From assembly GCA_038258245.1 (NCBI GenBank), contig JBBSQB010000008.1, positions 31,405 to 95,404 of the forward strand: a stretch of 64,000 bases of DNA, read 5' to 3'. This stretch comes from Chthoniobacterales bacterium. Its GTDB lineage: Bacteria > Verrucomicrobiota > Verrucomicrobiia > Chthoniobacterales > UBA10450. The position numbers and the translations under genes were made by a program. A model generated the notes under the pieces. It had not been told where the DNA came from. It worked only from the letters and a program-made list of their open reading frames with translations, and made no database searches. Positions 1 through 64,000 of the stretch are shown piece after piece (position 1 is the stretch's first letter; the number at the start of each line of letters is the position of its first letter).

Positions 1-618
1 AAACTGCCCGCCGAAGGCATTCCCTATCCGGTGATGGTTTTCGCCGCCATGCTGCCGTGGCAACTCTTCGCCACCTCGCTCACTGAAGGCAGCGGCAGCC
101 TCATCAACAATTCGAATCTCATCTCGAAAGTTTACTTCCCGCGCCTCATCGTTCCAGCAAGCTCGGTCATCGTTTCTTTCGTCGATTTCGCCATCTCCAT
201 GGTCTTGCTCGCCGGCATCATGATCATCTACCACGTCAGTTGGGGCTGGCCGCTTCTCGTTCTCCCGGTTTTCACACTCATCGCGCTCCTTGCTTCCTGC
301 GGCGCGGGCATCTGGTTGGCCGCGCTTAACGTGAAATACCGCGACTTTCGCTACGTCGTGCCGTTCATCGTGCAATTCGGCCTTTACATCTCGCCGGTCG
401 GTTTCAGCAGCAGCGTTATCCCCGAGAAATTCCGGCTTCTCTACGCCGCGAACCCGATGGTCGGCGTGATCGACGGCTTCCGCTGGTCCATCTCCAACGG
501 CGCCACGGCGTTTCCATGGCAAAGCCTCGAAGCCTCAGCCGTCATTATCGCGTTTCTCCTCGCGTCCGGGATTTGGTACTTCCGCAAAACGGAGCGCACG
601 TTCGCCGACGTTATCTAG
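1..618 (+). CDS. ABC-2 type polysaccharide/O-antigen export permease (Wzm/TagG/KpsM-like); 5' end lies outside the window
   Basis: The frame is open from base 1. Multi-TM protein with 'LPWQLF...NSNLISKVYFPRLIVP', typical of ABC-2 permeases. Stop at 616-618. Confidence 0.8.
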   Translation, partial: KLPAEGIPYPVMVFAAMLPWQLFATSLTEGSGSLINNSNLISKVYFPRLIVPASSVIVSFVDFAISMVLLAGIMIIYHVSWGWPLLVLPVFTLIALLASCGAGIWLAALNVKYRDFRYVVPFIVQFGLYISPVGFSSSVIPEKFRLLYAANPMVGVIDGFRWSISNGATAFPWQSLEASAVIIAFLLASGIWYFRKTERTFADVI

Positions 619-660
619 CGGGCGGCGGTTGCTTGTCATCCCCGCACCCAGGACCTAAGG

Positions 661-2475
661 ATGAGAGTGAAATTCCAACGACCGCGTTTGCGTCTGCTCG
701 CCTTTGCTCTTATCGCGTTCGGCCTCCCGGATGTCCGCGCGACCGAGTGGATCGTGGATCAAAAAAATCCAGCCGCCGATGATAAGAACGCGGGCAATGC
801 GGCTCACCCATTCCAATCCATCTCCGCCGCGGTGGCTAAAGCGAAAGCTGGCGACAAGATCAGCGTGCACGGCGGCGCCTATCGCGAAGTCGTGACCATC
901 AAAACTTCAGGAACGGCCGACGCGCCCATCGTTCTCCAGGCAGCTCCGGGTGAAATCCCGGTTATCAAAGGCTCCGACGTCATCCGGAATTGGAGCCGCG
1001 ACACCGGCGGCGTTTGGAAAGCAAAAATCCCCGACCCTCCCCGCGTCGCGGACGCAGTTAAAGGCGCCATCGCGTGGCACACCAAAGACATCCGCCAGGT
1101 CTTCACCCGTGACGGCGTCCTCTTCGAAGGCGAACGGCTCCTTCGGGTCAGGCAACGCGATAAGATGATTGAAGGTTCATTTTTCTGCGACCCGAAGGCC
1201 GGAGCGCTTTATGTCTGGCTGCCGGATTCGGCTTCGCCTAACGAGCATCCGCCCGAAGCGGCCGTGCGCGGCGCCTGGCTCTATGTCGACGCCAGCCACA
1301 TCGTCGTGCGCGGCTTGCAAATGCGGCACGCCAGCACCACCGCCATAGCCAACTGGCCCGCCGTCAATTTGAAAGGCAACGACATCACGCTCGAAGATTG
1401 CCAGATCACCTGGGGCGATTTCGTCGGCCTGAGCGTGAACGGATCCCACATCCGCGTCCGCAATTCCCTCTTCGCCTGCCACGGAGACTCCGGGCTCGGC
1501 GGCACGGGCGAACACAACACCATCGAAGGCTGCCGCGTGGTCTACAACAACGTCGACCGTTACAATCCCGAATGGCACGCCGGTGGCGCCAAGTTCATCC
1601 CAAATTTCCGGCACAGCATCGTTCGCCATAACGAATTTGCGCACAACGCCGGCACCGGCCTGTGGTTCGACAGCGGCTGCGACGATAACGTCATCGACGG
1701 GAATCTTTCGCACGACAACGAAGGGCCGGGAATCATGGTCGAAATCTCGACCGGGAACATCGTCTCGAACAACATTTGCTACAGCAACCGAAACCATCTC
1801 TCCGGCCCCTACCGGGACGAGAAAGGAGTGCTGACCGAACAGAACGCGAGCGAAAATCGAATCGCGCCCTCGCGCTTTCTTAAAATCTACGACGCGGGAG
1901 ACGGGCGCGGCATCTACATCTCCTCAGCTCCCGGAACGAAGGTTTTGCACAACACCGTTTATCTGAACGAAGCCGAAGGCATTTGTGTGGAAAGCCCGCC
2001 CCGGCTGGAAGGCGCAATCGAATACCGCACCCGCGATTACACCGTTGCCAACAACATCAGCGTCTTCAACAAAGGTTCGCAGCTCACTCTGCGTGGCTTG
2101 GAAGGAACCGAAAAAATTCCCCATCTCTCCGATCACAACCTCCTCTTCGCGACCGGTGCCGTCCTCGCCAAATATGGCTGGGAAGGCCCGCGCGCGCTCA
2201 CCATGGCCGATTGGCAAAAAGCGAGCGATCAGGACGCCCATTCACTCGACGCGGACCCGCGCTTCGCCCTCGCGGCCATGGACGATTTCCGACTTTTACC
2301 CAACAGCCCTGCTCTGCGGTCCGGCAAGTATTTTGCAGAAGCAAATCGTGACTTCTTCGGGCGCGCTCGCCATCAGGAAAAACCGGCTATTGGCGCCTGC
2401 GAGGAACCCGGTGCGAACTATCCGCAGCCGGTCTGGCAATCCCTTTCTGAAGTGATCCATTCGACTGAGCGATGA
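661..2475 (+). CDS. Secreted right-handed parallel beta-helix repeat protein (pectate-lyase/NosD-like fold)
   Basis: 604-aa ORF with an N-terminal signal peptide (LRLLAFALIAFGLPDVRA). Repeated 'N...I..N....N.g.GI' turns (HNEFAHNAGTGLWFD, GNLSHDNEGPGIMVE). Confidence 0.7.
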   Translation: MRVKFQRPRLRLLAFALIAFGLPDVRATEWIVDQKNPAADDKNAGNAAHPFQSISAAVAKAKAGDKISVHGGAYREVVTIKTSGTADAPIVLQAAPGEIPVIKGSDVIRNWSRDTGGVWKAKIPDPPRVADAVKGAIAWHTKDIRQVFTRDGVLFEGERLLRVRQRDKMIEGSFFCDPKAGALYVWLPDSASPNEHPPEAAVRGAWLYVDASHIVVRGLQMRHASTTAIANWPAVNLKGNDITLEDCQITWGDFVGLSVNGSHIRVRNSLFACHGDSGLGGTGEHNTIEGCRVVYNNVDRYNPEWHAGGAKFIPNFRHSIVRHNEFAHNAGTGLWFDSGCDDNVIDGNLSHDNEGPGIMVEISTGNIVSNNICYSNRNHLSGPYRDEKGVLTEQNASENRIAPSRFLKIYDAGDGRGIYISSAPGTKVLHNTVYLNEAEGICVESPPRLEGAIEYRTRDYTVANNISVFNKGSQLTLRGLEGTEKIPHLSDHNLLFATGAVLAKYGWEGPRALTMADWQKASDQDAHSLDADPRFALAAMDDFRLLPNSPALRSGKYFAEANRDFFGRARHQEKPAIGACEEPGANYPQPVWQSLSEVIHSTER

Positions 2476-3545
2476 GCCCAAAAGATCAGACCGAATGTTC
2501 CAGCATTGCGAAACAATCAGGAACAGTTGCTGCATGTGAACCGGGTGTGAGCCCAGGGAACATCACGATTGCGATTACAGTTTATAATCGTCGCAAATAT
2601 TTAGACAGAGCCATTCGAAGCGCACTGGCACAACGAAGGGGCGACGCGGGCCCGAAGGTGATAATCGTCGAAGATTGTGGTCCAGATCCTAAGCTGCGTG
2701 AAGAGATTGAGCGCGCATTCGGAGGCCAGATTGGCTATCATCGAAATACACGCCGTCGCGGTTTGTTTGATAACTGGAACGCTTGTCTGGAGTCATGCAC
2801 CACGGAATGGATTTGCATTTTGCATGATGACGATTTTCTCGAACCTAATTTTGCCGACGCGATGATTGAACTGGCCGAGGCCGCGCCGGGGCGGGCGCTC
2901 TATTATGGCGCCTGTCATGTTGTCGATGAGGAGGGAAAGCGAATCGAGGAGAGAACATATCCTGGCCAATTCGAATGGCATGAGCTCGCTATGGAGGAAT
3001 GGGCGCGTTACGATCCGGTCTGTTTTCCTGGACAATTATTTAACGTCGCCTGCGCGCGGGCTCTCGGAGGTTTCCGCGCCAGCTCCCGCTACTGTGCCGA
3101 TTGGGAGATGTGGTTTAGACTGGCCGCGGCGTATGGGGCCACTGCCACCAACCGAGTTGTCGCGAATTATCGCGAGCATCGTGCGGTTGGTCGCGGGACC
3201 ACCGACGTGGATATTTCCGGGCGGAAATATGCGCTCGTCAACGCACAACGGAAACGTCACATGGCCTGGTTGCGAAAGCGGCAGCCCGCGGCGCGCTTTG
3301 ATCGAAGAGCGCTCCAGGAGAGAGAACCGATGCCGGTAAGATTCCTGCTTGGGAACGCCCATGGTTTTACTCCCCTTATGCAACGCTACAATGCGGGCCT
3401 ATTGCTCTGTTCGCGTTCGCCTCATCTCCTTCATCTTGCCTTTCGAACCCTAACGGCATTGCTCACATGGAGAATTCTCCGCCCTTTATCAAAGCTCTTT
3501 CAATGGATTACGCGCAACGCGAGCCGAGTAAATGCAACAGCTTGA
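2472..3545 (+). CDS. Glycosyltransferase family 2
   Basis: 'ITIAITVYNRRKYLDRAIRSALAQ' Rossmann start and an 'ILHDDDF' DxD motif. The ATGA start overlaps the upstream stop. Confidence 0.8.
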   Translation: MSPKDQTECSSIAKQSGTVAACEPGVSPGNITIAITVYNRRKYLDRAIRSALAQRRGDAGPKVIIVEDCGPDPKLREEIERAFGGQIGYHRNTRRRGLFDNWNACLESCTTEWICILHDDDFLEPNFADAMIELAEAAPGRALYYGACHVVDEEGKRIEERTYPGQFEWHELAMEEWARYDPVCFPGQLFNVACARALGGFRASSRYCADWEMWFRLAAAYGATATNRVVANYREHRAVGRGTTDVDISGRKYALVNAQRKRHMAWLRKRQPAARFDRRALQEREPMPVRFLLGNAHGFTPLMQRYNAGLLLCSRSPHLLHLAFRTLTALLTWRILRPLSKLFQWITRNASRVNATA

Positions 3546-4212
3546 AACGATGAATCAAAGCATAGCCGACCTTTCTACAAAACCAGATGTCTATTTCGCT
3601 CAGACTCGTCCTGAGATGGTCCCGTTTGTCCCCATCAGTGCGAAGCGTGTTCTGGATATCGGATGCGGCGAGGGCGGCTTCGGTCGTGCCTTGAAGGAAC
3701 AAAGGAACGCCGAGGTCTGGGGGATCGAACTGGTTGCATCCGCGGCGGAAATCGCTCGAGAAAGGCTCGATCGCGTGTTGACCGGCGAAGTGCTGTCTCT
3801 CATTCAGGAGTTACCGGACGGACATTTCGATTGCATCACGTGCAACGACGTGCTCGAACATTTGGTGGACCCGTTTCAGGTCCTGGTGCAGATCAAACGA
3901 CTCCTGGCGCCGGGCGGCTCAGTTGTCTGCTCAATTCCAAACATCCGCTACTTCCGCTATTTTTTTAACTTTGTCGTCAAAGGAGAGTGGCGTTACGAGG
4001 AGGCTGGGATCATGGATAAGACCCATCTTCGCTTTTTCACGAAGAAAAGCATTCGTGAGATGTTCGAGTCGTTGGGTTATCGCGTCTTGTGCCTCAAAGG
4101 GATTACGCCTACATCATCGTGGCGGGTCGCTCTCTTTAGTTTTTGCACCTTCGGTCATTTCGAAGATACCAAGTACCTGCAGTTCGCCTGTGTGGCGCAG
4201 CCACGGGCTTAG
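3532..4212 (+). CDS. Class I SAM-dependent methyltransferase
   Basis: Motif I 'VLDIGCGEGGFG' followed by 'FDCITCNDVLEHL'. Confidence 0.8.
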   Translation: MQQLETMNQSIADLSTKPDVYFAQTRPEMVPFVPISAKRVLDIGCGEGGFGRALKEQRNAEVWGIELVASAAEIARERLDRVLTGEVLSLIQELPDGHFDCITCNDVLEHLVDPFQVLVQIKRLLAPGGSVVCSIPNIRYFRYFFNFVVKGEWRYEEAGIMDKTHLRFFTKKSIREMFESLGYRVLCLKGITPTSSWRVALFSFCTFGHFEDTKYLQFACVAQPRA

Positions 4213-4253
4213 GCGGCCGGGGCGCGCTCGATTTTCTACTCGTTCGAACCTTG

Positions 4254-5669
4254 ATGTCCCTTTTCAGCCGGCCTCTTTTGCCAACTTTGCTACGAAAGAC
4301 GGCCGGATCCGCGGCCGCCTGGGGTTTACTGGCCACGGCGATCCGAGTGCTCAGCGGTCTGGCCGTTCTCCCGTTAATGGTCCGGCTGCTACCCAGCGAC
4401 CAGATCGGCCTTTGGTATGTCTTCCTGAGTTTGCAGGGCCTCGCGGCTCTTTTCGATCTCGGTTTCGCTCCAGCCGCCACCCGGGCGACCGGCTATCTCT
4501 GGGCGGGCGCTTCCGAGCTCAAACATTTCGGTCTGTCGACGATCTCCACCACTGGAGATTCCTCCGGACCCAATTACAAGCTTTTGAACGAGCTGATTGC
4601 CACGATGCGACTGTTCTATCGTCTCTTTGGAGCAGTGACCGCCATCATCATGTTGCTCGGGGGAGGAGCCTGGATTTGGCACAAGACGGCTAACCTCCCG
4701 GACGCGAATGGACTCCGCGCCTGCTACGCCGTATTCGTGATCGGCGCTTTCCTCAATGCCACCGGTGATCTGTGGCCCGCCTTGCTTTCGGGGATCAACG
4801 GCGTCCGCCGGGCTCAGCAACTCCTGCTCGGCTCGGTTTTGATCAACGCTACGGCCGTCATTGTCGGTCTTTCGAATCACTTCGGGCTCTGGGCCTTGGT
4901 CGCCGGCAGTCTCGGATCGGGCCTCTTCCTTCGCATTGCTGGCCGGTTTTCGTTTCTTCAGATGCTTGGGTCGCAATACCAAAAGGCTGCGGTGCGCCTA
5001 CAACTAATCCAACGACTCTGGCCCACGGCATGGCGAAGCGGACTCGTTAGTCTGGGCGGTTATCTCGTCCTTTCTTTCAACACCCTCATCTGTAGCGCGT
5101 TTCTCAGCCTTGAGATTACCGGGTCCTACGGTCTGTCCATGAACATCCTTGCGATCCTGGCTTCGGCTGCGGCCCTTTGCACGCAAATCAAAATGCCGCT
5201 CGTGAATCAGCTCCGTGTCCGCCATCACATCGACCAAATCGTAAAGTTGTGGATTGGGCGAACTCGTTTGTCCATTGTCGCCTACATACTGGGTGGAGCA
5301 GCCTTGCTCCTCTTCGGCGGATTCGGCCTCGATCGAATAGGAGCAAACACGAAGTTTCTTCCTCCTGGGGAGCTGGCTTTGGCTTTGCTCATTATCGGGT
5401 TGGAGATGCATCATTCGCTTTATGGGGCTCTCGTAATTTCGGAAAATCAGAATCCTTTCGTGAAACCAGCGCTTCTCTCGGGAGTAGCAACGATCCTCCT
5501 GAGTCTGTTTCTCACCGCACGGATTGGCGTATGGGGAATGCTGCTGGCCCAGGGAGGCGTTCAAGCGTCGTTTAATAATTGGTGGACGGTCTGTCGTGGA
5601 ATCCGGGGGCTGGGGCTGTCAACCGCTGCCTATTGGCGGATGTATTTTCAGTTCCCTTTACGACTCTAG
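4254..5669 (+). CDS. Oligosaccharide/polysaccharide flippase (Wzx-like, MOP superfamily)
   Basis: About 470-aa polytopic membrane protein. Start placed at ATG 4254 (MSLFSRPLL) because the ORF-track start at 4143 overlaps the methyltransferase by 70 nt. Confidence 0.65.
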   Translation: MSLFSRPLLPTLLRKTAGSAAAWGLLATAIRVLSGLAVLPLMVRLLPSDQIGLWYVFLSLQGLAALFDLGFAPAATRATGYLWAGASELKHFGLSTISTTGDSSGPNYKLLNELIATMRLFYRLFGAVTAIIMLLGGGAWIWHKTANLPDANGLRACYAVFVIGAFLNATGDLWPALLSGINGVRRAQQLLLGSVLINATAVIVGLSNHFGLWALVAGSLGSGLFLRIAGRFSFLQMLGSQYQKAAVRLQLIQRLWPTAWRSGLVSLGGYLVLSFNTLICSAFLSLEITGSYGLSMNILAILASAAALCTQIKMPLVNQLRVRHHIDQIVKLWIGRTRLSIVAYILGGAALLLFGGFGLDRIGANTKFLPPGELALALLIIGLEMHHSLYGALVISENQNPFVKPALLSGVATILLSLFLTARIGVWGMLLAQGGVQASFNNWWTVCRGIRGLGLSTAAYWRMYFQFPLRL

Positions 5670-5732
5670 ATGCCCGAAGAACCGGGCAAGGAAAATGCAC
5701 CCAACGCGAGTTGCTTCGCGGCATCTGCAAAT

Positions 5733-6740
5733 CTATCGCGAAGTGCTCGCTATGCCGGCGTAGATGTCAATTAACCGCAGAGCTACGTCCTCCCAAGTTT
5801 TGGGCTTGGGCGGCAACGCTAGATTCGAACTCTCCGCGTAAAACTGTTTCAGAACTCGAATGTTCTCTGGCGCTCTTTTCGAAGAAAAATAGGAAGCCCT
5901 TTCTTGAAAACGCTCTCGCGACCAAGGTTGGTCTGGCACGAGCAAAGGCAAGCCGCAGGCGGCCGCCTCGTCGGCCACAAGAGACCAGTTCTCGAATGTC
6001 GAGAATAGGACAAAGCCCTTGGCGCCGCGATACAACCGGATCATTTCCTGTCGATCGAAGACATGATCCTGATAGAGGATGACTTTGCCATCGATAAGAC
6101 GACGAAATTGTTTCCAATACGGATCGCCAGCGTCATAGGGCTTTCCGACAAACAAGATGGGAACGTTTGCCGCAATGGCCAGGTTGGCGAGTTCAACCGT
6201 TCGCTTTTGCTTTGAAACAGTGCCGACAGATATAAGATATTTGCCGGTGGCGGACGACCTCGGCTCTGAAAAAAAGGCCTGCTCACAGCCCAAGGGAACG
6301 ACTCGAATGCGCTTCTCTGGGACGCCGTAAACGACGCGCAGTATCCGTTTTTCGGCTTCAAGGCCGACAATAATGCACTCGCTCGAAAGAAATGACCGCC
6401 AGGAAAGTTGATCCTTAATGCTTCGACCAAACGGCAATCCAAGAATAAATCGAGTCACGACACCTTGAGCCAGGATTTTTGGGGTCGATCGATTGCAAGT
6501 TTCGCTCAGCAGTACCGTATTCACGATCGGCAACCCTTTGCGCACGGCAAACGTCTGGTACTTTGTTGGCGGCGCGCCAAAAAAGTGGATTACATCACCA
6601 CCCTGACGGTCACTCCACCAACAAAGATTCTCGACCTCGACCCCGGAATTCTGGAGCGCCGCCTTGGTCTGTTCGATCTGCGTTTGAAAACCTCCATGCG
6701 CCAGCATAAAGGGGAGGTGGTGGTCAAACAGGATCTTCAT
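5733..6740 (-). CDS. Glycosyltransferase family 4 (GT-B)
   Basis: 'MKILFDHH' start at 6740 (the ORF extends to 6770). C-terminal 'E..S.v..EA.ACG.PLLV' GT1/GT4 motif. Confidence 0.75.
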   Translation of the reverse strand: MKILFDHHLPFMLAHGGFQTQIEQTKAALQNSGVEVENLCWWSDRQGGDVIHFFGAPPTKYQTFAVRKGLPIVNTVLLSETCNRSTPKILAQGVVTRFILGLPFGRSIKDQLSWRSFLSSECIIVGLEAEKRILRVVYGVPEKRIRVVPLGCEQAFFSEPRSSATGKYLISVGTVSKQKRTVELANLAIAANVPILFVGKPYDAGDPYWKQFRRLIDGKVILYQDHVFDRQEMIRLYRGAKGFVLFSTFENWSLVADEAAACGLPLLVPDQPWSRERFQERASYFSSKRAPENIRVLKQFYAESSNLALPPKPKTWEDVALRLIDIYAGIASTSR

Positions 6741-7025
6741 GTTGATCGGGCGCAAAGATGGCAAGGCCAATGCTCATCCCTTTTGCATCGAGCGATCGTA
6801 TACCGAAACGATCGCGACTCAACCGTTGAGGTTATTGTAGCGGCGCAGCTTGGAAAACTGAAAATGCCATGATCATTCCCGACAATTGGGATGAATTTGG
6901 CGTCTTCTCCGAATCCGACCCGCCTTTTGGTGGCTCTCACCACTCCGGTGCATCGGCCTTTGATCAGTGGCCTCGCGGGGAACAAGCGAAACTCTGTCAG
7001 AGTTCGTAGGCGGATATCCTGGGCC

Positions 7026-8195
7026 ATGCGCGTCGCTCTTCTCACCACTGATAATCGCGAGCACGAGCGCACCTACGAGAAAGCTTCGCCGCGATTTGGC
7101 CCCGCCGTTGAGTCGGTGCTCGATGGGCTCTCGCGCCGAAATGACCTGGAGATCCATGTCATTGCGTGCACCCAGCGGCCGATGAACGCTCCGGGAAAGC
7201 TATCCGAAAATACATGGTTCCATCTTTTGGATGTCCCGAAAATCGGCTGGCTGCGCACCGGCTATCAAGGTTGCGTCCGCGCCATTCGGAAGAGATTGCA
7301 AATTATCCAGCCCGATCTTGTCCACGGTCAGGGGACAGAACGCGAATGCGCCCTGAGCGCGGCTCTTTCTGGTTATCCCAATGTCGTCACCATTCACGGC
7401 AACATGGGACAGGTGGCGAAATCGGTTCACGCGCGCATTGGCAGCTATCTTTGGTGCGCCGCCCGGCTGGAAGCTTTTGCGCTACGGCGGACCGGCGGCG
7501 TTTTCTGCAATTCCGCCTACACAGAGCGAATGGTGCAACATTTCAATGAACAAACCTGGCGCGTCGCGAACGCTTTGCGCCGTTCGTTTTTCGATGTCCC
7601 TCTCCCCGACCGCAGCTCCTCCAAGCCCATTATTCTCACGATCGGTGTGGTCGCTCCGTTCAAGCGACAAGTCGAACTGCTGGCCATTGCCGATCAACTC
7701 CACCAGCGGGGCAACCACTTTGAATGGCAATTCGTGGGCGCGGCAAACGAGCGCACTCCTTACGCCCGCCAGTTCTTCACCGCGATGGAAAAAGCGGAGG
7801 GTTCAGGATATGCGCGGCACGTCCCGCCCATGCATTCGGAGGATTTGATCAAGCTTTACGACCAAGCTGACGCGCTGGTGCATGCGCCGAGTGAAGAGGC
7901 CTTCGGGCTCGTCGTGGCCGAAGGATTGGCTCGCAATCTGAAATTCTTTGGCCTCGAGATTGGCGGCGTACCGGACATTGCGGCGGGAGTGGAGACCGCC
8001 GAATTATTCGCCCCGGATCAAACCGATGCGATGGCGGATGCGATCGAGCGATGGCTGGGGGGCGGATTTCCTCGGCCCAAAAATGCGGCAAGCGAGATGC
8101 GTTCGCGCTATCATCCGGATGTAATTGCTCAACGGCACCTGGAGATTTATCGCGACCATCGTGTGCGCGTCCGTGCGGTGGCGTCTCAAACGTAG
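7026..8195 (+). CDS. Glycosyltransferase family 4 (GT-B)
   Basis: Start at ATG 7026 (MRVALLTTDN). C-terminal 'PSEEAFGLVVAEGLA' EX7E-type motif. Confidence 0.75.
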   Translation: MRVALLTTDNREHERTYEKASPRFGPAVESVLDGLSRRNDLEIHVIACTQRPMNAPGKLSENTWFHLLDVPKIGWLRTGYQGCVRAIRKRLQIIQPDLVHGQGTERECALSAALSGYPNVVTIHGNMGQVAKSVHARIGSYLWCAARLEAFALRRTGGVFCNSAYTERMVQHFNEQTWRVANALRRSFFDVPLPDRSSSKPIILTIGVVAPFKRQVELLAIADQLHQRGNHFEWQFVGAANERTPYARQFFTAMEKAEGSGYARHVPPMHSEDLIKLYDQADALVHAPSEEAFGLVVAEGLARNLKFFGLEIGGVPDIAAGVETAELFAPDQTDAMADAIERWLGGGFPRPKNAASEMRSRYHPDVIAQRHLEIYRDHRVRVRAVASQT

Positions 8196-8210
8196 GCTAA
8201 GCTATTCGCA

Positions 8211-8843
8211 ATGAACAACGCTCCTCTCTACAGAATATTCCGCGTCATTTCGCCCCATTTCCGACGCCGCCGCATGAAATGGCTCCTGTCGTATCTTGAT
8301 CCCAAAAGCGGCGCCAGGGTGCTCGACGTGGGCGGATATCCTTACACGTGGCGTGACCTCCCAGTTGCACTCAACGTAACGACGCTCAATCTCGAGAAAG
8401 TGCCCGATGAACCTTGCGCGCGAACCATGGTGGGGAACGGCTGCAAAATGGATTTTCCTGCCAGCAGCTTCGACATTTTATTTTCCAACAGCGTCATCGA
8501 GCACGTGGGAAGCGCTGACAAACAGAAGGAATTCGCCGCGGAGTGCCGGCGTGTCGGGAGAAGTTTGTGGGTGCAAACTCCCGCCCGCTCGTTCTTCATG
8601 GAACCCCATCTGATCACGCCCTTCATCCATTTTGCGTCCCTGCGCTGGCAGCGCAGGCTATTGCGGAATTTCACGACTTGGGGACTGCTTTCACGGCCCT
8701 CGCGCTCCGAGGTTGACGATTTTCTTGCGGAGGTTCGCCTTCTCAATCGTCGAGAGATGGAAGAATTATTCCCGGACTGCACCATCGTGACGGAAAGATT
8801 TCTCGGGATGCCGAAAAGTTATATCGCCATCCGTACTTGCTAG
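8211..8843 (+). CDS. Class I SAM-dependent methyltransferase (type 11-like)
   Basis: 'VLDVGGYPY...FDILFSNSVIEHV' motif pattern. Confidence 0.7.
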   Translation: MNNAPLYRIFRVISPHFRRRRMKWLLSYLDPKSGARVLDVGGYPYTWRDLPVALNVTTLNLEKVPDEPCARTMVGNGCKMDFPASSFDILFSNSVIEHVGSADKQKEFAAECRRVGRSLWVQTPARSFFMEPHLITPFIHFASLRWQRRLLRNFTTWGLLSRPSRSEVDDFLAEVRLLNRREMEELFPDCTIVTERFLGMPKSYIAIRTC

Positions 8844-9333
8844 ATTCTGTTCAGAATTATTTTGCCTGCGGATTGGCGGTGAAGCCTGCCGGATCTACGA
8901 CATCTTAAGCCAATATCCCGCGATGAGAAGATCACTCGAAGGACTTAAGTTCGTAATGCTGGGCACCAGGTGCGAATTTTCCCAACGGCCCGACGTAGCG
9001 GTTTTTGAGCGGCTTCGAAAGCGACGAACTCGTATTTTTCCGCCAACCGGGTCAATCCGGAGATGTTGGAAATCCTTTGACGATGCGCGCTCCGTCTCGG
9101 AGCCAACGGAGCCGGCGGAATTTCGCTTTTTCCGAGTAGTGTCTTTGCGAAGTGTCCGAGTGTCTCCTGCCGCTGAAAGATTCCCGGAGCTGCCTTGGAA
9201 ATCCGCATGATCCTTCCACGCCCACGATTCGGTGCCTTGGAAGAAAGGAGCCCGCAGGGCTGGCAGCAGACTTGCTCGTGCAACGATTTCGATTGAAATT
9301 CGGCCCGCTGCGCATCTGCCCTGATACCTCGCC

Positions 9334-10881
9334 ATGCTTGATAATATTGCCTTCTCCGCGCGCCTGAAAGGCATATTCCTCGGCGGAATCGGCCTTCTTC
9401 TCGCGGTCGTCGCCGGCGGGCTGATCGGGAGCGCGGATTATCAGCCTTTGATTTTCGCGGTCCTGATAGCCGGCGGAATCGCCTTTGTCATCTGGTCCGG
9501 ACGTTTTTTTTGGGTCGTGGCAGTCGCTTCCTCGTTTCTGGCGGGCACATTTCCCATTCTGGGTGGTTCGTTCAATACCTTCCAGCTTCTGATGGCAGTC
9601 GGGCTTGTGAAATTTTTCATCGAGGATGTGGTGATGCGCCGGGCCCGCGCGCCGAGAATGCGGCGATTCGACCTTTTAATGGTGGTGGGGTTCATGGGGG
9701 TCCTTGTTCTCCATGCCTTTCATGATCGGCTCGGAATGCGGTTCCTTGGCTCAACGGTTTGGGGCGGCCGCAATTATATAAATGTCTTTGTCGGTTTCTT
9801 TGCCTACTTCGCGCTGCAAATCATTCCGGCGCGCGGCCGTCTCTGGGATAAACTTCCTTATTTGGTTTTGGCGGTTACCAGTTTCGACTTGCTGATCGCT
9901 ATCATTACCGCCGTCGCTCCCTCGACCATTTACGCCATCTACCCTTTTTACTCGGCGGTTTCCGTCTCGGGCACCACGGAATTGCTTACCGGCCAGGAAG
10001 ACATCACCGGCCGGATCGGCAACCTGGGCAACTTCGGGGTAGCCCTGGTCACCATCATTCTAGCGCGGGTCACCCTGCCGCGGCTTTTAACTCTGCAGCA
10101 CCTTGGCCGACTTCTCCTGTCGGCGTTCGGGTTCCTGATGGTCCTCGCTTCGGGGTTCCGGTCTTCGGTCGCCGCTCTCTGTTTTACCTACATGGCGGCG
10201 GCCATCCGGGACTTGCGCTTTCGTGCCTTGGCTCTGCTGCCGATCGTGGCCTGCGTTTTGTTTGGTCTTTCCTATGTCAATTCCGAGATTGTGCGATTGC
10301 CAAAACAAGCGCAGCGAGCCTTGACTTTCGTGCCCGGGGATTGGGACACAGAGATGAGGCAGAGTGCCGATGCTTCGAATGATTTTCGCCAGCATGTGTG
10401 GACCACATTCCTGGAGGATTATTTTCCGCAACATCCCTGGATTGGACGCGGTTTCGGCTTTCGCTCCGAATGGATCGCAAAGTCCGTTTTTTTGGATCAA
10501 GCCGTCGATTATCAGCAGTGGGTAGAAGTCGGTAACATTCACAACGGTTTTCTCGCGAGCCTCGATGCCTTGGGAATCATCGGCACGATTTTCTTTATTA
10601 TTTGGAATGTTCGGCTCCTGTTCCAGACGTTCCAGGTCTCCTTCGCAATGAAGGAAGAAGGCGGTTTTGCCCTCCGCTTTATTGCTTTGCAACTCGCGGT
10701 GGCGATTCTGGCCTTTTGGGTGGGCGCGATGACCGTCGGGACCTATCTTCCATCGGTGTTTGCGTTCGCGGGCGTTTTCCTGGGACTTCGGCGCCGGATC
10801 GAGATGGAAGGGCTGACGGAATCGCTGGCAGACCCGCGTCCAACTGCGCAGCCAGTGTCCGCAGTGGTCGCAACGACCTGA
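9334..10881 (+). CDS. O-antigen ligase/polymerase family membrane protein (Wzy_C-like)
   Basis: 515-aa polytopic protein. Periplasmic loop followed by 'VGNIHNGFLASLDALGIIG', the HN.(F/Y)L motif of the family. Confidence 0.65.
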   Translation: MLDNIAFSARLKGIFLGGIGLLLAVVAGGLIGSADYQPLIFAVLIAGGIAFVIWSGRFFWVVAVASSFLAGTFPILGGSFNTFQLLMAVGLVKFFIEDVVMRRARAPRMRRFDLLMVVGFMGVLVLHAFHDRLGMRFLGSTVWGGRNYINVFVGFFAYFALQIIPARGRLWDKLPYLVLAVTSFDLLIAIITAVAPSTIYAIYPFYSAVSVSGTTELLTGQEDITGRIGNLGNFGVALVTIILARVTLPRLLTLQHLGRLLLSAFGFLMVLASGFRSSVAALCFTYMAAAIRDLRFRALALLPIVACVLFGLSYVNSEIVRLPKQAQRALTFVPGDWDTEMRQSADASNDFRQHVWTTFLEDYFPQHPWIGRGFGFRSEWIAKSVFLDQAVDYQQWVEVGNIHNGFLASLDALGIIGTIFFIIWNVRLLFQTFQVSFAMKEEGGFALRFIALQLAVAILAFWVGAMTVGTYLPSVFAFAGVFLGLRRRIEMEGLTESLADPRPTAQPVSAVVATT

Positions 10882-11002
10882 CCCGTCTGCGGTGGTTGCG
10901 CAACGCTGAGCCTGGCCCGCCCTTCCCTCGGCGACTTCGATAAACCGATATGACCATCGACACTGGAAATATCTTCAGACAAACTCCTTCTTCTTTCGCG
11001 AC

Positions 11003-11830
11003 ATGATCTCAGTAATCACCCCCAGTTTTAACCAGAGCGATTGGTTACGGTTGGCCGTCGCCTCGGTGGCCGATCAGGAAGGTATCGAGCACGAACACAT
11101 CGTGCAGGACGCGCTCTCCACCGATGGCACACGCGACTGGCTCGCCAACGATTCGCGGGTGCAGGCGTCTTTTGAAAAAGATGCCGGCATGTACGATGCG
11201 ATCAATCGGGGGCTGCGGCGGACGACGGGTGAAATCTGTGCCTATCTCAATTGCGATGAGCAATATTTGCCAGGCGCGTTGCGCACCATTGAAAACGCTT
11301 TTCAACAGGATCCTACGGCAGACCTGATATTTGCTGGATCCATCGTGGTGGACGCTCAGGGCGCTTACATCTGCAGCCGTCCGGCTCTGCAGCCTTCCTT
11401 CCAGCAACTCGCAGCGGGAAACATGTATAATCTTACCTCTTCCATATTCTTTCGCGCGCGAGTCTTCAGGGAGCACGATTTGTTTTTCGATCCAAACTAT
11501 CGCGTGATTGGGGATTTGGAGTGGATGCTGCGGGTCGTCGAAGCTGGGTTGCGCATTATCACGGTGCCTGCCTTCACCTCTGTCTTCGCAGATTTGGGAA
11601 CAAACCTCGCGCTCAGCCCGAGTAGCGCCGCCGAAAAAAGAAAACTTCGAAAGAGGCGCCCGGGGATTCCCTTGGGAGTAGCAAAGATCCTCCATCGCTT
11701 GCAGCGCTGGCGTGCCGGTCACTATCGTTTGCCTCCCTTCGATTATGCTATCTACACGGCGGCCCAGCCTGATCATCGGAAATCCCTTCATGTGCAAAAA
11801 CCAACGGGGGTTTGGCATAATCGGCTTTAG
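11003..11830 (+). CDS. Glycosyltransferase family 2
   Basis: 'MISVITPSFNQSDWLRLAVASVADQ' and 'YLNCDEQY' (DxD-like). Confidence 0.8.
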   Translation: MISVITPSFNQSDWLRLAVASVADQEGIEHEHIVQDALSTDGTRDWLANDSRVQASFEKDAGMYDAINRGLRRTTGEICAYLNCDEQYLPGALRTIENAFQQDPTADLIFAGSIVVDAQGAYICSRPALQPSFQQLAAGNMYNLTSSIFFRARVFREHDLFFDPNYRVIGDLEWMLRVVEAGLRIITVPAFTSVFADLGTNLALSPSSAAEKRKLRKRRPGIPLGVAKILHRLQRWRAGHYRLPPFDYAIYTAAQPDHRKSLHVQKPTGVWHNRL

Positions 11831-11916
11831 TGACCCCGGCCGTGATTTCTCGATTCGCGTTCCGGCGTTTCTGTCGGTTGATTTTCTCGGCTTCATGATG
11901 CGATATAGGGCTGGTC

Positions 11917-13086
11917 GTGAGCCGCTCTCCGAAACGCATTCTGTTTGTTCTGAATAGTGCCGATATTTACGGAGCCAGCCGATGCTTGGTCCGATTCTGC
12001 AATACCTTGGATCGATCCCTCTTCACCCCAGTGGTGCTGCTGCCAGAAGACGGACCTCTCCTCTCCATGCTTCGTGATGCATTGGTCGAAGAAATTGTCT
12101 TTAGTCCCGTCAGCATCGTCACACGGGGCGCTCTTCGATCCTGGCGGGCGATACCACTTCTCTTTGGAATCCCCTTAAATGCCTGGCGCCTGCGCGGGTT
12201 TATCCATTCTCACCGCATCGATTTGGTGCATACCAACGTAGGGATAATTTTGTCCTCTGCGTTGGGAGCGCGCTGGGCGGGAATTCCTCACATCTGGCAT
12301 ATTCGCGATTGGTACGGAGAATTTCGCTGGCTCTGGAAGTGGTATCGCTGGTTTATTCTGCGGTTTTCACAAGTCGTCATTTGCGTCTCCCGCGCGATTG
12401 CCGACCAATTTCCGGCATCCGAGAAGGTCGTCGTCGTGCACGATGGTTTTCCGTCCCACGAGTTTGCAGTCGATCGACCGCGGTTGCGCTCAGATTTCCG
12501 CAAAAAATATGAAATCAGCGCCGATGCGCCGGTCGTTGGCTGCATAGGGCGAATTAAATTCGTCAGGAAAGGCCAGGAGTTTCTGGTCCGCGCCGCAGCT
12601 CTTCTGCGCGATCGCGGCCATCCGGTGGTCACACTCATTGTGGGTAATCCAGCACCGGGCAGCGAGGATCATTTGCTTCGACTGCAAAATCTTGCGCGAG
12701 AGCTTCAAATTTTCGATCAGGTGATTTTTACCGGAGAGCTTTCGGATACTCGCGAAGCCTATGCCGCATTGGATATTTTCACCCTCACGTCCGGCCAGCC
12801 CGAACCGTTTGGCGGAGTGGTCATGGAGGCCATGTACATGTCGCTGCCCGTTATTGCGACTGCCCTTGGCGGATCCCTCGATCAAGTCGTGGACGGCGAA
12901 ACCGGGTTTCTGATTGAACCCAGAAACCCCGAGGCGCTGGCCGAAAAAATCGCTCGATTGCTCGACGATCCAGGGCTTCGAAAGCAAATGGGGAGAGCGG
13001 GTCGGATGCGAATGGAAACTGCTTTCACTCTCGAAGGAATGACCTCGAAAATCGAAGATCTTTATCGCACGGTTTTGACTTCATGA
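11917..13086 (+). CDS. Glycosyltransferase family 4 (GT-B)
   Basis: GTG start. 'RILFVLNSADIYGASR' and 'SGQPEPFGGVVMEAMYMSLPVIAT'. Confidence 0.8.
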   Translation: MSRSPKRILFVLNSADIYGASRCLVRFCNTLDRSLFTPVVLLPEDGPLLSMLRDALVEEIVFSPVSIVTRGALRSWRAIPLLFGIPLNAWRLRGFIHSHRIDLVHTNVGIILSSALGARWAGIPHIWHIRDWYGEFRWLWKWYRWFILRFSQVVICVSRAIADQFPASEKVVVVHDGFPSHEFAVDRPRLRSDFRKKYEISADAPVVGCIGRIKFVRKGQEFLVRAAALLRDRGHPVVTLIVGNPAPGSEDHLLRLQNLARELQIFDQVIFTGELSDTREAYAALDIFTLTSGQPEPFGGVVMEAMYMSLPVIATALGGSLDQVVDGETGFLIEPRNPEALAEKIARLLDDPGLRKQMGRAGRMRMETAFTLEGMTSKIEDLYRTVLTS

Positions 13087-14075
13087 GGCTTCTTCTCACG
13101 GGCGGCTCCGGTTTCATTGGAACCAACGCGATCGAAACTTTCGCACCCCGCAGCGAGGCGCTTCTAAATTATTCGATCGATCTGCCGCTCAATCTCGAGC
13201 AGACGAGGTATTGGCGTGCGGGCGACATTTTGGACGCCGCAGCCACCGCCGCAGCCTTCCGCGACTTTCAACCAACACACGTTCTTCATCTGGCTGCTCG
13301 GGCTGATTGCGACGAAAACACCACGGTCGAGGCGGGCTATCGCGTGAACACCGAAGGAACGCAAAACGTTCTCGATGCGATTCAAGCAACGCCATCCGTC
13401 GAACGCTGCATTATCACCTCCACACAATTTGTGTGCGGCCCGGGCCGACTTCCCGCCAATGACGCCGATTACTTTCCGGAAACGGTCTATGGCCAAAGCA
13501 AAGTGATTACCGAGCAACTGACCAGGGCCGCTCAGCTATCGTGCGGCTGGACAATCATTCGCCCGACCAATGTCTGGGGCCCCTGGCACATGCGTTACCG
13601 GCGGGAATTCTGGCGGGTGCTCCAAAAGGGACTGTATGTTCATCCCGGCCATCAAACCGTGGTGCGATCCTATGGATACGTGAAGAATGTCGTGCATCAA
13701 ATCGCCCGCATTTTCAGTCTCCCGATCGACCGCGTTTCCGGTCGCACTCTTTACGTCGGCGACGCCCCTCTCAATCTGCTCGACTGGGTAAACGGATTCT
13801 CCAAAGCGCTGACGGGAAGACAGGTTCGGGTCATTCCTCGGCCGATCATGCGGGCACTGGCCCTCTTGGGCGATATTCCCACGACCATAACCGGCAGGGC
13901 GTTTCTCATTAACAGCTCGCGCTATCGGAGCATGATCACCGACTACGACACTCCGATCGCGCCCACCTTTGCCTTACTCGGCGATCCGCCTGTCACCTGG
14001 CAGAGAGGGATACGGGACACAATTGAGTGGCTCAATAACTCCGAAGGCCTGGCGGACATAGGCGGAGGCAATTAA
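13083..14075 (+). CDS. NAD-dependent epimerase/dehydratase family protein
   Basis: 'MRLLLTGGSGFIGTN' Rossmann motif and 'YGQSK' catalytic YxxxK. ATGA overlap with the upstream gene. Confidence 0.8.
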   Translation: MRLLLTGGSGFIGTNAIETFAPRSEALLNYSIDLPLNLEQTRYWRAGDILDAAATAAAFRDFQPTHVLHLAARADCDENTTVEAGYRVNTEGTQNVLDAIQATPSVERCIITSTQFVCGPGRLPANDADYFPETVYGQSKVITEQLTRAAQLSCGWTIIRPTNVWGPWHMRYRREFWRVLQKGLYVHPGHQTVVRSYGYVKNVVHQIARIFSLPIDRVSGRTLYVGDAPLNLLDWVNGFSKALTGRQVRVIPRPIMRALALLGDIPTTITGRAFLINSSRYRSMITDYDTPIAPTFALLGDPPVTWQRGIRDTIEWLNNSEGLADIGGGN

Positions 14076-14084
14076 CCAACCTCA

Positions 14085-15587
14085 ATGAAATTCGCTCGTA
14101 GTTTTTGGTGGCTCTTATTTTTGGGGGTCGCCTTGCGTTGCATTGGCCTCACTCATCCCCTGGCGGACGCCCATTTATTACGACAGTGTCAAACCGCTGC
14201 GGCCACTAAAGACCTGCTCACGCAACCGGGTCTGAACCTCACCTATTCCATCCCGTGGCTCAGCCTCAACGGTGCGCGCTACGTGCTGGAGGTCCCATTC
14301 TACAATTATCTCGTCATCGCAGTAGCGGCCATCGTCCACAATTTGGACCTCGCCGGAAGGCTCACGAGCATTCTCCTCTGGTCAGCCTCATTCGTTTGTT
14401 TGCAACTGATCTGGAAATACCTCCTTACGGATCGACAAGCGTTTTGGGCAAACCTGCTGTTTGCGGTGTCGCCCTTGGGCGTCTTCTTTGGTCAAGCCTT
14501 CATGCCCGAAATGCTTGTGCAGCTCTGCGCCTTTGTTTTTGTGTGGCAAATCCTTTCTTACGAAGAGCGGCCAACTATCGGCCGGTGGTGTCTTCTCACG
14601 CTATCGGGGCTGATTGGATTACTGGTAAAATTGCCAGAAATCGCACATTTGTATTTGATCCTTGTTTTCGTGCTATTCCGCCTGGAACGAAAGTGGATCC
14701 TATTCAAACCACGCTACATCATGTCAGCGATAGTGACTCTCTTCGCCCTCATCGTATGGAGTCGCTTCGTCGATCATGTCAATGCGGCCTATCTGGCGGA
14801 ATGGGATTCCACCGCCAACTTGCGCGCATTCATAGGGCCGCTTGACCTGCGCTTCCAGCTCAAGCCGTGGATCATGCTGGGCCTATATGTGATTGTTTTC
14901 ATTTTTGCCGGGCCACCCGTTCTGGCCGGAGGTTATGGCCTTTCAAAACTTCTGAAAGCCCGCAATCCCAAACTTCTAATGGTGTGGCTCATCGCACTCA
15001 TGTTGTCCTATCTCCTATGGTTTGGTAACGGCGGCACCGCCCAAAGTTATTATAATTTGCCGGCCATGGCCCCTCTCTGTGCGCTGGTCGGAATAGGTAT
15101 CGCTCACTTATTATCGACCGGGATGTTTCAGCGATGGGCGAAAGTTGCAATCCCCGCCATCGTTGCTCTGATTGTAATCCCCGCTTTGCCCGTATATGCG
15201 TATCTTTTTAAACCGGATCGGCACCTGATCGATGCGACTAAATGGGTCGAAGCGAATACCCGTCCCGACGACGTAATCTTATTCCAGCTTAACCATCGGG
15301 CCGATATGGTTGCGTATCCCTACAATGCCGCCCCCGGATATCTGTCCAAGCGCCGCACTTTCATTTGGACCGATGAAATGCCGATGGACATCAAACAGAT
15401 GGCCCTGAAAAGTTCGCGTTTTGCGGTCGTCACTTTCCCATCCACTTCGGAAACAGGGGCGCTTGCCGTTTTCAAGCGCTGGCGGGGACTGGCTAATCCT
15501 AAAGCCAAAGGGACCGATTGGCTGCAACAGGCGGACTATCACTCCCTTCTGAAAACAGGTGATTTCGAAGTTTTTCAGCGCAACTGA
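14085..15587 (+). CDS. GT-C fold membrane glycosyltransferase (ArnT/PMT family 39-like)
   Basis: 500-aa protein with about 11 predicted TM helices followed by a soluble C-terminal domain. Lies next to a polyprenyl-phosphate sugar synthase-type GT2. Confidence 0.55.
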   Translation: MKFARSFWWLLFLGVALRCIGLTHPLADAHLLRQCQTAAATKDLLTQPGLNLTYSIPWLSLNGARYVLEVPFYNYLVIAVAAIVHNLDLAGRLTSILLWSASFVCLQLIWKYLLTDRQAFWANLLFAVSPLGVFFGQAFMPEMLVQLCAFVFVWQILSYEERPTIGRWCLLTLSGLIGLLVKLPEIAHLYLILVFVLFRLERKWILFKPRYIMSAIVTLFALIVWSRFVDHVNAAYLAEWDSTANLRAFIGPLDLRFQLKPWIMLGLYVIVFIFAGPPVLAGGYGLSKLLKARNPKLLMVWLIALMLSYLLWFGNGGTAQSYYNLPAMAPLCALVGIGIAHLLSTGMFQRWAKVAIPAIVALIVIPALPVYAYLFKPDRHLIDATKWVEANTRPDDVILFQLNHRADMVAYPYNAAPGYLSKRRTFIWTDEMPMDIKQMALKSSRFAVVTFPSTSETGALAVFKRWRGLANPKAKGTDWLQQADYHSLLKTGDFEVFQRN

Positions 15588-16258
15588 CCAGCTCGCTTTT
15601 GCGCAACAATCAGAAACTGCTTCCCGAAGACACGCCATGCTATCGGCAGCTTTAAGTAAACATCCAGGAACCTGGCGGGGTATTGTCGCTGCCGAACCAT
15701 GGTGAAAGGGAGAAACTTCGCAAAAGATTCCACGATCTCAAAGCCGCGATTGACCAAACCCTCGCTCAACGAAAGTTCGGTCAAGGGAAGGTAATGATCC
15801 CAAAAGTCCCAATACTGACCGGGCAGGAATTTGATATTTGGTCCCATGGCGATCAGCGTGCCTCCAGCCTTTAAACAGCGGTGGGCCTCGGAGAGCGTTC
15901 GACCAAGCGCACTTTTGTCGGGAAGATGCTCAAAGAAATTGCTCGTAAAAACGACATCGAGTGAATCGCTTTCCAAAGCCCACGAAGTTGAGCAATCCTG
16001 CTGAAGAAAACGCGTTCCCGATTCTAAATGCTTCGGAGCATCTGGATTGAGGTCCATCGCCATTTTCTCGCCACAGTTGACCGCGTTAATAAATTCACCG
16101 TAACCGCAACCGAGATCCAGGACGGCATCGTTTGGATCAATGTATTTCTGGAAAAACGATCGCAGAAGAACACCCCACACTTGCCTTCGATAAGCCAGAT
16201 TCTTCGCGAAACGTTCGTTATATATCCGCTGTAATTCTTCGACTTGGTCGGCACTCAT
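15575..16258 (-). CDS. Class I SAM-dependent methyltransferase
   Basis: 'VLDLGCGYGEFI' motif I. Start placed at ATG 16258, giving an ATGA overlap with the upstream GT2 stop. Confidence 0.75.
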   Translation of the reverse strand: MSADQVEELQRIYNERFAKNLAYRRQVWGVLLRSFFQKYIDPNDAVLDLGCGYGEFINAVNCGEKMAMDLNPDAPKHLESGTRFLQQDCSTSWALESDSLDVVFTSNFFEHLPDKSALGRTLSEAHRCLKAGGTLIAMGPNIKFLPGQYWDFWDHYLPLTELSLSEGLVNRGFEIVESFAKFLPFTMVRQRQYPARFLDVYLKLPIAWRVFGKQFLIVAQKRAGQLR

Positions 16259-17007
16259 CTCTTTCGATAGTCTCCGCGACTGAAGTATTTTTCCAGCCAT
16301 ATGTAGAGACAGATAAAGAGATATCGGCTGCCCATTTCTTTAAGTTTTAACTTCGCTTGACCGTGGCGCCGGTTGCGCCAGGTAATGGGAATTGTCGTCC
16401 ATGAGTAACCGCGAACGATCGCTTTGAGCGGCAATTCGACCGTCAAGTTGAAATGCGGCGAAATCAGCGGCTGACAACCATCGATTACGGTTTTCCGATA
16501 TGCCTTGAAGGCGTTTGTTGTGTCGTTGAGCCGAATTCGGAAAAGAAATTTCAGAAAAAGATTCGCAAGCCGATTCAGGAGGAGTTTTGCGCGCGGATAG
16601 TCAATGACACCTCCGCCCTTCATGAAGCGACTCCCGAAAACACATTCATAGCCTTCGTTAAGCTTTTCCCAGTACCGGACCACGTCACGACAATCATCCG
16701 ATTCGTCGGCCATCATAATGACAACGGCGTCCCCTTTCATCTCTTGTATACCCCGCACGATGGCGGTTCCAAAACCGGGGGCACGATCGTTTTGAATTGG
16801 TCGCAGTTCCGCAATATTAGTCGCCGTCTCGCTCAATAATCGCCAAGTGGAATCCGTGCTGCCGTCGTTGACGACGATGATCTCGTGCGGAACGTGACGT
16901 AGACGAAGTTCGATGTGAAGATGTTCGACGGTGGACGCAATGCATCCTTCTTCATCTCGTGCCGGGATAACAATGGAGAGGAGGGTAAGAGGGGGAGTTT
17001 CAATCAT
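16255..17007 (-). CDS. GT2 polyprenyl-phosphate sugar synthase (DPM1/ArnC/GtrB-like)
   Basis: 'LSIVIPARDEEGCI...IIVVNDGSTDST...MMADESDD'. Start at 17007, ATGA overlap with the epimerase stop. Confidence 0.75.
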   Translation of the reverse strand: MIETPPLTLLSIVIPARDEEGCIASTVEHLHIELRLRHVPHEIIVVNDGSTDSTWRLLSETATNIAELRPIQNDRAPGFGTAIVRGIQEMKGDAVVIMMADESDDCRDVVRYWEKLNEGYECVFGSRFMKGGGVIDYPRAKLLLNRLANLFLKFLFRIRLNDTTNAFKAYRKTVIDGCQPLISPHFNLTVELPLKAIVRGYSWTTIPITWRNRRHGQAKLKLKEMGSRYLFICLYIWLEKYFSRGDYRKR

Positions 17008-18068
17008 GGCAACGAAATTTCCAGCCAGGTTGGATGCTCTTCCGCATGTCTCGCAATTCCTTCTAAAATTGTCGGCCAGGCGGTTTCTGCTTCCCATCCC
17101 CACCTCTGTCGAGCCCGAGCGGAATCCAAAACCATCCAAGGGATATCAAAAGGCCGGGGATCTGCAGCGGATTTGACGCTTCTATTTCCAAAGCGCCCTG
17201 AACACCAATCGCTTAATTGAGCGAGGGAGATGCTATTTCGAACGCCGCCTCCTGCGTTAAATATGCGTTCGTCCGTTGCGCTCGCGTTTATCTGCTTTCG
17301 TATTAAGGGAATCAAATCGCGGGGATGTAAAACATCTCTTACCTGGCATCCACAGCCATTGAATCCCATGTATTGCAACGCCCGTTGGCGCAGCCAGGTG
17401 TTGATCCAATAAGTAAAGATGCCCTGATCCGCCCGTCCGAACTGTCCCGCGCCCGCGAGTACTCCGCAGCGATTTATCCAGACCGGAAAATCGAAGTCAG
17501 AACCGTATTCCAACGCCAAATGTTCCGACGTGAGTTTGGTGCTTCCATATAAAGAAACGGGAGGAGCAGTCGAGAATTCCTCAGAAATGCCGTTTAAGCT
17601 TAGGCCAACTGGGAATTCCTGGTCGGCAACAAGGTGAAAGGCCTTTTCTTTTTCGAAAACCTTCAAACGATTCAGCGAGTCCACAGAATACACACGGCTG
17701 GTGCTGAGAAGAACAAGCCCAGCGCGGTGTCGTTTGCAGAATTCCAATAAGTTAATCGTGCCGCCTAAATTGTGCTCAACCAATTGACGACTGCTGCTTT
17801 GTCCATCAACTCCCGCCAGGACGCTAGGATTTGCGGCCGCGTCGATTACCCAATCCGCTCGCGGCAAAGCATCAATGTCGCTGGGGCAACGAATGTCGGC
17901 GTGCCGAACCTCCACGCCAATCGCTCTCAAGGTGAGGCGATTGCTTTCACTGCCGGGGCGGGCAAAATTGTCTATGCCAACAATTTCCGCCTCTTCCAAA
18001 TGCTCACGAAGTGAGGTTGCGAGGCTGCTCCCGACAAATCCACAAACACCGGTAATTAAAAAACGCAT
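17004..18068 (-). CDS. NAD-dependent epimerase/dehydratase family protein
   Basis: Start placed at ATG 18068 (MRFLITGVCGFVGSSLA). 'YGSTK' YxxxK motif. The longer ORF to 18254 adds a non-homologous leader. Confidence 0.8.
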   Translation of the reverse strand: MRFLITGVCGFVGSSLATSLREHLEEAEIVGIDNFARPGSESNRLTLRAIGVEVRHADIRCPSDIDALPRADWVIDAAANPSVLAGVDGQSSSRQLVEHNLGGTINLLEFCKRHRAGLVLLSTSRVYSVDSLNRLKVFEKEKAFHLVADQEFPVGLSLNGISEEFSTAPPVSLYGSTKLTSEHLALEYGSDFDFPVWINRCGVLAGAGQFGRADQGIFTYWINTWLRQRALQYMGFNGCGCQVRDVLHPRDLIPLIRKQINASATDERIFNAGGGVRNSISLAQLSDWCSGRFGNRSVKSAADPRPFDIPWMVLDSARARQRWGWEAETAWPTILEGIARHAEEHPTWLEISLP

Positions 18069-18313
18069 TGCAAATTCGAGGCATTGAGGGGCCCGATCAT
18101 CATAAAAAACCAACGCCCCAGCAACAATGAATCTCATCAGATAATTGCAAATGCTTTTCAGCATCCAATTCCAGAGCTCGCTGCTACCTGGACGCCGATC
18201 GCGCAAAAAGGATGGCGCGGACCGGTTTGACGTCCCATCCCGGTCCGTTTGCATGATATTGTTTTCGCGCTTGGAAAGTTGCGCTTAGCGAGGACACTGA
18301 TATCGGAACACCC

Positions 18314-19135
18314 GTGCGCACGGCCGAAATGAGAGAGATCTGTCAGAAAGGCGAAGGCGAACTTTTTTTGGTTTCCGCCTACGTCTACCGGCCGTTCACC
18401 ATTTATTTTTCGCGGTTCTGCATTTTCCTGGGACTGCGCAGCAACCTGATTACGTTTTTGAGTTTGCTGGCGGGACTGGCCGCGGCCGGTTTAGCGCTGA
18501 GCTCGACACCGTTTTCCCTTCTCGCAGCAGCCTTTTTTCTGCAGGTCTACTCAGTTTTGGATCACGTGGATGGAGAAGTTGCCCGGTTTGATCTTCACTC
18601 CGGAAAGCAGACACCGTCCCTTGCTGGGGATTACTTCGATTTCTGGACCCATTTTCACACGCTCAATCTCGTATTTGCATGCCTCGGCCTTGGCCTTTTT
18701 CTTCAAACCGGCAGTGTCGTTTGGGCGATTCTCGGAATTCTCGCCTGCAATATCAGCGGCAATTTCCCGCGCTTGGTGCTCGCAAGTGTGGTGCTAAGCG
18801 GTTTGGCGCGAGACAAAATCGCTCTGAGGGAGAAGAACTTGGAACCGATTTTGGATATTTGCTGCGGTATTTCTCAGGGGAGCCGTTTTGCCCGGCAATT
18901 GCCTTTCACAAAAAGGGCGTACTTGGTGGTGAGCGAGTTTCTGGGTTTTCCTGGGAACGTGATGGTGCTGACGATCGTGTTTGTTGGTGATGGCCTGATC
19001 AGTCTTTCCCATCCCAGATTTTATCTGCTACGCACAGTCTACCTGTCGCTTTATTGCGTCTATGGGGTTCTCTCCAAGGCTGCGCGAACGATTGTCAGTA
19101 TCCGTCAGCTCAAGCAAGTTCCAATCCGAAAATGA
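18314..19135 (+). CDS. CDP-alcohol phosphotransferase family membrane protein (divergent)
   Basis: 'LDHVDGEVAR' matches the D(x)2DG(x)2AR core, but the downstream G/D residues are at non-canonical spacing. Polytopic membrane protein. Confidence 0.55.
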   Translation: MRTAEMREICQKGEGELFLVSAYVYRPFTIYFSRFCIFLGLRSNLITFLSLLAGLAAAGLALSSTPFSLLAAAFFLQVYSVLDHVDGEVARFDLHSGKQTPSLAGDYFDFWTHFHTLNLVFACLGLGLFLQTGSVVWAILGILACNISGNFPRLVLASVVLSGLARDKIALREKNLEPILDICCGISQGSRFARQLPFTKRAYLVVSEFLGFPGNVMVLTIVFVGDGLISLSHPRFYLLRTVYLSLYCVYGVLSKAARTIVSIRQLKQVPIRK

Positions 19136-19224
19136 GTAGCGTTCCCGCCTTCTCCGCGCCGCCGCGTCGTCGCGAAAGTTGCGCCCGCTAACCGACCAGT
19201 TTCAAGAAGATAGGCCACCGCCGC

Positions 19225-19725
19225 CTACCTGGCAGCGTGATCCTTTTTCCACGTCTCAATGTGTTGTGTTTCGCGTTTGAATTCAGCAGAAATGATTTCG
19301 TATGTGCTTTGGATGATTTTCCGTTTGATGCTCGTGGTGCTGACATCTGGGGTGTAATCGAAATAAACGACTTTTTTCCCAGGTTGAGATTTCATCCATT
19401 CCAACCCAGCCAGATGTTTACCCTTCCAATCATCTCCGATGGTTACGATATCGACCTCATACTTTTTAAGCTGCGCGATCTCGGTGAGAATCGTCTGTTT
19501 GACAGCCTTATCAACACAACCAATCGACTTTACAATTCGAAACCGTTCATTAAACGGAATCACCGGCGGAAGCCCCTTGTAGTCGGCAATTAATTCGTCC
19601 GTGCTCACACCGACAACCAGAATGTCTCCCAGTGCTTTGGAGCGCTCGAGAATATTGAGATGACCAACATGTAACAGATCCCAACTCCCTGATGTGAATA
19701 CTATTTTTTTTGCCCTTTTTCCCAT
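19225..19725 (-). CDS. Cytidylyltransferase (TagD/ECT-type, HxGH nucleotidyltransferase)
   Basis: 'FTSGSWDLLHVGHLNILE' HxGH motif and a C-terminal 'DVSTTSIKRKI' (RTxGISTT-like) motif. Confidence 0.8.
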   Translation of the reverse strand: MGKRAKKIVFTSGSWDLLHVGHLNILERSKALGDILVVGVSTDELIADYKGLPPVIPFNERFRIVKSIGCVDKAVKQTILTEIAQLKKYEVDIVTIGDDWKGKHLAGLEWMKSQPGKKVVYFDYTPDVSTTSIKRKIIQSTYEIISAEFKRETQHIETWKKDHAAR

Positions 19726-20750
19726 AGTTCTATCTCCTCCACTAATCTTCTTTGTTCATTGCAGTCCAATGCACCCAAGTGCGACACCCGAATCATGTTC
19801 GCCGGTCCAGAAGGCATTACATAAATTTGGCGATCGTTCAGGAAATTAACGAGTGGACGCACCGGAAAGGGAAGATAAACACCAGTCAAACAATTTGACA
19901 TCTGCTCGGCAGAAAAAGTCCATCCGCGTTCTACGCAAGCTTGTCGAAAAGAAATCGCCCGAGACTTAACCTGCTCGATAATCTTTAGAACTCCAACGCC
20001 GCGGACTTTCACCAGGCGGGCATGTAACTGCATAAACAAATGGGTGGCTGGACTAAAAGGTGTCTGACCCCTCTGAAGATTCGTGAGCTGGTCATTCCAA
20101 TCGTAATAAAACGATTTGGGAACGAACTTCCTTTGCTCAACGATACCCTTGGAAAGCACCACAAAGCTCAACCCAGGAGGCAGATTGAGTCCCTTCTGCG
20201 AACTCAAAATTGCGATATCAATCCTGAATCGCGACATCGAAAAAGTGTCCGTCAGGAACGAACTGATTGCATCTACAACCAGGTAGACCCCTTTGGTGCG
20301 GCACGACTTTGAAACCGTCTCCAAATCGTAAAGATAGCCGGAGGAGGTCTCGTGGTGTTGCATGAGGAGCACATCATACCTTCCTGAAGCGATATGCTCC
20401 TCCAACGATGCATGGTCGGGATGCTTTCCAAATGAAACCACGAGCTCATCGTGAGGCAAGCCATAGTACCTACACAGGTCGCGCCACCGCGCGCCGAAGT
20501 CTCCCCCGTTGATCACCAACGCTCTCTTGCAGGTTGAGACGAATGAACAGACACAGGCATCCATGGCTGCCGTTCCGGATGCGGTGTACGGGATGACGCG
20601 CCCGCCTGGACACTCGAGGAGATCTAACAGCATGCTTTCATTTTCCAAAACCAAATCTGAAAACCACTGAGTCCGCATATACGGGATTTGGCCGGCGGCT
20701 ATCGCCAAAATGTCTGGTTCGATATTTCCGGGGAAGGCAAAAGATTTCAT
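19701..20750 (-). CDS. Class V PLP-dependent aminotransferase (AGXT/PhnW-like)
   Basis: 349 aa. 'VVDAISS' and 'LSSQKGL' (PLP-lysine SxQK motif). Confidence 0.75.
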   Translation of the reverse strand: MKSFAFPGNIEPDILAIAAGQIPYMRTQWFSDLVLENESMLLDLLECPGGRVIPYTASGTAAMDACVCSFVSTCKRALVINGGDFGARWRDLCRYYGLPHDELVVSFGKHPDHASLEEHIASGRYDVLLMQHHETSSGYLYDLETVSKSCRTKGVYLVVDAISSFLTDTFSMSRFRIDIAILSSQKGLNLPPGLSFVVLSKGIVEQRKFVPKSFYYDWNDQLTNLQRGQTPFSPATHLFMQLHARLVKVRGVGVLKIIEQVKSRAISFRQACVERGWTFSAEQMSNCLTGVYLPFPVRPLVNFLNDRQIYVMPSGPANMIRVSHLGALDCNEQRRLVEEIELWEKGQKK

Positions 20751-20762
20751 GGCAGCCTGTCC

Positions 20763-21245
20763 CTACACGTAATCTTCTCCGCGGATGGTTAGAACGGGTG
20801 ACATGCTCTCTCGAAAACCGAATCTCCTGTAAAAGTCCTCAGAGCCGGGGATAGCGGTAAGAAAAATCTTAATGAAGCCTTCCGCTTTGCACTCTTTGAC
20901 CGCTGTTTCAATAAGGTTGACGCCGATTCCTGACCCTCTGGAGCTCGGGTCAACCATAACATCAAGTATGTAGAACATGTATACGTAATCAGTGAGAATC
21001 CTCAGGTACCCGACCAGATTACCTTCTTCACCTCGGGCTGTGACAGAAATCGTGTTCTCCAAACTTACTCTCTCTTTTTCCCTATTCCGAAGTGCCACGT
21101 GAAACACGTTGCGTGCAGGGAAGCGATCTCCCCGGAACACCACCATTTTATCCAGCAAACCAAACAGTTCCTCAACCGAAACCCTGTCTTTGTAAGTGTA
21201 ATGAATTGGCATAAACGACTTCTTTGGAATCGTGTCTCGCAGCAC
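20763..21245 (-). CDS. GNAT family N-acetyltransferase
   Basis: 'VMVDPSSRGSGIGVNLIETAV' acetyl-CoA binding motif (R/Q-x-x-G-x-G/A). The start could instead be Met12 at 21212. Confidence 0.75.
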   Translation of the reverse strand: MLRDTIPKKSFMPIHYTYKDRVSVEELFGLLDKMVVFRGDRFPARNVFHVALRNREKERVSLENTISVTARGEEGNLVGYLRILTDYVYMFYILDVMVDPSSRGSGIGVNLIETAVKECKAEGFIKIFLTAIPGSEDFYRRFGFRESMSPVLTIRGEDYV

Positions 21246-21436
21246 AGCGGCGATGCAAAACAGTTAAACGGCGTGTTGTTGACCGCCTAGCCGTTAGGCC
21301 CGATCAGTTGTGCCGCTACGAAATAAAGTCATAACTCCAGACTTGGTTGAGGCGCGTCGCGCGCCGCCAACTCTCATCGCAGATGGATCAGTTTTCGGAG
21401 AGCCTTCCACCTACGCCTCGACAACAACCCTTCAGA

Positions 21437-22144
21437 CTATTTCTTGAGCATCGCCAAAAAGTTCGTCCCGTTCGGTCGCTGCAACTCGGGCGCGAGCTCC
21501 TTGATAAACTTTTCAACGATAGCGGCCGTTTCGCTTTCGGTCCGGCTCGGGGAGGCGATTCCCTCCGTAACGGTGGCGGCCACTGTGACGTAGGCCCAAC
21601 GTTGATTCTCGCCGTGCAAAATCCGGTCGCGGATATCAATCATGGTGCGCACGAAATGCGATGGGGTGACCTGATCTTCCCCGACAAACCAATAATAGGT
21701 CAGGTTGTGAATGAGCACGGTCTGATTTTCTGCGACACGCACCGGCCGAGCATTAAACAACCGGGTGGTCTGGAGGCCGGCCGTTCCGGGTAAAGGAATG
21801 TTGCGCGAGGACGAGTCGAGCAGACTCCAGCCTTGCGCCGGAAGGCAGCGTTCGGGGCGATGAATGCTGTTCGTCATGTCCTGGCCAGAAAGGACGATCG
21901 ACACGTAGATCTGGTCGCCTTCCGGACTGCGGTAAATCTTGCGGGCAAATTGGGTGTCGTCGGCCAGAGCATCCAATTCCTTTTGTGTCACCGCCGCATT
22001 TTCGCCGAGCCAGCCGCCGACCCAAATGGGCAGTTTCATCACGATTCCAGCCGGGCTGGTTCCCGGTGAGTTCGGAAGCAAAAAGACGGAGCCGAGGCCG
22101 GCCAGGAGAACCACGGCTACCCAAAAAAGACGTTTGGCAATCAT
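21437..22144 (-). CDS. epsI: Exosortase-associated EpsI family protein
   Basis: N-terminal anchor plus 'SIHRPERCLPAQGW', the EpsI hallmark. ATGA overlap with the exosortase stop. Confidence 0.8.
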   Translation of the reverse strand: MIAKRLFWVAVVLLAGLGSVFLLPNSPGTSPAGIVMKLPIWVGGWLGENAAVTQKELDALADDTQFARKIYRSPEGDQIYVSIVLSGQDMTNSIHRPERCLPAQGWSLLDSSSRNIPLPGTAGLQTTRLFNARPVRVAENQTVLIHNLTYYWFVGEDQVTPSHFVRTMIDIRDRILHGENQRWAYVTVAATVTEGIASPSRTESETAAIVEKFIKELAPELQRPNGTNFLAMLKK

Positions 22145-23118
22145 ATGGAAAGCGATTCGTTAGCCACGACGGGTGACTTATCCTGACGTGGCTTCAAATT
22201 AAGAAGTTTCCCGAGAAGCAGCATCGCGCCGATGGCAAACGGGAAGGATAAAAATCCGGAGATTTCGTGGTAAGGACCACCGGCCAAATCCTGGCCAAAC
22301 CAGCGCGCGACCACCATAATGGAAACCAGACGGCCCGCATTTCCGATGATGGCAAAAACGATGGAGGCCGCGAAGATGACCACTTTCTTCCAAATACGAT
22401 CCTGGGTGAGATGGGCGTAGATGGCGGAGAGCATCGAAATGGCCATGAGCGAGCGAATGCCGCTGCAACCTTCGTCCACTTGGAAGCGGAACGACTCGTT
22501 GACCGCACTGATGGTAGTACCCACTTTATAAACCGACAGCCCGATAAAGTTGCACACGGTAGCGGCCACGCCCGTTTCCATAAATTGAAGGTTGGCCGTC
22601 GCTTGCGTGAGAAAATTCAGAGGGACCATGAAAAGCAAAAAGGCGATTGGGAAAAGAAGCACGCGCGCCACGCTCTTCCCGAGCACGACCAGCACCGCGC
22701 CAAAAATCAGCGCCGGCAACGCGATGAGCGAGAGACGCGGTTGCAGGGTGCGCGCGCCGGCGAAAAACAAAAAGGCGCCCGCTGCGATGAACAGCCAGCC
22801 CCATCTGGAAGAACCCAGCGGTGCGGCCTTTAATTTGTCCCGCGCATGCCAAATCAAAAACAGGGTGATGAGGGGAATGAGCTTGGCGTGCTCATAATTG
22901 TTTTTCGGGGTCCAAACCTCCCAAGACCAGCGCGCGACGGACCGAACGCCATGGACAGGATCAGGAAAAAGATTTAAAAAAACGAAAAAGTAGACGAAGA
23001 GCGCCATCAAGAAAGCCAGAGCCAAGGCAGCCAGAGGGCGTTCACGCAACCACTGCTGCGTACTTCGGGCCACCGAGCTGACGGTAAGAGAGGGCATTGT
23101 CTGAGAACTGCTACTCAT
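22141..23118 (-). CDS. Exosortase (Xrt family; subtype not assignable by eye)
   Basis: Polytopic protein with a catalytic-Cys block 'VDEGCSGIRSL', an Arg block 'IGNAGRL' and a His block 'GGPYHEISG'. Confidence 0.85.
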   Translation of the reverse strand: MSSSSQTMPSLTVSSVARSTQQWLRERPLAALALAFLMALFVYFFVFLNLFPDPVHGVRSVARWSWEVWTPKNNYEHAKLIPLITLFLIWHARDKLKAAPLGSSRWGWLFIAAGAFLFFAGARTLQPRLSLIALPALIFGAVLVVLGKSVARVLLFPIAFLLFMVPLNFLTQATANLQFMETGVAATVCNFIGLSVYKVGTTISAVNESFRFQVDEGCSGIRSLMAISMLSAIYAHLTQDRIWKKVVIFAASIVFAIIGNAGRLVSIMVVARWFGQDLAGGPYHEISGFLSFPFAIGAMLLLGKLLNLKPRQDKSPVVANESLSI

Positions 23119-23237
23119 CTGTAACGCGGAGTTTAGAATAGCGGCCTGAATCGCGCAACGTCATTAGTGACCGAGGCGACGCGGGAACCCCTTGCCCAAA
23201 TGAGGATATCGGGGAACAGAGGCTGCTCGGACTCAAG

Positions 23238-23990
23238 ATGAATTTACGGACTGTCGATATATTAGGGACGCCGCTGACGATGACAAATTACGCGGATTTC
23301 ACGGCGCATTGTCATGAGCTCGTAAAAACCGAAGAGACTTTTGCCGTCGACCTCACCAATACGCAGGTCGTCACCCTGCGGCGGCATGAACCGGCCTTTC
23401 GTCGCATCACCAAAGAGTTCGACTATTTTCTTCCAGACGGCATGCCCTTGATCTGGTGCATTCGCGCCGCGGGAGTTCGGCTCTCCGATCGGGTTTATGG
23501 TCCAACGTTTATGCGGCACTGTGTGCTTGGATCGCCGGCCCCGTGGAAGCATTACTTCCTGGGCGGTTCCCTCGCCACGCTCAAGGCGCTGCAGGCCGCA
23601 TTGCGTGCGCAGAATGCGAACCTTCGCATTGTCGGTTTTCACCACGGCTACTTTTCAACGGCCGATGAAGAATTGATTCTGGATGAGATTAACCATCTGA
23701 ATCCGGACTTCATCTGGGTCGGTCTGGGGACGCCAAAACAGCAAGCTTGGATTCACCGTTACAAAGCACGAATCCGTCGCGGCGTAATCTTCGCGGTCGG
23801 CTTCGCTTTTGATGTCAATGCCGGGACCAAAAACGATGCTCCGCTTTGGATGCAGCGATCGGGTTTAACCTGGGTCTTCCGAATCATGAGCGAACCCAGA
23901 CGCTTGCTGGGGCGATATCTGAAATACAATTCGCTCTTTCTTTTTTATCTGTGCAAGGACCGGCTGTTTCGACGCAGGCCGATCGGTTGA
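23238..23990 (+). CDS. WecB/TagA/CpsF family glycosyltransferase (GT26)
   Basis: 'ILGTPL...PDGMPLIW...VGLGTPKQQAWI' family motifs. Confidence 0.85.
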   Translation: MNLRTVDILGTPLTMTNYADFTAHCHELVKTEETFAVDLTNTQVVTLRRHEPAFRRITKEFDYFLPDGMPLIWCIRAAGVRLSDRVYGPTFMRHCVLGSPAPWKHYFLGGSLATLKALQAALRAQNANLRIVGFHHGYFSTADEELILDEINHLNPDFIWVGLGTPKQQAWIHRYKARIRRGVIFAVGFAFDVNAGTKNDAPLWMQRSGLTWVFRIMSEPRRLLGRYLKYNSLFLFYLCKDRLFRRRPIG

Positions 23991-24258
23991 GCCTTGCTGA
24001 AGAGAGGCAGCTCGCTAAGTCGGACGGCTTCTTCCGGCTTCCTTCGATTGTGAGCGTTGGCGATTTAGGCTGATCGGCCCAGTGATATAAGAGCCACTTG
24101 CGTCGCGTCTTCCTGTTGCCTTGCCTCGGGCTCGCGCCGCCGGCGCCGAGTAATCCCCGCGGGATGCGATTTTGAATAGCCGCCTTTACGGGCGGATGGC
24201 AAAAGGGCAGCCGCGGTCTGGATCCTGCTTGAAAAACATAGTAATTCCTGTTTTTATT

Positions 24259-26373
24259 ATGTTTACACGCTTCTCCGCCGCCGTTTCTACAATTTTCTTC
24301 TCCTTTTATCTTCTTTCCGCGCCCACCAGCAGCGCAGCCTCTCTGGAAATCTGGATCAGCGCTCAACCAATTCCGCTTGGCGGCTCCGGCACGCAAGCCA
24401 ATCCCTACGACGGGAGCAGTCAGCCGAAGTTCGATGCGATCATGAATTCAATCCGGAATACTCCAAATCTCACCATTCACCTCGGCGTCGGAACCTTCCG
24501 CTCAGACGTGACCGCTGACAACCGGTGGGCGGTCAAACCGGGATGGGTAATAACAGGCGCCGGGATGAACGTCACCATCTGCCAAATGATGGGTAATTTG
24601 ACTGGCAAACATTGGGATATGGAGTTCTTCAAGTCGCCCCCCAACGTCCCCACCGACAATGTCGTCGTACAGGATCTGACGGTAGATTGTAATTGGTCCG
24701 AACTTGGACCCACCGCCGATACTGGAGCGAAGGGTGAAAAATTCGGGGCCATCTACGCCATCAGCCTTGGAGGCAGCAACATCATCATTCAGCGGGTTCG
24801 CCACATAAACAGTTACGGCTCTTCGGCAAACGCAAACGAAGCGTTTGGAATCTCGCTTGGAGCTCCCAATTCTGGTGACGTTAGCGGCAACATTATTCGG
24901 AATTGCCGGGCGGAACAACCTCAAGGGAATTATGGTTCGCCTTTCGGCCTTCATGGCTGGCCGTGGGATGAGGTTCATTTCATGACCAATTCCAGCGTCT
25001 ATGGGAACTACGCTGCGGGCAACGCCAATGGCGCCGTCACCGGCTTCACCACCGGCGGCGTAAACGGCGCGTTTCTCAAGAACTGCAAAGTTTATGATAA
25101 CACCTTCGTCGATTGCCAGAGCATCTTTTACCAGGACACGGGCAGCATCGAAGGATTGCAAGTCGCCAATAACACGCTGACGCGCGGCTGGCTCGGGGTG
25201 GGACTTCCAGCGGGTGCTGGTGGTGAACCAACCTGGACGAAAACTGACGTTCAAATTACGGGAAACACGATTAATCTGCAAAACCGTACTTCTGCTTACG
25301 GCAGCGCCAGCTACGGGATCGGTATATACGGTGCCCTCGCCTCCAATCTGACCATCTCCAATAATCACATCTCGTTCAGCCCGACCGGCCATGGCTTTCA
25401 GCAGTTTCTAACCATCAGCGCGGGTCAAACAGAAAACTGCACCATTTCGGACAATAGTGCGGATGAAGCCTCGGCCGGCCCGGCGATCGAAGCTCCTGTG
25501 CGGGCGCAGGTGGCGAGTTATAACACCACCATTGCCCGCAATGTTCGCAATTCCGGCGGATTTATGACAGGTTTGGGCGATCAATATCTGAAGCCACTAG
25601 CCCGGGCGGTGAACTTTTCGACCCGGGCCATGGTGGGGACTGGTGATAATGTGCTCATCAACGGCTTCATCGTCGGTGGGGATCAACCGAAACGCGTCAT
25701 CATACGGGCGATCGGACCTTCCCTCGCCGCCAGCGGAGTGCAGAATGCGTTGGCGGATCCGACTGTTTCGCTCTTCGACTCGACCGGCAAAAAGATTGCC
25801 GGCAATGACGATTGGCGTGCGTCGTCGCTGCAGACCGAGATCATCGCCACTCACATCCAGCCGTCGAACGATCGGGAATCGGCCATCATTGCCACTCTGC
25901 CGGCAGGCACTTACACGGCGGTCATGTCGGGCAAGAGCAGCGGCGTCGGAGTCGGCTTGATTGAAGTGTACGATCTCGCGCCCACCGCGAATTCGTCCCT
26001 GCAGAATGTCAGCACGCGTGGACTGGTAGGAACCGGAGACAACGTGATCATCGGCGGCCTTATCGTCGGCGAAGGCCAGAATCCAACCATCGTTATTCGC
26101 GGTATCGGGCCAAGCCTGGTGAGGGCGGGCATCAGTAACGCGCTGATGAATCCAATGCTCGAGCTGCATGATAGAAACGGCGCGACCCTGTCGTCGAATG
26201 ACAACTGGTGGCAGACCCAAAAAGACGCGATCCAGGCGAGCGGACTGGCTCCGACGGACAATCGCGAATCGACCATTTTGGCGCAGCTTCCGCCGGGACG
26301 TTATACCACGGTTCTCCGCGGCGTGAACAACAGCATCGGCGTCGGCCTGGTCGAAGTTTATCGAACGCAATAG
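24259..26373 (+). CDS. Secreted parallel beta-helix protein with two tandem ~115-aa C-terminal domains
   Basis: Start at ATG 24259 with a signal peptide (FFSFYLLSAPTSSAA). Beta-helix turns, then the duplicated module 'STR..VGTGDNV.I.G.IV......v.IR.IGPSL...G..NAL..P...L.D..G....NDNW'. Confidence 0.65.
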   Translation: MFTRFSAAVSTIFFSFYLLSAPTSSAASLEIWISAQPIPLGGSGTQANPYDGSSQPKFDAIMNSIRNTPNLTIHLGVGTFRSDVTADNRWAVKPGWVITGAGMNVTICQMMGNLTGKHWDMEFFKSPPNVPTDNVVVQDLTVDCNWSELGPTADTGAKGEKFGAIYAISLGGSNIIIQRVRHINSYGSSANANEAFGISLGAPNSGDVSGNIIRNCRAEQPQGNYGSPFGLHGWPWDEVHFMTNSSVYGNYAAGNANGAVTGFTTGGVNGAFLKNCKVYDNTFVDCQSIFYQDTGSIEGLQVANNTLTRGWLGVGLPAGAGGEPTWTKTDVQITGNTINLQNRTSAYGSASYGIGIYGALASNLTISNNHISFSPTGHGFQQFLTISAGQTENCTISDNSADEASAGPAIEAPVRAQVASYNTTIARNVRNSGGFMTGLGDQYLKPLARAVNFSTRAMVGTGDNVLINGFIVGGDQPKRVIIRAIGPSLAASGVQNALADPTVSLFDSTGKKIAGNDDWRASSLQTEIIATHIQPSNDRESAIIATLPAGTYTAVMSGKSSGVGVGLIEVYDLAPTANSSLQNVSTRGLVGTGDNVIIGGLIVGEGQNPTIVIRGIGPSLVRAGISNALMNPMLELHDRNGATLSSNDNWWQTQKDAIQASGLAPTDNRESTILAQLPPGRYTTVLRGVNNSIGVGLVEVYRTQ

Positions 26374-26396
26374 CGCGGCGATCGCGGAAAGCGCAG

Positions 26397-28205
26397 TCAG
26401 ACTTTGCGGCCGAATTTTTTCTCGAGTTCGCCTAACGAAATCTGGATCATGGTCGGACGGCCGTGCGGGCAGCAATAGGGCAGCTCGCAAGCAAGCAGAT
26501 CGCGCATCAGTTTTTCGATCTCGAGATGGCGCAGCGGGTCGTTCGCTTTGACGGCGTGACGGCAGACGGTCTTGGCGATCATGTCTTCGCCCAGTCGAAG
26601 TGCGGAGGCGCCCTGGCTGGCGTTCTTGAGTGAATCGATCACTTCGCGCATGAAACGGACGGGATCGGCGGTGGTGAGGAAGGTGGGGAGGCTGTCGATC
26701 TTGAAGGTGGTTGGCCCGAAAGCTTCAATGCCGATCCCCATCTTTTGCAGCGTGGCGACATTGCGCTCGACCCAGGCGGCGTCGCGCGGCGGAAGATCGA
26801 AGGTTTGCGGCAGGAGAAGACGCTGCGACGGGACGCCCTGTTCTTCCATGCGGCGGCGTAATTCTTCGAAGAGAATGCGCTCGTGGGCGGCGTGTTGATC
26901 GACGAGCACGAGGCCGTCGGCGTTTTCCATGAGGACGTAGAGTTTGTTGAGGACGCCAATGATTTTGAATGGGGTCGAGTCGTTAGGCGGAGTGGCGGGT
27001 GCAGACGAAAGAGGTTCGGTAGCCCGACGGGTTTCCTCGGCCCCGAAAGCTTTCGGGGCTCGAAAGGGATGAGGGCTCGCTTCGCTCGGGATGACGGGGA
27101 ACGTTGGCGGCGGGAAAGCGAAGGCTTGGTTTACCGGTTCTGGTTCAGGTGAAGCAATCGCGTGGACGGGCGCGGTGGGCGGCGCGCGAAATTGTTCCTG
27201 CCAATCGCGGCGGCCGCTTTCGAGCGTTTCGCGAATGCTGGCCACAATCGCTTCGCGGACCCCTCTCGGATCGCGGAATCGGACTTCGCGTTTGGCGGGA
27301 TGAACGTTGACGTCGACCGCCGTCGGATCCATTTGCAGGAAGAGAAAGGTGACCGGGAATTGCCCCTTCATCAGCGCGGTGTGATAACCTTCGCGCAAGG
27401 CTGCGGTCAGCACAGCGCCTTCGATGGCGCGGCCGTTGACGAAGACAAGCTGTTGCGCGCGCGTCTGCCGACTGACGCCTGCCTGCCCGATGAGCCCGCT
27501 AATTTCCAGCCGGGCAGATTTTGGCGGCGTGGCAATCTCGAGAAGCCTCTCAACGAGCTCACTCCCGTACAAATCGCGGATGCGTTCGCGCAGGCTCTCG
27601 GTGGCGGGCAATTGAAAGACGACGCGCTCATCGCGCACGAACGCGAACGCGATCTGCGGATGCCCGATGGCCTGGAGATGCAGTTGATGTTCGACGTTGC
27701 GGCTCTCCGTGTTTTCGGAGCGCAGAAATTTCCGGCGGGCCGGCAGAGTGTAGAAGAGCGAGCGCGCTTCGATTTGGGTGCCGGGCGCTTCGCCGCCATC
27801 GCGCACCGTTTCGATGCGGCCTCCGGCCACCAGAATTTCGCTCCCGGCGACGGCTTCGGGTTCCCGAGTCGTTAGGCGAAAACGCGAGACGCTCGCGATG
27901 CTGGGCAGCGCCTCCCCGCGAAAGCCAAGCGTGCGAATGTTCGACAGATCGTCCGACGTGCGAATCTTGCTGGTGGCGTGGCGCTCGAGACAGAGCAGCG
28001 CATCATCGCGATCCATCCCGCAACCGTCGTCGATCACCCGCACGAGCGAGATGCCGCCGCGTCGGATCATCACTTCGATGTGACGCGCGCCCGCATCGAT
28101 GCTGTTTTCGACCAGCTCCTTCACGATGGAAGCCGGGCGCTCGATCACTTCGCCGGCGGCGACCTGGCTGGCGAGAATTTCTGGCAACAAACGGATGCGA
28201 CTCAT
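26397..28205 (-). CDS. mutL: DNA mismatch repair endonuclease MutL
   Basis: Start at ATG 28205 'MSRIRLLPEILASQVAAGEVIERPASIVKELVENSIDAG'. C-terminal 'DQHAAHERILFE' endonuclease motif. Confidence 0.9.
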   Translation of the reverse strand: MSRIRLLPEILASQVAAGEVIERPASIVKELVENSIDAGARHIEVMIRRGGISLVRVIDDGCGMDRDDALLCLERHATSKIRTSDDLSNIRTLGFRGEALPSIASVSRFRLTTREPEAVAGSEILVAGGRIETVRDGGEAPGTQIEARSLFYTLPARRKFLRSENTESRNVEHQLHLQAIGHPQIAFAFVRDERVVFQLPATESLRERIRDLYGSELVERLLEIATPPKSARLEISGLIGQAGVSRQTRAQQLVFVNGRAIEGAVLTAALREGYHTALMKGQFPVTFLFLQMDPTAVDVNVHPAKREVRFRDPRGVREAIVASIRETLESGRRDWQEQFRAPPTAPVHAIASPEPEPVNQAFAFPPPTFPVIPSEASPHPFRAPKAFGAEETRRATEPLSSAPATPPNDSTPFKIIGVLNKLYVLMENADGLVLVDQHAAHERILFEELRRRMEEQGVPSQRLLLPQTFDLPPRDAAWVERNVATLQKMGIGIEAFGPTTFKIDSLPTFLTTADPVRFMREVIDSLKNASQGASALRLGEDMIAKTVCRHAVKANDPLRHLEIEKLMRDLLACELPYCCPHGRPTMIQISLGELEKKFGRKV

Positions 28206-28311
28206 GCGATCCCCGATTTTAGTTTCGCGCGGTCGGATTGCACGCGCAGATTCCCCCGCTCGTCCCGCTCCCATTGACTTGGCGCGCCGTGCCGATAATT
28301 TCCATATCTCG

Positions 28312-28647
28312 ATGATGAACGTCACCCAAAATGCCGCCCAGCACCTCCGCTCTCTTCTGGCGGAACATGCGGACACGCCCGCGCAGGGTTTGCGCGTGCA
28401 AATTGCCAAGGGCGGCTGTTCCGGCCTGCAATATGAGATGTCGCTCGGCGACCGGCAGGAAAAGGACGCGGTCGTGGAGCAGGATGGCGTTTCCTTTTTC
28501 GTCGATCCGCAAAGCGCGGCCTACCTCGATGCGGCCACGCTCGATTTTCAAGATGGGCTGACCGGGGCCGGCTTTCGCATCGTGAATCCAAACGCCGCCC
28601 GCACGTGCGGTTGCGGCACTTCCTTCGAGCCGGCGCCGCGCGCCTAA
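28312..28647 (+). CDS. A-type iron-sulfur cluster carrier (IscA/ErpA/HesB family)
   Basis: 'GGCSGLQYEM' and a C-terminal 'CGCGTSF' cysteine triad. Start at ATG 28312. Confidence 0.85.
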   Translation: MMNVTQNAAQHLRSLLAEHADTPAQGLRVQIAKGGCSGLQYEMSLGDRQEKDAVVEQDGVSFFVDPQSAAYLDAATLDFQDGLTGAGFRIVNPNAARTCGCGTSFEPAPRA

Positions 28648-28669
28648 CGAACCTTCCGCCCGGCGCCGA

Positions 28670-30232
28670 ATGGATCGCGAGCTTTTTCGCTTCGACGAAC
28701 GGTCTTACCGGCCCCGCCGCAAGACGAATTACTTCCTTTGGTCGATCGTCGTTCTGCTCCTTATCGGCTTCGCCTTCGCCGCCTGGCTCGGCAGTTTCTA
28801 CATCTTCGGTCAACCGGAACGGCCGCAGAGTTATCGCATCCTGCAGAAGCTGCATAAAATCGATCCGCCCCGGCGTTTTGGCCTGACCGCGGCGCCGAAA
28901 GGCGAATTCCTCAACGCCGCCGCCACTTGGGATCGCTACTCGATCATGCGTCCCGCTGAGCTGGCCCAGGCGAACGCGGAATTGATGCGGAATTTTTTGC
29001 GCAATTACCAGCAGGTCCGCGGGCTCGTTCCGTATGTGGTCGGTCGATACGATGTCATGGAAGCGCGCGAGCTGGGGCCTAACGACTTGTTTACGTCCGG
29101 CGTCACCGCCCTCACCCGCTCCAACGATCGCGGCGAAGTGCTCATGGAACACGTCTATCCGGGCGACGCCCATGATGTGCCGTTAATGAAAGAGACCCTG
29201 GTCGTCGGCCTCGAGATTAAACTGGAACGCACCCACGATCTCTCCGCCCTCGTGCACGTCGAGCGTCTCGCGGATGGGCGGATTCTTCTTTCGACCGTGC
29301 CGCTGCTCTACGGCAGTTACACGGTCACGCGCGGCCCCGGCACTTTCAGCCTCGAACCTCCCGACGATCTCAACATCGCGGCGGGCTGGCCGATCTTTAA
29401 GGATTCCTATCGCCGCAAAGCGGAAATTCATTACGCCAATTACCGCGCCAAAACCACACCCGCTCTCAACGGAAGTTTTTCCATGACGGGCGTGACCACC
29501 AGCACGCCGCCGCCCGCCGAAAATGAATTGGTGCGCGTCGAGCAAGCCATCGCGCCCAACGCCGCCAACCCGAAGGTCGCGCAGAAGAGCGAGACACCGG
29601 CAGCGGCCCCCTCGCCTGCCTCAACAAAACTCGCGCGCCAACAAAACACGCCGAAAGCGGCGCCGAGCGCTTCGCCTGTCGTGGTGGCCAAAGTGGAATC
29701 AACGCCCGGGTTCTCTCCACCACCCACTGTTATCACTGAGGAGACTCCGGTGCCGGTCAAGCCGGCAGAGCCAATCGCCGCTGCGGCTCCCACTCCCACG
29801 CCGGTTCCGGTGCGCGCCGCCGTGCCTCTCACCGCTGCCGAAGAAAACGCGCTGGCCTCCACCGCCGGCGGCGCGAGCTGGAAGACATTCGAGGCGGGCC
29901 ACATGCCGGCCGGCCGCCTGGTCAGTGCTTCCGATCTCGATGACGTGGCGAAGCACGGCCTCTCGGGCGAACGCTATTATTTGCGCGGCCAATTCGTCGT
30001 GAACTTTGCCGAAACGAACCGTGCCGTCTTGCGCCCGCGTTCCGCGTCCGACGAAGAATCCGATGAAGCAAAGTCGGTGCGCATCATCGTCGAATTTCCG
30101 GCCGGTTCCACGCCGCCTGCGCAAGGCGCGGTCGTGAATCGCGACCAATTACGGCCCTACGAAATTACCGATGTGCGCCGTCAATCCGACGGGCAGATTA
30201 ACGTCTTCGCCCGCGAAATCATGCGGCCCTGA
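28670..30232 (+). CDS. Hypothetical membrane-anchored protein with a Pro/Ala-rich linker
   Basis: 520-aa ORF with one N-terminal TM helix (FLWSIVVLLLIGFAFAAWLGSFYIF). Low-complexity 'PAAAPSPAST...PTPTPVPV' middle region. No family recognised. Confidence 0.5.
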   Translation: MDRELFRFDERSYRPRRKTNYFLWSIVVLLLIGFAFAAWLGSFYIFGQPERPQSYRILQKLHKIDPPRRFGLTAAPKGEFLNAAATWDRYSIMRPAELAQANAELMRNFLRNYQQVRGLVPYVVGRYDVMEARELGPNDLFTSGVTALTRSNDRGEVLMEHVYPGDAHDVPLMKETLVVGLEIKLERTHDLSALVHVERLADGRILLSTVPLLYGSYTVTRGPGTFSLEPPDDLNIAAGWPIFKDSYRRKAEIHYANYRAKTTPALNGSFSMTGVTTSTPPPAENELVRVEQAIAPNAANPKVAQKSETPAAAPSPASTKLARQQNTPKAAPSASPVVVAKVESTPGFSPPPTVITEETPVPVKPAEPIAAAAPTPTPVPVRAAVPLTAAEENALASTAGGASWKTFEAGHMPAGRLVSASDLDDVAKHGLSGERYYLRGQFVVNFAETNRAVLRPRSASDEESDEAKSVRIIVEFPAGSTPPAQGAVVNRDQLRPYEITDVRRQSDGQINVFAREIMRP

Positions 30233-30518
30233 CGGGCTCGCGGCCGCGTGCCTCTTCTCGGAGGGACGTGCTTCCGCACGTCCGCGCATAAAGGGAAATG
30301 GCGTTTCACAGAAACGCCCTACAGAAATGGAATTGAAAATGACGAAGGGCGAAACCCGAAGCCCGAAACAATGACGAAGTCCCAATCACGAAACGGTTAC
30401 GCCGAACGACTTTTCGCGCTTGCCCAGCGGAAGTCTCCCCCGGCCGCTATCATGCCAGTCTCCCAGCGCTCCTTCGAACTTCCTCATTCGTCATTGTTTC
30501 GGGTTTCGTCATTCCACC

Positions 30519-31244
30519 CTAGTACGGTCGTCCCGCTTCGATCACCACTTTGTTATCGATGATGCGAAACGACGTCACACCGTATTCGTCGCGATATTCG
30601 TTGATGTAGCGATCGGCGTAAGTCCGCACCCGGCCAATCCCGGCGAGGTAGTTAAATATCCGTTCCGGGAATCGGGTCCCGCCCGGCGCCTTCGTCTGAA
30701 TCTCAATTCCCGAGGGGCTGCCGTCCGGCGCCGAGCGCACTTCGAAATCGGCATTCAGGTAACGGCCTTCAAACCCGAGCTTGTCGAGCGGAATGCTCAC
30801 CGCCACATGCCCGACGTTGTTCTCGATCGAAACAAAGGCGTGCCCGCGCGCCTTGCGATTCGCGGCGATGAGCTGGTTAATGTCGCCGGCCGAAAACTGA
30901 ATGGTTTGATTATTGTTCGCGGGCGGAGGAGTCGGTGTCGGCGTCTCGTTAGGCGGGAGCGGCGTGTTGGAAGGAAGAGGTGGAGGCGGTTCCTCCGTCC
31001 GCGTCGTTTCTTCAAAATTCTGCCAGCGATCTTTCACTTCATGTTGCTGCTCGGGCGACGTCTCAATGGCTGGGAGCGGCCGCGGCTCCGTCGAAGTAAA
31101 AGTTTTGCGCGTCCCGATGTAGAGCCCGTAAACGCCGGCCAAACCGAGAAAAAAGACGAGCACAAAGAGGATGAGGCAGCCGCGGCCGAGGCAGCAACTG
31201 GTGCCTTTGCGCGGTTCCGGACGAGGTTCGATTACGGTGGCCAT
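30519..31244 (-). CDS. Hypothetical membrane-anchored protein with a Pro-rich linker
   Basis: 241-aa ORF. N-terminal TM helix (CLILFVLVFFLGLAGVYGLYI) and a 'PPPPLPSNTPLPPNETPTPTPPP' linker. No family recognised. Confidence 0.5.
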   Translation of the reverse strand: MATVIEPRPEPRKGTSCCLGRGCLILFVLVFFLGLAGVYGLYIGTRKTFTSTEPRPLPAIETSPEQQHEVKDRWQNFEETTRTEEPPPPLPSNTPLPPNETPTPTPPPANNNQTIQFSAGDINQLIAANRKARGHAFVSIENNVGHVAVSIPLDKLGFEGRYLNADFEVRSAPDGSPSGIEIQTKAPGGTRFPERIFNYLAGIGRVRTYADRYINEYRDEYGVTSFRIIDNKVVIEAGRPY

Positions 31245-31255
31245 ATGCGTCTGTT

Positions 31256-31765
31256 TTATTGCGCCGCCATCTTATCCTGCGCGGCAATCAGTTTGTCGTA
31301 GAGACTCTGCAATCCTTCCGAAAGCAGGCGCGTTCCGCCTAGGATCGGCATGAAATTGGTGTCGCCGCTCCAGCGCGGGACGATGTGCAGATGCAAATGA
31401 TCGGGCACGCCCGCACCGGCGCATTCACCGAGATTCAAACCGATATTGAATCCCTGCGCCTTCACCGTGGCGCGGAGCAGCGCTTGCGCATGCGTGGCCA
31501 GCTTCCAAAGCTCAAGCATTTCATTTTCGCCTAACGACTCCAGATCGCCCGTCTTGCGATACGGCACGGCCAGCAAATGGCCGACCGCATATGGATAACG
31601 ATTCATGAGCAGAAACGCATTCTTGCGCCGCGTCACGACGAGATGCGCGGCATCGTCGTTCGTCTGCGCGGCCTCGGTCAGGAAATTGGGATTCGGCTTC
31701 TGCTCGAAGTATTCGACGCGCCACGGGCACCACAGGGTTTCGATTTCGGCTTTGGGAAATTCCAT
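31256..31765 (-). CDS. HIT family nucleotide hydrolase/phosphorylase
   Basis: Histidine triad 'VPDHLHLHIVPRW'. Confidence 0.8.
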   Translation of the reverse strand: MEFPKAEIETLWCPWRVEYFEQKPNPNFLTEAAQTNDDAAHLVVTRRKNAFLLMNRYPYAVGHLLAVPYRKTGDLESLGENEMLELWKLATHAQALLRATVKAQGFNIGLNLGECAGAGVPDHLHLHIVPRWSGDTNFMPILGGTRLLSEGLQSLYDKLIAAQDKMAAQ

Positions 31766-31814
31766 GGCGAGGCGAGCGAAAATTATGACGCGACGCTCGA
31801 ATGTCGAGCAGGCA

Positions 31815-33290
31815 TTAGGAGCGCGTCAGAAAAACATAATGCGGCGTGCGATCGTCCCCGGGCCGCCAGGATTGCAAACGCGATGGAATCGCGCCCGGCA
31901 GATCACGCAAGAGCAGCGGCTCTTCCTCTGCCGGGGCCACCACCGCAGTGATCTCTCCGGCGTTCCATTTCGCAACCACGGCGGCGTGTTCGAGAAAATG
32001 CAACCGATCGAGATAAAGGAGGAGACCTTCCTCGTCGCCGCCCATCACTTCATAGTGCCAGCCGTGCGCCGCCGCCTGCGCGCGGACACTCTCGCCGAAC
32101 TTGACCAACGCTCCGCGACGATCGCGATAGGCCGCGTCCACTTTCACCGCCGTGTAACCAGCGCTGATGAGAATGGCAAACGCCAGGGCGAGGGCCGACC
32201 AGCGCAACGCCGGTTTTCGCCAGCGTTCATTCGTTAGGCATTTTCCCACCATGACGCCAAGGAGAAGCGCGAGCGGCGGGATGACCGGAAAAATGCGATC
32301 GACGCGCTTCGACGGAATGAGCGACAGGATGAGCAGCCCACCGAGACTCCACGAAATCAGCCAGAACGTTTCCGGCGAAAGATTTCTCCAACGTTCGCGC
32401 CAGCGCTTCTCCGCTGTCCCCCTACGCAACACGCCGAGCGCGATCAGGAGAATGCTCCAGGGCGCAAACTTGTGCAGCAGATGCGGCAGATAAAAATAGA
32501 TGGCCTGCGGTTTGTGGACCGTTTCGCCAAAGCGGCCGATGAATTCCTTCATCACCACCTGATTGAAAAAGCCGGAGACAAAAATCATCCCGCCAATGGC
32601 CCAGAACAGGAAAATGCCTAACGAGGCCAGCCACGGCCACCAGCCGCAAAACGCGCGACCCAATCCGCGATCGTGCCGGCGACGCCATTCCACCAGGACG
32701 ATTCCAGGCAAAAGAAACGCGTAAACGATCGGGCCTTTGATCAGCATGGCGGCGCTGAGCAGGAGAAAGCTGATCATCCGATCGGAATCGCGCCACGGCT
32801 CGGCCAGCCGCACTTTTTGCCAGATTTGCCAGCCGAGCAGAAAGACGACGAACGCCAGCGGCATATCGGTCCGCACCAGCGTGGCGATGCGCAACGAAAG
32901 CAGATTCAATCCGAACGCGCTCATCGCGATCAGCGCCGCGACCACGCCCTGCGTCTTCCCGATTGCGCGACCGATCACCCAAAGCAAACCGATCGCCGCC
33001 AGCAGAGACGGCAACCGCCAGGCCAGCGCCCATGATCCCGTCGCACCAAAGATGCCGGCCGAAATCCACCCGACCAAAGGCGGCTTGGTCGCAACCTTCT
33101 CGTTAGGCGTGTGCTGGTAAATCCAGTGACCCGCCTTCACCATTTCGAAGGACGTGTAGGCCTGCTTCGCCTGATCGTAATCGTCGAGCTGCCACGGCAA
33201 ATTCCCAAGCAGCCAGACTGCCGCGATGAGCCCGAGAACGCTCCAAAGCGTTCGCCGGTCCGTCAGAAACTTCTCGGCCAGGAGCGTCAT
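31815..33290 (-). CDS. GT-C fold membrane glycosyltransferase (ArnT/PMT family 39-like)
   Basis: 491-aa polytopic protein with 'DDYDQAKQAY...TKPPLVGWI', typical of ArnT-like enzymes. The start overlaps the kynB stop by 1 nt. Confidence 0.6.
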   Translation of the reverse strand: MTLLAEKFLTDRRTLWSVLGLIAAVWLLGNLPWQLDDYDQAKQAYTSFEMVKAGHWIYQHTPNEKVATKPPLVGWISAGIFGATGSWALAWRLPSLLAAIGLLWVIGRAIGKTQGVVAALIAMSAFGLNLLSLRIATLVRTDMPLAFVVFLLGWQIWQKVRLAEPWRDSDRMISFLLLSAAMLIKGPIVYAFLLPGIVLVEWRRRHDRGLGRAFCGWWPWLASLGIFLFWAIGGMIFVSGFFNQVVMKEFIGRFGETVHKPQAIYFYLPHLLHKFAPWSILLIALGVLRRGTAEKRWRERWRNLSPETFWLISWSLGGLLILSLIPSKRVDRIFPVIPPLALLLGVMVGKCLTNERWRKPALRWSALALAFAILISAGYTAVKVDAAYRDRRGALVKFGESVRAQAAAHGWHYEVMGGDEEGLLLYLDRLHFLEHAAVVAKWNAGEITAVVAPAEEEPLLLRDLPGAIPSRLQSWRPGDDRTPHYVFLTRS

Positions 33291-33922
33291 TAATCTCGCC
33301 AGAGAATGGCGCGCACGGGCGCCGCATCGCCGCCTTCGATTTTCAACGGCAACGCAGCGAGCTGATAGTCGCCCGCCTCGATCGTTTCCAGATTCAGGTT
33401 CTCGAGAATGGCGATGCCCGCCGTCGCGAGCGCGTGATGATTCGGCAAATCTTTCGAATCAATCGCATCGACCGACGGCAGATCGAGGCCGAGCAACTTC
33501 ACGCCCCTCGCCTTCAGCCAGACGGCCACATCGTGCGCGATCACCGGAATTATCTCCGGAAACGGCGCGCCTTCCGGCCAGGCGCCGGTCCGCAAAAGCA
33601 GACGCGGCGGCAGCTCATCGTCCGCCAGAGCCGCTTCCAAATCGGTCACCGCAATTTCCGGCCTAACGAGTCCGGTAACGTCCAACACCCGTGCCGTTCC
33701 CACAAAAAAAGCGAGCGGCATTTGATCGATCGTCGCTCCTTCCGCCTCGAAATGAAACGGTGCGTCGGCGTGCGTTCCATTGTGCGTGCTCATCTCGATC
33801 GCGCCCACGTTCACGCTCGCGCCCGCCGCCATTTTCCAGCTCAGCGCAAAACGAAACGCCGTATCGCCCGGCCACGACACGAGCTCGCGCGACAACGCAC
33901 GCGAGATGTCGAAGATTTGCAT
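33290..33922 (-). CDS. kynB: Kynurenine formamidase (cyclase family)
   Basis: About 210 aa with 'STHNGTHADAPFHF' metal-binding motif and the size typical of KynB. Confidence 0.75.
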   Translation of the reverse strand: MQIFDISRALSRELVSWPGDTAFRFALSWKMAAGASVNVGAIEMSTHNGTHADAPFHFEAEGATIDQMPLAFFVGTARVLDVTGLVRPEIAVTDLEAALADDELPPRLLLRTGAWPEGAPFPEIIPVIAHDVAVWLKARGVKLLGLDLPSVDAIDSKDLPNHHALATAGIAILENLNLETIEAGDYQLAALPLKIEGGDAAPVRAILWRD

Positions 33923-33931
33923 CGCCTCTTT

Positions 33932-34705
33932 CTACACGAACTGCCGCGCGCATTCGAGCACGCGCCGCACGTTCCCGCCCATCGCGTCGATCTCCGCGAC
34001 CAGCCGCGATCCGACCACCGCCGCATCCGCATAACGACAAACGCGCCGCGCCTGCTTCCGCTCGACACTGCCGAAACCGACCGCGACCGGCAGATCGCTC
34101 ACCCTGCGAATGCGCGCGACCAATTGCTCCGATTCATCCGCCAGCTCGCGCGCTGTTCCGGTCACGCCCGTCCGCGCCACCGCGTAGATGAATCCGCCGG
34201 CCAGGCGCGCGATTTCCCGCAAACGCCGATCGCTCGTCGTCGGCGCGACCAGAAAAATCAGGTCGATGTCGAAGCGCCGCAGTTGCTCGCGCAAAGCCGC
34301 CGCGCCTTCGGTCGAGAGATCGACCACCAATACTCCCGCCACTCCGGCAGTGGCGGCGCGCCGCGCGAATTTCGCGAGGCCGAATTGCAGAATCGGATTG
34401 TAATAAGAGAAGAGAACAACCGGCGCAAAGTCGTTAGGCCGCGACTCGTCCAGCATTTGCAAAATCTTTTCGAGCGACGTGCCGCGGGCGAGCGCGCGTT
34501 GCGCGGCCCGCTCGATGGTCGGGCCATCGGCGGTCGGATCGCTGAAGGGAACGCCCACCTCGATGGCGACCGGCCGCAACTTGCTCAGCCCGCTAAGCAG
34601 CTTGTGCGTCGTCGTCAGATCGGGATCGCCCGCGACCAGAAACGGAATGAAGCCATTGCCTTTCCGCCGGCGCAGAGCGGCGAAGCTTTCAGTCAGCGCG
34701 CTCAT
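33932..34705 (-). CDS. trpA: Tryptophan synthase alpha chain
   Basis: '[12 protein letters not shown]...[17 protein letters not shown]' TrpA signature. Confidence 0.9.
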
Positions 34706-35913
34706 CGGCGGCGTTTTAATTCCGCTTCCACGCTGGCCAGATCTTTGTCACCGCGTCCGGAAAGGTTCACGATAATGCTCTGGCGTTTCGTTAATTTGCG
34801 CGCGATGCGCAACGCGTGGGCGACCGCGTGCGCCGATTCGAGCGCGGGAATAATTCCCTCCAGATGCGCCAGTTTTTGCAACGCGCGCAACGCTTCCGCG
34901 TCGTTCACCGAAACGTATTCGACCCGCTTGTGCTCCCGCAAAAACGCGTGTTCCGGTCCGATCGCCGGATAATCGAGCCCGGCTGAAATGGAATGCGTGC
35001 TCGCGATCTGACCGGCCCGATCCTGCAATACGTAGCTCAGCGTGCCGTGGAGTACGCCCGGTTTGCCGCCGCCGCCCGTCGCGAAACGCGCGGCATGCTC
35101 GCCCAATTTTTTGCCTTTGCCGCCCGCTTCCACGCCGAGGAGCCGCACTTTTTCGTCGCCTAAAAAGCGATGGAAAAAACCAATCGCATTCGAGCCGCCA
35201 CCGATGCAGGCGATCAGCAAATCCGGCAGTTTCTTCTCGCGGGCCTGGAATTGCCGCCGCGTCTCCTCGCCGATCACTTTCTGAAATTCGCGCACCATCA
35301 GCGGATAGGGATGCGGCCCGAGCGCGCTGCCTAACAAGTAATAAGTCTCGCGCGCGTTCGCCACCCAATCGCGCAACGCTTCGTTGATCGCGTCCTTCAA
35401 CGTTTGCGAGCCGCTCTCGACGATGCGGACTTCGGCGCCGAGCAGACGCATGCGCAACACGTTCGGCTCCTGCCGCCGCACATCTTCCGCGCCCATGTAG
35501 ACGATGCATTCCAGGCCGAGCAACGCGCAGACCGTCGCCGTGGCCACGCCATGCTGGCCCGCGCCCGTCTCCGCAATGATGCGGCGCTTGCCCATCCGCT
35601 GCGCGAGCAATCCCTGGCCGAGCGCGTTGTTGATTTTGTGCGCGCCAGTGTGGAGCAAATCCTCGCGCTTGAGAAAAATCCGCGCGCCGCCCGCGTGCTC
35701 CGTCAAACGTTCCGCAAAAGTGAGCGGAGTCGGTCGGCCGGAATAGTTGCGGCGCAGATCGGACAAGGCCGCCTGGAATTTCCGGTCGCGCTGCGCGGTT
35801 CTAAAAGCGGTGGTCAACTCTTCGAGCGGCGCCATCAACGTCTCCGCGACAAAGCGGCCGCCGTATGCGCCCCAGTATCCCTTCTTGTCCGGCTCAGATC
35901 GCAACTTCTTCAT
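34702..35913 (-). CDS. trpB: Tryptophan synthase beta chain
   Basis: Start at ATG 35913 ([26 protein letters not shown]). 'HTGAHKINN' PLP-lysine motif. ATGA overlaps on both sides. Confidence 0.9.
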
Positions 35914-36575
35914 CTCGCGACGCTCTCCTCCGCCGCCGCGCGGACCGCCGCAACAAAACTTCGCACGCGCTCCTGATCCTTCAGTCCGGGCGCCGCTTCC
36001 ACGCCGCTGCAAACATCGACTGCCCACGGCCGTACCGCGGCAACAGCCGCGGCTACGTTTTCACTCGTTAGGCCGCCGGCCAGAATCAGACGAGGCAGCT
36101 TTGGTTGCAACTCCGCGGCGATCGACCACGCGAACGTTTCGCCCGTGCCGCCCACCGCAGTCGCGCTCCAGCCATCGAGCAAAACAGCGTCGCACTGGCA
36201 GGCTATCACGCTCTCTGGCTCGAAATCAGGACCGACCTGGAATGCTTTTATAATGCGCAACGGTTTCAGCTTTCGCATCGTTTCGGCGTCTTCAGTTCCA
36301 TGCAGTTGGACGGCATCGAGGGCGAGATCGGTTGCGATCTGGCGCACGAATTCCACGGGCTGATCGACGAACACGCCAATGAATTGAATGGCTGGATATG
36401 GCTCGCGAACCGTTCGCACAATTTCCGCCGCTGCGGCCGGATCGAGGCAGCGGACGCTGCGCGGCGAAAAGTTTAGCCCGATCATTTCCACGCCGGCGGC
36501 CGCGCAGCCGAGCGCGTCTGCGCTCCGCGTGATCCCGCAGACTTTGATCGCGGGGCGATTCGCGAAATCACGCAT
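35910..36575 (-). CDS. trpF: Phosphoribosylanthranilate isomerase
   Basis: 'IKVCGITR...[10 protein letters not shown]...LAGGL' TrpF pattern. Confidence 0.85.
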
Positions 36576-37377
36576 CGGATGATTGCTCTCCGCGCAGTTC
36601 CCGAATGAGCCCGGCGGGATCTTCCGCGCGCATGAGCGATTCGCCGATGAGAAATCCGCGATAACCGCAACTCGTTAGGCGCGCGATGTCGTCCGACCGG
36701 GAGATGCCGCTCTCGCTGATGAGCGTCGCGCCGGCCGGAGCGAGCGCGCTCAGCGTCACCGAAGTTTCGAGCGATGTGACAAAGGTGCGCAGGTCGCGAT
36801 TGTTGACGCCGATGAGACTGGCGCCGCACGCAGCCGCGCGCTCCATCTCGTCGGCAGCGTGCACTTCGACCAAAGCGTCGAGCCCGAGCTCGTCTTCCGC
36901 GCGTTCGCGGAGGCGTCGCAGCTCCGCATCGGAAAGAGCGGCCACGATCAGCAGAACCGCATCCGCGCCCGCCAGTGCCGCTTCGTCGATCTGCGATTCC
37001 GCGACGACAAAATCCTTGCGCAGAATCGGGAGATCGGTCGCGGCGCGGACGGCGCGCAAATCGTCGAGCGAGCCGCGAAAGAAATCCGGCTCGGTCAAAA
37101 CCGAGATCGCGCTCACGCCAGCTTGTTCGTAGATCGCGGCGATGGCCGTCGGATCGGCGTCGGCTCGAATCACGCCTAACGAGGGCGACGCGCGCTTGAA
37201 TTCGCCGATCACCTTAATGCCGCCGCCGTTCGTTAACGCGGACGAGAAACGTCGCCGCGCCTTCCCGGCGCGCGAGCGCAAAGCCTCGACCGGATCCGCC
37301 GCGATCGCGTTGTCCACGTGGGCGCGACGCCGTTCCAGAATCTCCGCGAGGAAATTCTCTTTGCTCGACTCCGTCAT
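36568..37377 (-). CDS. trpC: Indole-3-glycerol phosphate synthase
   Basis: Start at ATG 37377. 'VIGEFKRASPSLG...ISVLTEPDFF...LRKDF...IGVNNRDL' motifs. Confidence 0.9.
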   Translation of the reverse strand: MTESSKENFLAEILERRRAHVDNAIAADPVEALRSRAGKARRRFSSALTNGGGIKVIGEFKRASPSLGVIRADADPTAIAAIYEQAGVSAISVLTEPDFFRGSLDDLRAVRAATDLPILRKDFVVAESQIDEAALAGADAVLLIVAALSDAELRRLRERAEDELGLDALVEVHAADEMERAAACGASLIGVNNRDLRTFVTSLETSVTLSALAPAGATLISESGISRSDDIARLTSCGYRGFLIGESLMRAEDPAGLIRELRGEQSSDA

Positions 37378-38669
37378 CACGTCACGAGCGACCGCGTCGA
37401 CGCAAACTCCTCGTACGCGCTCGTGCTCACCACTTCGCGCAGCACCTCGATCGCCCGCCAGCATTCCGCGAAGGTGTTGTAGAGCGGCGAGGGCGCGAGA
37501 CGGACGACGTTCGGCTTGCGAAAATCGGGCATCACGCCGCGTGCGCGCAAAGCCAGGCAGATCGGCTGCGCGTGTTCGTGCACGAGCGAGACGTGGCCGC
37601 CGCGCCGCTTCGGCTCGCGCGGCGTGCCGATGGTGAATCCAAATTCGGCCAGCTCGGCATCGGCCGCGGCCATGAGAAATTCGGTTTGAGCGAGCGACTT
37701 CGCGCGAATGGCGTCGAGCCCCGCTTCCTCGATCGGCCGGAGCGCGCCATCGATCGGTGCCATGCTGAGCACAGCCGGCGTCCCGATTTGCAAGGCCGAC
37801 GCGCCCATGCCGGGAAAAAATTCATCCGACATCTCGAACATGCTTTCCTTATGGACGCTCCACCAGCCGGCCAGGCCGGCATCGACTCTTCCATCGGCAG
37901 CGAAGTGGCGGCGGTTAATGAAGAGGCCGGCCACTGAACCGGGCCCGGCATTCATGAATTTATAGTGACCCCAGCCTGCGAAATCCGCGCCCCAATCATC
38001 GAGCGCGTGCGGCATCACGCCGACCGAGTGCGACATGTCGAGGCCGATGATGACGCCGTTTTTCTGCGCAGCGCGACAGAGGCGTTCGAGGTCGAGCAGT
38101 TGGCCCGTGGTGTAAACGACCGATGGGAAAAGCGCCATTTGCAGCTCGGGATTGGCCAGTTCTTCCTCCAGTTGCGCCTCGTCGAGAAAGCGCGATTTGC
38201 CGGCTGGCGCAATGACGATGTGCTCGTCCGAATCGAGCCCGCGCAACCGCAAATGACTTCGCAGCGCATAGCGATCGGTCGGGAAACTATGCGCATCGAT
38301 CAGCACCTTCGTGCGCCGCGCTTTCGGTTGGTAAAGCGTCGAGAGCAGTTGGTGCAGATTGATCGTCATCGAGTTGGCGATCGCGATCTCGTCCGCCTGC
38401 GCGCCGACCAATTTCGCGACCCGCTCCGCCAGCGTCTCCGCCATGGTGAACCACGGCGTATCGCCGTCGAGCCAGCCGCCGATGCCGCCGGTTCTCCATT
38501 GTTCGAGCACCGCATTCAGCGTCTCTTCGGCATCGCGCGACAGCAGCCCGAGCGAGTTACCGTCCAGGTAAATCTTCCCTTTCGGCAGATAGAAACGCTT
38601 CCGAAATCTGGCCAATGTATCGGCCGCATCGAGCCGTTCAGCGACCTCGCGAGATGGTGATTGTGTCAT
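37377..38669 (-). CDS. kynU: Kynureninase
   Basis: 430-aa PLP enzyme with 'YLDGNSLG', 'YKFMNAGPG' and 'FRKPNVVRLAPSPLYN' kynureninase blocks. Its stop shares 1 nt with the trpC start. Confidence 0.85.
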   Translation of the reverse strand: MTQSPSREVAERLDAADTLARFRKRFYLPKGKIYLDGNSLGLLSRDAEETLNAVLEQWRTGGIGGWLDGDTPWFTMAETLAERVAKLVGAQADEIAIANSMTINLHQLLSTLYQPKARRTKVLIDAHSFPTDRYALRSHLRLRGLDSDEHIVIAPAGKSRFLDEAQLEEELANPELQMALFPSVVYTTGQLLDLERLCRAAQKNGVIIGLDMSHSVGVMPHALDDWGADFAGWGHYKFMNAGPGSVAGLFINRRHFAADGRVDAGLAGWWSVHKESMFEMSDEFFPGMGASALQIGTPAVLSMAPIDGALRPIEEAGLDAIRAKSLAQTEFLMAAADAELAEFGFTIGTPREPKRRGGHVSLVHEHAQPICLALRARGVMPDFRKPNVVRLAPSPLYNTFAECWRAIEVLREVVSTSAYEEFASTRSLVT

Positions 38670-38815
38670 GAGTGAACATTTGATTCGAAACGGAATCGCT
38701 CTTCGATCCTGTCGAGCAACTTAGAGAACGACCGGGGGGATTAAACCCTTTTGTATCCGTCGACTGAAAAACTTCCGCGCAATGAGAAAAAACTATTGAC
38801 TGAATTCACGCAAAC

Positions 38816-38831
38816 TGGCAGAAACGCCGCA
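38816..38831 (+). promoter_or_regulatory. Candidate sigma-54 (-24/-12) promoter element upstream of the PEP-CTERM gene
   Basis: TGGCAGAAACGCCGCA has GG and GC at the canonical spacing of TGGCAC-N5-TTGCA, 26 nt upstream of ATG 38857. The -12 TT is replaced by CC. Confidence 0.3.
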
Positions 38832-38856
38832 CTCAAGACAAAATATCAATAAATAT

Positions 38857-39609
38857 ATGAAACTGCGTTTCAAACTTCTTCTCGTTGCAGCCCTTGGACT
38901 CGGCGCGAGCGTCCTCGCCACCTCCGGTAATGCCCAAGTCCTGATTTACGACAACACCACGACTTTTTCTGGGTCGGCGTTTTCCAACACCGGTGCGACC
39001 GCTGGGAATGGCAAAAAGACCCTCATGGTGGCGGATGATCTCACCTACAACCCGCTGTTCGCTGCGGCGCCGGTCACGGCTTTCAAGTTTTCGCTGTCCA
39101 ACTTGAATACAGCGGCGTTGGCGCTTTCGCCGACGGTATTATTTTATGATAGCGACGGCACGAATGGAGGTCCGGGAACACTTCTGGCCAGCTTTGCATT
39201 CAACCCGATCACCATCAACGCCAGCTCTGTCAGTGTGGTCTCCTTTACTATAACAGACCCGCTCCAATATTTTCTCCTGCCCACCGATGGCACAATTTGG
39301 GCTGGAATTTTTTACACGGGATCCTCGACCGAAACGGCGGCTCAAACCAATAAGTTTGGCCAGGCTCTCTTTGGTCCTCCGACTGTGGGAAGCAGCCAGG
39401 ACCGACTCTTCCGTTCGACCGCTGTGGGTCCTACGGGCTCAAACCCGGCGGGAACCATTTTCGCGTCGCCATTCAGTGGTGCACCGGTCGCAAGCTTCGG
39501 ATGGCAGCTTTCGACCTCAGTTCCCGAACCGGCCAGCGTCGCTTTGCTCGCGGTGGGCGGCCTCGGGCTTTTGGTCGGCGCGCAACGGCGCCGGCGCAAT
39601 CGGCGCTAA
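38857..39609 (+). CDS. PEP-CTERM sorting-domain protein (exosortase substrate)
   Basis: Signal peptide plus the C-terminal 'VPEPASVALLAVGGLGLLVGAQRRRRNRR' (PEP motif, TM helix, basic tail). Confidence 0.85.
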   Translation: MKLRFKLLLVAALGLGASVLATSGNAQVLIYDNTTTFSGSAFSNTGATAGNGKKTLMVADDLTYNPLFAAAPVTAFKFSLSNLNTAALALSPTVLFYDSDGTNGGPGTLLASFAFNPITINASSVSVVSFTITDPLQYFLLPTDGTIWAGIFYTGSSTETAAQTNKFGQALFGPPTVGSSQDRLFRSTAVGPTGSNPAGTIFASPFSGAPVASFGWQLSTSVPEPASVALLAVGGLGLLVGAQRRRRNRR

Positions 39610-39644
39610 TCGGTTCCTGAACCCGATTCCAAAGCAGTTTTTCG

Positions 39645-39677
39645 AGCGGCGGTCTTCGGACCGCCGCTTTTCTTTTT
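39645..39677 (+). terminator. Rho-independent terminator
   Basis: AGCGGCGGTC-ttcg-GACCGCCGCT, a perfect 10-bp stem followed by TTTCTTTTT. Confidence 0.8.
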
Positions 39678-39706
39678 GGGCGAGAGAGCCTAGAAGAAAG
39701 AACACC

Positions 39707-40252
39707 ATGGAAACGACGAAAGTAGAAGCGCCGGTCGACTTGGAGAAATGGATCGAAGAACGTCGAGACCAGTTCAAACCGCCCGTCAGCAATCAATACC
39801 TCTACGATGGGCGGGATTTTTTCGTGATGGTGATCAAAGGCCCGAATGCGCGAAACGATTTCCATCTCGTCGATTCGGAGGAGTATTTTTACCAACTGAA
39901 AGGCGACATCAAAGTGCGCGTCCGCGAAGGCGATCGCATCATCGATCATCTCGTGCGTGAGGGAGAGACCTTCTTCATTCCGCCGAATGTGCCGCATGCG
40001 CCGGTGCGGCCGCCCGACACGCTCGGCGTGGTAGTGGAACGCCGCCGGCCCGCGGGCGAGCACGAGCACGTGATCTTCTATTGCGAAAACTGCAGCGCGG
40101 TCGTCGAAGACATCGACTTCGATTGCGGCGACATCGTCGAGCATTTCAGCAAGGCGATGGTGGATTTCTGGAACGATGACGAGCGGCGCACCTGCAAAAA
40201 ATGCGGAACGAAAGTGAGTAAGCCGGAACCGGTCAAGCCGTTCAGAAAGTGA
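39707..40252 (+). CDS. nbaC: 3-hydroxyanthranilate 3,4-dioxygenase
   Basis: Start at ATG 39707. Cupin 'FHLVDSEEYFYQLKGD...REGETFFIPPNVPHAP' and a C-terminal Cys4 site 'CENC...CKKC'. Confidence 0.85.
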   Translation: METTKVEAPVDLEKWIEERRDQFKPPVSNQYLYDGRDFFVMVIKGPNARNDFHLVDSEEYFYQLKGDIKVRVREGDRIIDHLVREGETFFIPPNVPHAPVRPPDTLGVVVERRRPAGEHEHVIFYCENCSAVVEDIDFDCGDIVEHFSKAMVDFWNDDERRTCKKCGTKVSKPEPVKPFRK

Positions 40253-40331
40253 TGAGTGACCAGTGACAAGTGATGAGCAGGAGAAACGCCGCGCGGATGC
40301 ACTTTTCACTCATCACTAGTCACTCATCACT
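40248..40331. repeat. Inverted repeat of GTGATGAG/GTGAC units filling the nbaC-ACMSD spacer
   Basis: Left arm 40248-40277 (agtgatgagtgaccagtgacaagtgatgag) is complementary to right arm 40307-40331 (cactcatcactagtcactcatcact). A related unit lies at 55060-55092. Confidence 0.7.
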
Positions 40332-40337
40332 TCTCTT

Positions 40338-41408
40338 ATGATTGACCTGCATACGCATATTCTGCCGCGCGAATGGCCGGACCTGGATGCGAAATACGGC
40401 TACCCGGGATTCATCCGGCTCGAGCATCACAAGCCCTGTTGCGCGCGGATGATGAAGGGCGCGCAATTCTTTCGCGAGATCGGCGATAACACGTGGGATC
40501 CGCGGCGGCGAATTGAGGAATGCGATCGCGCTGGTGTGACGATGCAAGTGCTCTCGACCGTGCCAGTGATGTTCAGCTATTGGGCGAAACCGGCGGACGC
40601 GCTCGATCTTTCCCGCCGCTTGAACGATCACATCGCCGAAGTGGTGCGTGCGCATCCGACGCGTTTCGCGGGCCTCGCGACTATTCCATTGCAAGATGTA
40701 GAGCTGGCTGCGGAAGAGTTGCGTCGCTGCGTGCGCGACCTGGGTTTGCGCGGCGCACAAATCGGCACCCACGTGGACGCCAATTCGCATCTCGCGAGTG
40801 AAACGCGCAATCTCGAAGATCGTTCGTTCGATGTTATCTGGAGCGCAGCGCAGGAACTGGACGCTGCCATCTTCGTCCACCCTTGGGACATGATGGGCCG
40901 GGAGCGGATGCCTAAATACTGGCTGCCGTGGCTGGTCGGGATGCCAGCGGAAACGTCGCTCGCCATTTGTTCCATGATGTTCGGGGGCGTCTTCGATCGT
41001 TTTCCGAAATTGCGCGTCGCCTTCGCGCATGGCGGCGGCGCGTTTCCGGGGACAATTGGCCGCATCGAACATGGCTTTAACGTCCGGCCGGATTTGGTCG
41101 CGGTGGATAGTCAGACCAATCCGCGCCGCTACCTGGCCGACGGAAACAATGGTTCGGCGCGTTTCTATGTTGACTCGTTAGTCCACGATCCTGATGCGCT
41201 GCGTTTGTTGCTCAAGTTTTTCGGCTCTTCGCGCATCGCCCTCGGCTCCGACTATCCCTTTCCGCTGGGCGAACAGCAGCCGGGCTCGCTGATCGTTTCC
41301 ATGCCCGATGTTTCCGCGACCGATAAAGCACAGATGCTCGCGGAAACTTGCCGGGAATTTCTCGGGCTCGCGTCAGCGGATGCCAGGAAGCTGTCCGGAA
41401 GGTCGTAA
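40338..41408 (+). CDS. nbaD: 2-amino-3-carboxymuconate-6-semialdehyde decarboxylase (ACMSD, amidohydrolase_2)
   Basis: 'MIDLHTHILPREWPDL', 'STVPVMFSYWAKP', 'KYWLPWLVGMPAETS' and 'FAHGGGAFP' blocks match ACMSD as I recall it. Confidence 0.8.
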   Translation: MIDLHTHILPREWPDLDAKYGYPGFIRLEHHKPCCARMMKGAQFFREIGDNTWDPRRRIEECDRAGVTMQVLSTVPVMFSYWAKPADALDLSRRLNDHIAEVVRAHPTRFAGLATIPLQDVELAAEELRRCVRDLGLRGAQIGTHVDANSHLASETRNLEDRSFDVIWSAAQELDAAIFVHPWDMMGRERMPKYWLPWLVGMPAETSLAICSMMFGGVFDRFPKLRVAFAHGGGAFPGTIGRIEHGFNVRPDLVAVDSQTNPRRYLADGNNGSARFYVDSLVHDPDALRLLLKFFGSSRIALGSDYPFPLGEQQPGSLIVSMPDVSATDKAQMLAETCREFLGLASADARKLSGRS

Positions 41409-41642
41409 CACAGCCATCCTGGCTGTTCGTCCTGCGGGCATCTTGCCTGCAGATTGGTAACTGCCGGGCTGGCAGCCCGCGCGACCTCACAGGCTGGAAG
41501 CCTGTGTTACGATCGAAGAGCAACGCCCAGACATTCATGCCGCTCATTACATTTTTGTTCGTTAGGGCTCCCTCCGTTGAGATGAAGAGCTCGCGTGGTA
41601 ACTTGCTTCTTCAACAGCAAACAATCTAACGGAAGGATTAAA

Positions 41643-42191
41643 ATGAAGAAGAAATTTGCCATGCTTGTCGCTCTTACTCTCGCCGCTGGCGCGTTCAGCG
41701 TTTCCGCCAAAGAGGAAGCAGCGGCCAGCAAGCCCGATCATCAGAAAATGATGAAACACGTGGAAAAGATCAACGGCCAGGTCGCCAAAGTGGAGGGAAA
41801 CATTTCCTCGCTCACGCGCAAGGAAGTGATGTTAAAGCCCGATTCGCTCAAAGGTGTGACCGACGAAAAGTGGTCGAAACTCCACGCCTATTCGGATAAG
41901 GGCGGCACGATCCGTCGGCTGCGCGTTTACCCGATGAAGGGATCGGAGAAGACCGAGGAGTTTTATTACAACAAGGGCAACCTCATGTTCGTGTTCCTCG
42001 AGAAGAATGGCGCGGATAAGGAAGGCCACGATGCCAACGCGAAAGGTACCAAGTATTATTTCGACAAGAGCGGCCTCTTTGCCGTGATCGAGCCGGATGG
42101 ATCGATGATGCACGACATGGACGCGAAAACGAAGGTGATGGGCGAGAAGTTGCAACGCGAATCCAAAGCGCTGCGCGACGCCGCCAAGTAA
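41643..42191 (+). CDS. Hypothetical secreted protein
   Basis: Start at ATG 41643 with a signal peptide (MKKKFAMLVALTLAAGAFSVSA). Lys/Glu-rich. No family recognised. Confidence 0.5.
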   Translation: MKKKFAMLVALTLAAGAFSVSAKEEAAASKPDHQKMMKHVEKINGQVAKVEGNISSLTRKEVMLKPDSLKGVTDEKWSKLHAYSDKGGTIRRLRVYPMKGSEKTEEFYYNKGNLMFVFLEKNGADKEGHDANAKGTKYYFDKSGLFAVIEPDGSMMHDMDAKTKVMGEKLQRESKALRDAAK

Positions 42192-42198
42192 TCTCCTC

Positions 42199-43329
42199 TC
42201 AACTCGAGCGGCGAAGGTATTCCCGATCCCACGCGGCGGGAATACTTTCGCGCGCTGAGTAAGGACCGGGCCGATAAGCGCGCGACCCAATCCCTTGCTG
42301 GCTCAATTCGCAAACGTGCCAGTCCTGTTTGTTCGTCACGTCCCAGAACTCGATCGCGTCTTCCGGATTGTAGCCGGGGTCGCTGACCCTGGCCGCTTCG
42401 GGATGAAACAGCCAATCGCAAACGACGAGTGATCGCCCCGCTGATTGCGGCCAGATCTGATGCACCATCACGTAATCAGGATGCAGGCTGAGCAGCATGT
42501 TCGGGAAGATCGAGTAATAGAAAACGCGCGCATGATCCTCGGCTGCAATATCGCCGACCGGGCGCGCGCACGCGTTGCCACTCATGGTGAGCGACGCGCC
42601 CTTCGCGATTTTCATGAAGCCGCCGAGGAACGGTCCCTCGCAGAGGTCGTTCTCCGCCGAATCGGAAGGCGAAACCTGCGAGAGCATCGGATGCACGCCC
42701 GGGCAGTGATAGCACTCGGAGTAATTTTGGAAGATCAGCTTCCAGTTCGCCGCCACGTCGTAAACGATGCGCCGCGCCGAACGCAGCTGCGGAAGATTCC
42801 AATGGCTGAATTTCCCCAGAAGCGGCGCGAAGACTTCGGCGAGCGGCGTCGCGTGTTCGTCTAGATTCACGAAGAGAAAGCCTTCCCAAGTTTCGAGCCG
42901 CGCTTCGCCTAACGAATACCCCGCGACGTCGAATCCTTTGACTTCCTGCATGTGCGGCGCGCCGGTCAATCGGCCATCGAGCGCATAGGTCCAGGCGTGA
43001 TAAGGGCATTGAATGACGCGCTGCCGGCCGCTCGCTTTCTCGCACAGGCGGCTGCCGCGGTGGCGGCAAACATTATAGAAAGCGTGCGCCGCGCCCTGCT
43101 GATCGCGCGTGATGATGAGGCTCTCCCCCGCCACTTTTTGGAGAAAATAATCACCGGCCGCCGCGAGCTGGTTTGCGTGACCAACGAGCAGCCAGTTGCG
43201 CGCGAAAATCTTCTTTTGCTCCTCGGTGAAAACATCGGGCGACACGAAATGCCGCTGAGGCAGCGTCATCGCGCCGGGCGCAAATGTCTCGGTCGTCTTG
43301 CGGAAAGAAGTGGCGGCATTCGTCGACAT
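42199..43329 (-). CDS. Rieske [2Fe-2S] aromatic-ring-hydroxylating oxygenase, alpha subunit
   Basis: Rieske motif 'CRHRGSRLC...CPYHAWTY'. Start placed at ATG 43329. Confidence 0.8.
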   Translation of the reverse strand: MSTNAATSFRKTTETFAPGAMTLPQRHFVSPDVFTEEQKKIFARNWLLVGHANQLAAAGDYFLQKVAGESLIITRDQQGAAHAFYNVCRHRGSRLCEKASGRQRVIQCPYHAWTYALDGRLTGAPHMQEVKGFDVAGYSLGEARLETWEGFLFVNLDEHATPLAEVFAPLLGKFSHWNLPQLRSARRIVYDVAANWKLIFQNYSECYHCPGVHPMLSQVSPSDSAENDLCEGPFLGGFMKIAKGASLTMSGNACARPVGDIAAEDHARVFYYSIFPNMLLSLHPDYVMVHQIWPQSAGRSLVVCDWLFHPEAARVSDPGYNPEDAIEFWDVTNKQDWHVCELSQQGIGSRAYRPGPYSARESIPAAWDREYLRRSS

Positions 43330-43437
43330 GCGTTCAGAAGCTACTGCAATTTTTATGGCAGAGGAACCAGCCGCAGTCAGCAACGCAATTTCAGTTGAGT
43401 TCCACGCAACACTGCCCATTTTTTCCTGGGCGCAACC

Positions 43438-44136
43438 GTGACTCAATCCGACAACGAACTGCAGATTGCGGAATTCACTTCCTTCGAGGACGAGAAGTTC
43501 GATCGAATTTATCCGGCGAAATTCCGGCGGCTTTCGTCGCTCCACTGGACGCAGGTGGGAGTCGCGGCCGCGGCGGCCGAACTTCTCGTTACCGCGTCCG
43601 GCACGAGAGTGTTCGATGTCGGTTGCGGCTGCGGCAAATTTCTACTCGTCGCGGCCTCATCGAGCGCCGGACATTTCACTGGGGTGGAGCAGCGCGCCGA
43701 TCTCGCCGCCGCCGCGCGCGCCGCGGCCAAACGATTGCATCTCGCCAATGTCGACATCCGGCACGGCAACATTCTCGACATCGCGTTCGCCGAATTCGAC
43801 GCGTTTTACATCTTCAATCCGTTCGAGGAAAACATGGCGCACGGCCACCGGATCGACGCGTCGGTGCAACTCTCGGCCCGGCTCTTCAAGCAATACACCA
43901 ACTACGTCGCGTCCCAGCTCGGCGCGATGCCGCTGGGCACGCGCGTCGTCACTTACGCCGGTTACGCGGATGAAATTCCATCGTGCTACACCTGCGAGAT
44001 GGCGCTCTTTCACGACGACCTGAAGCTGTGGGTCAAACACCGCGAGTTTGAACCCGATATCGAACGTCTCGGGTTGGGCGTGAGCCGCAGTTATCGCGGT
44101 GGCATCGGCTGGGTCGACCCGCGACCCGTTCGTTAG
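43438..44136 (+). CDS. Class I SAM-dependent methyltransferase
   Basis: GTG start. 'VFDVGCGCGKFLL' motif I. Confidence 0.65.
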   Translation: MTQSDNELQIAEFTSFEDEKFDRIYPAKFRRLSSLHWTQVGVAAAAAELLVTASGTRVFDVGCGCGKFLLVAASSSAGHFTGVEQRADLAAAARAAAKRLHLANVDIRHGNILDIAFAEFDAFYIFNPFEENMAHGHRIDASVQLSARLFKQYTNYVASQLGAMPLGTRVVTYAGYADEIPSCYTCEMALFHDDLKLWVKHREFEPDIERLGLGVSRSYRGGIGWVDPRPVR

Positions 44137-44281
44137 GCGAAATCATCGCGTAAACAACCGCAGCCAACTTTCCTTCCAACGCGAGATTCCCCTTTCCTGA
44201 CAAGCTCCGCGCCGTCGCCCATTTTTCCCGCGCGCACACTATTAAGTTGATCTCCACGCATACACCGATTTTCAATCAGCC

Positions 44282-45397
44282 ATGAGCTCGGTCAGACTTT
44301 TGGTGGGAACCCGTAAAGGTGCGTTCGTCATTACTTCAGATGGCAAACGCGAGAACTGGAAAATCGATGGGCCGCACTTTGCCGGCTGGGAAATTTATCA
44401 CGTCAAAGGTTCGCCCGTTGATCCGAATCGCATCTACGCTTCGCAAACGAGCGGGTGGTTTGGCCAGCAGATGCAGCGCTCCGATGATGGCGGCACTACG
44501 TGGACGGCCATCGGGAATGAGTTCGCTTACGTCGGAACGCCAGGCACCCATCAGTGGTACGACGGCACGCAGCACCCGTGGGAATTCAAGCGCGTCTGGC
44601 ATCTCGAACCGTCGCTCAGCGATCCCGATGTCGTTTACGCGGGCGCGGAGGACGCCGCGCTTTTCCGCACGGCCGACGGCGGGAAATCGTGGCAGGAATT
44701 GCCTGCGCTCCGCGAAGCGAAAGGCAAGCTCTGGCAACCTGGCGCCGGCGGCATGTGCCTCCACACCATTCTTATCGATCCGACGAATGCGGATCGTCTC
44801 TTCGTCGCCATCTCGGCCGCGGGCGCCTTTCGCACCGACGACGGCGGCAAAAGCTGGACGCCAATTAATCGCGGGCTCAAATCACCTTACGAGCTGCCCG
44901 ATCCGGATGCCGAGGTCGGGCATTGCGTGCATCGGCTCGCGCTGCATCCGTCGCGGCCCGGCGTCCTCTTCATGCAGAAACATTGGGACGTCATGCGCAG
45001 CGATAACGCCGGCGAACTCTGGCACGAAGTAAGCGGCAACCTGCCGAGCGATTTCGGTTTCCCGATCGACGTCCACGCGCACGAACCGGAGACCATTTAC
45101 GTCGTCCCGATCAAGAGCGACTCCGAACATTTTCCGCCTGATGGCAAATTGCGCGTCTATCGCAGCCGCACCGGCGGCAACGAGTGGGAAGCCCTAACGA
45201 ATGGTCTGCCGCAACAAGATTGCTACGTCAACGTCCTGCGCGACGCCATGTGCGTCGATGCGCTCGACCAATGCGGCATCTACTTCGGCACGACTGGCGG
45301 CCAGGTTTACGCGTCGCCCGATGCCGGCGATACCTGGCAGGCGGTCGCGCGCGATTTGCCAGCCGTGCTTTCGGTCGAAGTGCAAACGCTGCCATGA
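44282..45397 (+). CDS. BNR/Asp-box repeat beta-propeller protein (sialidase-fold, function unknown)
   Basis: Four Asp-boxes: [24 protein letters not shown] and SPDAGDTW. Confidence 0.7.
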
Positions 45398-45690
45398 TCC
45401 GCGTCGTGCTCCCCCATCATTTGCGGAACCTCGCGAAAGTCGGCGACGAAGTGCACCTCGAAGTCGCGGCCCCGATCACGCAACGCGCCGTACTCGACGC
45501 GCTCGAAACGCGCCATCCGGTTTTGCGCGGCACCATTCGCGATCACGGCACGCTCAAGCGCCGCGCCTTCGTCCGCTTCTTCGCCTGCAACGAAGACCTC
45601 TCCCACGAATCGCCCGATGCTCCCCTGCCCGACGCCGTCGTTTCCGGAGCGGAACCGTTCTTCGTTGTCGGCGCCATGGCTGGCGGATAA
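45394..45690 (+). CDS. MoaD/ThiS-family ubiquitin-like small protein
   Basis: 98 aa ending in '...VVGAMAGG' (C-terminal Gly-Gly). ATGA overlap with the propeller gene stop. Confidence 0.65.
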
Positions 45691-45702
45691 TCTCCAGCCG
45701 CT

Positions 45703-46290
45703 ATGATCAAAGGCAGCACCATCCGAAAATCCGACCACCCGATCGAACCGTTGTTGCTCGATCGCTGGTCGCCCCGCGCCATGTCGGGCGAATCGATTGC
45801 TGAAGAGGAATTGATGTCGCTCTTCGAAGCCGCGCGCTGGGCGCCGTCGTCCTTCAACGCCCAGCAATGGCGCGCCCTTTATGCACGCCGCGAAAGCGAG
45901 CATTGGCCGCTCTTCGTTGGACTACTCGGCGAAGGCAATCGCGCCTGGGCACAACATGCCGCCGTGCTCGTCCTCTTCATTTCGCGCACCACCTTCGAGC
46001 ATAACGAGAAGCCGTCCGTCTCGCATTCCTACGACACCGGCGCTGCCTGGCAGAACTTCGCACTGCAAGGCTTCCACCAAGGGTTCGTCGTCCACGGCAT
46101 GGAAGGGTTCGATTACGATCGCGCCCGCTCGGAGTTGAAAATTCCCGAGCTTTTCCGCGTTGAAGCCATGGCCGCCGTCGGCCGCCCCGGCAACAAAGAG
46201 ACGCTGCCCGAGAAGCTGCAGTCGCGTGAATCGCCTAACGACCGCCGTCCCCTCACCGACAGCATTCGCGAAGGTCCATTCAGCTTTTAG
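45703..46290 (+). CDS. Nitroreductase family protein
   Basis: 'RWSPRAM...LFEAARWAPSSFNAQQW' nitroreductase N-terminal pattern. 195 aa. Confidence 0.75.
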   Translation: MIKGSTIRKSDHPIEPLLLDRWSPRAMSGESIAEEELMSLFEAARWAPSSFNAQQWRALYARRESEHWPLFVGLLGEGNRAWAQHAAVLVLFISRTTFEHNEKPSVSHSYDTGAAWQNFALQGFHQGFVVHGMEGFDYDRARSELKIPELFRVEAMAAVGRPGNKETLPEKLQSRESPNDRRPLTDSIREGPFSF

Positions 46291-46402
46291 CAACGCGCGC
46301 CTCGTGGACGCGCGCCCCATTCGGCGTTAGCTATTTCTCCTGCGAGCCCCACCCAAAAATCTGAAGGACGAACGCCAGCTCATCCATCGCATCCCGGCGC
46401 TT

Positions 46403-47089
46403 GTGCGTATCGCGCATTGGCTGGTCGCGCTGGCCTTGTTCATCCTCGTCCTCAGCGGCCTGCAGATTTTCAACGCGCATCCCGCTCTTTATTGGGGCAG
46501 CGCCTCCACCTTCGACCGGCCGTTTCTCACCATCGGTCCCTTTCCGCACTGGCTTACTTTGCCATCGTATCAAGACCTCGCCGGTGGCCGCCGCTGGCAT
46601 TTCTTCTTCACCTGGCTCCTTCTTCTCGGCCTCGGTCTTTACTTCCTCGCCAATGCCATTCGCAAACGGCTAAAGCGTGACCTTCTCCCGACCGGCCGCC
46701 AACTCCGCGGCATTGGAAGTTCTATTGCCGAACATCTCAAGCTTCGCTTTCCCCACGGCGAAGAAGCGCGCCATTACAACATCCTGCAAAAACTCTCCTA
46801 CCTCGGCGTCATGTTCGGGCTCATCCCGCTCGTCATCCTCACCGGCCTCGCCCTCGCGCCCGCAATCGACGCCGCAGTGCCCTGGCTGCTGATCCTCTTT
46901 GGCGGCCGCCAATCCGCGCGTACGCTCCACTTCATCGGCACCGTCCTGCTCGTCTCGTTTTTTTTCGTCCACATCCTCATGGTTGTCGCCGCCGGGCCGA
47001 TCAACGAAATGCGCTCCATTATCACCGGCTGGTTCGTTATTCGTTCCGCGCCTAACGAGCCATCAAAAACGGAGGAACCTTCCTCATGA
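46403..47089 (+). CDS. Membrane di-haem cytochrome b family protein (partner of the Mo-oxidoreductase)
   Basis: GTG start. 'RIAHWLVALALFILVLSGLQIF' and later His-containing TM helices. Confidence 0.65.
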   Translation: MRIAHWLVALALFILVLSGLQIFNAHPALYWGSASTFDRPFLTIGPFPHWLTLPSYQDLAGGRRWHFFFTWLLLLGLGLYFLANAIRKRLKRDLLPTGRQLRGIGSSIAEHLKLRFPHGEEARHYNILQKLSYLGVMFGLIPLVILTGLALAPAIDAAVPWLLILFGGRQSARTLHFIGTVLLVSFFFVHILMVVAAGPINEMRSIITGWFVIRSAPNEPSKTEEPSS

Positions 47090-47856
47090 GCTCGATCAAT
47101 CGCCGCACCTTCGTCCGCGCCGCCGCTGCGGCTGCGACCGGCGTCTGTCTCTCCGCCTGTAATCGCCTGACCAATTCTCCCGCCGTCGGCAACATCCTGG
47201 ACAGCGCCGAATCGTTAAACCTCCGCCTCCGCAAAGCGTTTTTTCGCAAAGCGCTCGCGCGCGAATTTCCAGCCAGCGCCATCTCGCCAAAGTTCCGCGC
47301 CAACGGCAGCACCAACCCGGACAGCGCCGCCTATCGCCAGCTCGCCGCCAACAACTTCGCCGATTACCGGCTCCAGATTGGCGGTCTCGTCGAGCAACCC
47401 TTGCAACTCTCGCTCGACGAATTGCGCGCCACGCCCGGCCGCACTCAGATCACGCGACATGATTGCGTCGAAGGCTGGAGCTGCATCGGGAAATGGCACG
47501 GCGCGCTGCTCGGCCCACTCCTCGATCGCGCCCGGCTCAAACCAGACGCCCGTTACCTCGCTTTCATCTGCGCCGATTCCCTCGGCCGCTCGCTCGATGG
47601 CAGCACCGACTACTACGAAACGATCGATCGGGACGACGCCTATCACGCGCAAACCATTCTCGCCTACGAAATGAACGACCAGGTCCTGCCCATCGCCCAC
47701 GGGGCGCCGTTACGGCTTCGTCTCGAACGCCAGCTCGGCTACAAGATGGCCAAGTACATCATGCGCATCGAAGCCGTCGAAAGCTTCGCTCATCTCGGCG
47801 CAGGTCGTGGCGGTTACTGGGAAGATCGCGGCTACGCCTGGTACGCCGGCATCTAG
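47086..47856 (+). CDS. Molybdopterin-dependent oxidoreductase (sulfite-oxidase/YedY fold), Tat-exported
   Basis: Twin-arginine signal 'INRRTFVRAAAAAATGVCLSAC'. 'HDCVEGWS' block. ATGA overlap with the cytochrome b gene. Confidence 0.75.
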   Translation: MSSINRRTFVRAAAAAATGVCLSACNRLTNSPAVGNILDSAESLNLRLRKAFFRKALAREFPASAISPKFRANGSTNPDSAAYRQLAANNFADYRLQIGGLVEQPLQLSLDELRATPGRTQITRHDCVEGWSCIGKWHGALLGPLLDRARLKPDARYLAFICADSLGRSLDGSTDYYETIDRDDAYHAQTILAYEMNDQVLPIAHGAPLRLRLERQLGYKMAKYIMRIEAVESFAHLGAGRGGYWEDRGYAWYAGI

Positions 47857-47891
47857 TTGCTTGTAGGGCGTTTCTGCGAAACGCCTTCCTA

Positions 47892-47984
47892 GAGGGACGA
47901 CCGCCGTGTCGTCCCCTTTGAACAGGGACGGGACAGCGCCCGTCCCTCCACTCAAATCAGCGGCCCGAGCGGACGCAACAAACT
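47892..47984. repeat. Direct repeat copy A (two GC hairpins plus a copy of the last ~36 nt of cls)
   Basis: Hand alignment to 49529-49621 gives about 80/93 identical positions. Confidence 0.8.
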
Positions 47985-48102
47985 CTTGGCGTTCCCGCTC
48001 AAGCCAAAAGGCAGCGCCGATCAGAGTTACACCGTTCAGCGCACAATGCGCGTACGGGGATGCGCTCCGGAGTGAGCTGCTGCCGGTTTTATGGACGCGG
48101 AG

Positions 48103-49401
48103 TTAGGGTGAGATCGGAGGCGGACGAGGGCCGTCCAAGGTTCGTACGATCAGGAAGGCCAGCAACGGAATGAAGATCGCGTAGATGTATTGCGTCCGCG
48201 AAACCCCGATGCCGAACGGAAACCAGATGCCCGGGACGCCGATCGGATCGAGCAGCTCGTCGCCGAAGATGGTGAGGGTTATCAATGCCAAAGTGATCAG
48301 TGCGTGAATCCGCATCGGGCCGCTGCGGACGATGCGCACGCCGATCATGACAAAGAGGGCGATGGATGCGAGACGGCTGACGCTGGTCACGCTCGCCGAG
48401 TGAGTCACAGCGCCGACGATCTCGGCGACCATGATCGCGAGAGCCGCGACATCGATGGTTCGCCACGGAGGCTGGCGCCAGCGATTCCAGTCCAGCGCCC
48501 AGGCGGCCACGGTGGGCATCCACATGAACTTCGCCAGCAACGAGTAGGTCGGCAGGTCCATCAGATCGGTCCAGGAGACGAGCGCATTGTTGAGGCGACG
48601 GGCTCCCGTCAGCGCCAGCGCGATGCTGGCAAATATCAGGAAGCTTTTGTGGCTGCTGCGCGGCCAGCACCAGAGCGCCAGGCCGATGAGCGCAAACATC
48701 GCCAGCGGCTCGATCGCATCGGCGATGTAACCGGCTATCGTTCGCTCCCATTGCGCGCGGTGCAGCCCATCGCTGATCGGTCGGGGCGCCAGAATGGGCG
48801 CGGTGTGCAGGCCGCCCCCGGTTGCGCTGGGTGCGGCCCGGCGAAGCATAAATACGCGGAGAGCGAGGACGCCGCGCGTGCCCGCCGCATCAGCGGGAAG
48901 GGCAAATCGCAGCGGCCGCGTGCCGACGACACGCGGATGCGGCCCGAGCCGGCCCGACCCGCCTAACGAATGCCCGTTCCAATAGAGCTCGTATCCGTCC
49001 TCCACCACCGTCGGCCCGAGGATGTCCCACGATGCGCCCCCGGCCGGCACGTTCACCACACGCCGGTACCAGGCGTAACCGGTGTAACCGGGATGTCCGT
49101 GCGCCATCCACCCGCTGACATAGTCGGGCAGACCGACGTCGCCGTCGTGGCTGCCCCGCGGGGCGGTCAGATCGATAGTCCCCCAATCGCTATCGCCCAT
49201 GCCGGCGTCGGCCCAGTGCGGGTCATCGCCGGTGTGAAAGCGCCAGCCGCCGCTGAGGAGAGTCGCCGCGGCGCGCAGCGACTGCGGATCAGCCCGGCCT
49301 CCGCGCGCCAGATCGCCGATCACGATGGCCCACACCAGCAGGGTCGCCAGGATGATCCAGACGAACAGCCTGCGTTGCGTGGCGCCGATCGATTTGATCA
49401 T
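48103..49401 (-). CDS. Membrane protein with an N-terminal extracytoplasmic beta-sandwich-like domain and ~7 TM helices (7TMR-DISM-like) and no output domain
   Basis: 432-aa ORF with signal anchor, 'GGWRFHTGDDPHWADAGMGDSDW' (sugar-binding-domain-like), then about 7 hydrophobic helices. Confidence 0.55.
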   Translation of the reverse strand: MIKSIGATQRRLFVWIILATLLVWAIVIGDLARGGRADPQSLRAAATLLSGGWRFHTGDDPHWADAGMGDSDWGTIDLTAPRGSHDGDVGLPDYVSGWMAHGHPGYTGYAWYRRVVNVPAGGASWDILGPTVVEDGYELYWNGHSLGGSGRLGPHPRVVGTRPLRFALPADAAGTRGVLALRVFMLRRAAPSATGGGLHTAPILAPRPISDGLHRAQWERTIAGYIADAIEPLAMFALIGLALWCWPRSSHKSFLIFASIALALTGARRLNNALVSWTDLMDLPTYSLLAKFMWMPTVAAWALDWNRWRQPPWRTIDVAALAIMVAEIVGAVTHSASVTSVSRLASIALFVMIGVRIVRSGPMRIHALITLALITLTIFGDELLDPIGVPGIWFPFGIGVSRTQYIYAIFIPLLAFLIVRTLDGPRPPPISP

Positions 49402-49528
49402 CGCGCAATCCGGTTACCAGCCGAACAGGAACCAAGCAACCAAAAATTCCCAACGCTCGACGGCAGCACCGATTACTGCGAAACTGGGACGATCGTAGCT
49501 ACGCCTCGTAAGCAGGCATCTAATGCTG

Positions 49529-49621
49529 GAGGGACGACCTCCGTGTCGTCCCTACGCCAAAGGGACGGGACAGAGCCCGTCCCTCCACTTAAATCAACGG
49601 CCCGAGCGGGCGCAGCAAACT
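49529..49621. repeat. Direct repeat copy B (overlaps the genuine cls 3' end)
   Basis: See copy A. 49589-49621 encodes the Cls C-terminus ...SLLRPLGPLI*. Confidence 0.8.
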
Positions 49622-51010
49622 TTCCTTCGCGCGCTGCCAGCGCGACCGCTTCGCAAATTCCTCCGCCACGATCTCGCGCGACGCTCCCATATCCTTCTCC
49701 AGCAGCGTTGCCAGTGCCGAAGCCGTCGCCACATCCCGCACCAGCGCATTTAATTCGAAGTTCAATCGCATCGAACGGATATCGAGATTGGCCGAACCCA
49801 CCATCAGCCATTGCTCATCCACCAGCGCCACCTTCGCGTGATTGATCCCCGCCTCGTATTCGTAAATCTTCACCCCGAAGCGCAGCATCTCCTCGTAGTA
49901 GGAACGCCCGATATTCACCAGCAGCGGGTGATCCGACTTCGCCGCCACCAGCAAACGCACATCGATCCCGCGCGCCGCCGCCAGTTGCAACGCCGTCAAC
50001 AATGGCTCGTTAGGCCCGAAGTAACCTGCCGTTAGCCACACTCGTTCCCGCGCCGTGTTCAACATCCACACAATCGACATCTCGATCGGATCGTCCGGTC
50101 CGTCCGGCCCATCCGTCATCGGTTGCACCAGCAACCTCTGACCGGCCTCCGGCAGCGGATAATACTCCGGCTTCAACAGCTTCTCCTCCGTCGCGAAGAA
50201 CCAATCATCCGCAAAAATCATCTGGAACTTCCGCGCCGCCGTCCCGCGCAACTCCAGTTGCACATCGCGCCACGGTCCGATCTTCGGATCTTCGCCCGCG
50301 TACTCGCGACCCATGTTCATCCCGCCCACAAAACACCAGCGGCCATCGATGATCTGGAGCTTCCGATGATTGCGCAGCGTAAAGGTCCAGCGATTACGCA
50401 ACGGATGCACCGTGCGAAACCAGGCAAACTTCCCGCCCGCCTCCCTCAGCTCCTCAAAATGGGATCGACGCAACCCGAAAGACCCGATCGGGTCCAGCAA
50501 CAGCCGCACCTCCACGCCGCGACGCGCCGCCGCTGTCAGCTTGTCCCGCATCGCCCGGCCGCGCGCATCATTTTGCCAGATATAAAACTGCACATGCACA
50601 TGATGCTGCGCCTCGTCGATCCGCTGTCCCAACGCTTCATAAAACGCCGCGCCATCCACCAGCAACCGCGACTCCTCCGCACACGAGATCGCGTATTCAT
50701 TCACCTGCGACAGCATCTCTACTCCCGTCTGTTCACCTTGCGACAAATCCGCCAGCAGCGCACGCGTTTCCGCCATCACGCGGCGCTCCTCGCGCGCCCC
50801 CGCCTGCTCCATTTTGCGGGTCGCCCGCAGCCGTTGCCTAACGAGCCGATCCGTCCCAAAAATGAAATAGAAGATCGCCCCACCGTAGGGGAACAGAATC
50901 ACCGCCCAGATCCAGGCCAGCGTCGAAGCCGGCGGCTTATTGCGCAGCAGAATGTGCGGAATCGTCGCCCACGTCAGCAGATAACCGATCCAAACAAACG
51001 ACCAATGCAT
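49589..51010 (-). CDS. cls: Cardiolipin synthase (phospholipase D family)
   Basis: Two HKD motifs, 'NHRKLQIIDGRWCFVGGMN' and 'NHAKVALVDEQWLMVGSAN'. N-terminal TM helices. Confidence 0.9.
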   Translation of the reverse strand: MHWSFVWIGYLLTWATIPHILLRNKPPASTLAWIWAVILFPYGGAIFYFIFGTDRLVRQRLRATRKMEQAGAREERRVMAETRALLADLSQGEQTGVEMLSQVNEYAISCAEESRLLVDGAAFYEALGQRIDEAQHHVHVQFYIWQNDARGRAMRDKLTAAARRGVEVRLLLDPIGSFGLRRSHFEELREAGGKFAWFRTVHPLRNRWTFTLRNHRKLQIIDGRWCFVGGMNMGREYAGEDPKIGPWRDVQLELRGTAARKFQMIFADDWFFATEEKLLKPEYYPLPEAGQRLLVQPMTDGPDGPDDPIEMSIVWMLNTARERVWLTAGYFGPNEPLLTALQLAAARGIDVRLLVAAKSDHPLLVNIGRSYYEEMLRFGVKIYEYEAGINHAKVALVDEQWLMVGSANLDIRSMRLNFELNALVRDVATASALATLLEKDMGASREIVAEEFAKRSRWQRAKESLLRPLGPLI

Positions 51011-51301
51011 CGTCCGTCATCATGCCTCAGCGTCATGTCACCAGCCAGCGCGAAACGAAGGGCAGCGAAAGCTTTCAGCGTTCCGCCCGTCCTTTAAGGC
51101 GTTTCTGCGCAACGCTCTGACAAATCAAAATGAATTAGGAACCCAGGAAATCAGGAAAAGAATCCTGTAGGGCAACCGCTCCCGGTTGCCACCCTGGAGT
51201 GGTGGCCACTATGCCGCCCAGCCTCCTCGCGTAAAACTTAAAGCTCGGCAGCCCCTCACCCTGCTCGCGAAGACTTTCGGAGTCGTCACCCGTCAATTCT
51301 T

Positions 51302-51424
51302 ATTCACCACAGAGATCACAGAGCACATAGAGCTTTCCAAATTTCTGAAATTCCGCGTATTCCTCTGGGGAGCGCACGCGCCTTGCGTGCTGGTTTCGGC
51401 GCCCCCGCCGAAACGAACTTTTCC
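51302..51424 (+). repeat. Composite intergenic repeat (CACAGAG module plus TTTCGGCG hairpin module), copy 1
   Basis: attcaccacagagatcacagag...gcgcacgcgcc.tgcgtgctggtttcggcgcc..gccgaaacgaacttttcc. Collinear with 55097-55216. Confidence 0.8.
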
Positions 51425-51666
51425 GTTTTCCTCATGTCAGCCTGCTCGCGAACACTTTCGCAATCATGAAATTGAGGCTTGGCAGGCAGATTTGGTGCTG
51501 ACACCCTATCCAATATGCATTCGTTTTTCCCCCGGCCCTCTCCAGTAAGCGACCGAAATAGCCCCCTCTTTCGTATAATCCCCCTGTGAGATGTGCTGCA
51601 ATGCGAACTGAATCAATCATAGGTCTTTTACGATCGAATCAGACTGAGCAAAGTCGGAGGATATAA

Positions 51667-52938
51667 ATGAAATCAATTTTAGCTTTTGCAATCGCAACAA
51701 TAATTGCCGTGGCACTAGGCGACCATGGGTTCGCAGTCACCCCGCCACCTGACGGCGGCTATCCGGGCAATAACACCGCCGAGGGGGATAACGCTCTCTT
51801 TAGTCTCACTAACGGCATCCACAATACGGCAGTCGGGGCAGACGCGTTGTATAGCAACACCGGGGGGACTGACAACACGGCCACTGGTTTTTTCGCTCTT
51901 TATAGCAATACCACCGGCAACAATAACTCCGCCACCGGTTTTTTTGCGCTATTTGCAAACACCGACGGTAATTACAACACGGCGATCGGTTTTCAGGCGC
52001 TTGTTAATAATACTAGGGGGAGCGGCAACACGGCCAACGGTGCTAGCGCACTCGGTGCCAATGCTACCGGCTACAATAATACGGCAATTGGTGCGAGCGC
52101 CCTTCATGACAATACCGACGGCAGCGAAAACACAGCAGCGGGCGTCGATGCCCTCGAATATAACACCGGCAGCTATAACACGGCCAACGGTTCTCAGGCG
52201 CTCCGGTTCAACACTACCGGCACGGGCAACACCGCTCACGGCGTTAATGCGCTGCAGAACAACACGACTGGTCAGGCCAACACTGCCACCGGACTCGGCT
52301 CGCTCGCATCCAACATTACCGGCGACTATGACACGGCGAACGGTTTTGACGCGCTCGTTAGCAATACCACCGGTAGTTTCAATACCGCGAATGGTTGGCA
52401 GGCTATGTTCAGCAACACAACTGGCGCTGACAACACCGCTACTGGCCATAACGCGCTCGTTCATAATGGAACCGGTGCTCGCAATATCGCTAATGGAGCG
52501 AACGCCATGGCCGGCAACACAACGGGTTCAGGCAACATCGCCATCGGGAGTGCTGCGGGGATAAATCTGACAACAGGTAATAACAATATCGACATCGGAA
52601 ATTACGACAGTAAAACTGGGTCGTCCTCGGATGTGGCTGGCGAATCGAATACAATCCGTATTGGCGCACAAGGAACGCAAGACGCCACATATGTTGCTGG
52701 GATCTACGGAACGTCAACAGACACCACCTTTCGGCCAGTGGTTATCAATGCCGTAGGAAAACTAGGGACTGGAATTACGAACGGAATTCCTACCGGCACA
52801 ATCATTACCGTAGTGCCTGGCAGCACTGCCCCGATCGGTTATACCTTTCTAGGCACTCAAACTGACGTGATTCACTACAGGGATGCACAAGGTCACAACG
52901 CCAGGATAAGAGGCGTCAAACTTTATCAAAAAAACTAG
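51667..52938 (+). CDS. Secreted repeat protein with ~20 copies of a 14-15-aa 'NTA.G..AL..NTTG' unit (YadA-head/Hep_Hag-like beta-roll)
   Basis: Signal peptide, 'PPPDGGYPGNNTAEGDNAL', then the periodic repeats, then 'ESNTIRIGAQGTQDATYVAGIYG' and a ~90-aa C-terminal domain. Confidence 0.7.
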   Translation: MKSILAFAIATIIAVALGDHGFAVTPPPDGGYPGNNTAEGDNALFSLTNGIHNTAVGADALYSNTGGTDNTATGFFALYSNTTGNNNSATGFFALFANTDGNYNTAIGFQALVNNTRGSGNTANGASALGANATGYNNTAIGASALHDNTDGSENTAAGVDALEYNTGSYNTANGSQALRFNTTGTGNTAHGVNALQNNTTGQANTATGLGSLASNITGDYDTANGFDALVSNTTGSFNTANGWQAMFSNTTGADNTATGHNALVHNGTGARNIANGANAMAGNTTGSGNIAIGSAAGINLTTGNNNIDIGNYDSKTGSSSDVAGESNTIRIGAQGTQDATYVAGIYGTSTDTTFRPVVINAVGKLGTGITNGIPTGTIITVVPGSTAPIGYTFLGTQTDVIHYRDAQGHNARIRGVKLYQKN

Positions 52939-53341
52939 AGCAACCGATGATTTCCCGCACCTGCACTCCGCGTGATGCGTGTTGATTCACTCGATCGGCT
53001 CGTTCCGCCTTCAACCGCGGGTCAATGTCACGGCTAGCCAGTCCTCCCATTCCCGTCCACCGTCGCTCATCTTGTTCTCGTTAGATGGTTTCTCGTGCCG
53101 TGGAGGACTACGCGCCACAAAAGTAGACTTTTAGCGACGCCGACTTCGATCGGATGGGTTGGCACCTTGCGTTGGGGTCGGCCTCGTCATTATCGGTCTG
53201 GCTCAATTTCACCTCCAGTTTATCGCTTTTCTGGGCGCCGTGTTTGTGCTCTTCGGTCTTTACATGCTGACGCAGCTGCCAAAGCTACGGAGTCAAAGCA
53301 AACGACAAGCAAATTAACCCGCTCGAACATTCCTTAAAACT

Positions 53342-53896
53342 GTGACCAAGACCGCTTCTAAAATCCGTTTCAAAGCGAAACTTTTCCGACCGGCCGCGGC
53401 CGTGCAGGGCGACTCCTGGACTTTTCTTACTCTGCCGAAGAGCGCCAGCGCCAAGCTTCCTTCGCGGAGCATGACGGCGGTCGAGGGCACGATCAATAGC
53501 GCCGCTTTTCAAGCGACTCTCGAGCCCGACGGAAAGAATGGTCATTGGCTCAAAGTGGATCGGAAGTTGCGCGAAGCGGCGGGCGCAGACACCGGCGACA
53601 CGGTTACACTGGAGATCGCACCGGTGGCAGAGGAACCGGAGCCCAAGGTGCCGGCCGATCTGCGGAAGGCTTTGACGGCTGCCGAGCCGAAAGCCCGCGC
53701 TTTGTGGACCGACATCACGCCCATCGCGCGTCGCGATTGGATCCAGTGGATCACTTCCGCGAAGCAACCGGAGACTCGCGTGCGCCGGGTCAACAATGCC
53801 TGCTCGATGCTCGCGGCTGGGAAGCGACGCGTGTGCTGCTTCGATCGCTCCGGGTTTTATAGCAAAAGCATAAGCGCGCCGAAAGCGGCGAGTTAA
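53342..53896 (+). CDS. DUF1905 plus YdeI/OmpD-associated domain protein
   Basis: GTG start. 'WTFLTLPKSASAKLPSR' (DUF1905) and 'RRDWIQWITSAKQPETRVRR' (YdeI-type) blocks. Confidence 0.65.
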   Translation: MTKTASKIRFKAKLFRPAAAVQGDSWTFLTLPKSASAKLPSRSMTAVEGTINSAAFQATLEPDGKNGHWLKVDRKLREAAGADTGDTVTLEIAPVAEEPEPKVPADLRKALTAAEPKARALWTDITPIARRDWIQWITSAKQPETRVRRVNNACSMLAAGKRRVCCFDRSGFYSKSISAPKAAS

Positions 53897-54037
53897 ACGA
53901 CTGCGGACTCACCACAGAGATCACGGAGGACACAGAGTTTTCCTTCCATCCAGAATCCTTTGCGAAATCGCACTTGCCTTCTTCCGCTGGGAGCGAGAAA
54001 CGCGTTGCCGTCATCCTTCGAACTGCTCGTGTGTTCG

Positions 54038-54466
54038 ATGATTTATCGGAAACTCGCGGCGGTCCTTTTCTGTTCCCTGTTCGCCTCTGTGAATCTTTTC
54101 GCGCAAAGCGCGCACACTCCTGCCGCAGGTACGCCGGAGCGGGAAGCCATCATGGACGCGCTTCGGGTTTCGGCGAAGAAGGACCTGGGCCGTGTGGTCA
54201 TCTTCAGAGTCGACCGACTTCGCATCGCTGAAGGTTGGGCTTTCGCGCGCGTCGCACCCACTCTGCCGAATGGAGACGAAATCGATTATTCAAAAACGAA
54301 GTATCGCGAGCAAGTCGAGCTCGGCGCCTTCGATCCGCAGGCTGAAGCGCTCCTCCGCTATGAGGGCGGCGAGTGGAAGGTGCTGGACTACCGTTTCGGG
54401 GCGACTGACCTCGAGAGCCCGGTCTGGGCGGAGCGTTATCGCTTCCCGAAATCGATCCTCGAATAA
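54038..54466 (+). CDS. Hypothetical secreted protein
   Basis: Start at ATG 54038 with a signal peptide (MIYRKLAAVLFCSLFASVNLFAQ). No family recognised. Confidence 0.5.
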   Translation: MIYRKLAAVLFCSLFASVNLFAQSAHTPAAGTPEREAIMDALRVSAKKDLGRVVIFRVDRLRIAEGWAFARVAPTLPNGDEIDYSKTKYREQVELGAFDPQAEALLRYEGGEWKVLDYRFGATDLESPVWAERYRFPKSILE

Positions 54467-54934
54467 CTGTGCTGCGAGCGCGCGCGAGAACGCGATCGCC
54501 GTTCGCGAAAAAAAAATCCCGCGAACGTGACGGGTTTCGGTCGGATTTAGCGCGTTTCTCTAATGAAAACCAAATCCCATGACAACGCTCCTCTTATTCC
54601 TGTTCGTTGTGAAAGGCGCGCTGGTTCTCGCCTTTCTCGCTCTCTGTGCACTTGCTCTGCGGTGGAAACGGAAATCCAGGAGGCCGCGTACACACGCGAA
54701 ATTAGGGTCTAACGAACGGCAGCGCGGCGAGCAGGGTCTCGACCGTCGCCGGGTGCGCGCCGAGACCATTCGGAAGCGCTACACGAAGCCGGTGCCGCAT
54801 TTCTCGATGAAGCGGGAATGGGCGCGATCGCCCCACGTGCCGACCGCTGAGATCGTCCCTATTCGCCGCCCAGAATGCCGGCGAGGGTGCGGCCGTCGGA
54901 GTAATTAATATCGGCAATCTTCCAGGCCTGCATT

Positions 54935-55052
54935 ATTCACCACAGAGGACACAGAGATCACAGAGATTTTTAAGGTTCGGATTCCGCCGATTACTGCGGG
55001 AGCGCCCCGAAGCCATTCGGCTGGTTTCGGCGCATGGCCCCAGAACTTTTCC
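54935..55052 (+). repeat. Composite intergenic repeat, copy 3 (more diverged)
   Basis: attcaccacagaggacacagagatcacagag...ctggtttcggcgcatggccccagaacttttcc. Same module order as copies 1 and 2. Confidence 0.65.
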
Positions 55053-55096
55053 GCCTTCCACTCGTCACCTGTCACTCGTCACTCGTCACTCTTTTG

Positions 55097-55216
55097 ATTC
55101 ACCACAGAGATCACAGAGGACACAGAGGTTTTTTATTCTTCCAATTCCGCGTGTTCTCCGGGGGGCGCACGCGCCTCGCGTGCTGGTTTCGGCGCCTCGC
55201 CGAAACGAACTTTTCC
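55097..55216 (+). repeat. Composite intergenic repeat, copy 2
   Basis: The first 22 nt are identical to copy 1, and the hairpin module is nearly identical. Confidence 0.8.
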
Positions 55217-55376
55217 GGCTTCCGCTCGGCACTCAAAACTGGTCACTGATCCCTTCTTTAGACTTAACCGCAGAGATGGCGAGAAAGGTAGCGCGAGCTT
55301 CCAGCTTGCCGCCCGATCCGAATCGCAAGCTGGAAGCTTGCTCTACCCTTTCGGAACGGAACCGCTCGCGAACAGA

Positions 55377-56393
55377 TCAGTCGGTGCGTTCGGGCGGCGC
55401 GCTGGGTTGGTCGGGCATGACGCGAATGGAGGGGAGGCCGACGATCTCGTAGGTGCCGGAAGCGATGCCAATTTTGGCGGCGTCGAGTTGATCGAGAATT
55501 TCGCGGTTCATCCGGTCTTTGACGTCGCGCACGCCGCGTTCGTCGGTGACGAAGCGGAGGGTGAGTTCCACCCAGTTGTCGGTGATGCGGAGGTAAACTT
55601 TTGGTTCGAACTCGGCGTCCTTCACGAAGTAACGTTCGCGCATCCGGCGCAGGGCTTCGTGGCTAACCTGCGTAACCTGGATGCTGTGCCGCCGCGCGAC
55701 GTCGAGCAGGATCTCTTCGACTTTGGCGCGGTTGTCGCGGTAGGCGACGGGGATCATGATTTCTTCCCAGAGATAGGGGAAGTCGCGGGTGTAGTTAAAG
55801 ACGGGTTCTTCGAAGATCTGGTTGTTTGAGACGGTAACAACTCGGCCGGTGTATTGGCGGCTGCGCACCCAGACCTCGGGGTCGGCACTTTCGACGGCGG
55901 GCGGTTGTCCCATTTCCATGATGGTGGTCTGGAGAAATCCGAGCGCGATGACGTCGCCGCGCACACCGCCCATGACGATGCGATCGCCGACGCTGAAGGT
56001 GTTGCCGCGCAGAATGACCATGTAGCCGGCGAACGCGCTAACGACTTTTTGCAAAGCGAAGGCGAGGCCGGCGGTGACGAGGCCAAGCGCGGTGGTGAGG
56101 CGCGTGGGATCGTCGAACCAAATGGAGAGGATGGTGAGGAGAAGAAGCAGCGCGGTGGCGAGCGTAATGCCTTGGCGCGTCCAAAAGAGAATCCATTCCT
56201 TGCGGCGCGGGATGATGAGTCGGGCGAGCCCGCGCAGTCCCCAGCGCAGGATGAGGAACACAGCGATGGCCGAGAGGGTGAGGAGAAGTTTCTGGCCGTT
56301 CTCGGAATTGACGCCGACGAATTTGATCCCGAAGACCTGGAGCGAGCGGCCCAAGGCTGTCGTGTGGGTGGCGGCGGCGAGAAGAGATTGCAT
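55377..56393 (-). CDS. Mechanosensitive ion channel family protein (MscS-like)
   Basis: 3 TM helices followed by 'FSVGDRIVMGGVRGDVIALGFLQTTIME', the MscS beta-domain. Confidence 0.8.
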   Translation of the reverse strand: MQSLLAAATHTTALGRSLQVFGIKFVGVNSENGQKLLLTLSAIAVFLILRWGLRGLARLIIPRRKEWILFWTRQGITLATALLLLLTILSIWFDDPTRLTTALGLVTAGLAFALQKVVSAFAGYMVILRGNTFSVGDRIVMGGVRGDVIALGFLQTTIMEMGQPPAVESADPEVWVRSRQYTGRVVTVSNNQIFEEPVFNYTRDFPYLWEEIMIPVAYRDNRAKVEEILLDVARRHSIQVTQVSHEALRRMRERYFVKDAEFEPKVYLRITDNWVELTLRFVTDERGVRDVKDRMNREILDQLDAAKIGIASGTYEIVGLPSIRVMPDQPSAPPERTD

Positions 56394-56561
56394 TATTTTT
56401 TCCGAGGCGGACGAAACGGATCAATCGTCGTCTGTAATCGAATCTCGCGTGGCGAGAGGCTGGATACCTTTGGCACGGCAAATCCGGGATCCATGGTGGC
56501 CAGCGTTCGTCAGCAGACCTAGCCAGGTTCCAACCAAGGAATGCGTCCAACCCTGCTTTCC

Positions 56562-56882
56562 TTACATCATTTTCGGATGCCAGAGGAGGGCGAAGATGAG
56601 AAAGAAGGCGACAAAGCCGAGGGCGATGAGGAGTTGGAGCAGAAGCGAGGCGGCGAGGAGCCGGTAAAGCGTGCGGGTGCGCCAAATCCAGAAGGCGATG
56701 ACGCCGACAACGGCCAGCGGCTCGAAGATGGCGAGCGCAAGATTGACGATGTTCGGATCGTCGAGCTGGTAATGGTTGGTTAACCAACCGCCGGTGATGA
56801 GATACCAATAGACGAACGCGGCCGCGGCGGCGTTACCCATGGAGAAGACGATTTCTTTAGATCGGGTTGCCATGAAAACCAC
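56562..56882 (-). CDS. Small hypothetical membrane protein
   Basis: 106-aa ORF with 3 hydrophobic segments. Start uncertain. No family recognised. Confidence 0.4.
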   Translation of the reverse strand: MVFMATRSKEIVFSMGNAAAAAFVYWYLITGGWLTNHYQLDDPNIVNLALAIFEPLAVVGVIAFWIWRTRTLYRLLAASLLLQLLIALGFVAFFLIFALLWHPKMM

Positions 56883-57077
56883 GAGCGCTCGCGGAGGAAG
56901 ACGTGAAGCGGCAGAATGTCATGCAGAGTGACGATAGCGAGCACTTTTGTCGCTGGCCGGAATCGGAAAGACGCCACGGGTTGGTCGGCGATTTGAGAAG
57001 CCAGGTCTGCGAAGCGCGAATGGAATCGGAGGGACGACAAACGCGGGTCTCCAGCAAGCGAAGGTCGCGTTCCTTCC

Positions 57078-57474
57078 ATGACAACAGAACTGCGGTTCCT
57101 GGCGGCGAGCGTGATTCTTGGCCTTGTCCATCTCGTGCTGGCTTCGCACCTGATCAGTTTTCAATATGGCTATCGCTGGACAGCCAGCAGCCGCGAACAG
57201 GAAGTGCCGCCGTTGCGCGGCCTCGCCGATTGCGTCGATCAGGCAACGACCAACTTCCTCGAAACGTTTCCTTTCTTCGCAGCTCTCGTCCTTGCCGCGC
57301 ATCTCATCGATCGCAACGGCGCCCTCACCTTGGTGCGGAGCGCATCTTTATTTCTGGGGATGGGTCGGCTACCTGGCGGCGGCTGCGGCGGGCTTTGGTT
57401 TGATCCGTTCGATGATCCTTTGGAACGCGGCGCTGAGCGGCATCGTTCTCTTCCTCATCGCGCTGTTCCGTTAG
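57078..57474 (+). pseudogene. MAPEG family protein, interrupted by a 1-nt frameshift near 57330
   Basis: Frame 1 gives 'MTTELRFLAASVILG...NFLETFPFFAALVLAAHLIDRNGALT'. The next frame continues 'GAHLYFWGWVGYL...IRSMILWNAALSGIVLFLIALFR*'. Together they give about 132 aa, a normal MAPEG length. Confidence 0.65.
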
Positions 57475-57648
57475 GCGATTTGCCAAATCTTTCCGGTGCG
57501 CTCCGGGCGGCTCGGGGAGCGCCTGTCTCCAGGGAGGCTGGTTTCGGTCTCCTGACCGAAACGAACTTCCGCCATGGGATCGGACCCACTCAAACCGCGG
57601 CCACTTCTTCGCGCTTTCGTTCCCAGAAGGCCACTCAGAAAGCTTCCC

Positions 57649-59082
57649 TCAATCCGGCGGGTCGAGCCGCGCGCCGGACGGCGTCCGCAACAACGGATAA
57701 CCCTCCGCCCGCGCGACGTAGGTGGCGATGGTGACGTCGCCGACCACGTTCACAGTGGTGCGGCACATGTCGAGAATGCGATCGACGCCGAGGACAATGG
57801 CGATGAGCGCCGGATTCACATTCACGGTGGCGAGCACGGCGATGATGAACGGGATCGATCCCGACGGCACGCCGGCCGTGCCGATGCTCCCCAGAATGGT
57901 GAGATAGACGACGGCGAGCTGCTGGCCTAACGAGAGATGGACGCCAGCCAATTGCGCAAGGAAAAGAACAGTCACGCCCTCGTAGAGCGCAGAGCCATTC
58001 TGGTTCGCCGTCGCGCCGACGGTGAGAACGAAGCTGTTGATCTCGCGCGGCACCCCGAGATTTTCCTCGGTCACACGCAAAGCAGTCGGCAGGGTGGCGT
58101 TCGAGGAGGAAGTCGAAAACGCAGTCAACATGATCGTTTTGATGCGCCGGAAAAAGTCGAGCGGGGAAAGACGCGACAGGAAGTAAATCAAGATCGAGTA
58201 AACGCCGAACATGTGAAGGCTGAGCCCGATGAGGACGGTCGCGACAAACCAGCCGAGCGCGGTGAGAAGATCGAGGCCGAAGCGCGCGGTGTTATTAAAG
58301 AGCAGACAGGCGACCGCATACGGCGCGAATTTCATCACCATGTCGATGATCTTGACGGTGATCTCGTAGAGGGCTTGCAGCCCGCGAATAAGCGGCGCGG
58401 AGACCGGCGCGGGTACGAGCGTGGTCGCGATCCCGAGGACGAGCGCGAAGAACATGAGATGCAGCATGTTCGGCGGATCGCTCGCGAAACTGCCGAGCGG
58501 ATTCGACGGCACGACCGTTTTCACGATTTGCAAAACGGCGGAATCCTTGTTGGCAGCGGCGGTTTTTTCCGCCTGCTCCACCTGTTTGCTCGCGTCCAGG
58601 GCGTAACGCTGCTCGAGCTTGGCGCGACTCGCGGCATCGACGCGTTCGCCAGGGCGAATGACGTTGGCCAGCGTTAAACCAATCGCCACCGAAATGGCGG
58701 AGATGACTAACGAGTAAAGCAACGAACGCACGCCGACCCGCCCGATTTTACGAATATCCCCCAGCCCGGCGATGCCGACGACGAGCGACGACAGCACCAG
58801 CGGCACCACAATCATGAGGAGCGAGCGCAGAAAAAGCTGGCCGACTGGCTCGGTGATATTCGCGACCACCCACGCGATGCGCGGGTCGTCGCCGCCGAGG
58901 AGCGCGTTGGCAAGCAGGCCCGCTCCGACGCCTGCGCCCAACCCGATCAGGATGCGCGTGTGAAGCGCGAGCCCCTTCGGGCGATCGGGCGTGTTGTCGT
59001 CGAGATCAGTGGTGGTCTCGCGTTCGAAGTGATCGGGACTTTCGCGCTCGCTCGGTTCGTCAGGCATCTTGCCGCGGAGCAT
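57649..59082 (-). CDS. Dicarboxylate/amino acid:cation symporter (DAACS family)
   Basis: 'FLRSLLMIVVPLVLSSLVVGI', 'SSSNATLP', 'GATANQNGSALYEG' and 'DRILDMCRTTVNVVGD' family blocks. Confidence 0.85.
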   Translation of the reverse strand: MLRGKMPDEPSERESPDHFERETTTDLDDNTPDRPKGLALHTRILIGLGAGVGAGLLANALLGGDDPRIAWVVANITEPVGQLFLRSLLMIVVPLVLSSLVVGIAGLGDIRKIGRVGVRSLLYSLVISAISVAIGLTLANVIRPGERVDAASRAKLEQRYALDASKQVEQAEKTAAANKDSAVLQIVKTVVPSNPLGSFASDPPNMLHLMFFALVLGIATTLVPAPVSAPLIRGLQALYEITVKIIDMVMKFAPYAVACLLFNNTARFGLDLLTALGWFVATVLIGLSLHMFGVYSILIYFLSRLSPLDFFRRIKTIMLTAFSTSSSNATLPTALRVTEENLGVPREINSFVLTVGATANQNGSALYEGVTVLFLAQLAGVHLSLGQQLAVVYLTILGSIGTAGVPSGSIPFIIAVLATVNVNPALIAIVLGVDRILDMCRTTVNVVGDVTIATYVARAEGYPLLRTPSGARLDPPD

Positions 59083-59227
59083 GAAAGACCACGGAGAGAA
59101 AGGCGAGCGGTGATTGTAGCCGTCGCCCTGTGGGCGACGAGGGAATGGACGTTGCTCGAACTACGCGACAAGACAGCGACCTCGCTCAAGATGGACAACA
59201 CATCGCGCGCTTCCCGCAGGGAAGCGG

Positions 59228-60205
59228 CTACAGCGCCAGCTTCTTCGGCAGCTTTTGCTTGAGGATTTCGACGGGTTCGAAGAGGTCGCCCATTTTGTCG
59301 ACGCGCTTCAAGACCGCATCCGATGTGAAGGTGAGCAGCTTCGCGTTTTTCTTTTTCAGTGCGGTTTTCACTTCGTCCCAAGTCACCGGCGTGGAAACGG
59401 TCGGCTGCTCTTTCGCGCGCATGGAGTAAACGTTGACGGTTGTCTTGTGCTCGTCGTTCTGGCTCCAATCGACGAACACTTTTCCTTTGCGCAAGGCGCG
59501 CGCCATTTTGGAGAGAACGAGCTTGGGATGCTCGTGCTCAAGGTGCTCGGCGAGCGCGCGAGAGATGACTTTGGTTTGATCGAAAGTCGCGGGCGTGTTG
59601 AGCGGCACGTAAACTTGCAGCCCTTTCGAGCCGGAAGTTTTGGCGAATGATTTGAGCTTTAATTGGCCTAACAAGTCACGCAGCCAGAGTCCGACCTGAC
59701 AGCATTGCACGATGTCGGCGGGCGCGCCGGGATCGAGGTCGAAAACCATCATGGTCGGGCGAGCGACGTTGCGTTTGCGCGCGAGTGAAGTGTGCAGCTC
59801 GATGTCGGCGAGGTTGGCTGCCCAGACGAGGGTGGGTAAATCCTGCGCGAGGCAGTAATGCATGTCGCGCTGGTTCCCTTCGCTCCAGACTTTGGCCGTT
59901 TTCACCCACGAAGGCCGATGCGCCGGGCAATTCTTTTCGTAGAAGAATTCGCCGTCCACCCCGTTCGGATAACGCTTCATGGTGAGCGGCCGGTCTTTGA
60001 GGTGCGGGAGCAGAACGGGCGCGATGCGGATGTAGTAATCGATGAGCTGACCTTTGGTGAAGCCGGCTTTGGGATAGAGGATCTTGTCGAGGTTCGAAAC
60101 GGCCAGCTTTTTTCCTTCGACGATCAGTTCCGATTTTTTGCTCATCGCTGGCGAATTCTCAGCCGCAATGCTCGCGTTGTCACTCGTGCTCGTGTTCATG
60201 CTCAT
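59228..60205 (-). CDS. Stand-alone LigD-type NHEJ polymerase/primase domain protein
   Basis: 'LAVSNLDKILYPKAGFTKGQLIDYYIRIAPVLLPHLKDRPLTMKRYPNGV...FYEKN'. Start uncertain (alternatives at 60145 and 60256). Confidence 0.75.
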   Translation of the reverse strand: MSMNTSTSDNASIAAENSPAMSKKSELIVEGKKLAVSNLDKILYPKAGFTKGQLIDYYIRIAPVLLPHLKDRPLTMKRYPNGVDGEFFYEKNCPAHRPSWVKTAKVWSEGNQRDMHYCLAQDLPTLVWAANLADIELHTSLARKRNVARPTMMVFDLDPGAPADIVQCCQVGLWLRDLLGQLKLKSFAKTSGSKGLQVYVPLNTPATFDQTKVISRALAEHLEHEHPKLVLSKMARALRKGKVFVDWSQNDEHKTTVNVYSMRAKEQPTVSTPVTWDEVKTALKKKNAKLLTFTSDAVLKRVDKMGDLFEPVEILKQKLPKKLAL

Positions 60206-60294
60206 GCTCGTAATCGCTCTGTGGTCCGTGCCGGGGACGATCAGGAGCACGATCACGAGGATGAGCAGGAGGTCGGGATTCTTTCCGTTTTCCG

Positions 60295-61485
60295 CTATGA
60301 GAAGAACCGCTCAGGCGTGAGCATGGGTTGCGGGAGACAGATGCGCTCGACGAAATGTTCCCAGCTTTCCTGTCCGCTCAGAATTTTGATCTCCACGCGC
60401 AGGAAATAAATCGGCACCTGCACGGTGGTGAGACGAGGGAAACGGACGGCATCTTTTTCGGTGGTCACGATCATCTCAAGATCGCGGCGAATGCAGCGGG
60501 TGACGAAGCTCTGAATCTCGGCTTCGGTGAAGCGATGGTGATCGGTGTAGCTCTTGGCCAGCTCAATGCGCGCCCCAAGATTGCGCAAGCCTTCCTCGAA
60601 GCTCTCCGGCGCGGCGATCGCGCAAATCGAGCCGATGTATTTATCGCGCAAGCGCTCCAGCGGCAGCCGTTCGCCGGTGATGAGGTCTTGCAGGTGCAGC
60701 GGATGATGCGCGCATTCGATGATCTCGGCGGTGCGATTATAACGGCGGATGCGCACAATTAATGCGTCGTTAGGCTGGCTGGTGCTCTTGGTGATGAAGA
60801 TGTAACTGGCGCGCCGTAGATTGCGGGGCGGCTCGCGCAAGGTTCCGCGCGGCAGGAGAAATTCGTTCCCGAACGGCGCCTGGCGATCAATCAAAACAAT
60901 ATCGAGCCGATGCTTGAGATGAAGATACTGGAGGCCATCATCGAGCAAGAGCGTGTCGGCCTGCATTTCTTTGATGGCGTGCAGCCCGCTCTTCACGCGA
61001 TCCTTGTCCACGAGGACGATGACGTCCTTCAAATTGTTCGCGAGCATGTAGGGCTCGTCTCCCGCGGTCAGCGAATCGAGCAAGAGCGCTTTCCCATCGG
61101 AAACAATGCGAGGTGGATTAATGGCCCGGCCGCGCAGGCGATCGAGCCATTTTCGTTTCGTGGGCTGCGGCACACTTTTGTAGCCGCGGCTCAGGATCGC
61201 CACTTTGCGCCCGCCCAATTGCAAAGCACGCGCGATCTTTTCGACGATCGGCGTCTTGCCGGTGCCGCCGACGGTGAGATTGCCAATGCTGATGACGAGG
61301 CACCCGAGTGTGCGCTCGCGAAAAATTCGCTTCCGATAAAAATAGAGACGCGCCTGGACGATGCGTTCGTAGACGAAGGAGAGCGCGTAGAGCAATCCGC
61401 GCAACGTGGCCGCGCGCACCCCATGCCGCCGGCCGAGGATGACGTCGATGGCGAACTGTTCGAGATTTTCGGCCGAGCGTCCCAT
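60295..61485 (-). CDS. lpxK: Tetraacyldisaccharide 4'-kinase
   Basis: '[19 protein letters not shown]' P-loop, typical of LpxK. Confidence 0.85.
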
Positions 61486-61488
61486 CCG

Positions 61489-62322
61489 TTAAAGGAGACG
61501 CGCGCCGCGATTGTCGGCGGTGGTGATGAGGGTGCGCGCTTTCGAGCCGGCGGCCTGGAGCATGGCGGCGGCGACGCGATGGGGCGAGCGTGTCGTTAGG
61601 CAAATAATCGTGGAACCGGAGCCGCTCAGGAATCCGCCCAGCGCACCGGCTTTCTCGCCGGCCGTCAGCGCCTCGTCGAAGAATGGAATGAGCTTCTTGC
61701 GAAACGGTTGATGCAAATGATCGACGAATGTCCCGCGCAATTTCTCGTAATTCTCCGAGGCGACCGCGGCGGTGATCGCGCAAGCGTTGCCGCAGGATTC
61801 GACCGCGGCGAGATGGCGCAGACGCTCGGGCAGAAGACGCCGCGCCGTGGCCGTAGCGATTTCGAAATCGGGGACGAGCAGAACGAAATGAAGCCGGGAG
61901 GAAACGGAAAAGCGCTGCGCCTGCGTCCCGCGCGCGACATTGAATCCGCCGAAATTTGCCGGCGCGGCGTTATCGGGATGACCTTCGAGTCGCGCGGCGA
62001 GTTCGAAGAGCCCTTGACGGCGCAGCGGTTTGCCGGCGAGCGCGTTCAACCCGTGAAGCACTCCGGTGCGCACGCTCGCGCTGCTGCCCAATCCCCGCGC
62101 CACCGGAATGACGGAAGAGATGGAGCAGGAAAACGGGAACGGCGGAATCTCGGCAAATTCGAAGAAGAGGCGCGCCGCCGCGCTGACCATGGGCGGCACG
62201 CGCAGGCCAGTGGTGCGCGAAACCGTGATGTCGTTGTAGAGGCGGAGGGCGACGCCGAGGCAATCGTAGCCGGGTCCGAGGTTCGAAGTGCTCGCAGGAA
62301 CGCGGACGATGACTTGAGGCAT
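61489..62322 (-). CDS. thrB: Homoserine kinase
   Basis: 'VPASTSNLGPGYDCLG', 'GLGSSAS' and 'EGHPDNAAPANFGG' GHMP/ThrB motifs. Confidence 0.8.
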   Translation of the reverse strand: MPQVIVRVPASTSNLGPGYDCLGVALRLYNDITVSRTTGLRVPPMVSAAARLFFEFAEIPPFPFSCSISSVIPVARGLGSSASVRTGVLHGLNALAGKPLRRQGLFELAARLEGHPDNAAPANFGGFNVARGTQAQRFSVSSRLHFVLLVPDFEIATATARRLLPERLRHLAAVESCGNACAITAAVASENYEKLRGTFVDHLHQPFRKKLIPFFDEALTAGEKAGALGGFLSGSGSTIICLTTRSPHRVAAAMLQAAGSKARTLITTADNRGARLL

Positions 62323-62398
62323 GCGATGAAGTTTGTGACTCGTTAGGCAAACGGGTCGTCCGGCATTCTATCGCAGCGCTCGGCGGCGGCAACCTTTT

Positions 62399-62641
62399 GA
62401 AAGCGGAGAGCGGAAAGCGGAAACCGGAAAGCTCCTGTCGGTCATTCCGAGCGAAGCGGAGCGAAGTCGAGGAATCCCGGGGCGAAACGACAAGGTGCCG
62501 ATCACAGCGGAAAACGAGGCGAAGAGATGCTTCCTGGTAACGCGGCGGGATCCCTCACCCCGAAAGCATTCGGGGCTCGGGATGGCAGCGAGTGGGTCCG
62601 CCTTCTTTCTTTCCGGTCTCCGCTTTCCGCTCTCCGCTTTC
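62399..62641. repeat. 243-nt MITE-like element with 33-nt terminal inverted repeats
   Basis: 62399-62431 (gaaagcggagagcggaaagcggaaaccggaaag) matches the reverse complement of 62609-62641 at 32/33 positions. The interior is also self-complementary. Confidence 0.75.
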
Positions 62642-62694
62642 GAACAGTCTTTCCGCTTTGGCGTTTTCGGACTTCTGCCTAATTTGAGGCGCGC

Positions 62695-63612
62695 GTGGAG
62701 GACAAAACTGTTTGGATCGAGCCGGAGCTGTTTCGTCATTTTGAGGCGGAAGGGACCGATGCGCATCGCCTTTGCACCTACTTCGAAGGCTGGGTGGAAC
62801 GCTATGGCGCCGATGTGATCATCTCTTATAAGAGCGAGGTCGCGCGCGAGCGCCTAACGACCGAATTTTGCCTCTGGGCGCTCAATTGCCAATTCAAATT
62901 TAACCGCATCTTCGAGCGGTTCCTTCCCAAAAAAAATGCAGAGCGCGTCGCACCCCGGCTCGCGCTCGGCGACGCCGGGACGAATTTGCAAAGCGTCGCC
63001 ACGGAGCGCATGACGCGTTACGGCATCGACTTCGCGGGCGGTTATTCGGCGGGCCTCTTCATCGATCAACGCGAGAACCGGCAGTTCGTGCGTAAACTCG
63101 CGCCGAAAAAACTGCTCAATTGTTTTGCCTACACCTGCTCGTTCTCAGTGGTGGCGGCCAGCGCCGGCGCACAAACCGTCAGCATCGATCTCTCGAAAAA
63201 ATCGCTCGCCCGCGGCCGTGAAAACTTTGCGCTGAACAGCCTGACGACCAACGACCACCGTTTTCTGGCCGACGACGTGCTCGACGTTCTCCCGCGACTG
63301 GCCCGGCGCGGCGAGAAGTTCGATTGCATTATTCTTGATCCACCGACCTTTTCGCGCTCCTGGCGGGGCAAAGCCTTCCAGGTCGAGCGCGATTTCGGGG
63401 GACTGCTTCAGGCTGCGCTCGAACTGATCGATCGCGATGGCCATATCCTGCTCTCGACCAATTGCACCAGTCTCAACCAGCATGCGCTCGAAGTGATGGG
63501 GCGATTTTGCCTGAAGGCGACGCGACGCGCGGGCGCGTTTCAGCACGCGCCGTCGCTTCCCGATGTGCCGGCCCCGGTGGCGGCGAGCACGGTGTGGCTC
63601 ACCTTGCGTTGA
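62695..63612 (+). CDS. Class I SAM-dependent rRNA methyltransferase (RlmI/RlmK-like, no PUA domain)
   Basis: GTG start. 'LNCFAYTCSFSVVAA.AGA..VSIDLSKKSL' and 'FDCIILDPPTFS' motifs. Confidence 0.65.
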   Translation: MEDKTVWIEPELFRHFEAEGTDAHRLCTYFEGWVERYGADVIISYKSEVARERLTTEFCLWALNCQFKFNRIFERFLPKKNAERVAPRLALGDAGTNLQSVATERMTRYGIDFAGGYSAGLFIDQRENRQFVRKLAPKKLLNCFAYTCSFSVVAASAGAQTVSIDLSKKSLARGRENFALNSLTTNDHRFLADDVLDVLPRLARRGEKFDCIILDPPTFSRSWRGKAFQVERDFGGLLQAALELIDRDGHILLSTNCTSLNQHALEVMGRFCLKATRRAGAFQHAPSLPDVPAPVAASTVWLTLR

Positions 63613-63659
63613 CATTTTCTAACGCGCAGCGAACCGTCAGCATCCGAAAGATTACTACC

Positions 63660-63932
63660 ATGGACGATCAGATTTCCGAAGATTTCGCCGAGCGCGGCCT
63701 GCGCTACACGAAAGACCAAGTCGAGCAGGTGCTCCAGCAAACCGAGGAGTATGTGCGCGAGAAGCCGCTGCAGTCGATGGGCTACGCGGTCCTCGCCGGC
63801 TTCATTCTCAATCGGCTGCCGATCTTCCGAATTTTCGGAACGCTTGTGCGCCTGCTGATGTTTGCCTTCAAACCGGCGGTGCTCATCTACGGCGCCACCA
63901 AGCTTTACCAAGCCGCGCAGAACGAAGAGTAA
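63660..63932 (+). CDS. Small tail-anchored membrane protein (DUF883/ElaB-like architecture)
   Basis: 90 aa with a charged helical N-terminus and a C-terminal hydrophobic segment. Followed by a terminator. Confidence 0.45.
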   Translation: MDDQISEDFAERGLRYTKDQVEQVLQQTEEYVREKPLQSMGYAVLAGFILNRLPIFRIFGTLVRLLMFAFKPAVLIYGATKLYQAAQNEE

Positions 63933-63937
63933 ATTGT

Positions 63938-63964
63938 AGCCGAGGTCGCTGACCTCGGCTTTTG
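63938..63964 (+). terminator. Rho-independent terminator
   Basis: AGCCGAGGTC-gct-GACCTCGGCT, a perfect 10-bp stem followed by TTTGG. Confidence 0.7.
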
Positions 63965-64000
63965 GCGGGGCGCCGTCTGTTCTGCGGCCGCGGTCGGCGA

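Follow-up and report, generated by a model that had tools for sequence, protein, structure and literature searches.

A 9-mer, GCCTAACGA, appears to serve one clade of Chthoniobacterales as a "self" word, genome-wide and specific to that lineage, and our tentative judgment is that it most likely acts in the manner of the DUS and USS. The window, the whole 64-kb stretch of DNA that was analyzed, comes from an uncultured soil Chthoniobacterales bacterium (Verrucomicrobiota). Recounting gave the 28 exact copies of the original prediction, 15 on the forward strand and 13 on the reverse, with one start, listed as 32615, moved by one base to 32616. The density of the word is about 0.7 to 1 per kb, in unrelated housekeeping genes of this bacterium and its relatives. 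The copies and the two longest stretches between them are as follows.

1236-1244 (+), beta-helix protein gene 661-2475, frame S-P-N-E; sole copy in the first 26.4 kb
1245-26429, motif-free stretch; lower-GC (0.50-0.57) polysaccharide-synthesis cluster, then EpsI, exosortase EpsH and WecG
26430-26438 (+), antisense in mutL (26397-28409, -), S-L-G, residue 658
26980-26988 (-), variable mutL linker, P-N-D, residue 474
27869-27877 (-), mutL, invariant peptide FRLTTR, CGC-CTA-ACG with rare CTA codon; common to 24 orthologous loci
28642-28650 (+), intergenic, between divergent mutL and gene 28670-30232
29077-29085 (+), gene 28670-30232 (no Pfam match), P-N-D, residue 136; common to 6 orthologues
30946-30954 (-), gene 30519-31244, P-N-E
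31529-31537 (+), antisense in HIT-family gene 31256-31765 (-), S-L-G, TCG-TTA-GGC with rare TTA codon
32231-32239 (-), PMT_2-like glycosyltransferase gene 31815-33290, L-T
32616-32624 (+), antisense in the same gene 31815-33290, S-L-G
33100-33108 (-), same gene 31815-33290, P-N-E, residue 61; common to 9 orthologues
33661-33669 (+), antisense in cyclase gene 33290-33922, V-R
34431-34439 (-), trpA (33932-34705), P-N-D
36065-36073 (-), trpF (35910-36575), L-T
36672-36680 (-), trpC (36568-37464), L-T
37174-37182 (+), antisense in trpC (36568-37464), S-L-G
42907-42915 (+), antisense in Rieske ring-hydroxylating oxygenase gene 42199-43545, S-L-G
44130-44138 (-), overlaps TAG stop codon of methyltransferase gene 43438-44136 (+)
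46233-46241 (+), nitroreductase gene 45703-46290, P-N-D
47050-47058 (+), cytochrome b561 gene 46403-47089, P-N-E
48961-48969 (+), antisense in gene 48103-49401 (no Pfam match), S-L-G
50007-50015 (-), PLD/cardiolipin-synthase-like gene 49589-51010, P-N-E
50836-50844 (+), antisense in the same gene 49589-51010, V-R
50845-57924, 7.1 kb without the motif, more than anywhere else in the native part of the window
57925-57933 (+), antisense in sodium:dicarboxylate symporter gene 57649-59082, S-L-G
60767-60775 (-), lpxK (60295-61485), P-N-D
61593-61601 (-), GHMP-kinase gene 61489-62322, L-T
62340-62348 (-), intergenic, 18 nt upstream of the GHMP-kinase start codon
62852-62860 (+), SAM-methyltransferase gene 62695-63612, L-T

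This number far exceeds every expectation that we computed. Dinucleotide shuffles of the window gave a mean of 0.33 copies (maximum, 2), and an order-3 Markov model predicts 0.35. Shuffling of synonymous codons within genes (1,000 runs) left 3.5 copies on average and never more than 7, but 3 of those 3.5 were non-genic copies that stayed unshuffled, so that the codon-aware expectation is about 0.5, against 28 observed. The 11 one-mismatch copies listed earlier are all present, among a total of 19. Exact and one-mismatch copies together come to 47, compared to 12.5 expected; without the 28 exact ones, those with one mismatch show just mild enrichment. As originally proposed, flanking bases are unconserved, except for a weak T-rich 5' bias (ttyt-C ... 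v-t), and the copies are thus isolated 9-mers rather than parts of a longer repeat. The specificity, roughly [G/c/a][C/a/t]CTAAC[G/a][A/g], looks protein-like: in related mutL loci, one-mismatch variants are tolerated at positions 1, 2, 8, and 9 only, and the CTAAC core is strict.

The reading frames agree with the earlier tally, with P-N-D/E at 10 copies, S-L-G at 7, L-T at 6, and V-R at 2. Two of the remaining copies had been taken to lie on stop codons; the one at 44130 does overlap a real TAG, whereas that at 28642 is intergenic. Together with the copy at 62340 this makes two intergenic copies. That conservation acts on DNA rather than protein is borne out by rare codons at invariant peptides and by pairwise alignments. 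The MutL peptide FRLTTR is encoded with CGC-CTA-ACG in 25 of 81 sequences (the window and 24 loci), while adjacent synonymous sites are saturated, and the S-L-G site of the HIT gene reads TCG-TTA-GGC in 27 of 56 orthologues. Among codons of the native region, CTA lies inside the motif in 6 of 18 cases and TTA in 7 of 30. Pairwise alignments at about 84%, 75%, and 70% identity keep the motif intact in 87%, 51%, and 39% of cases, compared to 27%, 10%, and 7% for all 9-mers, a retention about 5 times as frequent. Ala-to-Gly changes are seen at motif sites; at MutL residue 658, 14 orthologues carry the motif at the same position and others have SLA, SHA, or SNA. In the variable MutL linker, the motif occurs at about 13 different other positions among orthologues, and motif gain in such permissive sequence is continuing. 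Judged from these alignments, the word is maintained at the DNA level across species. In being held constant this way, it resembles the "self" tags of DNA uptake, which to our knowledge have so far been described only from Neisseria and Haemophilus relatives.

The word is depleted in low-GC accessory DNA. The first 26.4 kb of the window, in which the polysaccharide cluster comprises GT2/GT4 glycosyltransferases, methyltransferases, epimerases, and an ABC-2 transporter, contain 1 copy where 19 are expected (P = 1e-7). The 7.1-kb gap holds a gene with 51-nt repeats, an MscS-like gene, and an intergenic CACAGAG-type repeat in four copies. Motif density and local GC deviation are correlated (rho = 0.40; with the window left out, 0.32).

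Beyond the window, dozens of related species have GCCTAACGA as their most overrepresented 9-mer next to mutL, and the independent assemblies that contain it, also dozens in number, stem from different studies. Across 32 related loci (550 kb), there are 285 copies against 3.9 expected, a 73-fold enrichment, and in unrelated metagenome contigs, which represent other genome regions, additional copies are dispersed at about 4 per 10 kb. One subclade has the motif lengthened to GCCTAACGAGTnGT. A sister clade has the unrelated word AAGATCGACA; one subclade contains both GCCTAACGA and AAGATCGACA, and another contains neither.

The absence of strand bias noted originally extends past the 15:13 of the window, with a majority-strand fraction of 0.58 over 23 loci, compared to 0.62 expected without bias. 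Even spacing was upheld in part. It is found in the subregion of 26.4 to 37.2 kb (P = 0.018), which was chosen post hoc, but over the whole of 26.4 to 62.9 kb the evenness does not exceed that of random placement (CV 1.12, P = 0.87). The minimum distance between window copies is 385 bp (P = 0.00035). In 16 motif-rich related loci pooled, the gaps have a CV of 0.68, compared to 0.87 if copies are placed at random, and 14 gaps are shorter than 200 bp where 25 are expected. With the 385-bp minimum gap of the window, we found no inverted-repeat pairs or terminator association of GCCTAACGA.

The best reading of GCCTAACGA may be that of a DUS/USS-like uptake or self-recognition signal, a proposal to which we give somewhat guarded preference. 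All the sequence-level hallmarks that we tested are present: about 0.7 copies per kb in both orientations, no polarity, and intragenic placement in all open reading frames; DNA-level conservation of isolated 9-mers and depletion in accessory DNA; and lineage-wide spread, a sister clade having a different word. The outcomes that the original prediction named as counting against it, a frequency no higher than a codon-aware null, strand polarity, or membership in a longer repeat, did not occur when tested. The inverted-repeat terminator pairs typical of Neisseria DUS are absent. According to the literature, DUES measure 9 to 10 nt, have copy numbers in the hundreds to thousands, and occupy permissive gene segments; the core genome is enriched for them, recently acquired genes lack them, and about half of the known ones lie in terminators. 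The USS of Pasteurellaceae (Haemophilus influenzae core AAGTGCGGT) offer a close likeness, as an asymmetric 9-mer core with weak flank preferences at about 1 per kb, in both orientations and mostly intragenic in permissive frames or segments, spaced more evenly than random, depleted in accessory DNA, and of types that differ between related clades. However, the sequence is unrelated, the hosts are Gammaproteobacteria rather than Verrucomicrobiota, and the sister-clade word here is no few-base variant and can coexist with GCCTAACGA. The DUS of Neisseriaceae (GCCGTCTGAA and dialects) share copy density, tolerance of variation at outer positions but not in the inner core, enrichment in core DNA, absence from recently acquired DNA, and dialects that track phylogeny. 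They differ in the inverted-repeat pairs and terminator association that GCCTAACGA, at its 385-bp minimum spacing, lacks, and in their receptor, ComP, no counterpart of which is known for the Chthoniobacterales lineage. Known dialects differ by a few bases, whereas AAGATCGACA and GCCTAACGA are unrelated, and for their coexistence an uptake model has to assume two receptors.

A possible, though doubtful, alternative is that GCCTAACGA is an iterated word like cyanobacterial HIP1 (GCGATCGC), kept by selection for a chromosome-wide function other than DNA uptake, such as a site for an abundant DNA-binding or nucleoid protein, a nonpolar recombination or repair signal, or a self-marker for defense or a nuclease. 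HIP1 demonstrates that hyperabundant words can occur without a known uptake role. It, too, is short and intragenic, and its retention at orthologous sites exceeds what neutrality predicts. Any other selected genome-wide function would also leave the word scarce in foreign DNA and conserved at the DNA level, and enrichment, spacing, and protein-like specificity fit equally well. The missing terminator pairing also favors such a function, and unrelated words in sister clades, with both in one subclade, resemble modular specificity switches. Against it, no known system of this kind has a nonpalindromic 9-mer at about 1 per kb, intragenic and in both orientations; HIP1 itself is a palindromic octamer, unlike the asymmetric GCCTAACGA, and is not enriched in these genomes (248 copies versus 215 expected). 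Nor did the analysis bring up a candidate protein.

Unlikely is a sequence-specific mutation or repair bias, for instance from very-short-patch (VSP)-type repair tied to a methyltransferase or from gene conversion biased at a nick, under which a functionless word would accumulate. The word does arise through point substitutions at synonymous sites, slow accumulation would leave recently acquired DNA without it, and the sister-clade word AAGATCGACA includes GATC and TCGA. Known VSP effects are below about 2-fold, however, compared to 73-fold here, and we know of no precedent for a 9-bp asymmetric specificity in VSP-type repair. Decay of the motif CpG is asymmetric (CA variants, 32 versus 2.2 expected; TG, 1 versus 2.0), a pattern indicative of positional tolerance and not of deamination followed by repair.

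A polar signal for RecBCD/AddAB or FtsK, like Chi or KOPS, is very unlikely. These are also overrepresented, lineage-specific short words in genes, and Chi sequences are wholly different between taxa. They are strongly replication polar and few-fold enriched, whereas GCCTAACGA is nonpolar and enriched about 70-fold, far above any known Chi. The balance within the window and the majority-strand fraction over 23 loci, which excludes a 65 to 75% preference (expected 0.67 to 0.76), refute this reading as far as the local data reach.

GCCTAACGA includes the canonical integron attC core 7-mer, GCCTAAC/GTTAGGC, and attC sites are defined as RYYYAAC ... GTTRRRY. The same 9-mer forms one attC end in soil-metagenome cassette arrays: about 54 of 120 metagenome loci recovered by a two-copy pattern are same-orientation arrays, in which, where inspected, it starts an 80- to 165-nt imperfect palindrome with a GTTAGGC end, recurring every 450 to 700 bp around short ORFs. 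That the copies studied here are attC sites, their remnants, or secondary sites of the integron integrase is nevertheless improbable in the extreme. A GTTRRRY partner lies 45 to 175 nt downstream of 76 of 82 array copies but of only 1 of 28 window copies, which rules out attC membership for the latter, and of 16 of 323 mutL-locus copies (background, 9%). Window copies are single words within conserved housekeeping ORFs, with no hairpin, cassette, or inserted DNA; pyrimidine substitutions at positions 3 and 4, as RYYYAAC would permit, are not tolerated; and the array contigs checked (L145 and L180) have no copies beyond their arrays. Finally, a mobile repeat (REP/MITE type) or an assembly or composition artifact, which has raw copy number and nothing else in its favor, is refuted by the unconserved flanks, by copies that are in-frame parts of conserved genes, by the independent assemblies, and by the codon-aware null.

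How a DUS/USS-like signal would come to pervade these genomes can be outlined, although uptake bias, a receptor, and competence are parts that we infer for GCCTAACGA, in contrast to the USS. Competence-domain proteins are near-universal among bacteria, and in recombining populations of related meadow-soil Verrucomicrobia, ComEC homologues are reported to adjoin RuvB; tblastn with Escherichia coli YcaI and RuvB found nothing relevant in the related loci searched. A DNA receptor of the competence machinery would prefer fragments that carry GCCTAACGA, and conspecific DNA, once taken up, would replace its homologue through recombination. Given both preference and recombination, point mutations that create GCCTAACGA, chiefly synonymous ones or those in protein segments that tolerate change, would spread, and existing copies would be shielded from decay, a process that would amount to molecular drive, with or without added selection.

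The 9-mer GCCTAACGA, here called word 1, has 28 exact matches in the window, 15 on the forward strand and 13 on the reverse. Dinucleotide shuffles of the window contain 0.33 copies on average and never more than 2, which upholds the original prediction of an abundance far beyond chance; the predicted coordinates were also correct, except that the copy placed at 32615 begins at 32616. Twenty-seven copies lie in the native part of the window, the 37.6 kb that follow its first 26.4 kb, against an expectation for the whole window of 0.33 to 0.5. The excess survives a codon-aware null as well: when synonymous codons were shuffled within genes, 1000 runs gave a mean of 3.5 copies, 3 of which are non-genic copies left unshuffled, and a maximum of 7. 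Together, the Markov and synonymous-shuffle nulls rule out composition or codon usage as the cause of the abundance. Related genomes are similarly rich in the word, with 285 copies versus 3.9 expected in 32 motif-rich loci covering 550 kb.

At each word length from 6 to 10, GCCTAACGA is the top over-represented word in the window. Its sub-words are scarcely commoner than the word itself (30 copies for the 8-mers, 38 for CTAACGA), and the 9-mer is therefore the natural unit. Copies with at most one mismatch number 47, compared to 12.5 expected; all 11 one-mismatch copies listed earlier are present, and the total of 19 in the window represents a mild enrichment. The flanks are unconserved, as had been claimed. 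The 25 nt on each side carry almost zero information in the window, with C weakly preferred at -1 and T absent at +1, and 355 copies pooled from the window and related loci show a weak bias (ttyt-C ... v-t) of at most 0.26 bits. Copies of GCCTAACGA are thus isolated words and not parts of a longer repeat, ruling out a longer repeat or mobile element as their source. Nor do they have the character of REP- or MITE-type dispersed repeats, which are intergenic and have a long conserved palindrome, given the near-absence of flank information and a location that is overwhelmingly genic.

Genes were called with a codon-usage model and checked against Pfam. By these calls, 25 of the 28 copies fall within ORFs of unrelated housekeeping proteins, two are intergenic, and one provides a methyltransferase gene with its TAG stop codon, so that the prediction of a mostly genic word holds while its figure of 27 copies in coding sequences does not. 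Several genes carry more than one copy, namely those for MutL (3), a PMT_2 glycosyltransferase (3), TrpC (2) and a PLD-type synthase (2), and others include those for a HIT protein, TrpA, TrpF, a Rieske oxygenase, a nitroreductase, cytochrome b561, a dicarboxylate symporter, LpxK and a GHMP kinase. The genic copies use four open frames, encoding P-N-D/E (10), S-L-G (7), L-T (6) and V-R (2), a tally identical to the predicted one apart from a single stop codon instead of two. Of the rare codons in the native region, the word contains 6 of 18 CTA and 7 of 30 TTA. An Rfam search of the window for structured RNA returned no match.

Mapping copies to orthologous residues across related species reveals both common and unique positions. 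Many species have the word at MutL residue 178 (24 loci), MutL residue 658 (14 loci) or HIT residue 77 (27 of 56). Other positions, also numerous, are unique; the variable MutL linker by itself has about 13 of them. At the invariant MutL peptide FRLTTR, 25 of 81 sequences (the window and 24 loci) read CGC-CTA-ACG with the rare CTA codon, and the third positions of the adjacent Phe, Thr and Arg codons vary freely. Genomes with the motif at MutL 656-662 have S-L-G there, and the others S-L-A, S-H-A or S-N-A; GCCTAACGA thus also shapes protein sequence. When motif-rich loci are aligned in pairs, the word proves to be conserved about 5 times as often as other 9-mers, as follows.

Fully conserved 9-mers in pairwise alignments of motif-rich loci
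At ~84% identity: GCCTAACGA 87%, all other 9-mers 27%
At ~75% identity: GCCTAACGA 51%, all other 9-mers 10%
At ~70% identity: GCCTAACGA 39%, all other 9-mers 7%

This degree of conservation, with rare codons frozen at invariant peptides, confirms that the word is maintained at the DNA and not the protein level. In motif-rich loci, one-mismatch variants are in excess at outer positions only, both on the 5' side (G1 to C, 32 versus 1.9 expected; C2 to A, 16 versus 1.8) and on the 3' side (G8 to A, 32 versus 2.2; A9 to G, 10 versus 3.3), and variants of the CTAAC core occur at the expected number or below. Such a mismatch profile is that of a putative protein recognition site.

The word has no orientation preference, as predicted. 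Beyond the 15:13 division in the window, the majority-strand fraction across 23 loci is 0.58, compared to 0.62 expected at p = 0.5; a strand preference of 65-75% would yield 0.67-0.76 and is ruled out by these loci, locally excluding a polar role of the Chi or KOPS type. The claim of even spacing fared less well. Between 26.4 and 62.9 kb the coefficient of variation (CV) is 1.12, no more even than random placement, although close pairs are avoided in the window (smallest distance, 385 bp; P = 0.00035). Evenness does emerge in 16 motif-rich related loci, where the pooled gap CV is 0.68 versus 0.87 for random placement and gaps below 200 bp number 14 versus 25 expected.

The first 26.4 kb of the window, which has a lower GC content (0.50-0.57) and encodes a polysaccharide-synthesis cluster followed by EpsI, exosortase EpsH and WecG, contains one copy of GCCTAACGA compared to 19 expected (P = 1e-7). 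This depletion extends to relatives. Across 2-kb windows of motif-rich loci, density of the word correlates with local GC deviation (rho = 0.40; 0.32 with the window left out), and stretches well under typical GC have 0-0.4 copies per 2 kb compared to about 1.06-1.09. Other features were observed in the window, including an intergenic repeat around the core TTCACCACAGAGATCACAGAG (CACAGAG-type heptads) that has no Rfam match and whose four copies, all on one strand, flank the longest stretch lacking the 9-mer.

Other features of the window
1-23990: lower-GC surface-polysaccharide cluster (ABC-2 transporter, beta-helix protein, GT2/GT4, methyltransferases, epimerases, PMT_2), then EpsI (DUF3485), exosortase EpsH and WecG; by codon usage the cluster fits the gene model of the native region badly
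38857-39609: PEP-CTERM protein
51300-51348: TTCACCACAGAGATCACAGAG-type repeat
53905-53953: TTCACCACAGAGATCACAGAG-type repeat, same strand
54933-54981: TTCACCACAGAGATCACAGAG-type repeat, same strand
55095-55143: TTCACCACAGAGATCACAGAG-type repeat, same strand
51349-51431 and 55143-55223: extensions of two repeat copies into a common element of ~130 nt
51667-52938: ORF of 423 aa with no Pfam match and at least 8 degenerate 51-nt (17-aa) tandem repeats, N-T-A-x-G-rich, resembling adhesin- or surface-repeat-type proteins

The closest relatives by window MutL (64-78% identity) are 80 metagenome-assembled genomes labelled Chthoniobacterales, Spartobacteria, Candidatus Udaeobacter or Verrucomicrobiota, and in many of them GCCTAACGA is the leading 9-mer in the ~22 kb around mutL, at up to 13 copies per 10 kb. 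On the MutL tree, the clade of the window (GC 0.56-0.63) has word 1 at 1-13 per 10 kb. In its place, a Udaeobacter-like sister clade (GC 0.53-0.57) has a second word, AAGATCGACA(T/A), at 2-19 per 10 kb and a maximum of 38 copies in 22 kb. One subclade (loci L038, L044 and L060) has both words and another has neither. The second word, carried by L002, L030, L036, L038, L044, L054, L060, L073 and other loci (e.g., L038:70-20816), is likewise dispersed in both orientations with no polarity and unconserved flanks, is read mainly as K-I-D inside genes, and is almost missing from the window. One subclade lengthens word 1 to GCCTAACGAGTnGT; in the subclade of L046, L027 and L040 the consensus runs on as GCCTAACGA-G-T-n-G-T (G 0.67, T 0.75, G 0.61, T 0.65), possibly a dialect of word 1.

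A metagenome scan for two copies of GCCTAACGA 470-500 nt apart recovered, among others, contigs that have no relation to either the window or the mutL region. On these, more copies are scattered in both orientations (about 4 extra per 10 kb), and the word is therefore not limited to one neighborhood. A scan of viral contigs gave six pair matches, one of them with extra copies. This contig, L204 (IMG/VR UViG_3300010362_000034, 4980-10799; 4 copies in 11.5 kb; GC 0.56), is the sole viral one beyond a chance pair and could come from a phage or prophage whose host bears the motif.

Cassette arrays returned unexpectedly in the metagenome scan raised the question of whether the word is an integron recombination site. 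An attC site is an imperfect palindrome of 60-150 nt with the anatomy R''(RYYYAAC)-L''...L'-R'(GTTRRRY) that flanks a cassette, and GCCTAACGA contains GCCTAAC/GTTAGGC, the canonical inverse core and core of the attC consensus RYYYAAC/GTTRRRY. About 54 of 120 metagenome matches are same-orientation arrays with conserved flanks, which by their layout are integron-like cassette arrays; in those inspected, the 9-mer starts an imperfect palindrome of 80-165 nt ending in GTTAGGC, with a period of 450-700 bp around short ORFs. A GTTRRRY partner lies 45-175 nt downstream of 76 of 82 array copies versus 1 of 28 window copies and 16 of 323 mutL-locus copies (background, 9%). With a partner box at a single copy, the window copies do not qualify as attC sites; identity of the 7-nt core is all that fits, and the core common to the two is most likely a coincidence. 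The two array contigs checked, L145 and L180, have no copy outside the arrays. The arrays themselves, on soil-metagenome contigs L142, L112, L085, L145, L148, L084, L180 and L179 (e.g., L142:100-7400), comprise 5-13 same-orientation units of 450-700 bp per contig with a short ORF starting 15-25 nt away, and several distinct attC families among them have the exact GCCTAACGA in common. The cyanobacterial HIP1 octamer GCGATCGC, suspected from raw 9-mer lists, is not enriched (248 versus 215 expected in all loci), and GCCTAACGA is asymmetric, unlike a HIP1-type palindromic octamer.

DNA uptake enhancing sequences, described so far only in Neisseriaceae (DUS) and Pasteurellaceae (USS), are 9-10 nt long and number from hundreds to thousands. 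They sit at permissive sites inside genes, are enriched in core DNA and missing from recently acquired DNA, and form lineage-specific dialects. The anatomy of GCCTAACGA matches theirs, and we therefore favor, tentatively and with slightly less than even confidence, an uptake or self-recognition signal like DUS and USS, spread by what would be biased DNA uptake and homologous recombination. The word resembles DUS/USS, which are 9-12-nt words at about 1 per kb, in each testable sequence property: a number of copies far over expectation; both orientations with no polarity in the loci compared; an intragenic location in non-stop frames and permissive segments, with conservation of the DNA; depletion in the lower-GC cluster and other low-GC stretches, as in acquired DNA for DUS/USS; and clade-specific dialects, represented here by GCCTAACGAGTnGT and AAGATCGACA. 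Of the DUS/USS hallmarks in the original prediction, density, both orientations and intragenic position stand, and evenness of spacing over the whole 26-63 kb falls. Differences are also apparent. The phylum is another one, the inverted-repeat terminator pairs of DUS/USS are missing (minimum distance of 385 bp, with short gaps scarce in pooled loci), and two words coexist that are unrelated, whereas known DUS/USS dialects are related; a receptor is hypothetical.

Context favoring uptake is weak. Competence-domain proteins are near-universal among bacteria, and in related meadow-soil Verrucomicrobia populations, for which there are signs of recombination, ComEC homologues are listed beside RuvB. 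Among the Pfam-checked genes of the window there is no ComEC, ComEA, DprA, type IV pilus or receptor minor pilin; the contig that bears these window genes in the public assembly spans 8.4 kb. When E. coli YcaI and RuvB were compared by tblastn to all related loci and metagenome contigs collected, the only match was a ComEC/YcaI-like ORF (L175:123-1550; 26% identity to YcaI over 491 aa) on a metagenome contig of GC 0.66 from an organism other than that of the window, with an attC-type array (6057-9463) about 4.5 kb away. In Chlamydia, a PVC-superphylum relative of Verrucomicrobia, a ComEC homologue is reportedly important for DNA uptake, to go by the title of one paper.

The uptake reading is thus weakened by three points: no competence gene is tied to a motif-bearing genome in the window or by tblastn of the collected loci, terminator-type inverted pairs are missing, and the sister-clade word is unrelated instead of a dialect. 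The last point would fit a modular system other than uptake just as well, and it is conceivable, if on balance unlikely, that GCCTAACGA serves another selected genome-wide function. That a repair or mutation bias produced the word is improbable, and each of the remaining explanations is very improbable indeed. The behavior of the word in sequence is a matter of observation, and for an uptake signal we infer that uptake bias, a receptor and competence would accompany it. The literature searched has no earlier description of GCCTAACGA, nor any mention of uptake sequences or of competence for Chthoniobacterales.

Whatever its function, GCCTAACGA tells native from acquired DNA, provides a taxonomic signature usable in binning, and strongly constrains, for reasons yet to be explained, both the choice of codons and the protein sequence. 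The four natural classes of genome (word 1, word 2, both or neither) offer a ready phylogenetic-profiling design for a receptor search. It is plausible, although we would not call it probable, that Chthoniobacterales have a third, independently evolved uptake self-recognition system, the first outside Proteobacteria, with at least two unrelated words. These, GCCTAACGA and AAGATCGACA, would set sister clades apart and occur together in one subclade. If so, receptors would be switchable or duplicated, and species-selective natural transformation would be widespread in soil, where Udaeobacter-like lineages of this order are among the most abundant bacteria. The word would then be a direct means of following gene flow among soil Verrucomicrobia and, added to donor DNA, a tool for transforming hard-to-grow bacteria. 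If a third case proved convincing in this uncultured soil lineage, which is globally dominant, self-selective transformation would be a solution that evolution has reached repeatedly.

What the first reader, a model, noticed from the sequence alone, without database searches (positions are those of the whole stretch)
31815..38669. Tryptophan biosynthesis genes bracketed by kynurenine-pathway genes in one translationally coupled operon
The minus-strand order is kynU-trpC-trpF-trpB-trpA-kynB-GT39. The junctions are a 1-nt overlap (37377), an 8-nt overlap (36568-75), ATGA (35910-13), ATGA (34702-05), a 9-nt gap and a 1-nt overlap (33290). KynB and KynU convert N-formylkynurenine to anthranilate, the precursor that TrpD/F/C/B/A turn back into tryptophan. 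trpE/G, trpD and kynA are not in the window. A kynU-containing trp operon proposed to recapture tryptophan from kynurenine is known in some Chlamydia (C. caviae/felis lineage), which are also PVC members. Finding kynU and kynB fused to trpCFBA in an apparently free-living type of genome suggests a Trp-kynurenine-anthranilate recycling loop, or anthranilate supply independent of TrpEG. The trailing ArnT-like gene is an unexplained passenger.
Basis: partly seen in the sequence, partly recalled or inferred. Interest (0 to 1): 0.6.

Follow-up and report, generated by a model that had tools for sequence, protein, structure and literature searches.

The report
Kynurenine-fed tryptophan operon without anthranilate synthase
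A soil bacterium (Chthoniobacterales, Verrucomicrobiota) lacks the enzyme that starts tryptophan synthesis and has two kynurenine-breakdown enzymes built into its tryptophan operon, so it most likely rebuilds tryptophan from kynurenine; in the papers I searched this design is described only for a few Chlamydia.

Summary

The genome is 97% complete. It keeps the shikimate pathway (aroA, aroC) but has no chorismate-binding enzyme at all, so trpE and trpG are absent. trpD lies alone on another contig and a tryptophan dioxygenase on a third.

There are two kynureninases:
- The operon copy (kynU2) carries the Trp/Gly/Thr signature of bacterial kynurenine-preferring enzymes.
- A second, human-like copy (kynU1, His/Ser/Asn) lies next to a monooxygenase I read as KMO. 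With HAAO and ACMSD, which sit just upstream of the operon in the window, it serves the 3-hydroxykynurenine branch.

Thirteen related Chthoniobacterales species genomes have kynU2 joined to trp(D)CFBA. Eleven of them lack trpE, against 1 of 24 relatives with an unjoined trpB. The GT39 "passenger" is the ancestral neighbour of kynB in a kynA-kynU2-kynB-GT39 cluster.

Best reading: KynB and KynU2 replace anthranilate synthase as the anthranilate source. It is unresolved whether the kynurenine comes from the cell's own TDO (recapture) or from soil (salvage). No expression or enzyme data exist. This is a new variant of the chlamydial kind.

The parts
38670..38856 (-). Leader and promoter region between kynU2 and the divergent PEP-CTERM gene
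   Evidence: No Rfam match. No UGG triplet, and the fold is no better than shuffles (z = -0.52). No sigma-70-like site. So there is no attenuator or T-box type of control.
37377..38669 (-). kynU2, a kynureninase of the kynurenine-preferring type and the first gene of the operon
   Evidence: TIGR01814 332.7 bits. 204 bits to P. fluorescens kynureninase 1QZ9. It has W, G and T at the positions of human H102, S332 and N333.
36568..37377 (-). trpC, indole-3-glycerol-phosphate synthase
   Evidence: NF001377 295.5 bits. The start ATG shares 1 nt with the kynU2 stop.
35910..36575 (-). trpF, phosphoribosylanthranilate isomerase
   Evidence: Pfam PRAI 157 bits. 8-nt overlap with trpC.
34702..35913 (-). 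trpB, tryptophan synthase beta
   Evidence: TIGR00263 612.7 bits. ATGA overlap with trpF. It belongs to the clade of kynU2-linked trpB genes (support 93/97).
33932..34705 (-). trpA, tryptophan synthase alpha
   Evidence: TIGR00262 239 bits. ATGA overlap with trpB.
33290..33922 (-). kynB, kynurenine (aryl)formamidase; the only copy in the genome
   Evidence: TIGR03035 219 bits. 172 bits to solved KynB 4CZ1/4CO9, with the HNGTHADAPFH metal motif. Single tblastn hit in the genome.
31815..33290 (-). GT39/ArnT-like GT-C glycosyltransferase, the conserved downstream neighbour of kynB
   Evidence: Weak PMT_2 and ArnT hits. TAATG overlap with kynB. kynB-GT39 adjacency is conserved in L057, L058, L061, L071 and L077.
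31256..31765 (-). HIT-family protein (Ap4A phosphorylase-like), same strand
   Evidence: Pfam HIT 45.5 bits; NF052622 133.7 bits, below its cut-off. It follows GT39 in G025 and L077 as well.
30519..31244 (-). orf241, unknown protein, probably the last gene of the co-directional run
   Evidence: No family hit. 11-nt gap after HIT. A homologue follows HIT in G025 and L077.
30300..30318 (-). Terminator-like hairpin after the run
   Evidence: 8-pair stem followed by a T-rich tail.
39707..40252 (+). HAAO, 3-hydroxyanthranilate 3,4-dioxygenase; part of the same kynurenine gene neighbourhood
   Evidence: TIGR03037 173.8 bits, cut-off 146; also found by the genome search. In relatives it lies convergent to trpA or divergent from kynU2.
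40338..41408 (+). ACMSD, 2-amino-3-carboxymuconate-6-semialdehyde decarboxylase
   Evidence: 410 bits to human ACMSD 2WM1/4IGM. Its orthologue is the divergent upstream neighbour of kynU2 in most joined loci.

Best explanation
This is a tryptophan operon in which the anthranilate-producing step has changed. The usual source is anthranilate synthase (TrpE/TrpG) acting on chorismate. Here two kynurenine-pathway hydrolases take that role.

Proposed route:
1. KynB deformylates N-formylkynurenine to L-kynurenine.
2. KynU2 cleaves kynurenine to anthranilate and alanine.
3. Anthranilate goes through the unlinked TrpD, then the operon-encoded TrpF, TrpC and TrpBA, to tryptophan.

Because the genome has no TrpE/TrpG, this is its only encoded route to anthranilate.

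The cell also has a separate, animal-like branch: TDO, a KMO-like monooxygenase, KynU1, HAAO and ACMSD. This branch consumes tryptophan through 3-hydroxykynurenine. KynU2 therefore sits at the branch point and returns kynurenine to tryptophan.

What is shown:
- Gene identities, the tight coupling and the absence of trpEG.
- The specificity signatures of the two kynureninases.
- The recurrence of the joined operon, and its association with trpE loss, across 13 related species genomes.

What is inferred:
- Co-transcription.
- The actual substrate preference of KynU2.
- Flux from kynurenine to tryptophan.
- The source of kynurenine. It could be the cell's own TDO, which gives recapture with no net gain. 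It could be imported kynurenine, N-formylkynurenine or anthranilate, which gives net salvage by a tryptophan auxotroph. I lean slightly towards salvage being what selection maintains.
For: 1. No PF00425 (chorismate-binding) hit in the own genome (97.3% complete), while all 14 control genomes ring. tblastn with E. coli TrpE and with a same-family TrpE and TrpG also finds nothing beyond weak hits of TrpG to other glutamine amidotransferases. aroC (49% identity), aroA, nadA, nadB and nadC are found.
2. trpD (TIGR01245 329.9 bits, above its cut-off) has GTGGD, KHGN and NLLGPLLNP motifs like E. coli TrpD. trpC, trpF, trpB and trpA are single-copy, in this operon.
3. KynU2 has W/G/T where human kynureninase has H102/S332/N333. 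KynU1 has H/S/N and scores 420 bits to the human enzyme. All 27 distinct Chthoniobacterales kynU2 orthologues examined are W/G/T, and all 7 distinct kynU1 sequences (own copy included) are H/S/N. [quoted passage not shown]
4. kynU1 lies 0.9 kb from a KMO-like FAD monooxygenase. HAAO and ACMSD are in the window. The 3-hydroxykynurenine branch therefore has its own kynureninase.
5. In 12 further species genomes kynU2 directly abuts trp(D)CFBA, and also on a 3.5-Mb ENA contig. kynU2 occupies the position that trpG-trpE hold in the canonical family operon trpG-trpE-trpD-C-F-B-A (G011).
6. trpE is absent in 11 of 13 joined genomes, against 1 of 24 family genomes with an unjoined trpB. Fisher p = 1e-6.
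7. The joined genomes represent different genera, yet all keep intact, coupled trp genes (trpB 79-84% identical). That argues for selection on anthranilate-to-tryptophan conversion without TrpEG.
8. Published precedent for the logic: the C. caviae/felis/pecorum operon (PMC3937554).
Against: 1. Nearly every genome of the family, joined or not, has its own TDO. The loop can therefore close internally, and a closed Trp-kynurenine-Trp loop yields no net tryptophan. The selective benefit is not established.
2. No kynurenine or aromatic amino-acid transporter is in or next to the operon.
3. kynU2 also occurs unlinked to trp genes in trpE-positive relatives. It habitually neighbours HAAO and ACMSD, so it may be primarily a catabolic gene.
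4. Two joined genomes keep trpE: G065 has a separate trpE-trpG pair, and G018 has a trpE cut by a contig end. Joining does not require loss.
5. The trpB of joined operons is one clade. The trpE losses are therefore few independent events, and the Fisher test overstates independence.
6. The W/T motif is a hallmark, not proof of specificity (PMC11329768 says as much).
7. KynU2 and KynB are relatively Trp-rich (1.9% and 2.4% W). The Trp enzymes have 0-1.4% and long ORFs of the genome 1.3%. That is awkward for an operon needed under tryptophan starvation.
8. The unlinked trpD type also persists in two relatives that lack trpB and trpE (G001, G033), so its role is not beyond doubt.
Confidence: 0.7

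Rival explanations
1. Catabolic island with incidental adjacency. KynU2 and KynB, together with HAAO, ACMSD, TDO, the KMO-like enzyme and KynU1, only degrade imported tryptophan for carbon, nitrogen or NAD. The trp genes merely landed in this neighbourhood. Loss of trpEG reflects the family's general drift towards amino-acid auxotrophy, and the remaining trp genes are on their way out or serve indole salvage.
For: kynU2 is flanked by ACMSD and HAAO in most loci and stands alone in trpE-positive relatives. Seven of the 37 family genomes lack trpB, six of them trpE as well, yet nearly all keep kynU1, TDO and HAAO. Published Ca. Udaeobacter genomes of the same order are described as multiply auxotrophic.
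Against: Five trp genes stay intact and translationally coupled to kynU2 in 11 trpE-less genomes of different genera. Indole salvage would need only trpB(A), not trpD, trpF and trpC. The 3-hydroxykynurenine branch already has its own kynureninase of the matching type. kynU2 takes the exact operon position of trpG-trpE.
Confidence: 0.12
2. Anthranilate scavenger. The retained TrpD-F-C-B-A pathway runs on anthranilate imported from other soil microbes. KynU2 and KynB are co-located only because they share a regulator or product (anthranilate) with the pathway, and they contribute little flux.
For: Partial trpDCFBA operons without trpEG exist in other bacteria without any kynU (earlier scan notes, unchecked). 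No kynurenine importer is seen near the operon. All pathway steps from anthranilate onward are present.
Against: It does not explain why kynU2 specifically heads the operon with start/stop overlaps in 13 genomes. It does not explain why kynB is inside the operon in the window type. No anthranilate transporter is evident either.
Confidence: 0.1
3. Assembly artefact. trpE/trpG exist in this organism but fall in the unassembled 3% of the MAG, so the operon is simply a trp operon with kynurenine genes nearby.
For: The genome is a 78-contig MAG. In G018 the only trpE signal sits at a contig end, which shows that such genes can be split or missed.
Against: trpE is missing from 11 independent assemblies with the joined operon. 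These include near-closed ones: G025 (4 contigs, 97% complete) and G023 (5 contigs). It is found in 23 of 24 comparable assemblies with an unjoined trpB.
Confidence: 0.03

Closest known systems
[quoted passage not shown]
   Same: A trp operon that encodes every step except anthranilate synthase and includes a kynureninase. The genome lacks trpE/G although chorismate is still made. The proposed role is regeneration of tryptophan from kynurenine.
   Different: - Gene order: there the operon is trpR, five trp genes, then kynU and prsA, with kynU near the 3' end. Here it is kynU2-trp(D)CFBA(-kynB), with kynU first.
- No trpR here, no prsA in the operon, and no Trp-codon leader.
- kynB is included here.
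- The chlamydiae rely on host IDO for kynurenine. This soil bacterium has its own TDO and a full second kynurenine branch.
- kynU2 is native to a local kynA-kynU-kynB cluster, so recruitment was most likely independent. The phylogeny against chlamydial kynU was not run.
Bacterial anthranilate branch of the kynurenine pathway, kynA-kynB-kynU clusters (Kurnasov et al. 2003, from my own knowledge; solved KynB structures 4CZ1, 4CO9, 4COB, 4COG)
   Same: The same three enzyme families: a cyclase-type zinc formamidase KynB and a W/T-type kynureninase. Close relatives have a tight TDO-kynU2-kynB operon (L057, L058).
   Different: In the known clusters anthranilate is an end product or feeds catabolism or quinolone signals. 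Here trpCFBA lies between kynU2 and kynB, TDO is unlinked, and anthranilate synthase is gone.
Partial trpDCFBA pathways without trpEG (anthranilate-dependent tryptophan synthesis)
   Same: Anthranilate-entry pathway, with the genome auxotrophic for a precursor.
   Different: Those carry no enzyme that makes anthranilate. Here an anthranilate-producing module is encoded in the same operon.
   Same: A kynureninase heads a trp operon that lacks anthranilate synthase.
   Different: That cassette is described with a Trp-codon leader and an ABC importer, and as spreading horizontally among intracellular bacteria. None of these features is seen here. No look-alike of kynU2 was on record in the scan.

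Membership tests
Chlamydial-type kynU-containing trp operon (Trp/kynurenine/Trp cycle) | The trp operon lacks trpE/trpG and the genome has no anthranilate synthase | tested here: met
   PF00425 is absent from the genome. tblastn with E. coli and same-family TrpE/TrpG finds none.
Chlamydial-type kynU-containing trp operon (Trp/kynurenine/Trp cycle) | Kynureninase gene within the trp operon | tested here: met
   The kynU2 stop shares 1 nt with the trpC start. The junction is conserved in 12 more genomes.
Chlamydial-type kynU-containing trp operon (Trp/kynurenine/Trp cycle) | All steps from anthranilate to tryptophan are encoded | tested here: met
   trpC, F, B and A in the operon. trpD on contig C2, above the TIGR01245 cut-off and with canonical motifs.
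Chlamydial-type kynU-containing trp operon (Trp/kynurenine/Trp cycle) | trpR repressor and prsA (PRPP synthase) as operon members | tested here: not met
   No PF01371 hit in the genome. No prsA among the nine co-directional genes.
Chlamydial-type kynU-containing trp operon (Trp/kynurenine/Trp cycle) | Kynurenine is supplied by a host (IDO); the bacterium has no dioxygenase of its own | tested here: not met
   The genome has its own TDO on C9 (270 bits to PF03301). The related MAGs come from soil metagenomes.
Kynurenine-preferring bacterial kynureninase (KynU, P. fluorescens type) | Kynureninase family membership with the PLP lysine | tested here: met
   TIGR01814 332.7 bits. The YKFMN lysine aligns with human SYKYLN.
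Kynurenine-preferring bacterial kynureninase (KynU, P. fluorescens type) | Trp and Thr at the positions of human H102 and N333 | tested here: met
   GGWLDG and QIGTPA. The criterion comes from PMC11329768.
Kynurenine-preferring bacterial kynureninase (KynU, P. fluorescens type) | Higher kcat/Km for kynurenine than for 3-hydroxykynurenine | not testable with these tools
   Needs an enzyme assay.
Kynurenine formamidase KynB (cyclase family) | Sequence membership and the binuclear-zinc motif HxGTHxDxPxH | tested here: met
   172 bits to 4CZ1/4CO9 with HNGTHADAPFH. TIGR03035 gives 219 bits, 4 bits below its cut-off.
Bacterial kynA-kynB-kynU anthranilate-pathway cluster | TDO, formamidase and kynureninase clustered together | tested here: not met
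   In this genome TDO is on another contig, and kynU2 and kynB are separated by trpCFBA. The full cluster exists in relatives L057, L058 and L077.

The most novel reading that the evidence does not exclude
Kynurenine and N-formylkynurenine are the main oxidation products of free and protein-bound tryptophan. They may act as an exchanged or scavenged tryptophan precursor in soil. A widespread clade of peptide-feeding Chthoniobacterales would then have given up chorismate-based tryptophan synthesis and live on 'oxidised tryptophan', converting it back with KynB, KynU2 and TrpD-A. The presence of kynB, which is useless for kynurenine itself, fits a feedstock of N-formylkynurenine. That would make this a salvage or repair route for a damaged amino acid in free-living bacteria, not a host-pathogen device.
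Probability: 0.3. Interest if true: 0.75.

Novelty: new variant of a known kind. Interest (0 to 1): 0.62.

Why it matters
The only published case of a kynureninase inside a trp operon is a small group of animal chlamydiae, where it is read as a counter-measure to host tryptophan depletion. A 2014 review says kynU is not known in any other trp operon (PMC3937554).

Here the same logic appears to have been assembled independently, in at least 13 species-level genomes of free-living soil Verrucomicrobia. This suggests that replacing anthranilate synthase with a kynurenine module is a general evolutionary solution, not a peculiarity of intracellular pathogens.

Practical consequences:
- Automated predictions would score these genomes as "tryptophan pathway one step short". 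A published Ca. Udaeobacter MAG was reported with tryptophan "1/12 enzymes missing", but I did not check whether that is the same situation.
- It yields a directly testable idea about kynurenine or oxidised tryptophan as a nutrient in soil.
- The two co-resident kynureninases with opposite specificity signatures form a natural pair for studying how flux is split at kynurenine.

Tried and rejected
- **Control element in the leader.** I looked for a riboswitch, T-box or attenuator upstream of kynU2. There is no Rfam hit, no UGG triplet, and the fold is no better than shuffles. Upstream regions of 20 orthologous loci share no obvious motif.
- **trpE in a 3.5-Mb, probably closed, contig with the joined operon (L095).** The record is not held for whole-record search.
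- **Deletion scar for trpEG.** I compared the trpE-trpG locus of G065 with the own genome. There is no conserved synteny, so this was uninformative.
- **Is the kynurenine pathway needed for NAD?** No. nadA, nadB and nadC are present.
- **Do joined genomes lack TDO, which would force exogenous kynurenine?** No. 11 of 13 have one, and the two without are small MAGs whose completeness was not reported. The test does not separate recapture from salvage.
- **Single or multiple joining events from the kynU2 tree.** The tree is star-like. Only the grouping of the window with type-A loci L057/L058 is supported (98/94).
- **Weak chorismate-binding hit in G025.** It is not TrpE. By eye it looks like an isochorismate synthase (an HPTAALG motif where TrpE has TFPAGTVSGAPK), and it scores 113 bits against about 300 for TrpE.
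- **Phylogeny against chlamydial kynU/kynB.** Not done.
- **A whole-window TGG search.** This was a wasted call.

Full report
**Observation**

- The kynureninase scores 332.7 bits on TIGR01814.
- TrpC, TrpB and TrpA pass their NCBIfam cut-offs. TrpF passes only its Pfam cut-off: its best NCBIfam model gives 196.7 bits against a cut-off of 215.
- KynB misses the TIGR03035 cut-off by 4 bits. It matches solved kynurenine formamidases at 172 bits and keeps its zinc motif.
- The last gene is a weak ArnT/PMT-like GT-C glycosyltransferase.

Reading the junctions directly confirms TGATG, ATGCGTGA, ATGA, ATGA, a 9-nt spacer holding AAGAGG, and TAATG. The true trpC start is 37377 and the true trpB start is 35913.

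The co-directional run continues through a HIT gene and an unknown ORF to a hairpin at about 30300. Internal terminator-like hits are at the chance level. The same coupling is seen in orthologous loci.

**The rest of the pathway in the genome**

The window is contig C8 of a 3.15-Mb, 78-contig assembly that is 97% complete.
- trpD is alone on C2. It has E. coli-like GTGGD, KHGN and NLLGPLLNP motifs.
- A tryptophan 2,3-dioxygenase is on C9.
- No chorismate-binding domain exists anywhere, although the same search rings in all 14 control genomes.
- tblastn with E. coli TrpE and with TrpE and TrpG from a relative of the same family finds nothing except weak hits of TrpG to other amidotransferases.
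- aroC, aroA, nadA, nadB and nadC are all found.

The shikimate pathway is therefore kept, the aspartate route to NAD is kept, and anthranilate synthase specifically is missing.

**Two kynureninases with opposite signatures**

The genome search found a second kynureninase on C14. It lies 0.9 kb from a KMO-like FAD monooxygenase.
- This copy, kynU1, scores 420 bits to human kynureninase and has His, Ser and Asn at human positions 102, 332 and 333.
- The operon copy, kynU2, has Trp, Gly and Thr there, as does the P. fluorescens enzyme.
- All 27 distinct Chthoniobacterales kynU2 orthologues examined are W/G/T, and all 7 distinct kynU1 sequences (own copy included) are H/S/N.
- PMC11329768 describes W102/T333 as strictly conserved among bacterial kynurenine-preferring enzymes and H102/N333 as the hallmark of 3-hydroxykynurenine-preferring ones. 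It adds the caveat that the motif is not by itself sufficient.

HAAO (39707-40252) and a human-like ACMSD (40338-41408) lie just upstream of the operon on the other strand.

I read this as two branches from kynurenine. One runs through the KMO-like enzyme, KynU1, HAAO and ACMSD. The other runs through KynU2 to anthranilate.

**Relatives**

Record titles identify the lineage as Chthoniobacterales / Verrucomicrobiota MAGs. Two hits are labelled soil metagenome; the sample origin of the others is not shown. Comparison of 36 family genomes and 16 further species genomes shows four arrangements:
- **A:** TDO-kynU2-kynB-GT39(-HIT-orf241), with kynU2 and kynB overlapping by 1 nt (L057, L058; L077 also has TDO; L071 runs kynU2-kynB-GT39 with no TDO detected upstream).
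- **B:** kynU2-trpD-trpC-trpF-trpB-trpA (nine genomes).
- **C:** kynU2-trpC-trpF-trpB-trpA, with or without kynB-GT39 behind it (the window, G065, G072 and a 3.5-Mb ENA contig).
- **D:** kynU2 alone.
- One further genome, G068, has the order trpB-trpA-kynU2. It is counted among the 13 joined genomes.

Further points:
- ACMSD is usually the divergent upstream neighbour, and HAAO the convergent downstream or divergent neighbour.
- The canonical family operon is trpG-trpE-trpD-C-F-B-A (G011), so kynU2 occupies the position of trpG-trpE.
- The window's kynU2 groups with type A loci (98/94). The window looks like a type A cluster with trpCFBA lying between kynU2 and kynB.
- This explains GT39: it is the ancestral neighbour of kynB.
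- trpB genes of joined operons form one clade (93/97), apart from the canonical-operon and stand-alone trpB clades.

**Association with loss of trpE**

Of 13 genomes with kynU2 joined to trp genes, 11 have no trpE.
- G065 keeps a separate trpE-trpG pair.
- G018 has a genuine trpE C-terminus cut by a contig end.
- The weak hit in G025 is, by eye, an isochorismate-synthase-like protein.
- Of 24 family genomes with an unjoined trpB, 23 have trpE. Fisher p = 1e-6.

Because the joined trpB genes are one clade, the number of independent losses is small (at least two), so the p-value overstates the evidence.

Seven other family genomes lack trpB, and six of these lack trpE as well. They keep TDO and HAAO where these were checked, and kynU1 in all but one, the 68%-complete G013. 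The family as a whole oxidises tryptophan through kynurenine and tends towards auxotrophy. This agrees with published descriptions of Ca. Udaeobacter, which belongs to the same order. I did not establish that this MAG belongs to that genus.

**Mechanism and its weak point**

The encoded chemistry is N-formylkynurenine to kynurenine (KynB), kynurenine to anthranilate plus alanine (KynU2), then TrpD, TrpF, TrpC and TrpBA to tryptophan. Without TrpEG this is the only encoded source of anthranilate.

Retention of five intact, coupled trp genes in 11 trpE-less genomes of different genera argues that the route is used.

The weak point is the source of kynurenine.
- Every reasonably complete genome has one TDO, so the loop can close inside the cell. 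A closed loop gives no net tryptophan. It only returns kynurenine that the 3-hydroxykynurenine branch did not take.
- Net gain needs imported kynurenine, N-formylkynurenine or anthranilate, and no transporter is evident.
- KynU2 and KynB are richer in tryptophan (1.9% and 2.4%) than the Trp enzymes (0-1.4%). The same objection was raised for the chlamydial enzyme.
- No regulatory element was found: no trpR, no leader peptide, no Rfam element and no unusual fold.

**Comparison with what is known**

[quoted passage not shown] It lacks anthranilate synthase and carries kynU and prsA. The 2014 review states that these two genes are not known in any other trp operon. Literature searches for a verrucomicrobial or soil counterpart found nothing.

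The present system shares the defining logic and differs as follows:
- gene order, with kynU first;
- kynB is included;
- there is no trpR and no prsA;
- the organism has its own TDO and a second kynurenine branch;
- the habitat is soil, not a host cell.

Neither feature is seen here, and no sequence look-alike is on record.

**Verdict**

- I file this as a new variant of a known kind: an apparently independent, clade-wide replacement of anthranilate synthase by a kynurenine module in free-living soil bacteria.
- Confidence in the central mechanism is 0.7.
- The choice between internal recapture and external salvage is open.

Noticed in passing
window 39707-41408 (+): HAAO and a human-like ACMSD (410 bits to 2WM1) lie about 1 kb upstream of the operon, behind a PEP-CTERM gene with a strong terminator (39644-39669). 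In relatives the same two genes flank the kynU2-trp operon directly.
   Followed up: yes
own genome C14:35881-39640: A second, human-like kynureninase (kynU1, H/S/N type) lies 0.9 kb from a KMO-like FAD monooxygenase. Its best NCBIfam hit is VioC at 212 bits, far below that cut-off, so the KMO assignment is by context and similarity only.
   Followed up: partly
own genome C9:34013-38889: The only TDO (long type, 270 bits to PF03301) sits directly upstream of what looks by eye like a selenocysteine-type formate dehydrogenase alpha subunit: two ORFs split at an in-frame TGA after ...NQARI. Formate is the product of KynB. Not checked with any family search.
   Followed up: no
family genomes: Each of the 23 (of 25 searched) genomes with a TDO hit appears to have exactly one TDO. 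It is either a long type (about 260 bits, one stretch) or a short type of about 260 aa (two stretches, 130 + 57 bits), never both. The short type is the one found next to kynU2-kynB.
   Followed up: partly
own genome, whole: The absence of any PF00425 protein means there is also no PabB, MenF or EntC-type enzyme. p-Aminobenzoate, and any isochorismate-derived quinone, must come from elsewhere or by another route.
   Followed up: no
L037, L035, L038, L048 (operon-type trpD of relatives): The trpD inside relatives' operons, including the canonical trpGEDCFBA of G011, has GTGSS and KHGS where E. coli and the window genome's unlinked TrpD have GTGGD and KHGN. It is only 37-41% identical to the unlinked type.
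   Followed up: partly
G061, G062, G071, G011: The unlinked trpD type carries one in-frame stop codon (TGA or TAG) in four relatives. The same type persists in G001 and G033, which lack trpB and trpE.
   Followed up: no
L077 6788-8136: In one type A locus (TDO-kynU2-kynB-GT39-HIT-orf241) kynU2 is split into two overlapping ORFs. This is a frameshift or an assembly error.
   Followed up: no
L044 (G042, another family of the order): A more distant kynU (42% identity, W/S/T) and kynB lie convergent to, and about 5 kb from, a trpE-trpG pair. A histidine kinase and a LytTR response regulator sit in between.
   Followed up: no
window 42199-43545 (-): A lone Rieske ring-hydroxylating oxygenase alpha subunit lies about 800 nt beyond ACMSD. 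Its best hits are the GbcA type (235 bits, below cut-off) and anthranilate dioxygenase large subunit (106 bits). No partner subunits are nearby.
   Followed up: no
window 31815-33290 (-): The GT39-like protein is 5.3% tryptophan (26 W in 491 aa). It is translationally coupled to kynB at the end of a tryptophan-regenerating operon.
   Followed up: no
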